From NCBI GenBank assembly GCA_965112735.1, contig OZ218952.1, positions 1,302,001 to 1,366,000 of the forward strand: a DNA stretch of 64,000 nucleotides. The letters run 5' to 3'. This document shows positions 1 through 64,000 of this stretch, piece by piece. The translations under genes were made by a program, and so were the position numbers. Source of the DNA: Phaeosaccion multiseriatum (Eukaryota; Protista; Ochrophyta, other classes). A model generated the notes under the pieces. It was not told the DNA's origin and ran no database searches. It saw only the letters and a program-made list of their open reading frames with translations. Within the stretch, counting starts at the first letter, position 1; each line of letters opens with the position of its first letter.

Positions 1-2
1 GT

Positions 3-275
3 GGAGGTGTTGGTAGTATCCTCAACCTCGTCGTCGTCAAGGGAGACTGGGGGCTGGGTCTAGAGCTGCGCAAGGAGAAGCGAGGCGCGACGGACGCGGC
101 CATTGTCAAGCTCGTCAAGCCGGAGGCTCAGTTCGCAGGGGGTGCGGCTCTGCAGTGCGGAGACGTCATTACGGCGGTGAACGGGGTGGGGTGCGGCAGC
201 TTCGGCCGAGCCGTGACGCTGCTCAAGGCCGCCGAGGGACACATTCGGGTGCAAGTGGAGCGGCCTGCGGTGTGA
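3..275 (+). CDS. 3' end of a PDZ-domain protein (partial, gene starts upstream of the window)
   Basis: Manual frame-3 translation, absent from the ORF track: ILNLVVVKGDWGLGLELRK...LQCGDVITAVNGVGCGSFGRAVTLLKAAEGHIRVQVERPAV*. It shows the PDZ K-xxx-GLG(L/F) loop and the GD-x-I-x-AVNG motif. Confidence 0.8.
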   Translation, partial: GGVGSILNLVVVKGDWGLGLELRKEKRGATDAAIVKLVKPEAQFAGGAALQCGDVITAVNGVGCGSFGRAVTLLKAAEGHIRVQVERPAV

Positions 276-479
276 CTTTTGTACAGCGTTACTTTTTTTT
301 TTACAACTGGCACTTAAACTGAGACCCCTTTTGGACCATTTATTATTACCCCGGGGGAACCTTTTTTTTTCTCTTCCTCCTCCTCCCCTTGCCTCTCAAG
401 ACTTCTCTCTCCTTCCTCTAGCAAGAGAACGCCTGAAATAATAAACAGAGGGGAGTGGTAGCACGCAAGGGGTCCAAAG

Positions 480-3234
480 ATGATGCGCGTACTGGTCCAG
501 AAGAAGATATACCAGTACTCTCCGCCGGCCGAGAGGAGGGGGGAGGAACTTGTTTGCTATCCCTCCCCTCCCCCTCACGATCTCACATCACAGCGGATCT
601 CGAGGGAGAGGGGAATACAAACCGGGAAATGGACAACCAATTGGGAGAATACCTCGCTGATTGTGGAGACGGGAAGTCGAAAGCAGATGGAAGAGAAAGT
701 GCTCCAGCAGCTTTCCACCAACAATGATAACGAAGGTACGCCTACCCAACAGCGGAGTGATGGCAAGAGCAAGGATTCGGAGGGTCACAGCGCAGTTGAT
801 GTGAGAATGGGCAAGGAAAACAAGGGAGAGACAATCTTCAAAGTCCTTGCTCCCATGGAAGAGGGCGGAGGTGGACGATACATCAAGCTTGGTCGACTGG
901 ATGAGACCGGCACCTTTGCTCTCAACGCGGCTCTTGGTGGCGGTGCTGATGCTTATGAGACTGCTTCTGATGGTAGCGGCGAGGATACTGTCAGGGAGAC
1001 GAGCGAGGCCCTCTCGGGAGCCTCAACTGTGGAAGCGGTGATGGAGCGGCTCGGCATGACTGAAGAACTGAAGCTGACTGCAGTGGCAGACGACGACATC
1101 GCTGCTGCCCAGGGTCGGACGGCCGTGAAAGGAGGCATGACAGTGTATGCAAAGACGGACCCCTGCCTACTGCCCAAGAAGGTGACCAAGGACGAGGGGG
1201 GGGACGAGAATGATGACGGTGAAGAGCTTTTTGTGCGTCCGGTGATGAGCATACTGCAAAAGCAGGAGTTTCAGGTCAACATCCTGTTCAAGGGGGAGAG
1301 TCACACGATCAAGACCGATTGCAGGAGCGTGCCGGCCTTAGCCCGTGAAATTGCAAACCTCACCGGCGTGCCTCCTAAGAAGCAGGAGCTGTCGTTCATT
1401 CACTACCCCAGAGAGGAAGAGAAAGAGGGCGAGGTGAGAGCGGAGGCGGACAAGGAAGGAGAATGGCAGTCAACTCCCTCCCTCCCTCAGTCACTCACTC
1501 CCTGCATCCCTCTCTCCTCTCACTCCCTCCCCCCCTCCCTCCTTCCGTGCTACCCATCGTCTATCCCTCCCTCCCTCCCTCCCTCCCTCCCTGCCTCCCT
1601 GCCTCCCCGCCTCCCTGCCCCCCCCCCCTCCCTCCTTCCCTCCCTCTCGCCCTCCCTCCATTCCCACCTACCCACCTCCCTCCCTCCCTTCCTTCCTTCC
1701 TCCCTCCCTCCCTCCCTCCCTCCCTCCCTCCCTCCCTCCCTCCCTCCCTCCCTCCCTCCCTCCCTCCCTCCCTCCCTCCCTCCCTCCCTCCCTCCCTCCC
1801 TCCCTCCCTCCCTCCCTCCCTCCCTCCCTGCCTCCCTGCCTCCCCGCCTCCCTGCCCCCCCCCCCTCCCTCCTTCCCTCCCTCTCTCCCTCCCTCCATTC
1901 CCACCTACCCACCTCCCTCCCTCCCTTCCTTCCTTCCTCCCTCCCTCCCTCCCTCTCTCCCTCCCTCCCTCCCTCCCTCCCTCCCTCCCTCCCTCCCTCC
2001 CCCTCCCTCCCTCCCTCCCTCCCTCCCTCCCTCCCTCCCTCCCTCCCTCCCTCCCTCCCTCCCTCCCTCCCTCCCTCCCTCCCTCCCTCCCTCCCTCCCT
2101 CCCTCCCTCCCTCCCTCCCTCCCTCCCTCCCTCCCTCCCTCCCTCCCTCCCTCCCTCCCTCCCTCCCTCCCTCCCTCCCTCCCTCCCTCCCTCCCTCCCT
2201 CCCTCCCTCCCTCCCTCCCTCCCTCCCTCCCTCCCTCCCTCCCTCCCTCCCTCCCTCCCTCCCTCCCTCCCTCCCTTCCTTCCTTCCTTCCTCACCAGAT
2301 GACTGTTCTGCGCCGGGTAGATAGCCATGACAAGCTTTGTCAGCTCGTGACCCACTGCCCAGGCGATACGGTCCCTACACTCGTACTTCGGGAAGCGGAC
2401 GACACAAAGGGTCGCATTTTAGGATTTCTCATGGAAGTCTTTGTGATGACTATGGCTGGAAAGACCATCTCCGTGTGGGTGGAGCCTTTCGCTACCGTCG
2501 CAGCTTTCAAGAAGGAGATTTATGATTTGGAGGGCATCGCTCCTCATCAACACAGGCTGATCTTTGCGGGGCGTCAGCTGGAGGACAACTGCACGCTGTC
2601 CGAGTACAACGTAACGAAAGAAACCACGGTGCACCTGGTGTTGCGGCTACGTGGAGGCATGTACGTGCCCGCTACGGGGGGTGCACGGATCCCCCGCGGG
2701 TTCACTGCGTGCCATGTGGAAGCCCCTCGCTCTGCTGGCGGCCGCGAGGGCGACGACGTGCTCCTCCCTGTGACGGCATCCACCACGCTCCAGAACCTCT
2801 GCAAAGACGTTCTCCTGCCTGCTGTCCAGGACGCCATTCTTCGGGGACCGCAGCCTGGGTCCAGCCCTGCCGAGGCTGCTCTCGATGCACACCGTGGGGA
2901 AGGGGGCGTGGGAGGTGCGGCTCAGGAGGAGGACGTGGAGAAGAAGAAGGCCGGCAGTGACGCTCCTCCTGCCCCTTCCCCGGCCGCGGAAGCGATGCTG
3001 CAGGAGCTGCTGGCGGGCATGGTGTGGGAATGGCAGACCGACCCGGCCAAGACGCCGGAGCAGCTGCTGGAGAGCAGAGGGCTGGAGGCATCAGAAGGTT
3101 ACTTGGCGCTGCTCAGGGACGCGAGGGCTCGGATCGAAGGTGAGGAGCAAGCCGCTACAGGCTCTTGGTGGGGGGTGGGGTTGGACACTATATACACTTT
3201 TTGTGTTTGGGGAGGGCTTCAGAGACAAGACTGA
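480..3234 (+). CDS. Internal-ubiquitin-domain protein, tandem copy 1 (exons 480-1433, 2299-3234; about 629 aa)
   Basis: Phase-0 intron GAG|GTGAGA...CTCACCAG|ATG at 1434-2298. UBL at 2431-2658 ([12 protein letters not shown]...HLVLRLRGG). The spliced junction aligns with the contiguous sequence of the intronless paralogues at 49790 and 54264. The shared stop is replaced here (GGTGAG instead of GGTGCGTAG). Confidence 0.85.
1530..2290. repeat. (CCCT)n tract in the intron of copy 1, with an internal ~130 bp duplication
   Basis: Directly visible. The compound block at about 1570-1700 recurs at about 1810-1940. Confidence 0.95.
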
Positions 3235-4295
3235 GTCCTTAGTTGATCGGTCGGTTCGTCGTGTGTCGCTCGGATTCTTGAGCCGAACCGCGTTGACACG
3301 CTTCACATCCGTGCCATCAGCCAGCCCCCTGTCCTGCTGCTCGTTTATTTCTCACTTGCTCGCTCTATCGCTCCTCGCTCGCCCTTGCCCTTGTGTTTGT
3401 TTCGGCTGCTTCGCGTCAATGCGGCGTGTGGCAGCAGGGAAAGCCCGCAATGGCCAGCAGGAGCGGGGCGAGAGAACACGCGGACGAGGAGGAGGAAGAG
3501 GGGGAGGACGAGGTGGAGAAGGAGGAGAGCGCGGAAGGTCGTGGCGGCGACGACAAAGCCGCAGGGCCAGACAGACTGCAGCGCGTAGAGAAGCCTGAGC
3601 GGCTCACACCATCGGTGGGCAGCTGCCGGCGGGCGAAGGCGGACGGGGCAGCCAGGGAGCGGCCGAGGAGGTAGGAGGTTAGCACCATCTCTACCACACG
3701 CCCTTGGAAGGGCGCGCATTTGTCTGGACACCATTGGTTGAAGTTGCTAGGCTCGAGGGTTGTGCATGTAAAAGTAGATACTGTAGAATGTGGGGAGAAG
3801 GGGGGGGGGGAGGGAGGGCGAGCAAGCTGAACGAACATGTCAGATCCTTGCTTCGAGCGAGATGGCTCACAAGGGGTTTTTAGAACATGCACTACCCGGG
3901 GAGAGACCCGACCGTAGGACAAGGCCACAAGGCCAGCCAGCAGGAGGAATGTGGTGTGAGGAACCATCCCTCCCAGACTGATCGCTCCACCTTCCGTCAC
4001 CTGTGAGCACGAGAAGCATCTGTAGGCAGGGGGGGTGCTCTTTGAGGGACGAGGCGGGGAAGAGGAAGGAAGGGTCACTGAGCCGCTCATGGCTCAGAAG
4101 GTAATAATCGAGGAGGAGGAAAAGGGTGCCACATCATACCTGAAATTTAAATTCATGGTGGGAAAACTGAAACTGCGCTTGGTGACTGCACTGCGCAGGG
4201 GCAGGAAACGTCCTTCTCTCCCTCCTCAAGCAAGGGAACGCCAGAAGAAATAAACGGAGGGGAGTGGTAGCACGCAAGGGGTCTCCAGTCCAAAG

Positions 4296-6216
4296 ATGAT
4301 GCGCGTACTGGTCCAGAAGGAGACATACCAGTACTCTCCGCCGACCCCCCGTAGTGGGGATGAACTTGTTTGCCACCCTTCCCCCCCCCGCTTTCGTCAG
4401 AGACTCAAGCCAAATGGGGAATGGACAGTCGAGTCGGAGAGTATCTCGCTGATTGTGGAGACGGGAAGTCGAAAGCAGATGGAAGAGAAAGTGCTCCAGC
4501 AGCTTTCCAGCAGCTGCAGCAACAAGAACAAGGGTACGCCTATCCAAAAGCAGAGTGATGGAAAGAGCAAGGATTCGGAAGGTCACAGCGTAGTCGATGT
4601 GAGAATGGGCAAGGAAAACAAGGGAGAGACAATCCTCAAAGTCCATACTCCCATGGAAGAGGGCGGAGGTGGACGATACATCAAGCTTGGTCGACTGGAT
4701 GAGACCGGCACCTTTGCTCTCAACGCGGCTCTTGGTGGCGATGATACCGTCAGGGGGAGGAGCGAGGCCCTATCGGGAGCCTCAACTGTGGAAGCGGTGA
4801 TGGAGCGGCTCGGCATGATTGAAAAACTGAAGCTGACTGCAGTGGCAGACGACGACATCGCTGCCGCCCAGGAGGGGACGGTCGTGAGAGGAGGCATGAC
4901 AGTATATGCGAAGACGGACCACTGCTTACTGCCCAAGGTGACCAAGGACGAGGGGGGCGAGAATGATAACGGCGAAGAGCTTTTTGTGCGTCCGGTGATG
5001 GGCATAATGCAAATGCAGGAGTTTAAGGTTAATGTCCTCTTCAAGGAGGAGAGCCACACGATCAAGACGAATTGCAGGAACTTGTCGGCCTTTGCCTGTG
5101 AGATTGCAAACCTCACCGGCGTGCCTAGGAGGAGCCAGGAGCTGTCTTTCATTCACTGCCGCAGAGAGGAAGGGGAAGAGGGCGAGGTGAGAGCGGAGGC
5201 GGACAAGGAAGGGGAATCGCAATCAACTCCCTCCCTCCCTCCCTCCTTCCGTCCTACCCTCCCTCCCTCCCTCTCTCCCTGTATCCCTCCCTGACCCCCT
5301 CCCTGCCTCCTTCCTTGCCTCCCTCCCTCCCTCCCTCCCTCACCAGATGACTGTTCTGAACTCGGCTAGCTATGACGAGTTTTGTGAACTCGTGATCAAC
5401 TGCCCAGCCGATACGGTCCCTACACTCGTACTTCAGGACAAGGGCGATTTGAAGGTTCAGGACAAGGGCGATTTGAAGAATCGGTACTACGGCCGTGGTA
5501 TGCAAGTCTTTGTGAAGAATCTAACTGGAAAGACCATCACCGTGGATGTGGAGCCATCCACTACCGTCGCAGCTCTCAAGAAGAACATTAAGGCCCACGA
5601 AGGCATCGCTCCTGATCAGCAGAGGCTGATCTTTGCGGGGCGTCAGCTGGAGGACTGGCGCACGCTGTTCGAGTGCGGGATATCGGCGGAAGTAACGATT
5701 CACCTGGTGTTGCGGCTACGTGGAGGCATGTACGTGCCCGCTACGGGGGGTGCACGGATCCCCCGCGGGTTCACCGCGTGCCATGTGGAGGCCCCTCGCT
5801 CTGCTGGCGGCCGCGAGGGCGACGACGTGCTCCTCCCTGTGACGGCGTCCACCACGCTCCAGAACCTCTGCAAAGACATTCTCCTGCCTGCTGTCCAGGA
5901 CGCCATTCTTCGGGGGCCGCAGCCTGGGTCCAGCCCTGCCGAGGCTGCTCTCGATGCACACCGTGGGGAAGGGGGCGTGGGAGGTGCGGCTGAGGAGGAG
6001 GACGTGGAGGAGAAGAAGGCCGGCAGTGACGCTCCTCCTGCCCCTTCCCCGGCCGCGGAAGCGATGCTGCAGGAGCTGCTGGCGGGCATGGTGTGGGAAT
6101 GGCAGACCGACCCGGCCAAGACGCCGGAGCAGCTGCTGGAGAGCAGAGGGCTGGAGGCATCAGAAGGTTACTTGGCGCTGCTCAGGGACGCGAGGGCTCG
6201 GATCGAAGGTGCGTAG
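4296..6216 (+). CDS. Internal-ubiquitin-domain protein, tandem copy 2 (exons 4296-5186, 5347-6216; about 586 aa)
   Basis: Same phase-0 GT-AG intron (160 bp). UBL at 5500-5727, [12 protein letters not shown]...HLVLRLRGG. Confidence 0.88.
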
Positions 6217-7390
6217 CAAGCCGCTACAGGCTCTTGGTGGGGGGTGGGGTTGGACACTCAATACACTTTTTGTGTTTGGGAGGGCTTCAGAGACAAGACT
6301 GAGTCTACACATTTCTCCCTCAGTTGATCGGTTGGTTCGACCTGGCTGTGTCGATCGGATTCTTGAGCTGAACCGCGTTGACACGCTTCACATCCGTGCC
6401 ATCAGCCAGCCCCCTGTCCTGCTGCTCGCTTATTTCTCACTTGCTCGCTCTGTCGCTCCTCGCTCGCCCTTGCCCTCGTGTTTGTTTCGGCTGCTTCGCG
6501 TCAATGCGGCGTGTGGCAGCAGGGAAAGCCCGCAATGGCCAGCAGGAACGGGGCGAGAGAACACGCGGGCGCGGAGGAGGAAGAGGGGGAGGACGAGGTG
6601 GAGGAGGAGAGCGCGGAAGGTCGTGGCGGCGACGACAAAGCCGCAGGGCCAGACAGACTGCAGCGCGTAGAGAAGCCTGAGTGACCATCGGTGGGCAGCT
6701 GCCAGCGGGCGAAGGCGGCCGGGGCAGCCAGGGAGCGGCCGAGGAGGTAGGAGGTCAGCACCATCTCTACCACACGCCCTTGGAAGGGCGCGCATTTGTC
6801 TGGACACCATTGTTGAAGCTGCTAGGCTCGAAGGTTATTTTAATGTAAAAGTAGATATTGTAGAATATGGGGAGAAGGGGGGGGAGGGAGGGCGAGCAAC
6901 AAGCTGAACGAACATGTCAGATCTTTGCTTCGAGCGAGATGGCTCACAAGGGGTTTTTAGAGCATGCACTACCCGGGGAGAGACCAGACCGTAGGACAAG
7001 GCCACAAGGCCAGCCAGCAGGAGGAATGTGGTGTGAGGAACTATCCCTCCCAGACTGATCGCTCCACCTTCCATCATCAGTGAGCACGAGAAGCATCTGT
7101 AGGCAGGGGGGGTGCTCTTCGAGGGACGAGGCGGGGAAGAGGAAGGAAGGGTCACTGAGGAACCGCTCATGGCTCAGAAGGTAGTGGTAGGGAGGAGGAG
7201 AGGAGGAAAAGGGCGCCACATCATGCCACCTTGATATTTAAATTCATGGTGGGAAAACTGAAACTGCGTTTGATGACTGCACTGCGGAGGGGCAGGGAAT
7301 GTCCTTCTCTCCCTCCTTCCTCAATCAAGGGAACGCCCGAAGAAATAAACGGAGGGGAGTGGTAGCACGCAAGGGGTCTCCAGTCCAAAG

Positions 7391-9889
7391 ATGATGCGCA
7401 TACTGGTCCACAAGGAGACATACCAGTACTCTCCGGGCTGGACAGTCGAGTCGGAGAGTATCTCGCTGATTGTGGAGACGGGAAGTCGAAAGCAGATGGA
7501 ACAGAACGTGCTCCAGCAGCTTTCCAGCAGCTGCAGCAACAAGAACAAGGGTACGCCAATCCAAAAGCAGAGTGATGGAAAGAGCAAGGATTCGGAAGGT
7601 CACAGCGTAGTCGATGTGAGAATGGGCAAGGAAAACAAGGGAGAGACAATCCTCAAAGTCCATACTCCCATGGAAGAGGGCGGAGGTGGACGATACATCA
7701 AGCTTGGTCGACTGGATGAGACCGGCACCTTTGCTCTCAACGCGGCTCTTGGTGGCGATGATACCGTCAGGGGGAGGAGCGAGGCCCTCTCTGGAGCCTC
7801 AACTGTGGAAGCGGTGATGAAGCGGCTCGGTAGGTCTCAAGAACTGAAGCTGAGTGCAGTGGCAGACGACGACATCGCTGCCGCCCAGGAGGGGACGGTC
7901 GTGAGAGGAGGCATGACAGTATATGCGAAGACGTGGTGGCGCAAGGTGACCAAGGACGAGGGGGGCGAGAATGATGACGGCGAAGAGCTTTTTGTGCGTC
8001 CGGTGATGGGCATAGTGCAAATGCAGGAGTACAAGGTTAATGTCCTCTTCAAGGAGGAGAGCCACACCATCAAGACAGATTGCAGGAACTTGTCGGCCTT
8101 TGCCCGTGAAATCGCAAACCTCACCGGCGTGCCTAGGAGGAGGCAGGAGCTGTCGTTCATTCACTACCCCAGAGAGGAAGGGAAAGAGGGCGAGGTGAGA
8201 GTGGGGGCGGACAAGGAAGGGGAATCGCAGTCAACTCCCTACCACCCTTAGTCACTCACTCACTGCATCCCTCTCTCCTCCCTCCCTCCCTCTTTCCGTC
8301 CTACCCTCAGTCCCTCCCTTCCTCCCTCCCTGCCTCCCTTCGTCCCTCCCTCCCTCCTTCCGTCCTACCCTCCCTCCCTCCTTCCGTCCTACCCTCCCTC
8401 CCTCCTTCCCTCCGTCCCTCCCTCCCTCCGTCCCTCCGTCCCTCCCTCCCTCCCTCCCTCCCTCCCTCCCTCCCTCCCTCCCTCCCTCCCTCCCTCCCTC
8501 CCTCCCTCCCTCCCTCCCTCCCTCCCTCCCTCCCTCCCTCCCTCCCTCCCTCCCTCCCTCCCTCCCTCCCTCCCTCCCTCCCTCCCTCCCTCCCTCCCTC
8601 CCTCCCTCCCTCCCTCCCTCCCTCCCTCCCTCCCTCCCTCCCTCCCTCCCTCCCTCCCTCCCTCCCTCCCTCCCTCCCTCCCTCCGTCCCTCCGTCCCTC
8701 CGTCCCTCCCTCCCTCCCTCCCTCCCTCCCTCCCTCCCTCCCTCCCTCCCTCCCTCCCTCCCTCCCTCCCTCCCTCCCTCCCTCCCTCCCTCCCTCCCTC
8801 CCTCCCTCCCTCCCTCCCTCCCTCCCTCCCTCCCTCCCTCCCTCCCTCCCTCCCTCCCTCCCTCCCTCCCTCCCTCCCTCCCTCCCTCCCTCCCTCCCTC
8901 CCTCCCTCCCTCCCTCCCTCCCTCCCTCCCTCCCTCCCTCCCTCCCTCCCTCCCTCCCTCCCTCCCTCCCTCCCTCCCTGCCTCCCTCCTCCCTCCCTCC
9001 CTCCCTCCCTCCCTCCCTCCCTTCCTCCCTCCCTCACCAGATGACTGTTCTGAACTTGGATAGCTATGACGAGTTTTGTGAACTCGTGACCAACTGCCCA
9101 ACCGATACGGTCCCTACACTCGTACTTCAGGACAAGGGTGATCTGAAGAATCGGTACTTTGGCCGTAGTATGCAAGTCTTTGTGAAGACTCTAACTGGAA
9201 AGACCATCTCCGTGTGGGTGGAGCCTTCCACTACCGTCGACGGTTTGAAGAAGGAGATTGAGGCCAGCGAAGGCATCCCTCCTGATCAGCAGAGGCTGAT
9301 CTATGCGGGGTGTCATGACTTGGAGGACTGGCGCACGCTGTCCGACTACAGGATACCGATGGAAGGGACGATTCACCTGGTGTTGCGGCTACGTGGAGGC
9401 ATGTACGTGCCCGCTACGGGGGGGGCACGGGTCCCCCCCGGGTACACTGCGTGCTACGTGGAGGCCCCTCGCTCTGCTGGCGGCCGCGAAGGCGATGACG
9501 TGCTCTTCACAGTGACGGCATCCACCACGCTCCAGAACCTCTGCAAAGACGTTCTCCTGCCTGCTGTGCAGGACGCCATTCTTCGGGGGGCGCAGCCTGG
9601 GTCCAGCCCTGCCGAGGCTGCTCTCGATGCACACCGTGGGGAAGGGGGCGTGGGAGGTGCGGCTCAGGAGGAGGACGTGGAGGAGAAGAAGGCCGGCAGT
9701 GACGCTCCTCCTGCCCCTTCCCCGGCCGCGGAAGCGATGCTGCAGGAGCTGCTGGCGGGCATGGTGTGGGAATGGCAGACCGACCCGGCCAAGACGCCGG
9801 AGCAGCTGCTGGAGAGCAGAGGGCTCGAGGCCTCAGAAGATTACTTGGCGCTGCTCAGGGACGCGAGGGCTCGGATCGAAGGTGCGTAG
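7391..9889 (+). CDS. Internal-ubiquitin-domain protein, tandem copy 3 (exons 7391-8194, 9041-9889; about 550 aa)
   Basis: Same intron (846 bp). UBL at 9170-9400 with a 1-aa insertion (AGCHDLED), ending LRLRGG. Confidence 0.88.
8270..9032. repeat. (CCCT)n tract in the intron of copy 3
   Basis: Directly visible. Confidence 0.95.
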
Positions 9890-10867
9890 CAAGCCGCTAC
9901 AGGCTCTTGGTGGGGGGTGGGGTCGGACACTATATACACTTTTTGTGTTTGGGAGGGCTTCAGAGACAAGACTGAGTCTACACATTTCTCCCTCAGTTGA
10001 TCGGTTGGTTCGACCTGGCTGTGTCGATCGGACTCTTGGGCCGAACCGCGTTGGCACGCTTCACATCCGTGCCATCAGCCAGCCCCCTGTCCTGCTGCTC
10101 GCTTATTTCTCACTTGCTCGCTCTGTCGCTCCTCGCTCGCCCTTGCCCTCGTGTTTGTTTCGGCTGCTTCGCGTCAATGCGGCGTGTGGCAGCAGGGAAA
10201 GCCCGCAATGGCCAACAGGAGCGGGGCGAGAGAACACGCGGACGAGGAGGAGGAAGAGGGGGAGGACGAGGTGGAGAAGGAGGAGAGCGCGGAAGGTCGT
10301 GGCGGCGACGACAAAGCCGCAGGGTCAGACAGGCTGCAGCGCGTAGAGAAGGCTGAGCGGCTCACACCATGGGTGGGCAGCTGCCGGCGGGCGAAATCGG
10401 CCGGGGCAGCCAGGGAGCGGCCGAGGAGGTAGGAAGTTAGGACCATCTCTACCACACGCCCTTGGAAGGGCGCGCATTTGTCTGGACACCATTGTTGAAG
10501 CTGCTAGGCTCGAGGGTTGTGCATGTAAAAGTAGATACTGTAGAATATGGGGAGAAGGGGGGGGAGGGAGGGCGAGGAAAAGCTGAACGAACCTGCAAGA
10601 TCTTCGCTTCGAGCGAGATGGCTCACAAGGGGTTTAGAGAATATGCACTACCCGAGGAGAGAACAGACCGTAGGACAAGGCCACGAGGCCAGCCAATAGG
10701 AGGAATGTGATGTGAGGAACCATCCCTCCCAGACTGATCGCTCCACCTTCAGTCATCTGTGAGCACGAGATGCATCTGTAGGCAGGGGGGGTGCTCTTTG
10801 AGGGACGAGGCGGGGAAGAGGAAGAAAGGGTCACTGAGGAACCGCTCATGGCTCAGAAGGTAGTGGT

Positions 10868-11335
10868 TGGGGGGGGGAATAAATATATTGACTTAATAGG
10901 AATCACCTTATAAACTGAAACTGGAAGTGTGCGCGAGTGTTTGTGTGTATGTGTTTATGTGTGCGGGGGGGGGGGTTGTTACTCCCCCTCTGGGTCAGGG
11001 AGAGGGAAGGCAGGACCTGCTCCGCGGTTGAGCCGGCCCAGGAAGGCGCGTTCACGCTCCGAGAGCCACATCTGGTGACTGCAGCTAACGATCCGGCGGA
11101 GTCGGGTCAGGACGTGGCCCTTGATGGTAGAGGAGCCGGTGCGGCCGGTGCGAGAGACGACGTGTTCGGCGAGGGCGTGTAGGCACTAAGAGGGACTGCG
11201 CCTGTGAGCCGAGTCGTCCGTGCGTCTCGATGGCGAAGGTCGTGAGGCGAACTCGCTCTGGGTCGTAGGTGTTGGCGTAGTGCCGCTCCTTGCAGGTCTC
11301 GCGGTGGGCTGCTGCCGCGCCCGGTCTGGTGTCTG
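10868..11335 (-). mobile_element. 5'-truncated CRE/R2-group non-LTR retrotransposon remnant (end of the restriction-like endonuclease domain)
   Basis: Manual minus-strand translation of about 11322-10979: GAAAAHRETCKERHYANTYDPERVRLTTFAIETHGRLGSQAQSLL, frameshift, HALAEHVV...LTRLRRIVSCSHQ. This matches the REL motif (E-x-x-K-x-x-x-Y...FAxETxGRxG). The segment is absent from the other spacers of the array. Confidence 0.7.
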
Positions 11336-11533
11336 GTGTCCAGAGGGAGAAAAAAAAAAAAGGACGTTATCGAAACTGCCACTTCAACTACAATGTAGAT
11401 TCGTGCTTTTTTTGTAACTGCCTGCGCTGGCGAGAAAAACTCTCCTTCTCTCCCTCCTTCCTCAAGAGCAAGAGAACGCCCGAAGAAATAAACAGAGGGG
11501 AGTGGTAGCACGCAAGAGGTCTCCAGTCCAAAG

Positions 11534-14034
11534 ATGATGCGCATACTGGTCCAGAAGGAGACATACCAGTACTCTCCGCCCACCCCCCGGAGTGGGGATG
11601 AACTTGTTTGGTGTCCTCCCCCCCCCCCCTTTCGTCAGAGACTCAAGCCAAATGGGGAATGGGAAGCGTCGGGTCATTGGACAGCCAAGTCGGAGAGTAT
11701 CTCGCTGATTGTGGAGACGGGAAGTCGAAAGCAGATGGAAGAGAACGTGCTCCAGCAGCTTTCCAGCAGCTGCAGCAACAAGAACAAGGATACGCCTATC
11801 CAAGAGCAGAGTGATGGAAAGAGCAAGGATTCGGAAGATCACAGCGCAACTGATGTGAGAATGGGCAAGGAAAACAAGGGAGAGACAATCCTCAAAGTTC
11901 GTACTCCCATGGAAGAGGGCGGTGGAGGTGGACGATACATCAAGCTTGGTCGACTGGATGAGACCGGCACCTTTGCTCTCAACGCGGCTCTTGGTGGCGA
12001 TGATACCGTCAGGGAGAGGAGCGAGGCCCTATCGGGAGCCTCAACTGTGGAAGCGGTGATGGAGCGGCTCGGTATGACTGAAGAACTAAAGCTGACAGCA
12101 GACATCTCTGGCAATGTCGGCGACAGGTTTACGTCTGTCCTCAGGAGCGAGGCCATGACAGTATATGCGAAGACGGACCTCTGCCTACTGCCCAAGGTGA
12201 CCAAGGACGAGGGGGGCGAGAATGATGACGGCGAAGAGCTTTTTGTGCGTCCAGTGATGGGCATAGTGCAAATGCAGGAGTATAAGGTTAATGTCCTCTT
12301 CAAGGAGGAGAGCCACACCATCAAGACGGATTGCAGGAACTTGTCGTCCTTTGCCCGTGAAATTGCAAACCTCACCGGCGTGCCTAGGAGGAGGCAGGAG
12401 CTGTCGTTCATTCACTACCCCAGAGAGGAAGGGAAAGAGGGCGAGGTGAGAGCGGAGGCGGACAAGGAAGGAGAATCGCAGTCAACTCCCTCCCTCCCTC
12501 CCTCCCTCCCTCCCTCCCTCCCTCCCTCCCTCCCTCCCTCCCTCCCTCCCTCCCTCCCTCCCTCCCTCCCTCCCTCCCTCCCTCCCTCCCTCCCTCCCTC
12601 CCTCCCTCCCTCCCTCCCTCCCTCCCTCCCTCCCTCCCTCCCTCCCTCCCTCCCTCCCTCCCTCCCTCCCTCCCTCCCTCCCTCCCTCCCTCCCTCCCTC
12701 CCTCCCTCCCTCCCTCCCTCCCTCCCTCCCTCCCTCCCTCCCTCCCTCCCTCCCTCCCTCCCTCCCTCCCTCCCTCCTCCCTGCCTCCCTCCCTCCCTCC
12801 ATCCATCCATGCATCCATCCATCCATCCATCCATCCATCCATGCATCCATCCATCCATCCATCCATCCATCCATCCATCCATCCATCCATCCATCCATCC
12901 ATCCATCCATCCATCCATCCATCCATCCATCCATCCATCCCTCCCTCCCTCCCTCCATCCATCCATCCATCCATCCATCCATCCATCCATCCATCCATCC
13001 ATCCATCCATCCATCCATCCATCCATCCATCCATCCATCCATCCATCCATCCATCCATCCATCCATCCATCCCTCCCTCCTTCCCTCCATCTCTCCCTCC
13101 CCCCTTCCCTCCCTCTCTCCCTTTATCCCTCCCTGACCCCCTCCCTGCCTCCTTCCTTGCCTCCCTCCCTTCCTCCCTCCCTCACCAGATGACTGTTCTG
13201 AACTCGGATAGCTATGACGAGTTTTGTGAACTTGTGATCAACTGCCCAGCCGATACGGTCCCTACACTCGTACTTCAGGACAAAGGTGATCTGAAGAATC
13301 GGTTCTTTGGCCGTAGCATGCAAGTCTTTGTGAGGCATCTAACCGGAAAGACCATCTCCGTGTGGGTGGACCCTTCCACTACCGTCGACGGTTTGAAGAA
13401 GGAGATTCGGGATTTGGACGGCATCCCTCCTGATGAACAGAGGCTGATCTATGCGGGGTGTCAGCTGGAGGACTGGCGCACGCTGTCCGAGTACAGGATA
13501 GCGGCGGAAGGAACGATTCACCTGGTGTTGCGGCTACGTGGAGGCATGTACGTGCCCGCTACGGGGGGTGCACGGATCCCCCGCGGGTACACTGCGTGCT
13601 GTGTGGAAGCCCCTCGCTCTGCTGGCGGCCGCGAGGGCGACGACGTGCTCCTGCCCGTGAAGGGGTCAATCAGTCTCCAGAGCCTCTGCAGAGACGTTCT
13701 CCTGCCTGCTGTCCAGGACGCCATTCTTCGGGGGCCGCAGCCTGGGTCCAGCCCTGCCGAGGCTGCTCTCGATGCACACCGTGGGGAAGGGGGCGTGGGA
13801 GGTGCGGCTCAGGAGGAGGACGTGGAGGAGAAGAAGGCCGGCAGTGACGCTCCTCCTGCCCCTTCCCCGGCCGCGGAAGCGATGCTGCAGGAGCTGCTGG
13901 CGGGCATGGTGTGGGAATGGCAGACCGACCCGGCCAAGACGCCGGAGCAGCTGCTGGAGAGCAGAGGGCTGGAGGCCTCAGAAGGTTACTTGGCGCTGCT
14001 CAGGGACACGAGGGCTCGGATCGAAGGTGCGTAG
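11534..14034 (+). CDS. Internal-ubiquitin-domain protein, tandem copy 4 (exons 11534-12445, 13189-14034; about 585 aa)
   Basis: Same intron (743 bp). UBL at 13318-13545, ending LRLRGG. Confidence 0.88.
12487..13180. repeat. Compound (CCCT)n/(CCAT)n tract in the intron of copy 4
   Basis: CCCT to about 12798, CCAT at about 12799-13070, then degenerate CCCT. Confidence 0.95.
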
Positions 14035-15051
14035 CAAGCCGCTACAGGCTCTTGGTGGGGGGTGGGGTCGGACACTATATACACTTTTTGTGTTTGGGAG
14101 GGCTTCAGAGACAAGACTGAGTCTACACATTTCTCCCTCAGTTGATCGGTTGGTTCGACCTGGCTGTGTCGATCGGACTCTTGGGCCGAACCAAGTTGGC
14201 ACGCTTCACATCCGTGCCATCAGCCAGCTCCCTGTCCTGCTGCTCGCTTATTTCTCATTTGCTCGCTCTGTCGCTCCTCGCTCGCCCTTGCCCTCGTGTT
14301 TATTTCGGCTGCTTCGCGTCAATGCGGCGTGTGGCAGCAGGGAAAGCCCGCAATGGCCAGCAGGAGCGGGGCGAGAGAGCACGTGGACGAGGAGGAGGAA
14401 GAGGGGGAGGACGAGGTGGAGAAGGAGGAGAGCGCGGAAGGTCGTGGCGGCGACGACAAAGCCGCAGGGCCAGACAGGCCGCAGCGCGTAGAGAAGCCTG
14501 AGCCACACCATCGGTGGGCAGCTGCCGGCGGGCGAGGCGGCCGGGGCAGCCAGGGAGCGGCCGAGGAGGTAGGAGGTTAGCACCATCTCTACCACACACC
14601 CTTGGAAGGGCGCGCATTTGTCTGGACACCAGATCCTGTGTTGTACCAACATGCATTTTGGTTTTTCGGCCACCTTTGTTGAAGTTGCTAGGCTCGAGGG
14701 TTGTGCATATAAAAGTAGATACTGTAGAATATGGGGAGAAGGGGGGGAGGGAGGGCGAGCAACAAGCTGAACGAACATGTAAGATCCTTGCTTCGAGCGA
14801 GATGGCTCACAAGGGGTTTAGAGAATATGCACTACCCGAGGAGAGACCAGCTCGTAGGACAAGGCCACAAGGCCAGCCAATAGGAGGAATGTGATATGAG
14901 GAACCATCTCTCCCAGACTGATCGCTCCACCTTCCATCATCAGTGAACACGAGATGCATCTGTAGGCAGGGGGGGTGCTCTTTGAGGGACGAGGCGGGGA
15001 AGAGGAAGGAAGGGTCACTGAGGAACCGCTCATGGCTCAGAAGGTAGTGGT

Positions 15052-15547
15052 TCGGCCCCATGCACGCCTAGCGGTTTTGCTCTAGGCCGCTAGGCCGCTA
15101 GGCCGCTCGGCCTTCGGCCGATCTAGGCCTAGGCCGGCGGCCTCCGGCCGCTCTAGGCCGCTCACTTTTCAGTCCTAGGCGGCCTATATAGCCCGCCTCT
15201 AGGCAGCCTCCCAGTGACCGTGGGCGCGTGCGTGGTGCCGCCCAGCCAGTGGGTAGCAGCACACCTGTAGGTCTGCACTCCTCGTAGGGCCAGCGAGGCG
15301 GAAGAGACAACACGAACCAAGTCTACTCCTCACTTCCAATCCCATGCAATGAAACTGACTACTCTTTGCACTCTGGGCACTCCCACCGTCCCCCTAGTTG
15401 GCTGGCGTCTGCCCTAGGCCGCGCGGGCCTCCGGCCCGCCTAGGCCGCCTAGGCGGTGGCATATAAATAGGCCGAGGGCCTACGGCCCTCGCTAGGCGGG
15501 GCAATTTTCCCAAATAGGCCTAGGCCGCTAGGCGTGCATGGGGCCGA
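15052..15547. mobile_element. Non-autonomous DNA transposon (MITE), 496 bp, 23-bp TIRs, 7-bp TSD
   Basis: Perfect TIR TCGGCCCCATGCACGCCTAGCGG at both ends. TSD TAGTGGT at 15045-15051 and 15548-15554. The empty site AAGGTAGTGGTAGGG is present in the paralogous spacers at about 7180 and 18990. Subterminal CCTAGG/GGCCGCTAGG motifs are present. Confidence 0.93.
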
Positions 15548-15755
15548 TAGTGGTAGGGAGGAGGAGAGGAGGAAAAGGGCGCCACATCATGCCACCTTAA
15601 ATTTAAATTCATGGTGGGAAAACTGAAACTGCGTTTGGTGACTGCACTGCGGAGGGGCGGGGAATGTCCTTCTCTCCCTCCTTCCTCAAGCAAGGGAACG
15701 CCCGAAGAAATAAACGGAGGGGAGTGGTAGCACGCAAGGGGTCTCCAGTCCAAAG

Positions 15756-18032
15756 ATGGTGCGCATACTGGTCCAGAAGGAGACATACCAGTACTCTCCG
15801 CCGACCCCCCGGAGTGGGGATGAACTTGTTTGCTGTCCTTCCCCCCCCTCCTTTCGTCAGAGACTCAAGCCAAATGGGGAATGGGAAGCGTCGGGTCATT
15901 GGACAGCCAAGTCGGAGAGTATCTCGCTGATTGTGGAGACGGGAAGTCGAAAGCAGATGGAAGAGAAAGTGCTCCAGCAGCTTTCCAGCAGCTGCAGCAA
16001 CAAGAACAAGGATATCCAAAAGCACGGTGATGGAAAGAGCAAGGACTCGGAAGGTCACAGCGCAGTTGATGTGAGAAGGGGGAAGGAAAACAAGGGAGAG
16101 ACAATCCTCAAAGTCCGTACTCCCATGGAAGAGGGCGGTGGAGGTGGACGATACATCAAGCTTGGTCGACTGGATGAGACCGGCACCTTTGCTCTCAACG
16201 CGGCTCTTGGTGGCGATGATACCGTCAGGGGGAGGAGCGAGGCCCTCTCTGGAGCCTCAACTGTGGAAGCGGTGATGAAGCGGCTCGGTAGGACTCAAGA
16301 ACTGAAGCTGAGTGCAGTGGCAGACGACGACATCGCTGCCGCCCAGGAGGGGACGGTCGTGAGAGGAGGCATGACAGTATATGCGAAGACGTGGTGGCCC
16401 AAGGTGACCAAGGACGAGGGGGGCGAGAATGATGACGGCGAAGAGCTTTTTGTGCGTCCGGTGATGGGCATAATGCAAATGCAGGAGTATAAGGTTAATG
16501 TCCTCTTCAAGGAGGAGAGCCACACCATCAAGACAGATTGCAGGAACTTGTCGGCCTTTGCCCGTGAAATTGCAAACCTCACCGGCGTGCCTAGGAGGAG
16601 GCAGGAGCTGTCGTTCATTCACTACCCCAGAGAGGAAGGGAAAGAGGGCGAGGTGAGAGTGGGGGCGGACAAGGAAGGGGAATCGCAGTCAACTCCCTAC
16701 CACCCTTAGTCACTCACTCACTGCATCCCTCTCTCCTCCCTCCCTCCCTCTTTCCGTCCTACCCTCAGTCCCTCCCTTCCTCCCTCCCTGCCTCCCTTCG
16801 TCCCTCCCTCCCTCCTTCCGTCCTACCCTCCCTCCCTCCTTCCCTCCGTCCCTCCCTCCCTCCCTCCCTCCCTCCCTCCCTCCCTCCCTCCCTCCCTCCC
16901 TCCCTCCCTCCCTCCCTCCCTCCCTCCCTCCCTCCCTCCCTCCCTCCCTCCCTCCCTCCCTCCCTCCCTCCCTCCCTCCCTCCCTCCCTCCCTCCCTCCC
17001 TCCCTCCCTCCCTCCCTCCCTCCCTCCCTCCCTCCCTCCCTCCCTCTCTCCCTCCCTCCCTCCCTCCCTCCCTCCCTCCTTCCCTCCCTCTCTCCCTCCC
17101 TCCCTCCTTCCCTGACTCCCTCCCTGCCTCCCTCCCTGCCTCCCTCCCTCCCTCCCTCCCTCCCTCCCTCCCTTCCTCACCAGATGACTGTTCTGAACTT
17201 GGATAGCTATGACGAGTTTTGTGAACTCGTGACCAACTGCCCAGCCGATACGGTCCCTACACTCCTACTTCAGGACAAGGGTGATCTGAAGAATCGGTAC
17301 TTTGGCCGTAGTATGCAAGTCTTTGTGAAGACTATAACTGGAAAGACCATCTCCGTGTGGGTGGAGCCTTCCACTACCGTCGCAGCTTTCAAGAAGGAGA
17401 TTGAGGCCAGCGTAGGCATGCCTCCTGATCAGCAGAGGCTGATCTATGCGGGGTGTCATGACTTGGAGGACTGGCGCACGCTGTCCGACTACAGGATACC
17501 GATGGGAGGAACGATTCACCTGGTGTTGTGGCTACGTGGAGGCATGTACGTGCCCGCTACGGGGGGTGCACGGATCCCCCCCGGGTACACTGCGTGCTGT
17601 GTGGAAGCCCCTCGCTCTGCTGGCGGCCGCGAGGGCGACGACGTGCTCCTGCCCGTGAAGGGGTCAATCAGTCTCCAGAACCTCTGCAAAGACGTTCTCC
17701 TGCCTGCTGTCCAGGACGCCATTCTTCGGGGGCCGCAGCCTGGGTCCAGCCCTGCCGAGGCTGCTCTCGATGCACACCGTGGGGAAGGGGGCGTGGGAGG
17801 TGCGGCTGAGGAGGAGGACGTGGAGGAGAAGAAGGCCGGCAGTGACGCTCCTCCTGCCCCTTCACCGGCCGCGGAAGCGATGCTGCAGGAGCTGCTGGCG
17901 GGCATGGTGTGGGAATGGCAGACCGACCCGGCCAAGACGCCGGAGCAGCTGCTGGAGAGCAGAGGGCTGGAGGCCTCAGAAGGTTACTTGGCGCTGCTCA
18001 GGGACGCGAGGGCTCGGATCGAAGGTGCGTAG
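15756..18032 (+). CDS. Internal-ubiquitin-domain protein, tandem copy 5 (exons 15756-16652, 17184-18032; about 581 aa)
   Basis: Same intron (531 bp). UBL at 17313-17543, ending LWLRGG. Confidence 0.88.
16735..17176. repeat. (CCCT)n tract in the intron of copy 5
   Basis: Directly visible. Confidence 0.95.
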
Positions 18033-19199
18033 CAAGCCGCTACAGGCTATTGGTGGGGGGTGGGGTTGGACACTATATACACTTTTTGTGTTTGGGGAGG
18101 GCTTCAGAGACAAGACTGAGTCCGTAGTGTTTTGATCGGTCGGTTCGACTTGGCTGTGTCGATCGGATTCTTGAGCCGAACCGCGTTGACACGCTTCACA
18201 TCCGTGCCATCAGCCAGCCCCCTGTCCTGCTGCTCGTTTATTTCTCACTTGCTCGCTCTGTCGCTCCTCGCTCGCCCTTGCCCTCGTGTTTGTTTCGGCT
18301 GCTTCGCGTCAATGCGGCGTGTGGCAGCAGGGAAAGCCCGCAATGGCCAGCAGGAACGGGGCGAGAGAACACGCGGACGAGGAGGAGGAAGAGGGGGAGG
18401 ACGAGGTGGAGAAGGAGGAGAGCGCGGAAGGTCGTGGCGGCGACGACAAAGCCGCAGGGCCAGACAGGCCGCAGCGCGTAGAGAAGCCTGAGTGACCATC
18501 GGTGGGCAGCTGCCGGCGGGCGAAGGCGGCCGGGGCCGCCAGGGAGCGGCCGAGGAGGTAGGAGGTCAGCACCATCTCTACCACACGCCCTTGGAAGGGC
18601 GCGCATTTGTCTGGACACCATTGTTGAAGTTGCTAGGCTCGAAGGTTGTGCATGTAAAAGTAGATACTGTAGAATATGGGGAGAAGGGGGGGGAGGGAGG
18701 GCGAGCAACAAGCTGAACGAACATGTAAGATCCTTGCTTCGAGCGAGATGGCTCACAAGGGGTTTAGAGAATATGCACTACCCGAGGAGAGAGCAGACCG
18801 TAGGACAAGGCCACGAGGCCAGCCAATAGGAGGAATGTGATATGAGGAACCATCTCTCCCAGACTGATCGCTCCACCTTCCATCATCAGTGAACACGAGA
18901 TGCATCTGTAGGCAGGGGGGGTGCTCTTTGAGGGACGAGGCGGGGAAGAGGAAGGAAGGGTCACTGAGGAACCGCTCATGGCTCAGAAGGTAGTGGTAGG
19001 GAGGAGGAGAGGAGGAAAAGGGTGCCACATCATGCCACCTTAAATTTAAATTCATGGTGGGAAAACTGAAACTGCGTTTGGTGACTGCACTGCGGAGGGG
19101 GCGGGGAATGTCCTCCTCTCCCTCCTTCCTCAAGCAAGGGAACGCCCGAAGAAATAAACGGAGGGGAGTGGTAGCACTCAAGGGGTCTCCAGTCCAAAG

Positions 19200-21220
19200 A
19201 TGATGCGCATACTGGTCCAGAAGGAGACATACCAGTACTCTCCGCCGACCCCCCCCGTTTGCTATCCTTCCCCCCCCCGCTTTCGTCGGAGACTCAAGCC
19301 AAATGGGGAATGGAAAGCGTCGGGTCATTGGACAGTCGAGTCGGAGAGTATCTCGCTGATTGTGGAGACGGGAAGTCGAAAGCAGATGGAAGAGAAAGTG
19401 CTCCAGCAGCTTTCCAGCAGCTGCAGCAACAAGAACAAGGATACGCCTATCCAAAAGCAGAGTGATGGAAAGAGCAAGGATTCGGAAGGTCACAGCGCAG
19501 TTGATGTGAGAATGGGCAAGGAAAACAAGGGAGAGACAATCCTCAAAGTTCGTACTCCCATGGAAGAGGGCGGTGGAGGTGGACGATACAGATACATCAA
19601 GCTTGGTCGACTGGATGAGACCGGCACCTTTGCTCTCAACGCGGCTCTTGGTGGCGATGATACTGCTGCTGATGATGGAACAGACGATACCGTGAGCGTT
19701 TCGAACCAGATTGCTGATGCTTATGAGACTGCTTCTGATGGTAGCGGCGAGGATACTGTGGCCCTCTCGGGAGCCTCAACTGTGGAAGCGGTGATGGAGC
19801 GGCTCGGTATGACTGAAGAACTGAAGCTGACTGCAGTGGCAGACGACGACATCGCTGCCGCCCAGGAGGGGACGGTCGTGAGAGGAGGCATGACAGTATA
19901 TGCGAAGACGGACCCCTGGCTACTGCCCAAGGTGACCAAGGACGATGGGGGCGAGAATTATGACGGCGAAGAGCTTTTTGTGCGTCCGGTGATGGGCATA
20001 ATGCAAATGCAGGAGTTTAAGGTTAATGTCCTCTTCAAAGAGGAGAGCCACACCATCAAGACAGATTGCAGGAACTTGTCGGCCTTTGCCCGTGAAATTG
20101 CAAACCTCACCAGCGTGCCTAGGAGGAGGCAGGAGCTGTCGTTCATTCACTACCGCAGAGAGGAAGGGAAAGAGGGCGAGGTGAGAGCGGAGACGGACAA
20201 GGAAGGAGAATCGCAATCAACTCCCTACCACCCTTAGTCACTCACTCACTGCATCCCTCTCTCCTCCCTCCCTCCCTCTTTCCGTCCTACCCTCAGTCCC
20301 TCCCTCCCTCCCTCCCTCCCTGACCCCCTCCCTCCCTGCCTCGCTCCCTCCGTCCTTCCTTCCTCCCTCACCAGATGACTGTTCTGAACTCGGATAGCTA
20401 TGACGAGTTTTGTGAACTTGTGATCAACTGCCCAGCCGATACGGTCCCTACACTCGTACTTCAGGACAAGGGTGATCTGACGTGTCGGTACTTTGGCCGT
20501 AGCATGCAAGTCTTTGTGAAGACTATAGCTGGAAAGATCATCTCCGTGTGGGTGGAGCCTTCCACTACCGTCGCAGCTTTCAAGAAGGAGATTTATGATT
20601 TGGAGGGCATCGCTCCTGATCAGCAGAGGCTGATCTATGCGGGGCGTCAGCTGGAGGACTGGCGCACGCTGTCCGACTACAGGATAGCGGCGGATGACAC
20701 AATGCACTTGATCCTCCCGCTACGTGGAGGCATGTACAAGCCCGCTACGGGGGGTGCACGGATCCCCCCCGGGTACACTGCGTGCTACGTGGAGGCCCCT
20801 CGCTCTGCTGGCGGCCGCGAGGGCGACGACGTGCTCCTGCCCGTGAAGGGGTCAATGAGTCTCCAGAGCCTCTGCAGAGACATTCTCCTGCCCGCGGTCC
20901 AGCAGTCTATTCGGCGTGGGCCGCAGTCTGAGGCCGGTCCTGCTAGGGCGGCTCTCGACGCAAGCAGCGTGGAAGAGAAGATGGAGGGGAAGGACAGTGA
21001 TGAGGCTCTGGAGGGGAAGGACAGTGATGAGGCTCCTCCTGCCCCTTCCCCGGCCGCGGAAGCGATGCTGCAGGAGCTGCTGTCGAGCATGGTGCAGGAA
21101 GGGCAGCGCGGCCCGGCCAAGACGCCGGAGCAGCTGCTGGAGAGCAGAGGGCTGGAGGCTTCGGATCAGAACTTGATGCTGCTCAGGGACGTGATGGCAC
21201 AGGAGGATCCAGGCGCATAG
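19200..21220 (+). CDS. Internal-ubiquitin-domain protein, tandem copy 6 (exons 19200-20180, 20375-21220; about 608 aa)
   Basis: Same intron (194 bp). UBL at 20504-20731, ending LPLRGG. Its C-terminal module is of the type found in the 54264 paralogue. Confidence 0.88.
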
Positions 21221-22224
21221 AGACGAAATGCAGCCAAGGGACGAGGTGAGTAGCGGTGCAGGGCATGGGGGGGCTGTTAAAGCGGGAAGTATAGTAGGTG
21301 CCGGATCGAATCATGTAAGTCGCTCACACCCCTCCCCGCACATGCAGAAACGAGGCTCAGTTCCGTCACTATTCCTGCTCCCTTTCTTCTCTGTTGTGAT
21401 ACCAACACATTTGTGCTGCAGCAAGCCTTCAGAGTGCGCGGCAGTCATCAGTGGGCAGCAGCTGGCGGACGAGGAAGAGGAGTAAAGCGGGCAGCACTCG
21501 GAAAGGCAGCGACTCAAACTGTGCATAACGGTACGCAACGGTACATAACGGAGGAAGAGGGGGTTTGAGGGGTGAGGGTCAAGGGGAAGGAGAAACAGTT
21601 GGTACTCGACGTCGCTCTGGGGTCCCCTGACCCAGCGCAGAGGAGAAAGAAGGAGAGGGGTGCATGGGAAAGAGCGAGGAGGGCAACGAGGAGGGCATCT
21701 GTCGACAGGGGCGTGGTCTTTGAGGGACGAGGCCGGGGACGGAGAAGAAAGGGTCACTGAAACAATGAAGTACTAGGCAGTCGAGCCGAGGGGAGTGCGT
21801 CAGTGCGTCAGCTCTCCCGGCGCTTGCCTCCTTCGGCATTGCCACGCTCACGCACACACACGCGCACACACACAACACACACACGCGCACACACGCGTAC
21901 GCACACACTTGTTCAAGTAGCACACACAGATACGGACACACTTGTTTCAGATTAGGACTAGCCAGCGCGTTATGGCGGCGTGGTGCACGCGCTTACTGCG
22001 GCCGGCACACACCTACTTCACCGAGTCATGGGACGTGAAGGAAGGAGGGGGCTTGGTGACAGCTTGATTTATGGGCCCGTGATGTGCTGCCACTCGGGCG
22101 CTCACGACAGCATCGGCTTTGGACCATATTGCTTGAAATTGAAAATGTAGATTGTCGATACCAGGGGGGGGGGTTTCCTCGCTTGTTGTCTCTACGCCGT
22201 ATGTAAAACCGAAAGGTTTTCTTG

Positions 22225-25200
22225 TCATGCCGATGAGCGCGGTGCCGATGTCTCTACCGTGGAGGTGTCGGGCACCAGCACGGCGGATGCCTCGCTGTTG
22301 AGGCCATCCATAGTCGAGCCTTCTCCTCCTTTAGCCATCGCAATGCCTTGGTCATGTCTCTGGTCCTCTGCAGCTGAAGCCACAACCACATCTTCTTTCT
22401 CTTCTCGAGATGATTCTGACGCCCTCTTTCGCCCCGTGCCCTGCCTGCCGCTGAGGCCCTCCTTCTCGCTTGCCGCTGGCCCCCCTTCTCCGTCGCCTTC
22501 TCGTCCTTCGCCCGGCCCATCCCCTCCTGCTGCTTCACTTCCTGGGCATGCCTCTGGTTGCAAGCCTGCTCCCGAAGCATCACCGCCAGTAACAACAGCA
22601 GCAACAGCAGCTGCTGCTCGTGATGACTCTGATGCCTCCTCCTCTTCGGACACGGCACCTCCTACTACCTCTTTTGGGACTACTCCTTCTCCTAGAGTGT
22701 CTGGCACCCCCATTGCCGGCTCTTGTGGGACAGTCTCGAGGACAGGTAACGCTGGGTCAGAAGCCTCTGGATCAGATCTCTCTGGTTCACATCTTTCTGC
22801 AGCCGAGGGTTCTGCTGCTGACGTCTCTTGCTCACGTGACAACATCCCCTTCCTCTCTTTGCCCAAGTCAACTTGCCCCTCTTGTCTGGTCCCGTCCCCT
22901 GTGGCTGGCTCCTGCTCCTGCGCCGCCGCCGATCCATCAGCATGCTCCAGTGCCACAGACTCGTCTCTCTCGTTGCTCTCAGCCCCAGTTGTTGATGCTG
23001 CATGCCCTCTGACGGCAGTACAACTATCTTCTGTGCTCGTGGGCTGCTCACTGTCATCATCCAATCCCGGGTCTCCTTCTCTGCTCCGGGATGTTTTCCC
23101 TTCCGGAGCTGCGTGGGACACTGCTGCTACCCCTGAGCTCATTGAAGTTGCTTCCACCTCCGTCGATGTTGCCTCCTCTTTGACTGCGGTGCCTTGCCCA
23201 CCGCTTTCATCTGAAGCCAATGCGACTTGTTCACCCAAGGCATCTCCTTCCGCCGCCTCTGCGGCTAAAGCTCTTTCCTGCTTGTCCGCTGTATCTCCTA
23301 GTGGTGCTGCCTCCGCTGTTGCATTTGTCGCTTGTGACAAGCCCCCTTCTGACCCCGTGCCCTGCTCGTCCTCCTCCTGCGCAAAGGCCGCTTCTCCTCC
23401 TGCTTCTTCTCCTCCTCCATCTCCCCCGAGCGAACCTCCTCCTCCTCCTCCCTCATCTCCCGGCCTCGCCCCTGACACCTCCTCTACCGCTGTGTGCTGT
23501 GTCGATACCCTCTCGAACACGAAAGGTTCCCCTGTGCTCTCCTTCACTGCCGCGACTCCATCTCCTCCCTCCGATGCACTTTCTGGCGGGTTTGCCTTCA
23601 TTGCCGGAGCCTCGCACGGTTCTTCAACAAGTGACACGTCTTGCTTGACCTGCTCCACTCGCTCTATATGCTCGACGACTTGCTTGTGGCTCTCAATCGC
23701 GGATACCACTTCCGTCGTTACTCCCTTTTCTCCTTCCGCGGCATCTCCCGAGCCTAAGACTGCCTCTGTTAAGCTTGCTGGCGTGGCTTGCGTTGACGCT
23801 GCCGCCTCTTCCTCTTTGGGTGGCGTGCCTTCCTCAGCCCCGCCATCAAGCGGACCGGCCGATGCTCCTTTTTCGTCTTCGGATGGTGGCCCAACCTCTG
23901 TATAACCAACGGGTGCCCCGCCGGATGGGTCCGCTGCAGAAGAAGCTTCTCTACTGCCTGCAGACCTCTGTTCTGCTACCATCGCGACCTGATCCCCTCT
24001 GCTGCCATCTGCTGCTACCACCACTCCTCCTCTCCCCTCTGCATCCGTCTCACTGCCTCCTTCCCCCAAGAATGCCTCCTCTCTTTGCTGCCGTGCCACA
24101 CTGTCCAACGCCGCTACCCGGATCGCTTCCCATGTAGTCCGTGCACATTCACATTCCCCTCCCGGCGTGGTGAGACCCTCCCCTTTGCTGCCGTCTGCTG
24201 CCATCCATTCATCTCCCCAAGCTGTGTCCCGAATCGCTTCCCAAGTCGCCTCGGCACACTCCCCCTCTCTCCCTGGCACCGCGAGCTGCTCCCCTCCTCG
24301 TGCCTTCAATCGCGGCGCCACATTCTCCAACGCCTCTTCCCTTATGGCTGCCCATGTGACCCAGGCACACTCTGCTTCTCCTCCTGCCATCGTGAGCTGT
24401 CTGTACCTGCTTCCATCCGCTGCCATCCCTCCTCCTTCTCCTCCTCCTTCTCCTCCTTCTCCTTCTCCTTCTCCTTCTCTTCGAAGGGCTAAACCTTTCA
24501 ATGCTTCATCCCGAATCGCTTCCCAAGTCGCCTTGGCACACTCCTCCTCTCTCCCTGGCACCGCGAGTTGCTCCCCTCCTCGTGGGGCCAAATTCTCCAA
24601 CGCTGCGTCTCTTATCCCTTCCCATGTGGCCCTCGCGTACTCCTCCTCTCCTCCTCCTCCTCCTCCTCCTCCTCCTCCTCCTCCTCCTCCTCCTCCTCCT
24701 CCTCCTCCTCCTCCTCCTCCTCCTCCTCCTCCTCCTCCTCCTCCTCCCAAACCACCACCAGCCGTCGTCGTCATCGCATCAGTATTGATATACACGCGCG
24801 TCCGTCGCTTGTCATCGAGCCGCCTTCGCAGCAGCACCGCTACTAAAAGCCCTCCAACAGCAGCAGCCGCCGCCGCAGCCATACTAAACACGAAAACATT
24901 GGGGGGCCCTCCCCCTCCTTCTCCGCCCGGATCTTCTTCATTATCCGTCGAAGGAGTCTCCGTTGGTGGTGCTGCAATGGGCGCCGGGGTGGGGGCGACG
25001 GCAGACTCCCCAGTGGCGAAGCTTCCCAGGGCGAACGATCCATTCTCAAACACAAAGTCCCGCCCTGAAGAAGGTGTGCTGAGGAGTCTTCCCCTCCTCC
25101 TCCTTCTCCCCCTTCCGTGCCGCCGCCGCGCCTCCTCCTCCTCCTCCTCTCCTTCTGCATCCCCGTCGTCCACCGTGGCAAGGTATTCGGCGAGCATATG

Positions 25201-28200
25201 ACCAACGTCGATGGAGCCCTGGTGGGCAGCGCTCAGGCCGAAGCCCTCTCGAATGGCAGCGAAAACGCTCTTCTGGGCGAGGGTAGGAGTAGTCGCTGCA
25301 GTCTCTTCCTCTTCCTCCGAAGCGGCTGCTCCGAGGAGAGCGCGGGCGGTCTGAAAGAGGCTCGAGCTCGAAGGACCTCCGTCGTTACTAGTGCCGTGAT
25401 CGGACCAGTCCATCTCCGCTTCGTCGAGCAGGGAGTAGTTCAGATGCAGGCTGACGAGGGCGCCCCCAAGGGAGGCGTCCAGGCTTTGCACTTGGTAGGT
25501 AAGTGTGGCATCAAAGCCTACCATACCCCCCAGTTCCACCACATCGCTTGCTCCCTTTCCGCTGGAGCCTGTCGCGCCGTTCAGCCACTCGGCAAGCGCA
25601 TCGCTCTTTAGCCCCAAGTCCGCACGCAGCAGCGCACCACTACTGCCACTGCCATCACTGCTGCTGTCCGCATCGAAAGCATAGGTGCTCTTGTACAAAT
25701 CGAAATGATCTGACTCAGGGAAGGACCGTGCCGGGGCCAGCGCCAGGCCTTGGAGCTGTTCAAAGAAGAAGCCCCCGCCCTCCGCGGGCATTGCAAAGTC
25801 CGAAATATCCACCCCGAATAGAACGTCGACGGTTGGCGACGCCTCCGCTGGAGAGAGTGAGGAGGACGACCCTTCCCCCGCTGCCAGGACAATTTCATCC
25901 ATGCTCTCGAACTCCAGGCCGAGGCGAAGGGTGACGGTTACAGACGACAATGGCGACGAGGAGGAGGAGGAGGAGGAGGAGGGGCGCTCGACAACCAACG
26001 CCACTTCGCAGGCGAGGACAAGAGGGAAGGTGACGAACTTGGCGCGGCAAGTAGAGGCGTTGTAATCCACGGAGACGAGTCCTACGAGGGCAACAAGCAA
26101 GTCAATGAGCAGGGGGGGGTTAGGTGGTAGGTCGGGTGGACGCTGAGAGCTACGCGTGTGTGTGCGCGTGCTGCGCCTGTGTCTGTTGCTTGGAGCTAAA
26201 CCGCGTCTCAACCTACAACCTCTGGTAGAAGAGTTGCCACAACTGGACCTCCGCAAGGCACCACAGCTACCCTCCCAGCCACCACGGCACTCGCTTGTCC
26301 ACCCTCCCACCCATCACGACATTCACTTATCCACCCTACCGCAGCCCTCTACTTCTGCTTCTTCTTCTCCTTGCCTACCCCACTGCCGTGGCCTCGTCTG
26401 GATAGCCGCGTGGCCCAGGTGCTTCTAGAGGCCTTTATTTCACAGCCTCACGCGACCACCCGACACACGGACTCATCATGCCCCACTGCCTTTGCTTTCC
26501 ACTGACTCAAGCTTGCTGGCCTCGCTCGCCTGCCTTGCCTGAGCCCCCCTGTTGATCCCTTTTGGGGTCCAAAAATTGGGTCTGATCACTCACCTCCGCC
26601 TTCGTCGTCCTCATGCAGGGTCTCTCCAAACGCCAACTCGGAGTCCCACTCCATGCCTCCTCTCGCCGTAGCGCTGTAGTATGGCAGTGCCCCTCCTCCC
26701 ACCCCTTCTCCTCCCTCTTCCCCGTCCCCAGTGTCCTCGCTGCCCACCGCAGACAGAGAGAACACTTCACTAACGGCCTGCAGCCCTGTCTCGTTGAGGG
26801 AGGTTACTCGAACGACGTACTGCTGCTGCGCTTCTTCAAACACGCTGTCCAGAATGCTCCATGTCAGCCTCCCGGACGTTATGCTCACCCCCCCCGAGGG
26901 AGAGAGAAGGCTAGCGACCACGAAGGAAGCATAGGAGGAAGAGGAAGAAGAAGAAGAAGAAGAAGAAAGCCCATCCTCCTCCTCCTCGTATCGCAACAGC
27001 TCCACCGAGACGAGCCCAGTCGGATCTTCCCCTGCCTTCCCCGTTGCCTCCCACGAGATGACGTGGTGAGAAGAGTTGAGAGCCCATGATGAGTTCCCGG
27101 TGGGTTGCAACACGCGGAGGGCGGAGGGATGGCAGGGCAGGCTGATGTTGCCGGAGGTCCAGCCCTCCCACGAGGAGGAGGACGAGGAGGAGGAGGTCTC
27201 CGAGTCGAAGTACGTAGGCGCCAGTATGTCGATGTCAGGCTGAGGGGGTGGGGAGGGTGGGGAGGGGAGAGGAGTGGTTCGGGGTGGGGGTGGGGGATGG
27301 GGATGGGGTGTAGCGTGTGGGTGTTAGCTAGGGAGGTGAGGGACCACGGGTTTGGGAGAAGAGGGAGGAGGAGGAGGAGGAGGAGGAGGAGGAGGAGCTG
27401 GAGGAGGAGGAGGAGGAGGAGGAGGAGGAGGAGGAGGAGGAGGAGGAGGAGGAGGAGGAGGAGGAGGAGGAGGAGGAGGAGGAGGAGGAGGAGGAGGAGG
27501 AGGAGGAGGAGGAGGAGGAGGAGGAGGAGGAGGAGGAGGAGGAGGAGGAGGAGGAGGAGGAGGAGGAGGAGGAGGAGGAGGAGGAGGAGGAGGAGGAGGA
27601 GGAGGAGGAGGAGGAGGAGGAGGAGGAGGAGGAGGAGGAGGAGGAGGAGGAGGAGGAGGAGGAGGAGGAGGAGGAGGAGGAGGAGGAGGAGGAGGAGGAG
27701 GAGGAGGAGGAGGAGGAGGAGGAGGAGGAGGAGGAGGAGGAGGAGGAGGAGGAGGAGGAGGAGGAGGAGGAGGAGGAGGAGGAGGAGGAGGAGGAGGAGG
27801 AGGAGGAGGAGGAGGAGGAGGAGGAGGAGGAGGAGGAGCTGGAGGAGAGTTGTAGAAACGTTACAAGGCCGGTGCCCGCCCCTCCGCGGGGCTGCAGAGG
27901 CTACATATGTAAGTGAGTACGTACCAAGCCAAATGCCTGCATGAGAGTGGCACCGCCGATCTCAGGCAGCCCCTCGGGGGCGGAGAGCCCCCCCATGCCG
28001 AGGGAGAGGGAGGTGCCGTGGTAGAGACGGTACTGGAAGGACACGGAGCAGTTGGAGCAGTTGGAGGAGGAGGAGCTGTTGGAGTCTTGTTCTCCTTGGA
28101 GGAAGCGATGCAACATCCTCCTCCCCACTGATCCCTCCTGCTCGGTCCAAGAGTTGGGAGGAGGAGACCCTGCGGCATCGTCGGCGAACCCGTCGGTAAT

Positions 28201-31200
28201 TTGATCGGCGATGCCGGTGACAGCTCCCCCCCCCTTGCCGCTCGGCCGCTTCGCCTCCGTGTTTGCCTCGTACGCCGCAGCCCGATGAGTGACTGGAGCG
28301 TGACGCTGCTCGCCTCTTGCTCTTCTCCTTCCTTCTTTTCCTTCACGAGCTGCATTGGAAATCAAAGTGTTGCTCCTCCTGCTGTCGTCGTGGTTAAGGG
28401 AGACCTCATCCTCGTCCTCGTCCTCGTGCTCGTGCTCGTGCGTTTCGTCATCTCCCGATGCGCTCTTCCCCAGCCTGAGCCTTCGCCGCGAGTCGGAGTC
28501 CTGCACCGCCCCCGTGTAGTCCGACGGCGCCGCAGAGCCGATACAGTTACGGGCGGTTACGTACACGTAATGTGTGGTGAGGGAGTCCTCCCAGAACAAG
28601 AGCACGGAGCAAGCCGTGTCCTCGCAGTAGGCAGCGGCGTCAAGCGTGTAGGTCTCGGAGCTGCACGACGAATCACCGATGGCGACTGCCCCCGAACTAC
28701 AGGCGTACTGCACCTCAATTGAGAAGATGGTGGCCGGGGCGGTGAGGCCTGCCGAGCCTCGGGTCCAGCTCACTGACATGAGGCCCGAAACCGTTGAAAC
28801 TGTGGGCTGGGTGACCTCCTCTGGCATCATGCTCAGGTAGCCACCACCCGACGAGATCGATATTGAGTCTCCCTCGACCCTCTCTCCCTCGTTGAATGCC
28901 GCCTCATCCGCTGATTGCTGTATGTAGATGAAGTAGTAAGCACCCCCCGCCACGCTGCTTTGGGTGGAGAAGGAGTGGGAGCAAAGGTCTTGCTCGAGGC
29001 TCAGGAAGTGCGTGAGCTCCGTGCCGAAGTAGGTGGCGGTGGAGAGGACGTGTTGGATCTCTATAATCTCGTTGTCGTCGTCAGTTGCAGTGGTGGTGGT
29101 AGTATTGGTGGTAGTGTTCCCTCCATAGAGAGACACCGTCACATACCCGGAGTTAAAGTTGGAGCTCCATGCGATGCTTAAGTTGCCCTCGTGCCCAAAG
29201 ACCGTGCTGATGCCGGACATGACAGGCGTCGCACTCACGTTACTCGTCTCACTCCAATCACTCCACCCCATGTAGTTCCCCGCCCTGGATCGAAAGGTGT
29301 ACCGCCCTTCATACACATCGATCTGAAGTGTATCGGTGGTCACTGTTCCGCCACTCCCATCCTCGTCCCGAGAAGTGGCCTCGTACCCGACGGGGTCTCC
29401 ATTGCGAACGTCGAAAGTTGTCCACTCCGTTGATAGCGCGTCGTACAGCAGCACATCCCCGCTGCAGTCCACGGCACCCTCAGAGGAGGAGGAAGAGGAG
29501 GAGGACGAGCTGGAATTGTCACACGCCACGACAGGTAGTCCTTGACTCACGGTAGCGTTGTACAGCACGCAGAACCCGAGGGAAGCTCCGCTACTGCTGC
29601 CGTCGCTGCTGCTATTGGTATTGCTATTGGTGCTGCCGGAGGAAGCGGAGGAGATGTTGGTAAAGGTCTGCTCCTTGAAGGCAAAGGCCACGCAGCTGCC
29701 CCCCATCCCATTCTCTCCCATACACGCCGCCGCGCAGTCCTGCACTTGTGCGCGAGAGTCCACCGATGTGGCATTGAGGATGAGCTCTTCGAGTACAAAC
29801 CCAGAGGAGGAGGCACTGCTGCCATCTGTGGAAGTGAATGGGGGGGCCACTTGGTAGGCGTGGTCCTCGCCGTAGGAGCCGTCCCAGGGTCGGAAGAAGC
29901 CCAAGGAGGAGGGGGTGAGCGTGTCTGCGAACCAGCAGTCGAACAGCCAGTCCAACGCACCTCCTCCCGGGGCGCACGTGAGCGAGATACCATAGCTGGT
30001 CGCGATCTGACCACTGCTACTGCCGCTGCTACTGCTACTACTACTGCTGCTGCTGCTGCTGTTCGCCGTTTGGATCTCCAGCCGGATGGCATTGGCGTTG
30101 AGGAAGAGAGGCTCGGTTGGGATGGGCGGATCGGGAGTGCGGGGCACATCCACCTGGACGAAGGCAGAGCCCTCGGCAGGGTTGGCGGGTGAGGCCACAC
30201 CTTCCTCCTCGCCGCTGTCGTACAGCAGCACGCCTATGTAGGGCTTTACATACGCCTGCGTGAGAGGGGTATGGGCAGGACAGAGGTGTATGGGCAGGGC
30301 GGGGTAGAGGTGTATGGGCAGGGCAGGGTAGAGGTGTATGGGTAGGGCAGGGCAGAGGTGTATGGGCAAGGGCGGAAGAAATGAATAGGTAGGGCGGGGT
30401 ACGGCAGGGAAGTGCGGCGAGGGGACAGTCAGAGAGGGATGTAGATAGACGAGGCAACGGTATGGGAGCGTTAAGGTCGTTTGCATGTGTGCGCAAACGA
30501 TGGAATAGCTACGCACGCACACACCCACACACCCGCACACACCCACATACATGGACACACACAAATACGCTCACACAACCTCACGCACACACGCATACAC
30601 GTACACAGGCACACAAACACAAACACGCGCACGCACCTGCAGGTCGAACAGCCCCCAGAGGCGCAAACTGTACCGCGGGACGAGCGCGAGGCGAAGGTTC
30701 ACGGACGAGTTCTTCGGGGAGCGGGAAGGGGTGGTGAGGGAGAGGGGCGCTGTGGAGTAGCTCCAGTTGGTGTGGCTCACGGGTCGGAGGCCTGGGGTAC
30801 GCAGGGGAAGGCAGCGGCAGATGTGAGTTTGTGAGTTTGTGAGTTTGCCATGGGTGGATGGATAGATGGGGGCCGAGGGATGGGAAGGGAGATGGAGAGA
30901 GCGAGAGTAGCGATGGAAAGCGACGGGCGGGAGAGCGAGGGACGTGGTGGCGTGAGCGATGGCCTCGTCGAGGGCGTGAGAAGACGCAGGGGAGGAGGGG
31001 AGCGGAGGAGCAAGGGGGTGGGGGTAGACAGGCAAGACTTCATGCTTGCATACCCAAACCCACCAAGCGCTCCGTCACTTGCCTTCCGAATCCGTATAGT
31101 TGAAACCACACGTATGGCTCCCTTTTACCTCCATCCCTGTGAAGAAGTTCAGCTCCTCCATCGCCCCGGCCACCACGTGAGCCTCCGCCGAGAGCGATAG

Positions 31201-33836
31201 GGACGGCTTGAGGGCCACTGTCACGGGTCCAAGGGGTACATGTATGGTGGGGAGGGAGTCCACAGAGCCAATCTCTCGGGAGGCAAAGTCGCCGGCTTTG
31301 GGGCCCTCAACACGGAGGTAGGCGCTCATCTCAGCCGCGGAAGTCTGAGGGAAGTGATGTGGGGTTTGGTGCGTGCAGTTAGGGGGTGGTGAGGAGGAGA
31401 GCAAAGGAAGAGCGATCGGAGCGCGGAGAGTGAGCAGAGCCAGAGGAGGGAGCAGCTGAGTTTCGCATGCGTCAGTAGTCAGTCAGCGGCTCTTTCGACT
31501 TGCACTCCTCCATCCCTCCACCCCTCTATTCCCTCGTTCCTTCCCTCTTATCACGTTGTCTCTCTCCTTCACGTGATCCAAGCCCCCTCGGCTCACAGCC
31601 TCTCCTCTCCTCCCAAAGGCCTCTCACCGTCTCGAACTCGAGCAAAGTGGTCTCGCAGCCGCCTTGCCAGAGGGAGCAGTTGGTGTCGAGGGACAGGCGG
31701 ATGGCAGTGGACAGCACGGCGAAGCAGTTCTCGCACGCCATCCTCCCATCCTCATCCAAGGCGATGCTGCCGTGTGCCGAATCGAATCCAATCCAATCAG
31801 TGAGTCAGTGAGTCAGTGGGTCAGTGAGCAGGGTGGGGTGGAGGAGTAGGGGTGGGTGGTTATCAGGCAGCTTATACATAGACAGCTGAGGTACCACGCG
31901 CAGCTCAAAACGTGCTGGTCAACAGGTTTGCGTGCGTGCGTGCGTGTGTGCGTGCGTGCGTGTGGCTCAGCTTCCGATCGTACCTGGTGTTAACCGCCCT
32001 CCCCGTTGCCGAATCGTAATTGACGGACGCGCTGGCAAAGGTGTGCTTCGTAGAGCTCGCGTTGAAGGCATACAGCTCCCTTCGTTTAGCCGCAGCACCA
32101 CGGCGTGCCAGAGCCGCCGCTCCTGTGCCGCCTATCCATGGAGGATGATCCCTCGGGCGCTGCGAGGAGGGCCTCGTCGTACTGCTCACAGCGACGCCCG
32201 TCTCATCGGCAGCAGCAGAGGGGAAGTCTGACCACAGCAGCGAGGACTCGTTCTCCTCACTCTCCTCACTCTCCTCACTCTCTCCGTGCTGCTGCTGGTG
32301 GTCGAAGAAGTCTGCCCTCGGCACCTCCACCACCTCCTTCACGAGTTCGCCCCTCTCATGGGCCAGGGCCACACTTTCAAGCTCCCGCCGCGCGTGGTGA
32401 GGGCCCGTCGGATTCGCACCACTCAACAAGGGTGGGGCCGGGCTCTCCGAGGGGGTCCCGTCCAGTGGGGTTTCACCCAGGGGGGTGTCAATCTCAAGGC
32501 GGAGTTGCTGGTTTCAAACAAGATGAGAAAAGGCGGAAGAGAGGGACGAGTGTGTGTATGTGTGTGGCGGCTTTGAGATGAGACGATCACGTGTAGGCAC
32601 GCCATGATTCCCATCTTTGCCTTTTTACTCCCTCCCTCTGCCCTATGCCCTCTGTTTTCTGAGGGAGGTTATGACGTTGCTTGATCCTTACCATGGTATC
32701 AAAGCACGCCGTCGCATTGTGAAATTCCGCCACTACGTGGACCAAACCGTCCTCTCGGATGGTGAAGTCAACGACCCTGCGATAGAACGGCTCCGTCACT
32801 CGAGTACCGTTGACATCGAAGCAACCCTCGAGCTGTCGACCTGTCAACACTGATGTGCCACGCACCCAAGACGATGTGAGCTCCTTCGCCGGCATCCCAG
32901 CTGACCCCCCCCCCTCTGCCTCGCTCTCTCTGCTGCTGCTGTCTGCGCTGCTGGTGCTGCCGCTGACGTTGAGTAAAATGTGAGGGAGAGCCGCCGACGG
33001 CACACCCTGGGTGAGCAGCGAGGAGCGAGAAGCGACGGGCAAGCATCAAGTAGGAACAAGAGAAATGATCAAGGTAGAGGAGAGGGAGGTGGCCTGTGGT
33101 TGAGAGGGTCGAACGAAGAGGTAGAGGTTATTCTGCTCCTTTTCGGTGAGGGCAGAGAGAGAGGCCTGCACTCACCCACCCGCCCACCCATCCTCCCACC
33201 CTCCCTACCTCCTCGGTGGCCGGCATGCACGACACGTGTTTGACCCTGTTGTCATGGTCGAGGGGGATAACATCGGCGCTGATGACCACATCGTAGGACA
33301 GGTGCACCACAGGGACTCGCCTGGCCCGAGGGGAGAGGGGAGATTCAATCGTGCAGTCAGTCAGGCAGGCACTGCTCCTCTTGCTCAGTATGAGGACGTG
33401 TGTATCGGTTCAAAGGTCCTTTCCTATCCTCTCCAGTTGGGTGTGTGAGGCGTACACTGCGGGGTCGGGGGTCGGCTCCCGGTCAGTCGTTCATCTCCGT
33501 CTCTCTCTCTCAATGAACGGGTTACCGCCCCCACGGCATCACTTCCGGACGAAGGCGGAGCTACCATCCAGACCCTCCCTCCAAGTCCTAGTTCCACCAA
33601 GTTACTTACATGTCGCGATCTCGGAAGAGAGGTGGTTGATCATCATCAGCTGCTGCAGCAGGCCTTGCCGTGAAGTGGCGTCGATACGAACGCTCAGCGT
33701 GGGGGAAAGGGGTCCTATGCAGCTCCTTGATGCCTCGGAACGTGGCAGGTCGATCATACGGTACTGTGGTACTACTGCTACCCCAAGCCTCGAGTAGCAG
33801 GACCAAGAGCAGGCCCAGGATGCTGAGGCCGAACAT
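22225..33836 (-). CDS. Large multi-exon type-I membrane protein: signal peptide, beta-rich ectodomain with FN3-like and PAN/apple-like modules, one TM helix, long acidic cytoplasmic tail
   Basis: Signal peptide MFGLSILGLLLVLLLEAWG at 33836. Phase-compatible GT-AG exons follow (e.g. about 33321-33211, 33009-32692). PAN-like CAAAC...CVAFAF...CVLY and FN3-like YTFRSRAGNYMGWSDWS occur in the 30.26-27.9 kb exon. TM segment VFVFSMAAAAAAAVGGLLVAVLL-RRR at about 24820-24900. Joining all exons into one gene is inferred, and not every junction was checked. Confidence 0.65.
27364..27847. repeat. (GGA)n microsatellite, about 160 units, intronic
   Basis: Directly visible. It lies between exons of the minus-strand membrane protein gene. 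Confidence 0.95.
30270..30370. repeat. 24-bp intronic minisatellite, about 4 copies
   Basis: A GGGCAGGGCAGGGTAGAGGTGTAT-like unit is repeated just upstream of a splice acceptor. Confidence 0.8.
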
Positions 33837-34941
33837 AAGCCTCTTCTTTCTGGGTCACTCCCCAGAGGATTTCACGCCGGCACAGGTGATGCAGGCCAGG
33901 TTCTACTATTGATGGCGGCCTGGGTCGGTAGGAGCGTACACCAGCATCACAAATGGAGAGAGAGAGAGTGAAGGAGGAGGATTATAAAGGCCTGCGATGG
34001 GGACCTTCCGTTCCCGCTTCTTGTCTTACCTCACCTCAGTCGCAACCCCGGCACCTCGACCCTGAAAACGGCCTGCCACATGGATTGAGGGAAGGGTACA
34101 TGCTCCTACCGCTTCTCCAGTACTGTAATGAATGCGTTTTTGGGAGTTACTCATCGTCTTTTACTTGGTCTTGCTAGGCAAAGGGAACGAAAGGGAGGAG
34201 CAACATGGCAGAAATCCATGGCACGTGAAACGGGAAGGCAGCAGATGGCCGTTTCCGAAGGCGGGCTGGTGGAGAGGGCGCTGCAACGAACAACCCAACG
34301 AACAAGGCCCAGCCCTTGTGCACTTCATGATCAGGTAGGCTTGTTGGCGAGTGAAAGAGTGGAAGAGTGAGAGAGGGAGGGAGGGTGAATGAGGAGGATG
34401 ATTGAGAAATTATAGATACTGCCGACTCACAGCGGGTTGCAGGGGGCCGCCCCGGGCGAGAGACGAGCCGGCTCCGTTCATAGCGCGCATCCTAAACACG
34501 ACCTGCTGTCGCTGACGATACTCTCAGACTGACTCTTTCCCCTCCACTCTCCATGTCTAAACCTCTCCCCCTCTCACCTTTCTGGTGCATATTCCTTGCT
34601 CTGATTTTCCGTCCTTTGCCCCTTCCTTCCGCTTTCTTCTCCCCGCCCCGTTCCCTACTGTCATCGCGGGCTGACATCCCATCGGACCGATAAGACTGAT
34701 CGCTGCAAGGACCAGCAGAACAGGAGTAGCTGCTGTAGGAGACGCCCTCCTCCGCGACGCGGACCATTTCCGCCTGTCCCAGGTCTCATCCCAGTCCACC
34801 ATCGGCCGAGCAGAAGTCCCTCTTCATAGCTCTCAAATCGGATCCAGGAGGGTCAGCACCAGGCCGCTCACTTGCGTTCTGGGCAGAACAGTATCCAAGC
34901 AGAGTGCGAGCAGCAGCACCACTACCAACAGGAGCATCAGC

Positions 34942-36804
34942 ATGACCTCGACCGACGCATCGGACAGCAGCAGCACCACCACCAGCACCACCGACCACAG
35001 TGCGAAGGACATACAAAGGGGGGTGCCCGGCTGTCCCCACGACTGGCAGCTGTGCAAGACCACTCTGACGGCCAAGGTGAGAAGGGAAGGACGGAAGGGA
35101 AGGGTTCAACGGGGGAGGAAAAGCCGTGTATTCTGTCCCTGCTCCGCCCGAGGCGAAAATGCCCTCCTCCCCATCCCGCCCCCTCGCTCTCTCTCAGTAC
35201 TGTTCATCCCCTGCTTTCATAGTGGCCTCTTACGCCCTCTTGTCCCTCCTTCCCCTCCCTCTCCTCTCCTCTCCTCTCTCTCTCTCTCTCGGATGCCGCT
35301 GCTCTCTTATGGAGACAGGTGGTGCATGGCTTTGGAAGAGGGGGTAAGATGCTGAACATGCCCGTAAGTCAATTCAGGGACACACCCACCCCCCCACACA
35401 CACAGGAGCGAGGGGTGTGGGGGGCATGCATGTATGCCCACACCGGGGTCTTGGGCCGGAGGTGGCTGTAGGAAACGGGGGTGAGCTTTCGGCTTTCGGC
35501 TTTCGGCCTGACCTCTCATGCTCTCAGCGCGCTCTCTGGCACTCTACACCCACCCACCCACCCACCCACCCACCCTCCCACCCACCTACACAGACGGCAA
35601 ACTTGGACATTGAGCAGCCCGGACTACGCAGCACTGTGGACAGCATGGACACGGGCATCTACTTCGGCTGGGCCGGCCTCAGGGGGAGGGTCTACAAGAC
35701 CGTCCTCTCGCTGGGGTGGAACCCCGTCTTCAAGAACGAGAAAAAGACCATTGTACGTATGGAATCCTTACGTACACTTTGTGTCGTCGTTGGTGATGAG
35801 TGGCTTCGAGTTCTCTGTGCAGTCATGGTGGGGTGGGGTGGGGAAGGATCGGGTGGGGCAGGGTAGGGTGGGGTCAGGTATGTTAGAGTAGTCAGTGCTG
35901 TCGCCCACCTCATCTTGCCTTTCCCGTCTTGTCCCCCCCCCCCTACTTCCTCCTCCTCCTCCTCCTCCTCCTCCTCCTCTCCTCCTCCTCCTCCTCCTCC
36001 TCCTCCTCCTCCTCCTCCTCCTCCTCCTCCTTTTTGGGTCCCTGCCCCTCTCTCACCCACCCACAGGAGCCCCACATTCTGCACAGATTCGAGGAGGACT
36101 TCTATGGCGCGGAGATCCGTCTCATGGTCGCCGGTTACATCCGCCCCGAGCTTCCCTTCGACTCTCTTCAGGACCTGTGTGAGGTGAGGCAAGGGAGGGG
36201 AAAGGAGATGGCAGGAGGGAAAGCAGGCAAGCAGGGGAAGAGATAGAAAGGGGGAGAGAGAGCAGTAGGGAGGGAATGTAAAGGGGTGAGTGTGTGGGGG
36301 TCGAGAGGGAGGCACACGCTCGTCTGTGTGCTTTGGTTGGTATGCCCCACTCCACTCCACGAGCGTGTCAAGAACTTTCCTCCTCGCATTGTACGCCGCG
36401 GCGATGTATAGGCGTCATGCCTGCCAGCCACAACACCACAACATTCACACAGCGGGGGGGATTGCTTAAATCACAGTCAGTCAGTCACACCCTCCCTCAC
36501 GACTGCTCACGACTGCCCTATCATATACTCCTCTACTAACGACAGCCCCATACGCCTCTACTTGGTGTTGCAGGCCATGAAAGTGGACTGTGAGTGGGCG
36601 TCCGAGCGCCTGGACCTCCCTGCCGCGAGAGCTCTTCTGCAGGATTCGTTTTGGTCCGCGAAGACCGAAGAACAGTCCAAAGAAGAGGGGGAGAGGAAGG
36701 GGGAGAGGGGGGTGGTGGCTGCGAAGGATGGGCCTTCCTCAGCCAGCGACCGACTCGTACTGACGGACTACTCATACGAGCCGCCAGAGTCGTTCGACTT
36801 TTGA
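34942..36804 (+). CDS. RFK: Riboflavin kinase (exons 34942-35076, 35319-35363, 35594-35752, 36067-36183, 36574-36804)
   Basis: All four introns are phase-0 GT-AG. The spliced protein has VVHGFGRGGK, PTAN (across a junction), GIYFGWA, SLGWNPVFKN, EPHILHRF..DFYG and GYIRPE, all diagnostic flavokinase motifs. The true start may lie further upstream. Confidence 0.93.
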
Positions 36805-37847
36805 AGTGGAGGTGTTGGAATTTTGAGCAGGGATGCAGGGACGTGAAGATGCCTGCTCCTGAGGCCGGATGCCTCCTTCGTCGTACCCCACGCGGTGCGT
36901 CTTTCGGCTGCAGAGAGAGAGGAGCGTCAGAGTGTTTCCTTTCTCTGTCTCTCTCGCTCTATCTCTCTATCCGTCTTTCCGCCCTCTCTTCCATGCAACG
37001 TTGCATGCTTCCGAGCCGGACGAGAAGCAGTGTGCCGACGAAGTACTGCTACCCCTACCCCAATGGGGGGGGGGGGGGTGCGTGGGTTTTTGATGTGATG
37101 GGTGGACACAAGTTTAGTTCAGAGTATTGCTGCAAGAGCAGGGCCTTTCGACATGAACATTTGTGTGAGGACGGAGCAGCAGGTACCAGTCCAAGGAGTG
37201 GCCACCATCCGGCCCTTTGGAGGGAGGGAGGATGGGATATGGAATGACGCAAGGGTGCGAAGGTGCTAGACACCATCTCCAGCGATAGGCGCGGCTCTGG
37301 GCCTCTCTGGTGTAGGCCTACCCATTTACCGTACCGACCGACAAGACAGAGGCAGGAGATGGCACTGTAAGGAGACTGGCGCACGTAGCCTCCCTGCGTA
37401 TGCTCCCCTGGGCCTGCCCCCCTGGGCCTTGACTTGGCGTGGGGGAGGACGCCGCGCAGTGACGGTGGCGCTCACTGCCCTATTCGAGATGAGAGCTCCA
37501 GGGGCAACAGCTATAGTAGCGGCAGCGATGACGATGGCAGCACTTGGTGATGCGTCGCACAGCAACAGCGGCAGCAGCAGCGGAGAGAGTATTTCACGGG
37601 TGGGAGCAAGGCTCGACAGTTTTTGTTCGGGTGAAGGAAGCAGGGAAGTGATTGGGACTGAGCGCGTGGGTACTCACTGCTGTTTGCAGCTGTGGATCTC
37701 TCACGAAGGGACACAGGAGCCCGTGCGTGTGTGCGTGTGTGCGTGTGTGCGTGTGCGTGTGTGCGTGTGTGTGCGTTGTGTGTTGTGGTGTATGGGTGCG
37801 TGCTGTGCGCCACACCACCCGTCCCCCCCCCTCTGTCCTGCGGACAG

Positions 37848-39421
37848 ATGGACATACTGCCAAGAATGGATGGGAAGGGGCTCAAATATATCATCAGTAG
37901 GAAGATGGCAGAAGATGGAGAAGAGAAGCGAGAAGGCCAGAAGTACATACGAGCTGAGACAAGTTTTCCATCGCCTCGAACTGTGGTGCTGCCGTCCCAT
38001 GCACAATTGCGTGCAACACCTTACCAAGGACAGGGACGTGGCATGGAAGATGACTATTCGTAGTATGTAGTGGAAGGGAGGGGGAAGGGGGAAGGAAAAA
38101 ATTAGGCGGACAAACTGAAATTAAGTACTTTCTCAGCTGTTCGCTCCCCCCCTCTTTTGCCCAGAGGAAGGGCGCGTGATCATCTCAAAGGCTCCTTGGG
38201 GGAGGGACAGATCAAGGTAGGATGGTGGTGCACACACCAGCAGCGCCTGCGGCACCAACAGCTCCCACGCAGCAGCAGCAGCAGCAGCCTGCAATCCCAG
38301 CTAACGGGAACGATGGCGTTGCGACAGATGCACCGGCAGCAGCAGGAGAAGATCCAGCCGCGGCAGCAGCTCGGCCGCCGCCCATGTTTGTGGCCTATAA
38401 TCCCCAGAAGAGAACGCCTCGAGCCCAGGCAGTAGTGGTGCGGCAAAGAGGAGGGGCGGAGGCCGCCGCCGAGGAGGAGGAGAAAGTAAGGTCGGCGCTC
38501 ACCAACCCGTTCTCAGCCAACTACGTGGGACCAGAGGCGGCGGCGGCTGTCTTATTGGCGGCATCGTCCGGACCACCAGTAGGTAGCGGTGGTGGTGGTG
38601 GCGCCCCCCCGAATCGCAGAGAGAGCGTAACGTGGCAGACGTCTTCCCTGTCCGGCGACGGCCCACCCACAGGACCAGCAGGAGGGCCTCCACTGGGCCC
38701 AGCAGCAGCAAAAGCAGCAGCAACAGATGTAGGGCCACCAATGCCAGATGCAGGGCTGGTAGAGAAGCCATCGACACCACCCAGAGCTACTGATACAGAT
38801 CGGGAGAGGACTGCACCCCACCACCGCCCCGCCCCTGCGAGCATCACATGGAAAGGCTCGTCAGTCACTGGAGACGGCCCTCCCATGGCAACAGGGGCTC
38901 TTCCCGATGCAGAGGACCACCTGTCGGCGGGAGCAGTGGCAGCTGCTCCTTCGGTAGCAGCAGAGGCAGTGCAGAAGGAGCCTAGTAATGCTGCCCACGC
39001 CCCAGTGGGGGACGCTGAGCAGTGGAGGCCAGGCCCTTCGGTTGGGGACGAGCAGCAGACGCAGGTACAGCTCGGCAGAGACGGGGCAGAGGATGGAGAA
39101 GAAGAAGGAGGAGGGGGAGGAGGAGGAGGGGAGGGAGGGGGGGAAGGGGGAGGGGAGGAGGCATCTTGGTGGCAGGGGGCTGGGGAACAGCAGCAGGCAC
39201 AGCCAGAAAGAGAGGGGTGGGACGTGGGAGCTCCACAACAAGCGTTGCAGCCTGTGCATCCTCAGGGCCCTTCCCAGCAGCAGCATCAGGAGGGAAGGCC
39301 GCAAGAGGCCAGAGGAGATGGGGAATGGTGGGCTCAGGGGGGCGATGAACCACAGCAGCAGAATCAAGATCACTCGTATCAGGAGCAGCAGCACCATCAT
39401 TATCAGCAGCAGGATAGTCAT

Positions 39422-39462
<41 letters not shown>

Positions 39463-39797
39463 GGAGGACGAGGCTCATCAACAGCAACAGCAGCAGCAAC
39501 CACAACAGGAAGAACAGCAGCAGCAGACGCAGGGCGAAGACTGGTGGGTGGGGTCTTCGAGCGGCGCTCTCGAAGGCGACGGTACGAATGGGCACCATCC
39601 CAACCCACCACCTACTGCTGCGGCCCATCCGCATCAGCCGCAGGAATCGCCTGCTCAGGTTCAAGTGGAAGGGGGTGAGGTAATGGAGATAATGGGGGGG
39701 GGGGAGGATAGTCGTGGCGTCTGGAGTGGGCACTTTGGATCCGAGAAACAACAACAACAGCAACAACAGCAACAACAACAACAACAGCAACAACAGC

Positions 39798-39867
<70 letters not shown>

Positions 39868-40361
39868 GCAGCAGGGGGAAGACTGGGAGACCAGGTCTTT
39901 ACCCCGGCCGAGAGGGGAAAGTACCTTCGGTGACGGAGAGGGGGAGGGGGGAGGCGGCGCGGCACGTGTTCGGCGTGAGACCCACTCAGGGGCCCTCGCC
40001 ACTTCCAGAGACGAGCCACAAGAGCGACGGACGGAAGCTTCGGGTTGGAATAGTAATCACAATTGGCAGGGGGGGGGGGAGCAAGTGGGGCACGGCTTGG
40101 AGGCGGAGGGTAGTGCTGCTGCTCCTCCTGCTCCTCCTGTTGTTACTCCTGCTGCCCCCCCTGGAGCTTCCTACGGAGGCGATGTTGGTCCGGGTGGGTG
40201 GGGGCCTGGGGACGGGGGAGGGGAGGAGGACTACAGAGGAAGCGTGGGGGGGGAGGGGGACACATCGCACGGCGAGGAGGGGGGCGGTGGGCGCGATAGC
40301 TTGAGGCCGGCGCCTCTTGAGCTGCCAGCAATGCCAAGCGACCAGAGCGACCAGCAGCAGC

Positions 40362-40402
<41 letters not shown>

Positions 40403-42165
40403 GAGCAGCAGGAAGAGCCTCAATGGAGTCAGACGTACCCTGGGGGTCAGCACGAGCATAGCCAGGCGCAGGAACTGCAGGGGCAAGGTCAGGGACAGGG
40501 GGAGGACGCAGAGCTGCAGCGCAAGGGTATGCGAGCGACCACGAGCCACGAATCTGCAGCGGCCGGTGCAGGGCGGGCCACGAAGTCGGGCAAGGAGCCG
40601 TTTGATCTCTTCTATAACGAGGTGTACACGCCAGTCTCTTCTCCCTTGTGGAAGTGGGGCCAGGGAGGCAGCGGCGGTGGTAGTGGCAAGGGTGGAAAGT
40701 TCAGTAGCAGCAGTACGGTGTCATCGTTGAGCACAGCGGGGCAGACTAGAGCCACGAAGGGGCGTTCTTCGAGACTCGCAAATAGCGTTACTCTGGGGGA
40801 GGAGGAGGAGGAGGACCAAATCGCTGCGTGGCGAACGTCCAAGGGAGCGGGAGGACCTGCTTCGGGGGCTGCAGTTGGTGATATAGCAGCAGGAGGAGGA
40901 GGAGGAGGAGGCGGAGGAGGAGTGTCGCCGACGGGCTTTTATGGGGGCAGGGATAGAGAGGAGTGGGCAGCACGCTCTGCCCCTGTGTCCCAGGCTCTGC
41001 AGCGGGCGACGGAGGACTTGGGGAAGGTCAGGACTATGTGGGGGGAGAGAAGCAAGGCCAATAGCGCCGCCTTGAAGCAGCTAGAGCAGGTGGTGATACG
41101 GCAGCGCCAGAAGGAGGTGCACGCGGTGGAGGCCGCCATCGATGCTGAGTCCGAGCAGTGGGGCAGCAGCGGGAGGGGCGGCAGCAATGGGATAGAGGCG
41201 GAAGGTCAAGACCCTCCACGGCAGCACGCGGAGGAGCAAAGTGGCATGCGGCTTTCGCAGGTGAGGGGAGGGGGTGGGTTCAATGATGCAGGGGGGAGGA
41301 TCAGGGCCGAGGCGATGGATGCGTATCGCACTTGGTGTGTGATTAGAGATGAGATGAGCTCTTGAGTGCGAACCGAGCACCCGACCGAAAGAAACAAGGG
41401 TCAAGCAGGGCTTGTTTCGAGTACTGCCCGGCCCGCCTCGATGATTGCTCCCTCTCCCTGCCTCTCTCTCCCTCTCTCTTTCTCCTTATCTTCTCTCTCT
41501 CTCTCTCTTGCTCTCCTCTTGCCTTGCTCGCAAATGATTCCTCCCTCCCTCCCCTCAGGAGCTTGACATGGATACAGTGCGGACAACAAACGATGTGGAG
41601 ATGCTTCGGGCCACAGTGCTGCAGATGTTCGAAGTGGTGAGTCGCGCTATGAGTGGTGCCTATCATATCGTAGGATGGTGGCAGAGGGATGGCAGCAGAG
41701 GGATGGGTGGCCGGGTTGAAGCAGTAGAATGTACCTTATCTACCTACCACATGGAACTAGCTGAAGGGCGGCGTGGGCTGTTGGAATCCATCTCAATGAT
41801 GTTGTTCGTTTTGTAAACTGCAGAAGCTAGCTGCGCTCTAACCTCCAAGGCTATCTGTCCGTCATCCATCGTTCACACACGCCTCATTCCTTTTCCTCCC
41901 CTCTGTACGTTTCTCACTCATTCCTCTCCTGTTCTTGTGTTCAATGCACGCACGCACGCACGCACGCACGCGCGATGGTGTGACTCAGCTGGCGGAGCAA
42001 AGTGAGGCTCTGACGGAGTCCATGAGGACCCAGGGGGACTTGTCGGAGGCATTCGAGCAGCTGCTGGAGAGGATAGAGGAGCAAGAGGAAGAAGAGCAAC
42101 AGCGAGAGCAACAGCAAGGGCAAGGGCGAGAGTACGCCATAGAGGGCGGCGACGACTTGCTATAG
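37848..42165 (+). CDS. Unknown Q/G/E-rich low-complexity protein with a probable C-terminal coiled coil (main exon about 38165-41260, then 41559-41636 and 41990-42165)
   Basis: Open frame of more than 1000 codons, a donor CAG|GTGAGG at 41261, and compatible downstream exons ELDMDTVRTTNDVEMLRATVLQMFEV and LAEQSEALTESMRTQGDLSEAFEQLLERIE. The 5' exon is uncertain. Confidence 0.6.
39749..39874 (+). repeat. CAA/CAG repeat encoding about 42 Gln
   Basis: Directly visible, in frame within the Q-rich gene. Confidence 0.9.
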
Positions 42166-42681
42166 CGTTTTTTCTCATCGTATTTTACAACTATCTCCCC
42201 TACGGTGTCAGTAAAGATTTAACCTACTGTCCCTGTGCTAATCTTAGTACGTGCGTGTGCGCGTGTGCGCCACCTCTACCAATAACCTTAACCTTGCTTA
42301 GAACTTGGCGTGTGTGTGTGTGTGTGTCCCGTGCACATCTAACTGCTACCCTGCTACTTCAAACAAGCCCAGGCCCATCCATCAACAGCTCCTCTCTGTC
42401 AGCATCATAACTTGATGAGCGCAGTCCCCACTACTTTGATTCTTATACCTGCCATGCTCTCCATCGCTCATTCCGCTCCCTCCTCCTATACTATGTCATC
42501 CCTCGTTGATCGCCTCCCTCCCTCTCTCGCGAGCTCCGCCGCCCAACAATCTCTGGGTGGTCTGGACTCTGGCTCTCGTGCTCAATCACAGCCAGCAGTC
42601 AAGCAGCGATGGATGAGCGACGGCACAGCCCGCACACAGGACCATGACTATCGCCCCTATCGCCCAGATCCATCCTCGCCC

Positions 42682-44329
42682 TCACACAATGAGGTCTCGC
42701 AACGAGTCACCGCGAATGGGGGTGATGGGGGCCGAGGCGGAGAAGGAGGGCTGCTTGATCTGACCCGCGATGAAGAAGGGTTGGGAAGCTTCCTCAGAGG
42801 CCTCGGATGGCGGCGTGGAGGAGCGCTCTCCTTCGAATGCCTCCGCCTCACCCTCCTGGCCCCCCGTCGCCGTGTTGTCGCTGCTAGCACCGTCACGCGC
42901 CGCGCTGCCATGGTAGGAGGAGGAGCCTGAGCCTGAGAAGGCGCCACCCCCACCCCCACCGCCCCCACCGAGCCCGGAGGCCGAGAGGGAGACTCCGAAG
43001 TGCGAGGCGGCGGCTCGTACGGCGGCACGCAGAGTGTCGTCCTCACCATCACCATCCTCAATGTCGTCGTCGTTCTCGTCCTTGAGCTGAGCACCGCCGA
43101 AGACAGCAGACTCTTGCCGGATCGGGGTCGAAGGAGAGAAGGACGAGATCTGGCGGCGAAGCGGACCGGTGGGCGGACTCTTTCTGATGGCTGCTGCTGG
43201 CAGTGGCGAGACGCGAGTGGCCGTGCCTTGATTATTGGCCGCCTCCTCCCGCGGCTGGGCAGAGCCTCTCACCAGTTTCCCTGATGGTCCTCCTCTTCTT
43301 GCTGCTGCTCGTGCCCGTGCGCCTGCTGCTGCTGCCGCTGCCGATGCGGCGGCGGCGGCGGCAGAGGCAGAGGCGTAGGAGGAAGCGGAGACCCCTGTTG
43401 TTGAGGCTGCGGGCTTGGCAAAGCACTCGTCGATCCGAGAATACTCCTCGTCACAGCGCTGCGCAGGCTCATTCTCGGCCTCCACTCGAGAGATGAGCTC
43501 CTCCAGCTCGAGAGAGACGGCGATGGCCACGGCGTCTGCATCATATCCCTCCTCCTGCGTGTCTGTCTGCACCTCCTCGCTCGCCGCACCGTCTGCCATC
43601 TCCGCATCGTTCTCGTCCCCCTCTCGCTCGTCCAAATGATGCCACCGCCGCTGCTGCTGCTGCTCGTCGAAGTCGGTGGGGTGCTGGGCATGCCCCGATA
43701 ACGAAGCAGGCCCGCGATCTTGATGCTGGTACTTCCGCTCACCCTCGTGTTGTTGGCTCTTGAGGCGGCTCCCCGCGCTGCTGAAGTGCGAGGCCAAGTG
43801 CCCGTCGGATGCCCTGAGGCCGGTGCTGAGCCCCGGCAAGAAGGACATGGGTATGGCACTACATAAAGAGGCCGTAAGGTTCGGATCTGACGGACCGCTC
43901 CCACCGCCAGCACTGCCGTTCTGCTGCTGCTGGGCGTAGTGGAAGGAAGTCGAGGTGTCGAAGGTCCTCGTGCTTCCCCCCTGGCGGTGGCCCAGGTAGC
44001 CGTGGCTGTAGTCACGGTCGGAATCCAAGGCCTCCAACGACGGCGTTCGGTAGTACAGCAGGTGGTGGGGATCCGAAGGAGGGCCTCGATGGGCTTGCTG
44101 CTGGTGAGTTCTGGCCAGCAGCGGGCCTGAAGAAGCACCACTTGCTCCGGCTTCTCCTCCTCCTCCTCCTCCTCCTCCTCCTCCTCCTCCTCCGGCCCCG
44201 TTGGGGGCGTAGCGGCGGCTACCACTGCCTCCGTCATGACCATTTCTCGATGCTCGTCCCTTGGGGCCCCCGAGACTCCGTAGTAGAGAGGAGGGGCCGA
44301 GCACGTCATCAGCAGTGCTGGTATAGTGG

Positions 44330-44365
<36 letters not shown>

Positions 44366-45296
44366 GTGCACATGACGAGGCCCGGGAGCTTCCGGGCTGA
44401 TGCTCGACGTGTCGTAGGACCGGGAGGCGTGGCGTTGGTGTGGGCGGCAGATGCGCCACTTGGTGACCCAACCGACGAGGATGACGTCACCGACAGCAGA
44501 TCTTCTGCGGTCGAAGAGGAGGGGGAGGAGGCTGCGGACTGCAAGCCGTCGGGGAGGATGGCGTCGAGCACACTCGGTGTCATGTTGGCTCCTTCTAGGA
44601 AGGCCTGCAAGTTGGGGTCTCGGTCCGCTCGGCTGTGGCACATACACTCCTCTCTCGACTGAAGGAGCTTGCGCGTCTTGTCCTCAATGCGCAGGCGCTC
44701 TGCGGGGCGTCTGACCGTGTAGAGATGCACGGCTTGCTCCTCGATTTGGCGGTCGAGGCTCTTGAGCTGGCGGTAAGGCCATTTCTTCCGTGGGCAGAAG
44801 AGAATTCGATGCGATGGGGGGCGGGGAGAGAACGCAGGGGGGGAAGAGGTATGTAAGTGCGTGGGGTGGTTGTGGCCGCACGTGAGGGTATAGCAAACAC
44901 GCTGTTCATGTACGATACAAACGGGGGGCGCACCCGTCGTGCCCCACTTACCAAGATGCCGAGCTTCCTGCACACACGCTTCACAATGGTGGTGGACACG
45001 CCGCTCAGGGAGGCCGCCTCCTCGATGGGGAGGTGAAACAGCTCCTGCATGACCCCAAGCGTGGCGTTGCGCGAGAAGCCCCTGCCCGTGACTCTGTCGT
45101 GCAGCACAGCAGCCTGCTCCGGCTGTTGTTGCTTCCTGGCGCGAGGGCCCGGGCTGCTCAGACCCCGGTCGTGGCGTGACTGCTGCTGCCGGTGCGGCTG
45201 CCGTCCAGAGCGCCCACGAGACGGTCCTCGTCTGCCGATGTCCTCATACTCCTCATCCCCGTCACTCAGAGGATCATTGCCGCAAAGCCCCTCCAT
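42682..45296 (-). CDS. RWP-RK domain transcription factor (intron 44951-44785)
   Basis: TLGVMQELFHLPIEEAASLSGVSTTIVKRVCRKLGIL|KWPYRQLKSL is the RWP-RK signature, split by a GTAAGT...AG intron and followed by a long disordered C-terminus. Start and end are approximate. Confidence 0.85.
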
Positions 45297-46689
45297 GTTG
45301 ACGTCAGCGAGGCAGAGGCGGGGCAAGAGGAATGGCCTACTGCCGACCCGGGAGATGCTTTGAGGAACCGAGAGCGAAAACTGGCTCGCTTTTGGCCCTT
45401 CACTTCAATCCTGCCAAGGTCTTCTTCTGTCGCCGAGCAAATGGACAGCCGCGCATACACGATCAGCACCTGACGCTCGCTCTACAAGGCAGGAGCAGCG
45501 GAGCACACAAACTTCCAGCCTTCAAAGTATGGCAAGAGTAGTGGGCACGGGCAGGGGAGAGGTTAAATATTCATTTTTTCATCAGCGGTCACATCTTCAA
45601 AAGCTCGCGGCGCTGTTTTCTCTTCTCTCTGCGTGGCCACCCCTCGCCCAGAGCCCTTTTCGCCCAGAGCCCGCGCCCTGCTCCCACCACCGACCTACGC
45701 CACGCCCCGCGCCTCCCCACCTCCCCGCCCCCCGCTTACCTTCGGTTACTGTTACGAAAGGCTGAGGCACGATCTAATCGGCAGGTGGCAAGGAGGCAAG
45801 TCTAACGCCGCCGCCGCCGCCGCCGCACTTAAAAAATTCCCGAGGGGAAACCCTTAGCGCTATATAATAGTAACATAATACGTAATGTAATACTAGATAA
45901 GAGTTGAGAGGGGGGGGGGGGAGGAGAGGGAATGGCGGTACATAAAAAGGCGCCACACGGCCTATAAGAGGCAGCAACCCCAACCCCGCGCCGCCGCGTT
46001 GCCCTCTGTACCATCAGGGGAGGAGCTCGAGTCGCGCTCGCCTTCGACGCATCTAGCTCCGAAGCGCCGCACCAGCCACTCCCCCGCACTTCTCCCTGCC
46101 TCGGTACGGCCGCCCGTCCGCCCGCAACGCCCTCCTCACTCCTCATGCCCTCGTCTCGACGTGCTGCTTGGCTCAGCCAAGCCACGAAGGGTGGTGGGGC
46201 CGGGCGGGTCGCTCTGGGGCTGCCCTGCCGCAGCTGACCAGAGCCGTGGATACTCAAGTCACTTTGTGGACTTGTCCGAGTCCGGCGGCTCACCGGCTCG
46301 TCTCCCCCGCTGCCCTCGACCTCGCTGCTTGGAGCCGGAGCCGTCGCGATTCGAGCCCGCGTGACTGTGAAAATACGGCATACGCCCTCCTTGCTCGGGC
46401 CACGCACCCCTGTCTTTCCTCCACGCTGGCACTGGGACAGGACGCCCTGGAGCAACATGTTAAGTACTTCTCTCTCCTCTCCTCTCCTCTCCTCTCCCGT
46501 ATGTGTGAGGGTTCGAGTGGCTGCATTTCAGAGTGCTGCCCGCTTCATGGCGCCGTCTCCCTCGGCTACTGTCAACTATACCACCCTCTTTGCACAAGCA
46601 ACCACGCCACCTACACCCTCAGCTTCGTGTCTACAAGCACCCCGACCGCATGCCCAATCATGCCCAAGTGTGTTAAGCCCTACTTGCGT

Positions 46690-48170
46690 GAGTTCTGAGC
46701 CATCGCGTCCCTGAGCAGCGCGAAAAAGCTTTCCGAAGCCTCAAGCCCTTTGCCCTGAACTGGCTACTCGGGCGTCTTGGCCGGGCCGCGCTGCCCTTCG
46801 CACACCATGCTCGACAGTAGCTCCTGCAGCATCACTTCCGCAGCCGGACAAGGGGCAGGAGCACTAGTGGCGACCGTAGCAGGAGCCTCGTCGCCACGCC
46901 CCCCTCCGCCTCCTCTTCCTTCTCCGCACCTTCCCCCCCCCCCTTTTCCACTCTGCTTACGTCAATGGGAGCCTCACCAGCGCCTGCCTGAGACTACAGC
47001 TCACTCCGAACAGCCTTTTGGGCCGCAGGCAGGAGAATGTCTCTGCAGAGGCTCTGGAGACTGATTGACCCCTTCACGGGCAGGAGCACGTCGTCGCCTT
47101 CGCGGCTGCCAGCAGAGCGAGGGACTTCCACATAGCATGCCGTGAACCCGGGGGGGGATCCTTGATGTTGTGAAGGCCACGCCCCCTGAAACGGGCTCTC
47201 CTAAGGATCCACCTAGCCGCCAGCGCAGGTCGAGCGTTGAATCGTTCTGAATGTCGTACTTGGACAGACTGCGCCCGTCCGGCAGCTCGACCTTCGCAAA
47301 GCTCAGCCTCTGCCGATCGGGAGGGATGCCCCCCGCGGGGGCGTGAATCCTCTCCTTCACATCTTCGATGATGTCCTCCCCCCTGGCGCCCATGGTGAAG
47401 ATATTTCCAGTCACTGAACGGAGCACGAGTGTGGGGATCTCACCACTCAGGCAATTGGCCAAAAGCAGGAAAATCTCGTCTCCGCTGGAGTAGTCGAGCA
47501 GAGTCGTTTGACTCGAAACAGAATACTACGGCGCTCGCTCCTTGTCTGTTTCCGGGTTGGCTCCCCTTTTGTCTTGCCCCTCCTCCCTGTGGAAGTGACT
47601 GAACGTCAGCTCCTGCTCCCAAGGATCCACGCCCGTCACACGTCTAAGCTCTTCTCTGAAAGTGTGCGTGGACCAGCATTCCATTCAAGCTCTTCTCACA
47701 GTAAACAAAGACGTCGAAATCTTGCGTTTGCTTGTTCGACGCCCCTGACTGACGAACGAGGAGCTCTTCATCGCTTTCATTCCTCCTCGCCGCGCTCCCA
47801 CTCAGTGCGGAGGACACCGTCTTGGAATTGACTGTCATACCTCCTTGCTCTAAGCTGCCTTCTCCCCCTGCTCCAGAAGCTTCGTCATCCACTACGGCTG
47901 CCAGCTCTTCAGTGCGTGCTCCAAGTCCCTACTGATGAGGCTCCCGAGAGCTAATCAAGACACACACACACAACTGTGCGTGAAGGCGCCAGTCGCATCC
48001 AGTCGACCAAGTGTGATGTATCACTCTGACCCCTCCTTCATAAGAGTATCCCTTCTTGTCCTCAGCTTCCCCGCGGTTCTTTTTCCTGAGGTCCATAACA
48101 GAGAGGGACTCAAGTGCCATTCTGGTGTGCTGCCTCGCTATGTTGCAAACAGCACGCTCTACATCCTTTG
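46690..48170 (-). pseudogene. Degenerate paralogue of the internal-UBL family
   Basis: Fragments in several frames: GGMTVNSKT...[17 protein letters not shown], the UBL ...IEDVKERIH...[11 protein letters not shown]...[24 protein letters not shown], and DNA matching the family C-terminal module (CTCTGCTGGCAGCCGCGAAGGCGACGACGTGCTCCTGCCCGTGAAGG). Multiple frameshifts and stops. Confidence 0.85.
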
Positions 48171-48300
48171 ACGTTAGTCCCCCCCCCCCCCCCCTCGTTC
48201 CTACGACGCCGACGCGCGACGCACGACGCGCTCTCAGACTTTTACTGTTGTGAGGTCTCCCCCCGAAAAAAAATAAAAATAAAAATAAAAGCTTTTCGTA

Positions 48301-48706
48301 CTGTGATTTCGCGGTTGAGTGGCACTTTTTACGCCCAATTACACCCCATTAATTTTTTTTTACGCCAAATGACGACTTGTTTTACGACGTTTTACGACGT
48401 TTTACGACGCTTTAGCCCCCTATTTGACGCCCTTTTACGCCCTTTTACGCCCTTTTACGCTCTTTGACGCCCTTTTATCTTAATTCGCCTTAATTTCGTC
48501 TAAAAAAAATCACGTAAAAAAAAATCACGGAAGAGGGCGTGAAAGGGCGTAAAAGGGCGTAAAAGGGCGTAAAAGGGCGTCAAATAGGGGGCTAAAGCGT
48601 CGTAAAACGTCGTAAAACGTCGTAAAACAAGTCGTCATTTGGCGTAAAAAAAAATTAATGGGGTGTAATTGGGCGTAAAAAGTGCCACTCAACCGCGAAA
48701 TCACAG
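48301..48706. mobile_element. Foldback MITE, 406 bp, about 160-bp TIRs, TA TSD (Tc1/mariner-like)
   Basis: Ends read TA|CTGTGATTTCGCGG...CCGCGAAATCACAG|TA. The arms are exact reverse complements for about 160 bp and carry internal 10-bp repeats (TTTTACGACG, CCTTTTACGC). It is AT-rich relative to the flanking genes. Confidence 0.93.
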
Positions 48707-49789
48707 TATTTTTTTATTTTTTTACATTTCCTATGTACGTGTCCATCTACTGCTCACTCGCCTCGCAGATGCCCTGTCTCCTTCTCGCATGACTATGCCC
48801 CGTCAGTTGCTTGTTCTGCTTTCAACTCCCCATCTTTAGTGTGCTTACAACTGTACAAGGCCCGCCCCCCGTGCTACTGCGCGCCAAACCCAAGCCGAGT
48901 TCGCGGTTGGGAGTGGACCGCTCCAGCCAGTGCTGACGCCTCCCTTGACTTTGACTTTGACTGGGGCCGAGACCGAAGCCGATACGACAAGCCACTTCCG
49001 TTCCGCTCAAGTCGGCAAGGGCTGTGTGCGCCCCCGCCAGGCCTGCGTCTTGAGCTGCTTGCTCATCAGCGATCATTCCTTCCCCATCTACCGCCTCGTC
49101 TCTCAAAGAGCCCCCCCCCTGCAGACAGATGCGCTCGTCCTCGCGGCCCTCCTCACTCCGTCCCACGTATCCCGCTCATTCCGCTGCACTAGTCCAGGGG
49201 AATCCAGAGCGGTCTCGACTCTTCGCATATCCTCCCTCCCCCCCCAATACCCCTCACCCCCAGTCTTCTCTCCCATATGTACAGTCCTGAGTTGCTGCCT
49301 TTCAGAATGCTGCCTGCTTTCCATAATCGTCCCATTGCTGCTACCCACCGATGCGTATGAGCTGCTCAGCCTTCTCTACAGCCCTGCGGCCTGTCTGACC
49401 CTGCGGCTTTGTCGTCGCCGGCAGGACCTTCCCCGCCCTCCTTCCCCTCCTTCTCCCCGCCTCCCTCCCCCTCCCTCTCCTCCTCCTTGTCCTTGTCCTC
49501 GTCCTCGCCTGCTCTCCTCTTGCTGGCTTTTGCGCGCCCTCCCTGCTGCAACACGTCGCATTGGCATGAAAGAGCCAACAAACGCAAGAGAAAGGGCGAG
49601 ATGAGAACGAGCGGGTACTATTGAAGCGAGCAGCAGGGGCCTAAAGAGGGGCGTGCCAGAGCTGTTCGGCTCGAGAATCCGAGAGAAGTAGACTCAGTCT
49701 TGTCTCTGAAGCCCTCCCCAAACACAAAAAGTGTATATAGTGTATATAGTGTCCAACCCCACCCCCCACCAAGAGCCTGTAGCGGCTTG

Positions 49790-51427
49790 CTACGCACCTT
49801 CGATCCGAGCCCTCGCGTCCCTGAGCAGCGCCAAGTAATCTTCTGAGGCCTCGAGCCCTCTGCTCTCCAGCAGCTGCTCCGGCGTCTTGGCCGGGTCGGT
49901 CTGCCATTCCCACACCATGCCCGCCAGCAGCTCCTGCAGCATCGCTTCCGCGGCCGGGGAAGGGGCAGGAGGAGCGTCACTGCCGGCCTTCTTCTCCTCC
50001 ACGTCCTCCTCCTGAGCCGCACCTCCCACGCCCCCTTCCCCACGGTGTGTATCGAGAGCAGCCTCGGCAGGGCTGGACCCAGGCTGCGGCCCCCGAAGAA
50101 TGGCGTCCTGGACAGCAGGCAGGAGAATGTCTTTGCAGAGGTTCTGGAGCGTGGTGGATGCCGTCACAGGGAGGAGCACGTCGTCGCCCTCGCGGCCGCC
50201 AGCAGAGCGAGGGGCCTCCACATAGCACGCAGTGAACCCGGGGGGGACTTTGATGTTGTCGTAGGCCACGCCCGCCGAAACGGCATCAAAGCCTGCGCCT
50301 ATCGTCAGGAGCATTGTCACTCTGCATTCGTGCCCAATCTTGTACTCAGACAGCGTGCGCTCATCCTCCAGCTCCTTCCCCTCAAAGATCAGCTTCTGAC
50401 AACGAGCAGGGATGCCTTCCTTGTGGTGAAACAGCACCTTCAGAGTCTCAACGGTGTGCTCAGCGTTGGTTTCGATCGTGAAGGTCTTTCCGGTCAACGT
50501 GCGGACTAATACATGCATAGAGGCGTCGCCCCGCGCTTCAGCACCAGGGTGGAGACTCGTTGGCGTTTCACCATCAGAGTGGACACGTGGCGCCTCGGCA
50601 CGTGATTCGCTCTGGTGCACGGGTGTGGGGGCTCTACGTTTCAGCACGAAAGTGGGGAGCTCGCCCGCGGGGCACTTGCTCAGGACCTCGAAAAGTCCCT
50701 CATCATCATCCCACCCGTTCAGCCACTGCTCGTCGAGGCGCGTTCCGCAATTCTCTCTCTCCTCGCTGTGGAAGTGACTGAAGCTTAGGTCGTGGCTCAG
50801 CCGTGACACACCTGTTATTTCACTCAGTTTTCCACGGACGTCTTTCATGGTACCGTTAGTCTCGACAGTGCGGCTCTCCCTCTCATGGGTAACGCGGATA
50901 GGGAATTCCTGCTTTTTTTCGACGCTCATCCCTGGGCGCACAAATATGTGGCCCCACTCTCCACCACCATGGTCCCTGGCATAAACTGTCATACCTCCTC
51001 GTTCTCTGCCGACGAACTCTCCCGCACCAGCCTCGTCCACCACGGCAGTCAGCTTCAACACGCCTCCCATAGAGAATTCACGCATCACCTCTTCCACTGG
51101 CGAGGCCCCCGAGAGGTTCCGCCACTTGACAGCTAAGTGCAAGACCCCGCTCCCGCACAGTCGCCCAAGCTCTACATATCCACCGTACTGTCCGCCTTCT
51201 CGTATACCAGTACGGATTGTAAACACGGTATTTCCCTTGTTTGTTTCTTCATCCTCCCTATTTCTCCTCTTGTCCATCCTAATAACCCTTGCAAGGGCTC
51301 TCCTTTGCATCTCCATTGGACTTCCTCGCTCCACCACGATAGAAAGAGTCTCCTTCCTCGGGCCCACGTGCACGTACGGCGCCGTCTTTCGTTCCCATAC
51401 CGTATAGTTGACCAGCACGCGCTGCAT
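49790..51427 (-). CDS. Intronless, diverged paralogue of the internal-UBL family (545 aa; UBL lacks the C-terminal GG)
   Basis: Collinear with the tandem copies (SIVVERGS, YVELGRL, LSGASPVE, GGMTVYA, FVRP, TGVS..HDLSF, CPAGELPTFVL). UBL MHVLVRTLTGKT...IFEGKELEDERTLSEYKI...MLLTIGAG. The C-terminal ~150 aa are almost identical to copies 1-5. Confidence 0.9.
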   Translation of the reverse strand: MQRVLVNYTVWERKTAPYVHVGPRKETLSIVVERGSPMEMQRRALARVIRMDKRRNREDEETNKGNTVFTIRTGIREGGQYGGYVELGRLCGSGVLHLAVKWRNLSGASPVEEVMREFSMGGVLKLTAVVDEAGAGEFVGRERGGMTVYARDHGGGEWGHIFVRPGMSVEKKQEFPIRVTHERESRTVETNGTMKDVRGKLSEITGVSRLSHDLSFSHFHSEERENCGTRLDEQWLNGWDDDEGLFEVLSKCPAGELPTFVLKRRAPTPVHQSESRAEAPRVHSDGETPTSLHPGAEARGDASMHVLVRTLTGKTFTIETNAEHTVETLKVLFHHKEGIPARCQKLIFEGKELEDERTLSEYKIGHECRVTMLLTIGAGFDAVSAGVAYDNIKVPPGFTACYVEAPRSAGGREGDDVLLPVTASTTLQNLCKDILLPAVQDAILRGPQPGSSPAEAALDTHRGEGGVGGAAQEEDVEEKKAGSDAPPAPSPAAEAMLQELLAGMVWEWQTDPAKTPEQLLESRGLEASEDYLALLRDARARIEGA

Positions 51428-51724
51428 AATGGCTCTCGTCTTTTAAAGGGGAATACTTTGGTGACAAGGGGGGGGAAATGAGCCTTTAAGTGCCATTTTT
51501 GTCTAAAAGTATCGCCTCACCCTTTTATTCGTCGGTCCTCCCCATCGACAAAGATAATCGATCTTTCGTGTCGGGCCCGCTGGAGCGCCACGGCCAATCG
51601 CCGCCGAATGACGCAAACGTGCTGGTGCCGTCGGTCGATCGAGTTACAGGGGTGCCGGTCCAAAATATTCTGTAACTGTTAAATTCCTTTCCCCCCCGAA
51701 AGCACATATCGCTTGTTACTTTAC

Positions 51725-53200
51725 CTAGAGATAAATCGCTAGAAACCTTCCTTTCGATTCCTTGGGAAAAGGCTCTGGCAGTGCATTCTCTAAACCTTGA
51801 GTATTCTCGCGATTTAGCACACCCCCAGCCATGTGGGTGGCGAGTGTTTTAATAAACACCTGGGCAGACGGACCATGAAATGCCCCTTGCTGTTCCATCC
51901 CAAAAGGGACGAGATGGTACCTCGTGGGGTCGTAATGGATGTCTTCACCCTGGCCTTCCATGCCTTCCCGTGGCACCCCATACTTGGTGCGCTTGTTGGT
52001 TGCTTCAGCCTTCTTGGCTGCCGCGAGTGCCTCCTTCGATGCCTTGGCCCTATTTGGGTGATGTTGGTGGCATCAGTGAGCGTGAAATCAATCATTAGGT
52101 ACTTGTGGCCACCCCCATACTCGTGGTCGGATGGAAGCTCAAACATCCTGGGGGGAGTCACAATGTCCATCTCCATCTGTTTGGCCACGTGGGCGTCACC
52201 CCTCACGCCGCTGCTCCCCCCTGCCTCTCCCCCGTCTCGCGGTGACTGTTCTTTCCCTCATGAAGAAGGGGAAGCCGGTGTTCTGCACTATCCCTCTGCC
52301 CAGGCCCTCACTCTTCTTCTGCGCGACGACAAGTGCCTTCTGCACAGCGTCATGTCGGGGTGTGCCGAGCCCCGTCTTCGTACAGCAGGTGACGATGTGC
52401 CCTCCGTCAGCGCCTTGCCGGGGCACTTGTGGCAATCCTTGCTGTAGATGGGATCGATGCCGAGTCGTCTCCGGATGGGACCTTTATGCTCACCGTCCGT
52501 GAGGTGGAGTGCTCCCCCTGCTTTCTTGGTCGGCCGAAGAAGGAGCCACGCACCAGCCCCCTTCACGCTTCGGCTGAGGGCCCTGGCCAGGCCCTTCTCT
52601 CGTTCGTCCTCCTCTGGGATCGCTTTCAGGCGTTCCAGAAAGTCTGTCCTCGCCTTCGACGTGAGGAGCTTGGTCAAGCGCTTCTGGGCCCCCCGCCTTT
52701 CCCCGTGTCGGCTCTGTGGGATGGAGGGTCCACCCCGTCCAACATCTTCGTCTCCTCTGTCCGCCAGCGGCCGTGTCTGGCCTCCCTCATCATTGTTATC
52801 AACTCCTAGTTCCTCTTCATGCTCACCCCCTGGGTCTTCGTCACTCCCCCCCCCCTGGGTCTGTATCGCTATCTGTTGCTGGCTCATCTGCGGTCCCCTG
52901 CTGCACCCTATCTTGCCGTCGCACTCCTCTCCCAGCTGCGTCGCACCCATCCACCCCCACCACCCCAGGTTGTACCACTTCGGCCCCAGAATCGCCCTCT
53001 TCGTCTGAGTCTGCTCCATCACCCTCACGCCCCCCCCGGGGGCCTCACCCGCAAGCGGCTGGTCTCCTCTGCCTCTTCCAGCCCGCTGCCCTTCATGCGC
53101 TGGGGTCTCGTCTCTCTCCGGGAAAAGCTTTGCCATGAGCCATGGCTCTCTCCATCTGTTGCCGCTCATGTGGGAGATGATGGGCGCCGCGCTGTACATG
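51725..53200 (-). mobile_element. Degenerate, 5'-truncated CRE-like non-LTR retrotransposon (linker, CCHC knuckle, REL endonuclease; no RT visible)
   Basis: Four consecutive frameshifted ORF pieces: ARALS...AGAWL...RRRLG; CHKC...HIVTC...RHDAV; MDIV...LMIDFTLTD; HYDPTRYHLVPFGMEQQG. This motif order is typical of CRE/SLACS-type elements. Confidence 0.8.
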
Positions 53201-54189
53201 GATGTCGATGGATACTGTGATTGCCCATGGAGGGAGGTAACAGTATGTGGGCCCGAACGCTCCTTGCAGCCAGCTTCCTCCCTTGGGGAGGAGAAGCGCC
53301 TCCGGTCTGCTGACGTGGCCGTGGGCGAGGGGAAGGGTGATTTAAAAAAAAATGTTGGTGCTCTGCTGAAAAACTCACAGTGTGTGTGCGTGTGTGTGTG
53401 TGTGTACCTTTTTTTTTTCGCGCGTGTGAGTGCCTTTGTGTGAGTGTTTATGTATGTAATGTACAGCAAACTTGCTCGGTATTTAGATCGTGTGCCAATG
53501 ACTATATGTGTATGGATATGTGTGTACATGGCGGCTCCGAAGGGGTTAAAAGCCGATTCGTCTTCCCCCCACCCTCGACAGACGAGGATATACCTCACCT
53601 ACGCTCCTCCCTAAAACCACCTTCTGAGCCGTGAGCGGGCTCCCAGTGACCCTTCCGGCCCCATCCCTCAAGCAAAGAGCAGCTCCCCTGCTGCCCGCAG
53701 ATGCCCTCCTCGCTCGGTCCCACCACCCCACCACCACCCCCTTTCCTTCCCCTGCGGTGGGCCAGGAGGGCCCAGAGGTTCTGGTGGGGCGGTCTACTTC
53801 ACTACTCATTTCTCGTCTCTACTGTCCCCTGCCTTCTCACCCCCCCTCTCTTCTCTCCCGTATGTACGGCTCAGAGTGTTGCCCGCTTCACTCCTCTTGC
53901 TTCCCCTGCGGCCCGCCGGCTGCTGCCCACTGCTGTGCACCACCCTCGCTCTGTGCTGCAGCGATGATTGGAGCACGTGTTCGAATGACAAGAGAGCCGA
54001 AAAGGAGCAGGAATTGAAATAACTGAGTCGAATGTGTGTGTGCGGAGGGGAGAAGGGCAATCCGCCTCACTAGACTATGTCCGAGGTGGATCAGCAGGTA
54101 CCGTCGAACCGCATCCCTACCTATGCAGCCATGGCACCTGCCCCTTCCCTCTCCCTCAACCTCGTGCCAACAAGCAAGCGCCGCGAGAT

Positions 54190-55898
54190 CATGCCGAAAT
54201 GTGTAAGCCTTACTTGCCTGACTCCTCGCGTCCCTGGGCAGCACCAAGTTTCTTTCCGAAGCCTCAAGCCCTCTGCCCCATAGGAGCTGCTCCGGCGTCT
54301 TGACCGAGTCGCTCTGCCATTGATGTGCCATGCTCGACAAGAGCAAGAGTAGCAGCTTCTGCAGCACCAGCAGCAGTAGTAGTAGCAGCAAGAGGAGAAT
54401 CACCGCCCGCCCCCCCCTCCATCTCCCTCTCCTGATGCACCGCACCTTCCACCCCCTCTTCCGCGCTGCTTGCGTCGAGAGCCGCCCTAGCAGGTCCGGC
54501 CTCAGACTGCGGCCCACGCCGAATAGACTGCTGGACCGCAGGCAGGAGAATGTCTTTGCAGAGGCTCTGGAGACTCATTGACCCCTTCACGGGAAGGAGC
54601 ACGTCGTCGCCCTCGCGGCCGCCAGCAGAGCGAGGGGCCTCCACGTAGCACGCAGTGTACCCGGGGGGGACTTTGATGCTATGGTACGCCACGCCCTCCG
54701 AAGTAAATGTGGGCTTGTCTCCACAGCAAGTACGCAGTCGCAAGACCAGGTACAGTCTGGAATTGTGTTGGATGTTGTAGTCAGACAGCGGGTGCTGATC
54801 CTCCGGCTCCTCCCCATCCAAGAATAGCCTCTGCTTCTCGAAAGGGATACCCTCCTGTGCCTCAATCAGCTCCTTGACGTAGCCGACGGCGTCCTCGGTG
54901 TTTGTGTCGATTGTGAATGTCCTTCCGGTCAGTAGCTTGATGAATATCCGCACAGAGCCGTCTTCGGCACCGGAGGGGAGACTTGGTGCTTCGTCGTCAT
55001 GCAGTTTGCGTTTGCGCACGCGTTTGGGGAGGTCGCGTTTCAGCGAGAAAGTGGAGAGCTCTCCCCTGGGGCACTTGGTCAGGATTCCGAAGAGTACCTC
55101 ATCCTCATCACCTCTCCGTCCGCTCAGCCACAGCTCGTTCGTCTTCTTTCCGAAGTTCGGTCCGCTTCTTGTCCTCTCCTCGCTGCTGTGGTAGTGACTA
55201 AACCATAGTTGCTGCCTCCAGCACGACACGCCTGTTGCGTCAACCACTTTTCTTGTGACATCTGCCATGGTACCGGTAGTCTTGACGGAGTGGCTCTTAC
55301 CCCCCATCAGAATGCGGATATCGAACTGCTGCGTTTGCTCGACGCTCATCACGGGACGCACAAGAAGCTCTTCATCGCCATTCAGCGGTGGTCCAGTATA
55401 GCTCTTCGTCTTGGCATATATCGTCATACCTTCTCGCTCCTTGCTCCCATCTTTCCCCGTGCGAGACTCGTCATCCACCATGGCAGCCAGCTTCAGCACA
55501 CGTCCCATTCCTAGTGCCTTCATCACCCCTTCCACTGGTGCGGCTCCCGAGAGCGTAAGCGGTAGGTGAGGGTGAGTGACAGTGAAGGCACCGCTCACGG
55601 TCAGTCGGCCAAGCTTGATGTACTGACCCGTCCCTCCCCCTTCTTGCATACCACGAAGAACTTTGAAAACTGTCTCTCCCTTTGTGGGCTTGTTCTTACT
55701 TTTGTCTTCATTACCATCGTCCTCCCCGCTCCTCTTCCTCTTGTCCAGCTCCATGAGCCTTTGGAAGACCTGGCTCTGCATCTCTTCTCGGCTTCCCCGC
55801 TCCACCGCGACAGAGATGGTCTCTTGCGTGTCAGTCAACTGCACGTGCGGCGCCACCAGCCTCGCCTTCACCGTTTTGTTGACCACCACGTGTTGCAT
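54190..55898 (-). CDS. Intronless, diverged paralogue of the internal-UBL family (UBL ends LRLRTCC; frameshift near 54410)
   Basis: ORF 54264-55910. The likely start is GCCATTATG at 55898, the same context as at 51427. UBL VRIFIKLLTGRTF...EGIPFEKQRLF...LYLVLRLRTCC. The conserved tail KTPEQLL..RGLEASE is in another frame (ORF 53888-54517). Confidence 0.78.
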
Positions 55899-56201
55899 AA
55901 TGGCAGTCATGACTTTGGGTCCGGTCTCGGGGGAAGTGGGCAGAGAGGATGGTTGTTTGATGTGTCTTGGTCCATTTTTCCTCTTCGTTACCGTGCCGTT
56001 TTACTTTGCACACAACATTACTTTGTAAAAAACCCAAAACCTAAAACCCCTGTTCTTCCTCTCGGCAACATCCACAGCTCCACGAGTTGGTGCTCCGGTT
56101 AGCCGTAGAGCTGAAATTGGAAAATTGTTGGGGGCGGTGAGCCAAGGGTGAGCGCTGCGGGTTAACTTTAGCTTTAACTCTCTGCTCTGGACGGGGAGAT
56201 C

Positions 56202-56321
56202 ATGGTCAAGAGTACCGTAGCCAGAGGAGGGAGAACGGCGGTCAAAGGGGGGGGTGGAGGGAGAGGAGGTACAGCAGGCCGAGGAGGGAGAGGAGGAGGA
56301 GGAGGAGGAGGAGGAGGACGA

Positions 56322-56352
<31 letters not shown>

Positions 56353-57482
56353 GAGGAGGGAGAGGAGGAGGGAGGGGAGGAGGGAGGGGAGCCCAGGCAC
56401 AGCCACCGCAGCAGCAAACAGGAAGGGGGAAGGCGAAGAAATTCTCAGTGGGGAACAACAGTGGAGGAGGGGGTGGGCCAGCAACACAACAAGACCAGCA
56501 TTGTCTGCTGCTGCTGCAGCCGAGCAACAAGATGTCCAGGACCTACTACGAGTTCAAGAACCTCTCGCAGTGCATCAATGGTAGGTGCCTCAAGAAGCCA
56601 GGGCTTTCTCGTCTATTTGTGTTCGTTGAAGATTCTCAAATCTCAGGGGGATACAGATTCCTCTCGCCATCACCTCGACCCCACATCATTAACAGGACGT
56701 ATCTCCGCTCTTACTGCCGCCTTTCCGCCCACACAAGGGATGCTCATGCTCTTCGAGGGCGAGTTGACAAGGCTGCAACCCAAAAAGGACCACATTTCCT
56801 ACGACATTACCGACTTCGAGAGCTTTGTAGATGTGAGTTACAGCTCTAGCCCAGCATCAGTTGCAGTTCCATCAGACAGGAGGAGGAGGAGGGGGGGGGG
56901 GGGTGATACCATTCATGTCTTCCTGCGAAGTACACTCACACTAGCATGCCCCTGTACTGTGCCTGTCCCTGCACAGGGCTTGGGAGACTGCTCTCTACTG
57001 ATGCTCGACAAGACCACGAACCAATACGCACCCCAGGGCAAGGAATGGATCAAATTAAAGGTGAGCAGCACCTGAACGGGGAAGGAGGGAGCAGCAAGGG
57101 GGCATGCATTCTCTCATTCTCCCTATCCCTCTCTCCGTCTGTTAGTGCGTGTGTGAGGTTACGATTCTTCATTTTCTGCGTGCCCAGTCAATCTTTGCCA
57201 GCCCTGGGCCCTTTTGTTTGGCTGCAGCTATCAAGAATGGTGCCGCTTACGATCGACAGTCGAGTCCCCATGGCATCCGATGCCGCGAGGGACCTTCTCG
57301 CTCCTCTGACATGGCCTCTCTGCCGTCCACGACTTGTGTGTGTGTTTTTCCCTCTATGTTGCCTCACGACTTGTGCTGCTTGATACACTGCTCACTTGGG
57401 TGAACTACCGCGCTTCTCTTTGCTTTCGTTTTAATCCCCTCACCAGACCTTTCACCACCTCAACCACGAGGCTGGCGCGTAA
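56202..57482 (+). CDS. ERH: Enhancer of rudimentary homologue with an N-terminal RGG/Gly-rich extension (exons 56202-56580, 56738-56832, 56977-57060, 57447-57482)
   Basis: The spliced sequence HCLLLLQPSNKMSRTYYEFKNLSQCINGMLMLFEGELTRLQPKKDHISYDITDFESFVDGLGDCSLLMLDKTTNQYAPQGKEWIKLKTFHHL matches the ERH pattern (HTILLVQP...RTY...ITYDI..LF.F.D.L.D...Y.P..K.WIK). Three phase-compatible GT-AG introns. Confidence 0.9.
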
Positions 57483-57965
57483 TGTGGGTTGGGAGAGACG
57501 AGCAAGAGGGGCAGTAGAGGCTCGAGGCCTTCGGTTTCATCGGTGATTGGAGGAGAACGGAGGCGCGTGTGTGTGGAGGGGGGCAATGGGGGTACTGTGC
57601 CAGGAGGGCGACGAGGCAGGATAGTGCAGAGGAGGGATCCTTGGTGTGTGAGGGTGGGGAGAGGTCGAAGGAGGGCTTTAGGCGAAGGGGGCTTGGCGTA
57701 CCCTCATGAGTAGGCAGCAGAAGCAGCAGGAGGCACAGGGGCTTCCCCAGAGGAGGGTCTGATGCACATGAGCAGGGCGTGATGCGCATGCGTTTGATGT
57801 ATGGAAGTGAAGTGCATATGTACCCGGGAAAAGGATTTGGCTTACGCAGGTCTACGTCAAAGGAAAATGTTATCATGTTTTGTGATATTTCTATTTCTCT
57901 CTCCGTGGTGTGTCGAGAGAAAGGAAAGAAAGGCTAGCAAGCAGGAACGCTCCTGCCTCCTCCTC

Positions 57966-60094
57966 TCATTCATCTTCCAAGGGCTTGAAGGCAGGCTGCT
58001 CCGCTACTGTCGCGTCCTTGGCAGCCGCTGCTGCTTCCTGTTTCGCGGCCCTCCTGCGCTTGAGCTCTTCTATGGACACTCCCCAGAGCTCCTTGCGAAA
58101 GAAGCACAGGAAGTTGGTACACTGCGCGCGTCTGGTGCGGTTGGGAGTCAATTCGTCCATCATGAAGCCTGTGGTGCGACCGATTGGGGAACGATCGGGC
58201 AACAATCAGGGAAAGGGAAAAGGAAGGGGTGGCGTGGAGACTTGTCAGGGTCGGTCAAGTGTGAGGGTGATTCCCATTCCAAGCGGGGCCAGGCGGTTGT
58301 CATTTCATTAAATGCAATTGCCACCACGCTATGAGACGCGCATCGTGCTTCGACTGTGTGCTTTCTTGGGCCACGCTCCCTCTCGGCACTTAAAGAGCGG
58401 GAGTCGTACGTAGCCTGGGAGTAGTAGGAGAAGCGGAAGCAGTAGCGGCAGCGACAACCAACAGCAACACCCTCCAATATGAAGCGGATATAGTAAGCAG
58501 CATACCTGTGAATCCGGTCGGTGAAAGCTGCTCCTTCAGGCTTTGCTTGAAGTCCATCGGGATGGAGCGAACCAATTGCTGATTGGCCTTCAGCACCGGC
58601 CGATCCACTTCTCGGCTATACTGCCTGTGGAGGGAAAGAACAAACAAGACCAGACAGAATCAGCCGATGGGGCACAGACACAGCACTGGGACACTCTGCG
58701 TATCCTCGTGAGCCGCCCCCCATTGCACTCATGCCCCATCTCGGCGTGTCCCTTCCTCTCCCTCCACATTGGCCGCATGGGTTCAAAGGCTCCAGCCCAG
58801 GAGGTGTCGCGGGAGCGCTCGCTGCTGCTGGCCTAATCCAATCTGGGGGCACGTGCTGCGTGTGTATGTTCCGTCTGCCCAGTTGTGCTCGCGATGGGCT
58901 CCCTATTCCCCCTTACCCCTCTACCCACCGCGCACAAGGCCCCTCCAATCCCTCCCTCCCTCCCTCCCTCCTCTCTCCCTCCGTCCCTCCCTCCATCCCT
59001 CGCTCCCTCCATCCCTCGCTCCCTCGCCCCCATCTTCCGTCCACTCCTCTCTCCCTCCAACCGTCCCTCTCTCAATCCCCCAACCCTTACCTCAGCACTC
59101 CAATAAGGTCTGGAGGCTCCGGGTACTTGGCGACCCACTTGGGAAACACCTTGTCATTGCTCCAGCTGCCAGACTCTGGCGAGAAGCGGTAACCTGATGG
59201 ATGGGGGGGGCGCACGAAAAAAGGGAGGGTTTTGAGATCAGAAAAGAAAGAAACGACAGGAGGTTGTGGGTGGGCACAGACAAGGACACCGACAAGGGCA
59301 CGGCCACTGCTCAGAGTCGGCGAAGCCATGAGATAGTGGTGGTGGCGGTGGTGGTGTCGTGGTGGGTGGTGAGCATTGTGATGTCGAATTCTACTCTGCT
59401 CTGCTCTGTGCTCTCTGCCCATACCTAGAGCCTTCCACACGAGCCAATTGAGCTGCTCGTCTGTGCACTTCTCCGCCATCGCCCTGAGAAGGTTCGCATC
59501 ACTCAGCTCGTCCTTCGTTGGCTCGCCCTCTTTACTGGCGACGAAAGGCTCTTCAAGAATGTTCTTATCCAGCAGATCCCCAACCCATTTTGGTGGCGGC
59601 ACAATCTGTTCGCAAGGCAGGGGGGCGAAAAGAACAGAGAGGCTCAGATGCATCCCCCTCTTCCCGGAACCGAGGATGCAAACTATGCTCGCGAGAGTGG
59701 ACGTATGCATGGTACTTGGGATCTTTAAAGAGGGGAAGAGCTGCCAGCCGCCTCTTCACCTCACCTTTAGCGAGTAGTCGCCGTCCCACTCCTCGTCGTC
59801 CTCAGCAGCTCCAGCACCCCCAGCCTCCATGGCGTCGCTCATGGATAAGCGCCATGTTTCCCCTCCGGAAGCAGTTGGCCTTATTCGCTTACGGCGACTC
59901 TTTGCTGCTGCTTCTACACCCCCCCCTCCAGCTGCCCCTCCCCCTCTTGCTCCACATGAGAGTCGGCGTGCATCTGTTCCTCTCCTCCCCAGCTGTGGGC
60001 CCACCGCGTCCAGAAAACAGCTCACGGTACACAAGCACGAGCTCACCAAAAGGAGCGCGAGCCACGGTCGCTGGGTACACGAGCCGGAGGACAT
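57966..60094 (-). CDS. DUF1823-family protein, probably plastid-targeted, multi-exon
   Basis: Exons encode LNWLVWKALG|YRFS...W...KYPEPPDLIG, LVRSIPMDFKQSLKEQL and ELTPNRTRRAQCTNFL, resembling cyanobacterial/algal DUF1823. The N-terminus is a hydrophobic signal (WLALLLVSSCLCTVSC-FL) followed by an R/A/G-rich transit-like segment. Confidence 0.8.
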
Positions 60095-60357
60095 GAAGGC
60101 TATTTTTTTTTTTTGAGCCTTCTCGCCGCGTTTTGATGAAATCGATGAGCTCTCATTCATTTTTCGATCGCGATTTTCCTTGCCTTACTGTGTAACGTTT
60201 TGTTTCCTGGGTCGCTCCCTTTTGACAGCAAGAATGGTGGGCCCCGCAGCTTCTCCCTGCTGGATCAAGCATACCCTGCTGCGGAAAAAGGAGGAAAGGC
60301 AAGGGGAAAGCGTGGGAGAGGTCTTCGTAGCAGCCAAGGTTCGTAATTGCGGCGAAT

Positions 60358-61574
60358 ATGGAAGGAGGGGAGGAGCAGAAGCTAATCCTGCTTTTGCGCG
60401 GACACTCAGGTAACCGCCTTCGAGCACACCAAGCCGTATACCTTGGAGTTCAATGTGGATGCTGGTGCCGCACACACTTCACCAGCGGTCCGTCGTCTCG
60501 TTACAGTGCCAGAACTCAAGTGGCTCGTCCTGCGGTTCTGCAAATTGGATGCAGCTGGCAAGAAGGTGAATAACTGAAAGGGCGCGGGAAAGAGAGCACT
60601 GCTCCTCTCTGGTGCTTCTGTCCTTCCTTTCCTCCTCCTCCTCTTCTCCGTTCCACGCTCGCACTGGGCCAGAGGGACCAGCAGCCAGCCAGGGCTTGGG
60701 ACAGATCCTCCTCCTCCTCCTCCTACCTCCCCCATGGAGCTGCTTACCAAGTTCCAACTACAAGCTCACTGGCTCGAAGCTCACTTTCGCTTCCCCATCT
60801 GACAACTCTGAGTCCTACCCTGCTTTCCTCATTGGCTGTCTGGCTGCTTTGTGCGCAGCTCCGAGTCCCTGAAGGGGCCTCTGTTTCCACTGCGGATCAA
60901 ATTTCAACATCCATCTCGGAGTGGCTGAGGGACGGAAGTAAGACTCCGCAGCTCAGCCACTTGTGTGAATGGCTCTCTTGGCACTTGACTATTGTACAAG
61001 ACATTCCTCCTCAAGTAGGCGTGAGAGGTGGAGGGGGCAGAGGGGGTGGTGCAACAAGCAAGACGCATACTGCCCTCATACTAGATGGAGTAGATGAAGC
61101 TCCTCCCACTACCGCCGGCGCAACTGACAAGAGATCCTCGGGGATCCCCAAGATGGGCGAGGCGACCGAAGAGTCAAAGTGGGGCAGCAGGGAGGAGATG
61201 GGCCCAAAGAAGGAGGAGGCACGGCGGCAGCAGTCGCAGGTCCCGCTAGGGAAGGAAACTGTGGTGTTTCGTAGCGACTCGGCAAGCTGCTGGCGTGGGC
61301 ACGCCCGATCGCCTTGTCAGCTGCGGGTGACAGAAGTAGAGAAGCCCGACTTTGGATATCGAATCGCCTGTGCGTATGGTGATGATGGTGCCGAAGGGGG
61401 GAAGACGGAGACGGAGAAGGGGCCTTCTCGCCATGGGAGGAGAAGAAAGGCGCCCCTGAGGAAATTCGAGCTCTGGCTTTCGTTGAGCGAGTTGAAGGAG
61501 GCACTGGTGCGATGGGTGAGGTGAGTACGGCACGAGAGTGAGACTGCCGCATGCCCTGTGCGGAGAGGTGATAC

Positions 61575-61608
<34 letters not shown>

Positions 61609-64000
61609 GCGCGCGCGCACGGAGAGAGAGAGAGAAGCGGCAAACACAAAGGCAAAAACACATACGCGCACAGGGAGCTTGGAATGCTGTGTGCTAACCC
61701 ATTCGCAACATGACACACGCTCATCACGTCCTCCTTTCGCGTTCCACCCCGGTTTGTGTGCGGATACACGTGTGTCTATCCCATCGCCATCGCCCACTCG
61801 CCGTTGATCCAACTGCGGCAAACCCCACGCTCACAGGGGCGAGCTTCCGTCGAGTGTGCAGCACACAAGAGGCCGGGAGGGGAAGCAGGTGGACGAGGGT
61901 CTCCGCCGCTGGATAGTCTCCGGGGAAGTGCCCTCCAAAGCACACCTTGTGCAGTGGCTGCTGTGGCGGGTGAGTGAGTGAGTGAGGGAGTGACCCCTGG
62001 TGTCTCCTTGATCCCATATCCAACGAGGGAGTGAGTAAGTGAGGGAAGGAAGTAGAGTGAAGGGAGGGAGGGAGGGAGGGAGGGAGGGAGGGAGGGAGGG
62101 AGGGAGGGAGGGAGGGAGGGAGGGAGGGAGGGAGGGAGGGAGGGAGGGAGGGAGGGAGGGAGGGAGGGAGGGAGGGAGGGAGGGAGGGAGGGAGGGAGGG
62201 AGGGAGAGGGAAGACATAGGCAGGCAAGAGTCACTCACGCTCTTCTCCCATCTCTGTGCCTCTCGACTGTTCGGTGCTGTGCTTCTCGTGCTCGGTGGCT
62301 GCTGCTGCTCCCCGCTCGCCAGATTGAGCTGCAAGTACCCGGCGCTGAAGCCACCGCAGGGTTCGGGGGGGGTAGAGGAAGACCCTTTGAAATCGGCATG
62401 CCGAGGTTGCTGCTCAGGGGTATGCGACACGAGGAGAAAGGCACCGGTGCGGGGGGGGGCGACGGCTCGGAGAGCGGCGGAGCACTGTTTGGATCAGAGG
62501 AAGAGGATGAGGAGGAGGAGGAGGAGGAGGAGGAGGAGGGGGAGGAGGAGGAGGAGGAGCACGAGGAGCACGAGGAGCACGAGGAGCACGAGGAGGGGGG
62601 GTACGAGAAGATGGAGTTCGAGGAGGGGAACACGGATGATGAGCTTCCCCCCTCCTACGAGGAGGCAGTGGAGGAGGTGACGGATGAGCAACAGCAGCAC
62701 TATGACAGTAGGGAAGGAGCAGAGAGTTCGGACGACGACGCCGACGGCAGCGACCCTCCTCCCTCCTTCCACACCCACCCGAGCGCTGAGGACGGCGATG
62801 ACGATGAGGGGGGGTGGGCGACGGAGGAGGAGTCACCCCCTCCCACCTACCGCACCGGTTCGGGCAGTAGCAGCATCACGAGCAGTAGCAGCAGTAGAAG
62901 GATGAGGAGGAGGAGGAGGAGGAGGAGGGGCAGCAGCAGCAGCACCAACAGCAGTAGTGTGGTATACCCTCGGCAGGGGCGGCCGCCGATGGGGGAGGGG
63001 GGAGGAGAAGGGGAGGATAGCCGAAGGGGTGGTGCGGCCGGGAGGGAGGCATGGGAGAGGCAACAGCAGCAGTTGGGGATGGAGCAGCGGCGGCAGCGAT
63101 CGCAGGGAGGATGGCAGCACGAGAGACAGTGGTTAGGACGAGAAGACAGGCAGCGAGAGCAGCGAGAGCGGCGAGAGCGGAAGAGAAAGGGGCAGGACGC
63201 GAAAGAAGTACAGCAACATGACGCTGGAGGAAGAAGGAGGACTGATTACGAGAGCTGGGGCAGCGAGACGGGGGAGCAGGACGAGGAGGACGGCGACGGG
63301 AAGCAGTGGGGAGGAGAACCTGACATCGAGGCCGCTGTGCTGTCCGCGGGGAGAGCGGGGGCAGGAAGAGTCCGCCAGCGGCCGCGACAAGAAGGACAAC
63401 GACGAGGAGGGGAAGGTGCCAATGGTGGTGGTGACGACGGCGGCGACTCACTCGCAGTCAGTGGGACCAAGGTGGTGCCAACAAGGGGGTCGAAGGGGAA
63501 TCGCGTGTACGGCTGGGCTTCCTCCCGGGCGGGGGCTGTGGGCGCCGCCACTGCGAGAGCCATGAAGGAGAAAGCCGCGTGGGACGATGACAGGTGGCGT
63601 CTCACTACTGCCCTAAAGGCGTCCAAGAAGGAGGTGTTGGGATTGGCAGAGGCACGCAGGAGGGCCAAGGTGGTGATTCGGGCGCGTGAGTTGGCGACGC
63701 TGGATCGGATGAAGGCCACGCTGGCGCAGCAGAGCGGCAGTCGCAGCGGGCGTGCGTGGGCGAGTCAAGCCACGCAGGACGTGATGGATCTGAGTGTGCA
63801 GGCGGGTAAGTTGGAGAGAGAGATCCGGCAAGCTCGGTGTGCGACTGCCAAGGCTTCCATGCTGGCGGTCTGGACCAAGCAACCTTTTCGGGAGAGGCGG
63901 GGCCGCTGGCAGAAGGGCCCGTTGCTGGGGCCGGGCCCGCTACCGCTCGACGCCACGCACACCCCCAAGGACCCCGTGCTTGTGGCGGTGGAGCGGAGGT
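60358..64000 (+). CDS. Unknown multi-exon protein, partial (continues past the window end)
   Basis: Coding-like segments at about 60358-60565, 60858-61520, 61860-61970 and 62222-64000 are separated by GT-AG stretches holding (CA)n and (GGGA)n. There are acidic and R/D/E-rich tracts and a helical-looking end. No domain recognised. Confidence 0.45.
62061..62206. repeat. (GGGA)n microsatellite, probably intronic
   Basis: Directly visible. Confidence 0.95.

Follow-up and report, generated by a model that had tools for sequence, protein, structure and literature searches.

Six tandem genes with an internal, diversified ubiquitin domain in Phaeosaccion multiseriatum: candidate precursors for deubiquitinase cleavage

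Ubiquitin is the textbook extreme of protein conservation and is among the most conserved proteins known. What are we to make, then, of a locus in the photosynthetic protist Phaeosaccion multiseriatum where six tandem genes each carry a different ubiquitin within a longer protein? To answer this we analysed a window of 64,000 nucleotides, the whole stretch of DNA considered here, starting from a reading of the sequence alone that had proposed a new ubiquitin-variant system.

The array, its coding status and its paralogs

The six two-exon genes (U1 to U6) lie head-to-tail on the forward strand at 480-21220, with an ATG at each of the starts that the sequence-only reading had proposed (480, 4296, 7391, 11534, 15756 and 19200). 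U1 (480..3234) consists of exon 1 at 480-1433, a (CCCT)n intron at 1434-2298 and exon 2 at 2299-3234; its usual stop has mutated from TAG to GAG, extending the frame by 31 codons. In U2 (4296..6216) the intron at 5187-5346 separates exons at 4296-5186 and 5347-6216, and in U3 (7391..9889) the intron at 8195-9040 separates exons at 7391-8194 and 9041-9889. U4 (11534..14034) has exons at 11534-12445 and 13189-14034 around an intron at 12446-13188, U5 (15756..18032) has exons at 15756-16652 and 17184-18032 around an intron at 16653-17183, and U6 (19200..21220) has exons at 19200-20180 and 20375-21220 around an intron at 20181-20374. Exon 1 encodes 268-327 aa. Exon 2 encodes a linker of 44-51 aa, then a ubiquitin-like domain (UBL) of 76-77 aa that ends in LRGG, then a C-terminal tail of about 163 aa, giving predicted proteins of about 550-630 aa. 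The intron is in phase 0, 160-865 nt long, 73-93% pyrimidine and mostly CCCT repeats, and its GT-AG splice sites (donor GAG/GTGAGAG, acceptor CTCACCAG/ATG) are conserved in all six copies. The gene model has a predicted 3' end, where a possible donor (AAG/GTGCGT) overlaps the stop codon. The spacer insertions in units 3 and 4 were considered as a shared transposon, an idea rejected because the one in unit 3 occurs nowhere else in the window and lacks terminal repeats.

The six copies are about 10% apart in DNA, and every one of their exons is open, with no internal stop across about 10.6 kb of U1-U6 coding sequence. Among the six copies every exon indel (18/18) is a multiple of three, compared to 7/30 in the spacers, and divisibility by three does not extend to every intron. 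The join between exon 1 and exon 2 is backed by two intronless paralogs (P7 at 49790-51427 and P8 at 54264-55910) that read straight through it. These features mark U1-U6 as real protein-coding genes, and their frame-preserving evolution suggests that they are expressed.

Three further relatives had been claimed at 46.7-55.9 kb. They are present on the opposite strand, one intact and two frame-shifted. P7 (49790..51427, reverse strand) is intact and intronless and encodes 545 aa. Over exon 1 it shares 38-41% identity with the U copies; its UBL, which ends TIGAG, lacks the GG site, and its tail shows conversion to the U1-U5 type. P8 (54206..55910, reverse strand) is also intronless, with a tail that is frame-shifted near 54337-54393 and starts identically to that of U6; its UBL ends LRLRTCCG, again with no GG site. 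P9 (46695..47907, reverse strand) is degenerate and pseudogene-like, with matching pieces in three different reading frames. Since the older paralogs P7 and P8 lack the GG, the ancestral or general function of the family need not involve cleavage.

The ubiquitin domain and the regions around it

The internal domain of U1-U6 is ubiquitin-derived, with 47-53 of its 76 residues the same as in human ubiquitin (62-70%). The count is 47/76 in U1 (2431..2658), 51/76 in U2 (5500..5727, where the domain ends LRLRGG and M follows), 53/76 in U3 (9170..9400, with a one-residue insertion after G47), 49/76 in U4 (13318..13545), and 48/76 in both U5 (17313..17543, R72 replaced by W) and U6 (20504..20731, R72 replaced by P), all on the forward strand. 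Pfam family PF00240 matches the array UBLs with E values of 1e-20 to 4e-27. Against its curated cut-off of 25.4 bits, U1, U2, U6, P7 and P8 score 62-94 and the P9 fragment 43.5. Among solved structures the best matches are ubiquitin itself, and VIA-align places the model on ubiquitin with a Z of 16.

As first noticed, all six UBLs differ from each other: 41 of the 76 positions are variable. The other 35 are frozen among the six copies, and 31 positions are both invariant and the same as in ubiquitin, including R42, L43, I44, G47, H68, L69, L71 and L73-G76. The features that never vary are the fold core, R42, I44, H68 and the string L73-R-G-G-M, a Met standing directly after the GG in 6/6 copies. 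Lysines have been lost at positions 29, 33 and 48 in all six copies and at position 63 in five of them.

The N-terminal region is predicted to be beta-rich, and the tail is predicted to begin with a short beta/alpha element, continue as acidic disorder and end in three helices; AlphaFold confidence is low over most of both (mean pLDDT 51 and 59, respectively). Structure models suggest that P7 residues 174-240 form a second, degenerate ubiquitin-like fold. Here the model stretch 174-379 aligns on linear di-ubiquitin, the pLDDT of the fold being 60-75, and hhalign gives a P of 1e-4 alongside a below-threshold Pfam match to Ubiquitin_2. The start of the tail and the first N-terminal module might be degenerate ubiquitin repeats (hhalign E of 0.1-0.14, in a plausible register), which we treat as a lead only.

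Searches for relatives of these regions were negative. In a full-length word-index search the ubiquitin domain alone was matched, with hits covering at most 32% of the query, and sequence-database searches with the N-terminal region and, separately, the tail found no relatives. An exhaustive HMMER search of 1.84 billion proteins with the N-terminal profile gave 0 hits, and PDB sequence profiles gave no match to the non-ubiquitin parts. Scanning viral and metagenome contigs with N-terminal and tail profiles yielded no confirmed relatives. For the non-ubiquitin parts, Pfam at E up to 10 returned hits at chance level only, none of them in the tail, and a fold search with the tail returned nothing at E ≤ 1. 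Part-search scores from the ESM Atlas (up to 0.86, leaning to ubiquitin families) were judged uninformative, as they probably reflect context from the neighbouring ubiquitin domain. The orphan status of the N-terminal region and tail is provisional, the searched protein collection being one without this genome's own proteins. As judged from sequence, the family appears to be lineage-specific.

Selection and gene conversion

The suspicion that variation is concentrated in the UBL was borne out when dN/dS was calculated by domain: the ratio (omega) is 1.53-1.77 in the UBL compared to 0.44-0.80 elsewhere, with equal dS. The value of 1.53 has a bootstrap confidence interval of 1.01-2.62, its lower bound barely above 1, and was obtained by Nei-Gojobori counting, a method that may overestimate omega where transition and GC bias are present. 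UBL omega exceeded that of the rest of the protein in 2000/2000 bootstrap draws and was above 1 in each of the 15 copy pairs. For U1-U5 only, it rises to 1.77, with a pS of 0.093 in the UBL versus 0.126 in exon 1. Because synonymous divergence in the UBL is not above that of exon 1, the UBL excess is non-synonymous only. Import of a foreign ubiquitin, or exemption from conversion, was rejected as the cause of UBL divergence on the same ground (UBL synonymous divergence 0.09-0.11). Outside the UBL, dN/dS of 0.66-0.80 corresponds to weak constraint overall. Diversifying selection would act on the exposed surface of the UBL and spare its fold core, the recognition patch centred on I44 and the LRGG-M junction. 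Such a combination suggests that conserved ubiquitin machinery recognises the domain, which at the same time escapes a fast-changing partner or becomes tuned to it.

The module after the UBL was said to barely differ among copies 1-5, and its DNA is indeed 97-100% identical there. This constancy is no evidence for a constrained payload: the near-identity is not specific to the tail and runs about 1 kb into the non-coding 3' flank, and the constancy of the tail in U1-U5 is due to concerted evolution by gene conversion that the flank shares. A conversion tract of about 570 nt (5755..6336, forward strand, in copy-2 coordinates) extends from the PPGFTACY codons to about 105-120 nt beyond the stop. 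Within it U1-U5 are 89-100% identical to the inverted paralog P7, compared to about 50% in the remaining P7 DNA. Gene conversion holds tail and 3' flank uniform, even between inverted paralogs 30-45 kb apart. The U6 tail is of a second type, common to P8. Of the informative site pairs, 54% fail the four-gamete test, and compatibility is higher between neighbouring sites than after permutation (P ≤ 0.0015), supporting mosaic recombination among the array copies. The birth-and-death family first proposed is supported, as a tandemly amplified and recombining one. Two opposite forces appear to meet in one gene, diversifying selection on one domain and homogenisation by conversion of the next, and a ubiquitin-derived surface outpaces silent sites in a recently amplified array whose recognition patch and putative processing site are frozen.

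Possible roles and known ubiquitin systems

We favour, at what we consider an even chance, a reading in which U1-U6 encode a multi-beta-grasp precursor that would be cut by deubiquitinases after LRGG, its ubiquitin surface under diversifying selection, in a lineage-specific recombining family. Cellular deubiquitinases would cut after Gly76, as at polyubiquitin, UBA52/RPS27A, ISG15-precursor and SDE2 junctions; this step is predicted only from conservation of the motif, and its products would be the tail and a ubiquitin variant with an N-terminal extension. If the proteins are expressed and cleaved, they are ubiquitin-fusion precursors of a new type, show by natural experiment which parts of the ubiquitin surface can change while recognition is kept, and may offer a way into host-virus conflict in marine algae. 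It is also conceivable, if unlikely, that the array is a natural library of ubiquitin variants, acting as decoys that dock through I44 and LRGG, as competitive inhibitors or as cleavage-triggered sensors against pathogen enzymes (for example deubiquitinases or ligases of algal giant viruses), with the cut freeing the uniform tail as a signal or effector. Such a library would make ubiquitin itself the basis of a new innate-immune logic, and engineered UbV inhibitors would have a counterpart in nature.

Alternatively, the protein may stay intact and act as an adaptor, its UBLs docking on ubiquitin receptors or the proteasome and the LRGG being an inherited remnant of its ubiquitin origin. The GG-less ends of P7 (itself intact) and P8 fit this, as do the invariance of the I44 patch, which ubiquitin receptors use, and what appear to be at least two beta-grasp folds in series. 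We nevertheless consider it somewhat unlikely, since 6/6 copies keep L73-R74-G75-G76 and the Met after it despite 41/76 variable positions and an omega above 1, a constancy that would be difficult to account for if the junction were not under selection; moreover, Pfam found no UBA or other receptor-type domain.

A modifier resembling ISG15 or FAT10 would have its tail removed and its two-UBL N-terminal part activated through the exposed GG, for attachment as a chain-terminating tag. R72 of ubiquitin is a determinant of E1 recognition, and its replacement in U5 and U6, both of which keep LRGG, suggests that cutting and not activation is selected for. Known modifiers offer no precedent for a cargo of some 350 aa before the UBL or for a propeptide of 163 aa, and no dedicated E1 or E2 gene was seen in the window. 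Set against this are the two apparent UBL folds in series, the second ending LRLRGG as in ISG15, the lysine losses described above and an ISG15-like fast evolution, and we regard the modifier as quite unlikely.

We find it improbable that the array is functionless or decaying, that is, recently amplified and drifting neutrally, so that relaxed constraint would give the UBL its omega near 1 and conversion would explain the remainder. Such decay would accommodate the frame-shifts in two of the three older paralogs, the high dN/dS outside the UBL, the lost stop codon of U1, the lack of relatives in the databases searched and the empty result of a run search restricted to RNA libraries. Against it stand the frame-preserving exon indels, the open coding sequence and the conserved splice sites, and a UBL split into 35 frozen and 41 variable positions is unlike uniform relaxation. 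An assembly artefact (collapsed or expanded haplotypes, or chimeric long reads) is scarcely credible even for a repetitive array with long microsatellite introns across which short-read unitigs break up, given that two haplotypes could not supply six different UBL variants and units of 3.1-4.2 kb, that copy-specific segments occur with zero mismatches in unitigs of four runs and that the short reads carry paralog-type variant letters at many positions. Compared with the window, those four sequencing runs behave as DNA, with contigs of up to 221 kb, spacers covered and no joints; their unitigs match the copy-2 UBL exactly (5415-5631, 0 mismatches), though the runs may share the sample of the assembly.

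The view that this architecture fits neither canonical ubiquitin genes nor RAD23/DSK2 proteins stands, Pfam finding no ribosomal or UBA domain. Like the ubiquitin precursors (polyubiquitin, UBA52/eL40 and RPS27A/eS31), the U genes have a ubiquitin fold ending RLRGG fused in frame to a further polypeptide, although LRGG and Met are kept in U1-U6 and R72 is lost in U5 and U6; cleavage is predicted. As at polyubiquitin junctions, Met follows G76 and deubiquitinase processing is expected. Those precursors start with ubiquitin, whereas here it is internal, behind about 310-360 aa, and is diverged, copy-variable and depleted of lysines; unlike in UBA52 and RPS27A, the tail is not a ribosomal protein. 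RAD23, DSK2 and DDI1 differ in having an N-terminal UBL and one or more C-terminal UBA domains. In cytopathic pestivirus (BVDV) polyproteins, a captured internal host ubiquitin serves as a host-deubiquitinase cleavage site between unrelated parts. That arrangement arises by viral RNA recombination with unmodified host ubiquitin, whereas the U genes are a spliced nuclear family with diversified ubiquitin and no viral relatives found.

ISG15, FAT10 and OASL evolve fast, as the family does, and have two serial beta-grasp domains, an arrangement that is probable here, and the ISG15 precursor likewise carries an extension, removable in its case, after a last domain ending LRLRGG. They lack the large extra N-terminal region, and the first UBL of the U family is barely recognisable (the hhalign P of 1e-4 above); the 163-aa extension compares with a few residues in ISG15, and sequence kinship is limited to the ubiquitin fold. 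In SDE2, USP enzymes cut a GG-ending ubiquitin-like domain and free the C-terminal product (PMC13572447, PMC5131917). This is a precedent for the UBL-directed cleavage proposed here, although SDE2 is a single-copy gene with a conserved N-terminal UBL and a GGKGG junction, whereas the U genes have LRGG-MY and no SDE2 domain in Pfam. Finally, diverged poly-UBL proteins of 300-950 aa from many eukaryotes (annotated 'ubiquitin C' or 'polyubiquitin-like') resemble the family in joining non-identical ubiquitin-like units in one chain. They match the U ubiquitin domain only, the other U modules being unrecognisable as ubiquitin by sequence, and are a possible evolutionary source of the family.

Gene structure of the tandem array and its relatives

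The window is nuclear DNA of a photosynthetic eukaryote with a GC content of 55–65%. The six head-to-tail units proposed by the sequence-only reading (U1–U6; 3.1–4.2 kb each) are present at 480–21220, each with two long open reading frames on the plus strand. In every unit a phase-0 intron joins both frames, and its donor (GAG/GTGAGAG) and acceptor (CTCACCAG/ATG) are the same in all six. The introns span 160–865 nt, are 73–93% pyrimidine and consist for the most part of CCCT repeats. Four are near-pure (CCCT)n of 0.5–0.9 kb (1434–2298, 8195–9040, 12446–13188 and 16653–17183), with lengths differing greatly between copies. Since the introns vary in length without consistently keeping to multiples of three, and reading through copy 3 would meet a stop codon shortly past the donor, a coding repeat is ruled out and the CCCT stretch is an intron. 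In copy 4 the repeat has partly turned into a CATC-rich variant, readable as HPSI repeats, and (CCCT)n is present again at 61.7–62.2 kb. Two spacers carry extra stretches of ~0.5 kb, at 10850–11430 (unit 3) and about 15051–15548 (unit 4); the former has no second copy within the window and no terminal repeats.

All 18 indel events in the exons are multiples of three, compared to 7 of 30 in the spacers, between copies that are ~10% divergent. Together with the intact splice sites and the absence of internal stops from the array exons, this argues for the units being coding genes. The only sequencing runs we found behave as DNA (contigs of up to 221 kb, spacers covered, no joints), and a search for RNA libraries listed none.

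The three further relatives expected at 46.7–55.9 kb were also found, two of them broken. Two intronless paralogs on the minus strand, P7 (49790–51427) and P8 (54264–55910), are open across the exon join and align residue for residue with exon 1 (the N-terminal region) and exon 2 (linker, ubiquitin-derived domain and tail). Matches to the third, P9 (46695–47907), are spread over three reading frames and P8 has a frame-shift inside its tail, so that, of nine family members within 56 kb, seven are apparently intact and two broken.

Substitution in the ubiquitin domain and conversion of the tail

Variation had been claimed to concentrate in the internal ubiquitin-derived domain (UBL), and a domain-wise comparison bears this out. 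Using pooled Nei-Gojobori estimates over U1–U6, with confidence intervals (CI) bootstrapped over codons, dN/dS is 1.53 (CI 1.01–2.62) in the UBL versus 0.66 (0.51–0.87) in exon 1, 0.80 (0.49–1.52) in the linker and 0.73 (0.51–1.09) in the tail; as the method is approximate and transition and GC bias can raise dN/dS, more weight can be put on the difference from the adjoining regions than on the ratio as such exceeding 1. The UBL exceeded the rest of the protein in 2000 of 2000 bootstrap draws and had dN/dS above 1 in 15 of 15 copy pairs; with U1–U5 only, the values are 1.77 in the UBL and 0.44 in the tail. Synonymous divergence in the UBL (0.09–0.11) is not above that in exon 1 (0.12–0.13), so the excess is confined to amino-acid-changing substitutions. 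This opposes both a simple escape of the UBL from homogenisation and the import of foreign ubiquitin as the source of its divergence.

Among the six copies 41 of 76 UBL positions vary: the 6–9 loop, the outer face of strand 2, the helix face 24–34, 36–41, 45, 48–49, 53–54, the 57–65 loop and single positions 2, 18, 20–21, 67, 70 and 72. Another 31, including most core residues, are invariant and the same as in ubiquitin, among them R42, L43, I44, G47, H68, L69, L71 and L73-R74-G75-G76, and a Met follows G76 in every array copy. Of the lysines, K11 and K27 are retained; all six copies have substituted K29, K33 and K48, five have substituted K63 and two K6. In place of R72, U5 has W and U6 has P. 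For ubiquitin such a pattern is unusual, and the observation is real. That the surface diversifies suggests a partner that is itself changing; a pathogen enzyme would be one candidate. The substitution statistics support the flavour of the arms-race reading originally offered, in which the decoy, sensor and modifier mechanisms are putative.

The four-gamete test was failed by 54% of informative site pairs, compatibility between neighbouring sites was higher than under permutation (P ≤ 0.0015) and sites in the UBL alone split the six copies into two groups in eleven different ways. By these site patterns, the array copies are mosaics. The tail (~163 aa after the UBL) is 97–100% identical in U1–U5, as had been noted, and identity remains at 93–100% over most of the next 1 kb of non-coding DNA. 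The inverted P7 is 89–100% identical to the array (pS 0.10) within a tract that starts at the codons for PPGFTACY and ends about 105–120 nt beyond the stop, and about 50% identical (pS 0.63) outside it. The start of the U6 tail is the same as in P8, unlike that of U1–U5. The uniformity of the tail thus results from gene conversion with fixed boundaries. By itself it is no indication of a constrained payload, the part of the earlier claim of a constant C-terminal module that was not supported.

The ~100 nt straight after the stop (6217–6320 and its counterpart in every unit; 49685–49789, minus strand, in P7) are almost invariant among U1–U5 and the distant P7; much of the coding sequence is less conserved than this stretch. 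A good splice-donor consensus, AAG/GTGCGT, overlaps the stop codon itself; in U1, where the stop is lost, it reads AAG/GTGAGG. The conserved stretch could act as a signal in the 3′ UTR; alternatively, one more exon, so far unannotated, could follow.

Domain composition and predicted cleavage

Pfam identifies a single domain, ubiquitin (PF00240, E 1e-17 to 4e-27). The closest solved structures are ubiquitin itself, not NEDD8, SUMO or ISG15, and the copies match human ubiquitin at 47–53 of 76 residues. The AlphaFold model is poor as a whole (mean pLDDT 51), the better-modelled parts being the ubiquitin domain, P7 residues 174–240 (pLDDT 60–75) and three C-terminal helices (pLDDT 74–85). In the model, P7 residues 174–240 form a second beta-grasp directly upstream of the UBL. 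Residues 174–379 superpose on linear di- and tri-ubiquitin (VIA-align, Z 15.6–16.3), and hhalign matches the upstream module to the family's ubiquitin profile in the expected register (P 1e-4). In the first N-terminal module and the tail start, two strands and a helix follow one another as in a beta-grasp, with hhalign giving only E 0.1–0.14, so a poly-UBL origin of the whole protein is a lead rather than a result.

The proposed search for relatives of the non-UBL regions was run. The N-terminal region and tail had no match in a word-index search of 5.8 billion clusters, in PDB sequence profiles or in Pfam, and no confirmed match in viral and metagenome contigs. For the N-terminal region, 1.84 billion representatives were also searched exhaustively with a profile, again with no hit. 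The protein collection searched excludes this genome's own proteins, and close relatives may simply be unsampled.

The locus encodes a family whose internal domain derives from ubiquitin and changes fast, with its recognition patch and LRGG-Met junction both frozen. It is of the same general kind as known ubiquitin-fusion and multi-UBL precursors. Deubiquitinases would be predicted to cut after G76, as at polyubiquitin, ubiquitin-ribosomal, ISG15-precursor and SDE2 junctions, SDE2 being a precedent for a cut at a UBL junction (PMC13572447, PMC5131917). Such a cut would free the tail from a chain-poor ubiquitin variant that carries an N-terminal extension. Two copies have lost R72 and kept LRGG; R72 being a determinant of E1 recognition in ubiquitin, this speaks more for selection on the cut than for activation by E1. 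Loss of GG in the older paralogs, P7 and P8, counts against the cleavage model.

Neighbouring features

An RWP-RK domain gene (PF02042, E 9e-10) with long poly-Q/poly-G low-complexity regions lies on the minus strand at 42682–45326. Fragments matching DUF1823 and Enhancer of rudimentary, at 59087–59710 (minus strand) and 56202–56849 (E 9e-13 and E 6e-4), indicate that ordinary nuclear genes with introns lie downstream of the family. Between P7 and P8, a 436-aa open frame on the minus strand (52288–53598) has no Pfam match; by eye, its Cys/His-containing C-terminus resembles the tail of a non-LTR retrotransposon protein. Very long homopolymeric codon runs occur at 27105–27944 and 38222–41365. 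A purine-rich trinucleotide repeat of ~0.5 kb would give poly-Arg, poly-Gly or poly-Glu according to the frame in which it is read, and another gene has poly-Gln tracts of at least 40 residues within a 1047-aa open frame.

Follow-up and report, generated by a model that had tools for sequence, protein, structure and literature searches.

Few eukaryotic proteins are as conserved as ubiquitin, and purifying selection normally acts on ubiquitin-like domains. A linear ubiquitin fusion is usually cut in a eukaryotic cell, the exception being one with proline after G76, and R72 is known to be critical for E1. ISG15 and FAT10 are tandem ubiquitin-like modifiers, with ISG15 ending in LRLRGG and being made with a short C-terminal extension, while Rad23, Dsk2/ubiquilin, parkin and BAG6 carry an integral ubiquitin-like (UBL) domain that has no terminal Gly-Gly. 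The polyprotein of the pestivirus BVDV contains an inserted host ubiquitin, which is near-identical to that of the host and is a demonstrated processing site. In algae, ubiquitin fusions having the ubiquitin at the N-terminus, at the C-terminus or internally, some of them fused to hypothetical proteins, were described by Sibbald et al. (2019, PMC6332867), where no surface diversification of the sort considered below is reported. UbKEKS from the UBBP4 'pseudogene' is reported by Dubois et al. (2020, PMC7066184) to be a free, conjugated ubiquitin of 76 aa with four residues changed, including K33E.

Here we analyse a 55 kb locus of Phaeosaccion multiseriatum within a window of 64,000 nt (GCA_965112735.1 OZ218952.1:1302001-1366000), where nine paralogues carry a ubiquitin-derived domain, six of them in an array on the (+) strand (copies 1-6, used in all six-copy analyses) and three on the (-) strand at 46.7-55.9 kb (c7, c8 and c9), the latter being additional to those in the initial annotation of this DNA. 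As in the algal fusions (PMC6332867), a ubiquitin moiety ending in Gly-Gly lies inside a larger, unannotatable protein of a secondary-plastid alga and is easily missed by automatic gene calling; unlike in those fusions, the moiety here shares only 62-70% identity with ubiquitin, occurs in nine clustered paralogues, varies at 41/76 positions and changes faster than its fusion partners. Two tandem beta-grasp domains (the first, UBL1, being predicted), the second of which (UBL2) ends in LRLRGG followed by extra residues, together with the fast divergence from ubiquitin, recall ISG15 and FAT10. By contrast with these, the C-terminal extension here has 160 aa with a helical bundle, a further N-terminal region of 200 aa is found, two paralogues lack Gly-Gly, no dedicated E1, E2 or E3 is known and conjugation is only hypothetical. 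The location within a larger polypeptide, the kept I44 patch and, in c8 and c9, the lack of a terminal Gly-Gly are shared with Rad23, Dsk2, parkin and BAG6, whereas the array copies hold LRLRGG-Met, are much nearer to ubiquitin than UBL domains usually are and have no detected UBA or known partner domain. Like the BVDV ubiquitin, UBL2 is internal with its Gly-Gly end abutting the next protein part and could be a module for cleavage by host proteases, but it is divergent and its cleavage is here only hypothetical. Compared with UbKEKS (PMC7066184), UBL2 also has altered surface residues including a lysine position and may signal differently from ubiquitin, but it differs at 23-29 residues and is internal to a large protein.

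Organisation of the locus

In each array copy the predicted gene has two exons and encodes a protein of 550-629 aa, with UBL2 located inside exon 2 (Table 1). UBL2 has 43-51 residues before it in its own ORF, and the predicted exon 1, of 268-327 aa, very probably lies ahead of these. The donor GAG/GTGAGAG and the acceptor CACCAG/ATG, in phase 0, are conserved in all six copies, with predicted introns of 160 to 865 nt between them, and both ORFs are open and the splice sites intact in every copy. Since the intronless c8 and c9, 30-35 kb away, encode both halves in a single ORF in an order colinear with ORF1 + ORF2, the two ORFs can be read as one protein, and ORF1 would be spliced to ORF2. The public sequencing runs are genomic only, as seen from the contigs that span the predicted intron of copy 6 unspliced.

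The part after Gly-Gly comprises about 160 residues, including a three-helix bundle modelled confidently by AF2. No relatives of the gene family were found in any collection searched, and a PDB sequence search gave no match. A Pfam scan, relaxed to E 10 for the tail and the N-terminal parts, returned only ubiquitin-type families and no UBA, RING or other known functional domain, and a neighbourhood scan returned no partner, ubiquitin-binding domain, ubiquitin-pathway enzyme or dedicated E1/E2. In c9 a frameshift is recognised because the final helices of the tail can be read only after a change of frame (54206-54337). Note also that this frameshift, the pseudogene c7, the lost stop of copy 1 and the replaced patch of copy 4 are signs of decay in the family, which fit weak constraint.

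Table 1. Features of the nine paralogues, with positions counted from the first nucleotide of the window.
Feature	Position	Strand	Evidence
Copy 1 predicted exon 1, 318 aa	480..1433	+	ORF, phase-0 donor, colinear with c8 and c9
Copy 1 predicted intron with CT-rich microsatellite	1434..2298	+	conserved donor/acceptor
Copy 1 predicted exon 2, 311 aa; usual stop lost, adding 29 aa	2299..3234	+	ORF
Copy 1 UBL2, ends LRLRGG	2431..2658	+	PF00240 E 1.6e-20; 47/76 identical to ubiquitin
Copy 2 predicted exon 1, 297 aa	4296..5186	+	ORF, donor
Copy 2 predicted intron	5187..5346	+	conserved splice sites
Copy 2 predicted exon 2, 289 aa	5347..6216	+	ORF; AF2 model m690f22e6ace5
Copy 2 UBL2, ends LRLRGG	5500..5727	+	PF00240 E 4e-27; 51/76 identical; ubiquitin fold Z 16
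Copy 3 predicted exon 1, 268 aa	7391..8194	+	ORF, donor
Copy 3 predicted intron	8195..9040	+	conserved splice sites
Copy 3 predicted exon 2, 282 aa	9041..9889	+	ORF
Copy 3 UBL2, 77 aa, CHD replacing KQ at 48-49, ends LRLRGG	9170..9400	+	PF00240, alignment
Copy 4 predicted exon 1, 304 aa; in-frame unrelated patch of ~50 nt near 12100-12150	11534..12445	+	ORF, donor
Copy 4 predicted intron	12446..13188	+	conserved splice sites
Copy 4 predicted exon 2, 281 aa	13189..14034	+	ORF
Copy 4 UBL2, K6R, C48, ends LRLRGG	13318..13545	+	PF00240, alignment
Copy 5 predicted exon 1, 299 aa	15756..16652	+	ORF, donor
Copy 5 predicted intron	16653..17183	+	conserved splice sites
Copy 5 predicted exon 2, 282 aa	17184..18032	+	ORF
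Copy 5 UBL2, ends LWLRGG (R72W, CGG>TGG)	17313..17543	+	alignment, codons
Copy 6 predicted exon 1, 327 aa	19200..20180	+	ORF, donor
Copy 6 predicted intron, 194 nt	20181..20374	+	conserved splice sites
Copy 6 predicted exon 2, 281 aa; early tail matches c9, not copies 1-5	20375..21220	+	ORF
Copy 6 UBL2, ends LPLRGG (R72P, V70I)	20504..20731	+	alignment, codons
c7 decayed paralogue: in-frame stops, frame changes, first UBL strand deleted; LRWRLGGS retained	46695..47801	-	tblastn
c8 intronless paralogue, 545 aa; tail 95-100% nt-identical to copies 1-5 from VPPGFTAC on	49790..51427	-	AF2 model m11a2cb529728
c8 UBL2: K48, K33 kept; ends LLTIGAG, without Gly-Gly	50291..50518	-	alignment
c9 intronless paralogue; ORF 54264-55910 = 548 aa	54206..55910	-	ORF, colinearity
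c9 UBL2, ends LRLRTC, without Gly-Gly	54726..54953	-	alignment

Identity and fold of UBL2

The UBL2 domains of all six array copies are true ubiquitin-family domains. They match PF00240 with E 1e-19 to 4e-27 and 67-94 bits (cut-off 25.4), as do those of c8 and c9 with 75 and 62 bits, and for all six the HMMER alignment to ubiquitin is unambiguous. Compared with the genome's own ubiquitin, 47-54/76 residues are identical and the identity at third codon positions is about 0.5. In the AF2 model (pLDDT 67-90 over the domain) the beta-grasp is superposable on ubiquitin chains (VIA-align Z 15-16, rmsd 0.7-1.8 A over 73-79 residues), and the structural matches include ISG15/FAT10-type and integral UBL-domain proteins. 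For the candidate UBL1, the end of exon 1 aligns in register with ubiquitin residues 10-46 (hhalign E 2.5e-4, probability 43%), and in the c8 model this region has a beta-beta-alpha-beta...beta topology (pLDDT about 73), the last strand being given by the ORF2 leader. A canonical ubiquitin precursor, of the polyubiquitin or Ub-eL40/eS31 type, was considered and rejected: a residue other than proline (Met) does directly follow LRLRGG, LWLRGG or LPLRGG in the six array copies, but UBL2 is neither near-identical to the genome's own ubiquitin nor N-terminal.

Chain-forming lysines and the Gly-Gly junction

The initial annotation had proposed that these domains, over a span of 2431-20731, have lost the chain-forming lysines while keeping an LRGG/M processing site. 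The span runs from the first residue of UBL2 in copy 1 to the last in copy 6, and the residues listed there are correct in the alignment to ubiquitin. In the order of copies 1-6, K48 is R, R, C/H, C, C/H and R (the 'C' in copies 3 and 5 being alignment-dependent because of a one-residue insertion, CHD for KQ), K33 is L, H, S, L, S and L, K29 is E, N, E, E, E and E, and K63 is K, A, M, A, M and A, while K11, K27, I44, H68 and G75-G76 are present in all six. K6 is kept in four copies, copy 1 having M and copy 4 having R there, and A28K is gained in all six; three to five lysines are left per UBL2.

A targeted loss of lysines is not clearly beyond general divergence, with Fisher p of 0.02-0.25 per copy and 0.13-0.40 by column, and the lack of a significant excess is essentially the outcome that the proposal had itself set against its reading. 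Surface lysines are kept at 2/6 versus 65-76% identity at the remaining surface positions, a trend that could become significant with more data. Cys48 arose by one CpG transition (CGT>TGT), as did Trp72 of copy 5 (CGG>TGG), and Cys48 is common to three copies via shared descent or gene conversion. R42, I44, G47 and H68 are invariant in the array copies and L8 and V70 have only conservative changes. Thus, of the suggestion that the domains are recognisable, cleavable but poorly extendable mimics, the recognition features stand, but the lysine loss is not in excess.

The sequence L71-R72-L73-R74-G75-G76 is complete in copies 1-4, copy 5 having R72W and copy 6 having R72P, and in all six copies Met follows Gly-Gly directly, and then PATGG. 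From H68 through [14 protein letters not shown], copies 1-5 have the same nucleotides at every codon save for R72W, so that the Gly-Gly end common to all six represents one homogenised block rather than six observations, and the conservation of LRLRGG-M-PATGG, having no synonymous differences, is no sign of selection. The putative processing site is indeed present in the six copies, but no selection on it is visible, and Gly-Gly is lost in c8, which ends in TIGAG with its ORF of 545 aa still intact, and in c9, which ends in LRLRTC. Because AF2 models the junction after Gly-Gly as disordered (pLDDT below 50), cleavage there by general deubiquitinases is plausible in copies 1-4, while R72W and R72P would be expected, from what is established on R72, to weaken recognition by E1 and deubiquitinases. 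In the predicted primary product about 160 residues separate Gly-Gly from the C-terminus, and because UBL2 is internal, any conjugated form would be longer by about 310-370 residues on its N-terminal side.

Substitution rates and block exchange

UBL2 dN/dS is larger than 1 in all 15 copy pairs. The count-based omega of UBL2 is 1.8 (p 0.05), or 2.3 for copies 1-5 (p 0.018), and within the domain it is 2.2 (p 0.027) at the 57 non-core positions versus 0.8 at the 19 core positions, where the changes are only conservative. With the IQ-TREE codon models, omega of UBL2 is 1.83 (GY) or 2.11 (MG), while it is 0.62 in the tail and 0.65 in exon 1. UBL2 departs from omega 0.63 (2dlnL 13.2, p 0.0003) and is borderline against neutrality (omega 1, p 0.05), its excess over 1 being drawn from six recombining sequences on single trees, omega = 1 is rejected for exon 1 (2dlnL 18.0) and the tail (2dlnL 15.0), and the whole-gene omega is about 0.6. 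Codon by codon, mosaic blocks are seen between copies, and the trees of three gene parts are in conflict. Between c8 and c2 (copy 2) the nt identity is 45-79% in the UBL versus 95-100% in the tail, with a sharp boundary, and c9 and c6 (copy 6) have the same pattern over the first 180 nt of the tail. The notable feature thus appears to be fast amino-acid change on the UBL2 surface, with the hydrophobic core and the I44 patch preserved.

Discussion

We propose, with a probability of roughly 0.45, that the family encodes a species-restricted protein with a fast-diversifying internal UBL2 that serves as an adaptor or bait, the lysine changes being incidental. The protein is predicted to begin with an N-terminal region, followed by a degenerate UBL1 that the intron interrupts and then by UBL2 with its LRLRGG end; a disordered linker leads on to the constant tail, which terminates in a three-helix bundle. 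UBL2 retains the ubiquitin core and the I44/R42/H68 recognition patch, while amino-acid changes and the exchange of short blocks among the copies diversify its other faces (the 53-65 loop, the outward side of helix 1, and positions 6-9 and 48-49). From H68 on, gene conversion keeps the sequence uniform. The variable ubiquitin-like surface may thus be shown to partners docking on the conserved I44 patch. Because most ubiquitin lysines sit on the variable faces, their replacement would be a by-product. LRLRGG-Met may be a legacy of a ubiquitin or polyubiquitin ancestor, carried in the homogenised block; general deubiquitinases may cut copies 1-4 at Gly-Gly, but the family would not depend on this cut. 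A very unlikely extension is a diversity-generating ubiquitin-like system, where the I44 patch and LRLRGG are kept, the surface is actively varied and the tail is homogenised, giving decoys or traps that engage ubiquitin-directed enzymes from viruses or selfish elements, or alternative ISG15-like modifiers freed by cleavage at Gly-Gly.

It is possible, although doubtful, that the genes encode modifier precursors, a deubiquitinase cut after LRLRGG giving a large tandem-UBL protein that is conjugated by E1/E2/E3 in the manner of ISG15 and FAT10, plus a free 160-aa tail starting with MYVPATGG, where the loss of K48, K63, K29 and K33 limits chains; this stands near the 'chain cap' idea of the initial annotation. 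The complete L71-G76 together with R42, I44, H68 and V70 in copies 1-4, Met and a junction modelled as disordered after Gly-Gly, and the tandem beta-grasp layout are consistent with it, as is the general knowledge that linear ubiquitin fusions are usually cut unless Pro follows G76. Algae, moreover, have many ubiquitin fusions, some with internal ubiquitin (PMC6332867). It would then be difficult to see why Gly-Gly is lost in c8 and c9, although the c8 ORF is intact, and why the sole changes of the array inside the motif hit the E1-critical R72; the motif has no synonymous variation that could reveal constraint, the domain retains K6, K11 and K27 and has acquired K28, a 'propeptide' of 160 aa far exceeds the length in known modifiers, and no dedicated E1 or E2 is nearby.

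Near-neutral drift in a young, weakly constrained or decaying cluster, formed by recent tandem duplication of an orphan gene, is in our view unlikely. Relaxed constraint, together with CpG decay and diverged donors in gene conversion, would then produce the UBL2 excess, and the variation would be functionless, consistent with the absence of relatives in the collections searched, the genomic-only public runs, omega of 0.6 even in better-conserved parts, UBL2 omega not clearly above 1 (p 0.05), the decay of c7, c9, copy 1 and copy 4, and the CpG origin of Cys48 and Trp72. However, drift would not be expected to leave both ORFs open and the splice sites intact in six copies, the UBL2 core at omega 0.8 with conservative changes only versus 2.2 elsewhere, I44, R42, G47 and H68 invariant, omega = 1 rejected by exon 1 and the tail, and UBL2 still diverse while the adjoining tail is homogenised across 30-40 kb. 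It is scarcely probable that each repeat unit holds two separate genes, with ORF2 starting from its own ATG and encoding the ubiquitin domain between a 43-residue leader and the tail. That ATG does lie immediately 3' of the putative acceptor, in copies 3, 5 and 6 ORF1 runs into a stop of its own soon past the putative donor, and splicing is only predicted, the public runs being genomic; but the single ORFs of c8 and c9 include both parts in this order, separate genes would break up the predicted UBL1 beta-grasp, and all six copies have a conserved, in-phase donor and acceptor though the sequence between them varies in length.

Whether the UBL2 variation is adaptive or not, the present data give no support to a loss directed at the chain-forming lysines. 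For this fold it would be an unusual regime to have a surface changing faster than silent sites when neither the core nor the I44 patch changes and the adjacent module is homogenised. If the variation is adaptive, it would point to a conflict or recognition role for a ubiquitin mimic in a stramenopile alga, and biochemists would gain natural 'ubiquitin variants' in which lysines and residue 72 are altered. If it is not adaptive, the locus would be a clean example of how fast ubiquitin decays once freed from its role.

Organisation of the locus and predicted gene structure

The source genome comprises 67 Mb in 22 contigs, with about 60% G+C, and the window corresponds to G000:C3:1302001-1366000. 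An array of six head-to-tail repeat units (copies 1-6), each 3.0-4.2 kb long, occupies window positions 480-21220, with ORF1 and ORF2 in each unit separated by a CT-rich microsatellite whose length differs between units. ORF2 is made up of a leader of 43-51 residues, a ubiquitin-family domain (called UBL2 here) that matches PF00240 with E values of 1e-19 to 4e-27, the sequence LRLRGG followed by Met, and a tail of about 160 residues. At 46.7-55.9 kb of the window lie three more paralogues, in the inverted orientation. One, c7, has decayed: its UBL is truncated, and its reading frame is interrupted by stops and changes of frame. The other two lack introns; c8 keeps an intact ORF of 545 aa, and that of c9 is 548 aa long with the last helices out of frame. 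No further member of the family was found elsewhere in the genome. Within the window no ubiquitin-pathway enzymes were found, the only other domains being RWP-RK and DUF1823.

We infer a two-exon structure for the array genes from predicted splice sites that are common to the six units, with a phase-0 donor GGCGAG/GTGAGAG and an acceptor CTCACCAG/ATG separated by 160 to 865 nt of CCCTCCCT-type microsatellite, which if read through would translate as PSLPPSLP. In c8 and c9, the parts like ORF1 and ORF2 are colinear within single ORFs. The end of exon 1 aligns in register with ubiquitin residues 10-46 (hhalign E 2.5e-4, probability 43%), the last strand and a helix are supplied by the ORF2 leader, and the AF2 model of c8 has the order beta-beta-alpha-beta...alpha-beta in this region, with pLDDT of about 73. 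The end of exon 1 and the leader would thus together form a degenerate beta-grasp, UBL1, that is split by the predicted intron. The array products would be 550-629 aa long, with the predicted order of N-terminal region, UBL1, UBL2, linker, beta-beta-alpha element, acidic low-complexity stretch and three-helix bundle, the bundle in the tail being modelled with pLDDT of 78-86. The four public runs, all of genomic DNA from one sample, were compared at copy 6, where contigs cross the predicted intron; as these are genomic contigs, they are uninformative on splicing or expression.

Several peculiarities of single copies are also noted. The exon-1 frame of copies 1, 2 and 4 is open across the repeat, giving spurious long ORFs, and in the predicted intron of copy 4 there is also a repeat of CATC/CATCCATC type, translating as HPSIHPSI. 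In exon 1 of copy 4, about 50 nt (12100-12150) are swapped in frame for unrelated sequence, so that a stretch of 18 residues differs from the other copies with no frameshift. Copy 1 has lost its stop, with GAG where copies 2-6 have TAG, and is extended by 29 residues (3139-3234). At the predicted 3' end, the sequence at the stop codon, GAAG/GTGCGT (GTGAGG in copy 1), is splice-donor-like in all copies.

Predicted introns of the array genes and other open reading frames, in window coordinates
Feature	Position	Strand	Remark
Copy 1 predicted intron	1434-2298	+	CT-rich microsatellite-filled
Copy 2 predicted intron	5187-5346	+	CT-rich microsatellite-filled
Copy 3 predicted intron	8195-9040	+	CT-rich microsatellite-filled
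Copy 4 predicted intron	12446-13188	+	CT-rich microsatellite-filled
Copy 5 predicted intron	16653-17183	+	CT-rich microsatellite-filled
Copy 6 predicted intron	20181-20374	+	CT-rich microsatellite-filled
ORF, 1361 aa	22225-26310	-	between array and inverted paralogues; no Pfam match
ORF, 887 aa	27901-30564	-	between array and inverted paralogues; no Pfam match
ORF, 1047 aa	38222-41365	+	between array and inverted paralogues; no Pfam match
ORF, 763 aa	42682-44973	-	between array and inverted paralogues; no Pfam match
RWP-RK domain ORF	44595-45326	-	E 9e-10
ORF with part of DUF1823	59087-59710	-	E 9e-13

Surface change in UBL2 and the loss of lysines

In UBL2, unlike the neighbouring parts, change at the protein level outpaces that at silent sites. 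All 15 pairs of UBL2 have dN/dS of 1.04-4.5. Among the tails of copies 1-5, nine of the ten pairs range from 0.24 to 0.72, and the tenth (copies 4 and 5) gives 1.38 from five differences only. If each codon column is credited with the fewest changes that it requires, we obtain 57 nonsynonymous and 10 synonymous changes for the six copies (omega 1.8, p for omega > 1 of 0.05) and 51 and 7 for copies 1-5 (omega 2.3, p 0.018), with the 57 non-core positions giving 50 and 7 (omega 2.2, p 0.027) and the 19 core positions 7 and 3 (omega 0.8, p 0.76). The IQ-TREE codon models put omega for UBL2 at 1.83 (GY+F3X4) and 2.11 (MG+F3X4), compared with 0.62 in the tail and 0.65 in exon 1; for UBL2 a value of 0.63 is rejected (2dlnL 13.2, p 0.0003) and the difference from 1 is borderline (2dlnL 3.8, p 0.05), these estimates coming from six recombining sequences placed on single trees, with codon bias only partly modelled. 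The variable positions, 41 of the 76, are concentrated at 6-9, at 48-49, in the 53-65 loop and along the exposed side of helix 1 (20-34); R42, I44, G47 and H68 are invariant and the changes in the core are conservative.

The initial annotation had listed the residues of the six domains against ubiquitin, and our alignment agrees with it at every listed residue, with the caveat that copies 3 and 5 are one residue longer at position 48, having CHD for KQ. Beyond that list, UBL2 is predicted to be internal to a larger protein. The array copies are identical to ubiquitin at 47-53 of 76 positions (36-38 of 76 in c8 and c9) and keep two or three of its seven lysines. Three to five lysines remain per domain: K11 and K27 in all six copies, K6 in four (it is absent from copies 1 and 4), and K28, which is gained in all six. 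A single CpG transition, CGT>TGT, accounts for the change from Arg48 to Cys48 in copies 3-5, and another, CGG>TGG, for Trp72.

A lysine loss no greater than the overall divergence would give had been named as evidence against the initial annotation, and of an excess we see only a trend. Per copy, lysines compared with all other positions give p of 0.05-0.25 (one-sided Fisher), and surface lysines compared with the 51 other surface positions give 0.02-0.15, where surface and core are divided according to what we take to be the core of ubiquitin. The tests by column are fairer because the copies are not independent, and they give p of 0.40 for columns with a change in one or more array copies and 0.13 for those changed in all six. 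These values do not reject an absence of excess. It is noted that K6, K29, K33, K48 and K63 sit at the variable places of UBL2.

The Gly-Gly junction

From H68 through the codons that follow Gly-Gly, copies 1-5 are identical in nucleotides except for R72W, and copy 6 departs at a few codons, R72P among them. As synonymous differences are absent, the six-fold conservation of the motif counts as one observation, and the uniform LRLRGG-Met block reflects recent ancestry or gene conversion. The earlier claim that the processing site is kept holds for the array copies but does not extend beyond the array, where UBL2 ends in TIGAG-F in c8 and LRLRTC-C in c9 and the decayed c7 has RWRLGG-S. The second di-glycine is similarly present in the array but is replaced by AG in c8 and EG in c9. 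In copies 1-4, where R42, I44, G47, H68, V70 and L71-G76 are intact and the junction after Gly-Gly is unstructured in the model, cleavage there is plausible.

Sequence exchange and origin

The differences in UBL2 take the form of multi-nucleotide cassettes that are combined differently among the copies: at codons 24-26 copies 1, 2, 5 and 6 stand against 3 and 4, and at codons 31-33 copies 1 and 6 pair up, as do 3 and 5, leaving 2 and 4 unpaired. The trees of UBL2, tail and exon 1 are mutually discordant. Homogenisation of the tail extends over 30-40 kb, its edge at VPPGFTAC being sharp: within the UBL the nucleotide identity of c8 and copy 2 is 45-79%, and within the tail it rises to 95-100%. 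A like contrast is present between c9 and copy 6 in the initial 180 nt of the tail, where copy 6 (20765-20950) is 95-100% identical to c9 (54490-54668) and only about 73% to copy 5. Since the tail of copy 6 resembles c9 in its first part and that of c8 resembles copies 1-5, gene conversion joins specific array and inverted members.

The distance of each UBL2 from ubiquitin is smaller than that between the array and c8 or c9, suggesting that the UBL2s diverged independently from a ubiquitin-like ancestor. Recent capture from the polyubiquitin genes of this genome is ruled out by a nucleotide identity of 68% (about 0.5 at third positions). For the tail, no relatives came from a word-based search of 5.8 billion proteins, at lengths of 218-695 aa, or from scans of viral and metagenome contigs, and a profile search of the PDB gave only E above 3. 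The N-terminal part had 0 matches in a profile search against 1.84 billion representatives. For both, there was nothing meaningful in Pfam at E up to 10 and no match to PDB sequences, and the protein-atlas feature search gave weak leads (0.81-0.87) to ubiquitin-family clusters. In the VIA wide and ESM Atlas fold searches, matches to the ubiquitin domain crowded out any others, and the results are uninformative on the tail and leader. With hhalign, the tail segment from VLLPV can be placed in a reasonable register against ubiquitin 13-52, but the match is non-significant (E 0.22, probability 0.3%) and a decayed third ubiquitin repeat is not claimed. Separately, a second divergent ubiquitin-like ORF is present in two copies on the minus strand of another contig (G000:C11:1994600-1995300 and 1954000-1954800); it ends in HMLVRLLGGV and a stop, and it does not correspond to canonical ubiquitin or, in any obvious way, to NEDD8.

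Many ubiquitin fusions, among them internal ubiquitin joined to hypothetical proteins, are documented in two other algae (Sibbald et al. 2019, PMC6332867), and the general kind is therefore known, whereas a clustered, diversifying ubiquitin fusion such as this array is not described there.

Interpretation of the array

The observations of the initial annotation hold, and its interpretation, of cleavable but poorly extendable ubiquitin mimics, only in part. Were the array products precursors like that of ISG15, cleaved and then conjugated, the junction of copies 1-4 would be the site at issue; with c8, an intact member of the family, managing without a processing site, we regard this as unlikely. 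That the locus is a young cluster, weakly constrained and decaying, as c7 has decayed, is rather improbable in our judgement. That each unit holds two separate genes, as the separation of ORF1 and ORF2 might be read, is very doubtful, as both parts are colinear in the single ORFs of c8 and c9.

Our preferred reading, which is tentative and to which we give a probability of about 0.45, is that the array is an orphan multi-beta-grasp family in which the ubiquitin-derived domain serves as a variable surface round the conserved I44 patch. The loss of lysines would then be collateral to the surface variation, and the LRLRGG-Met junction would be an inherited relic that may still be cleavable.
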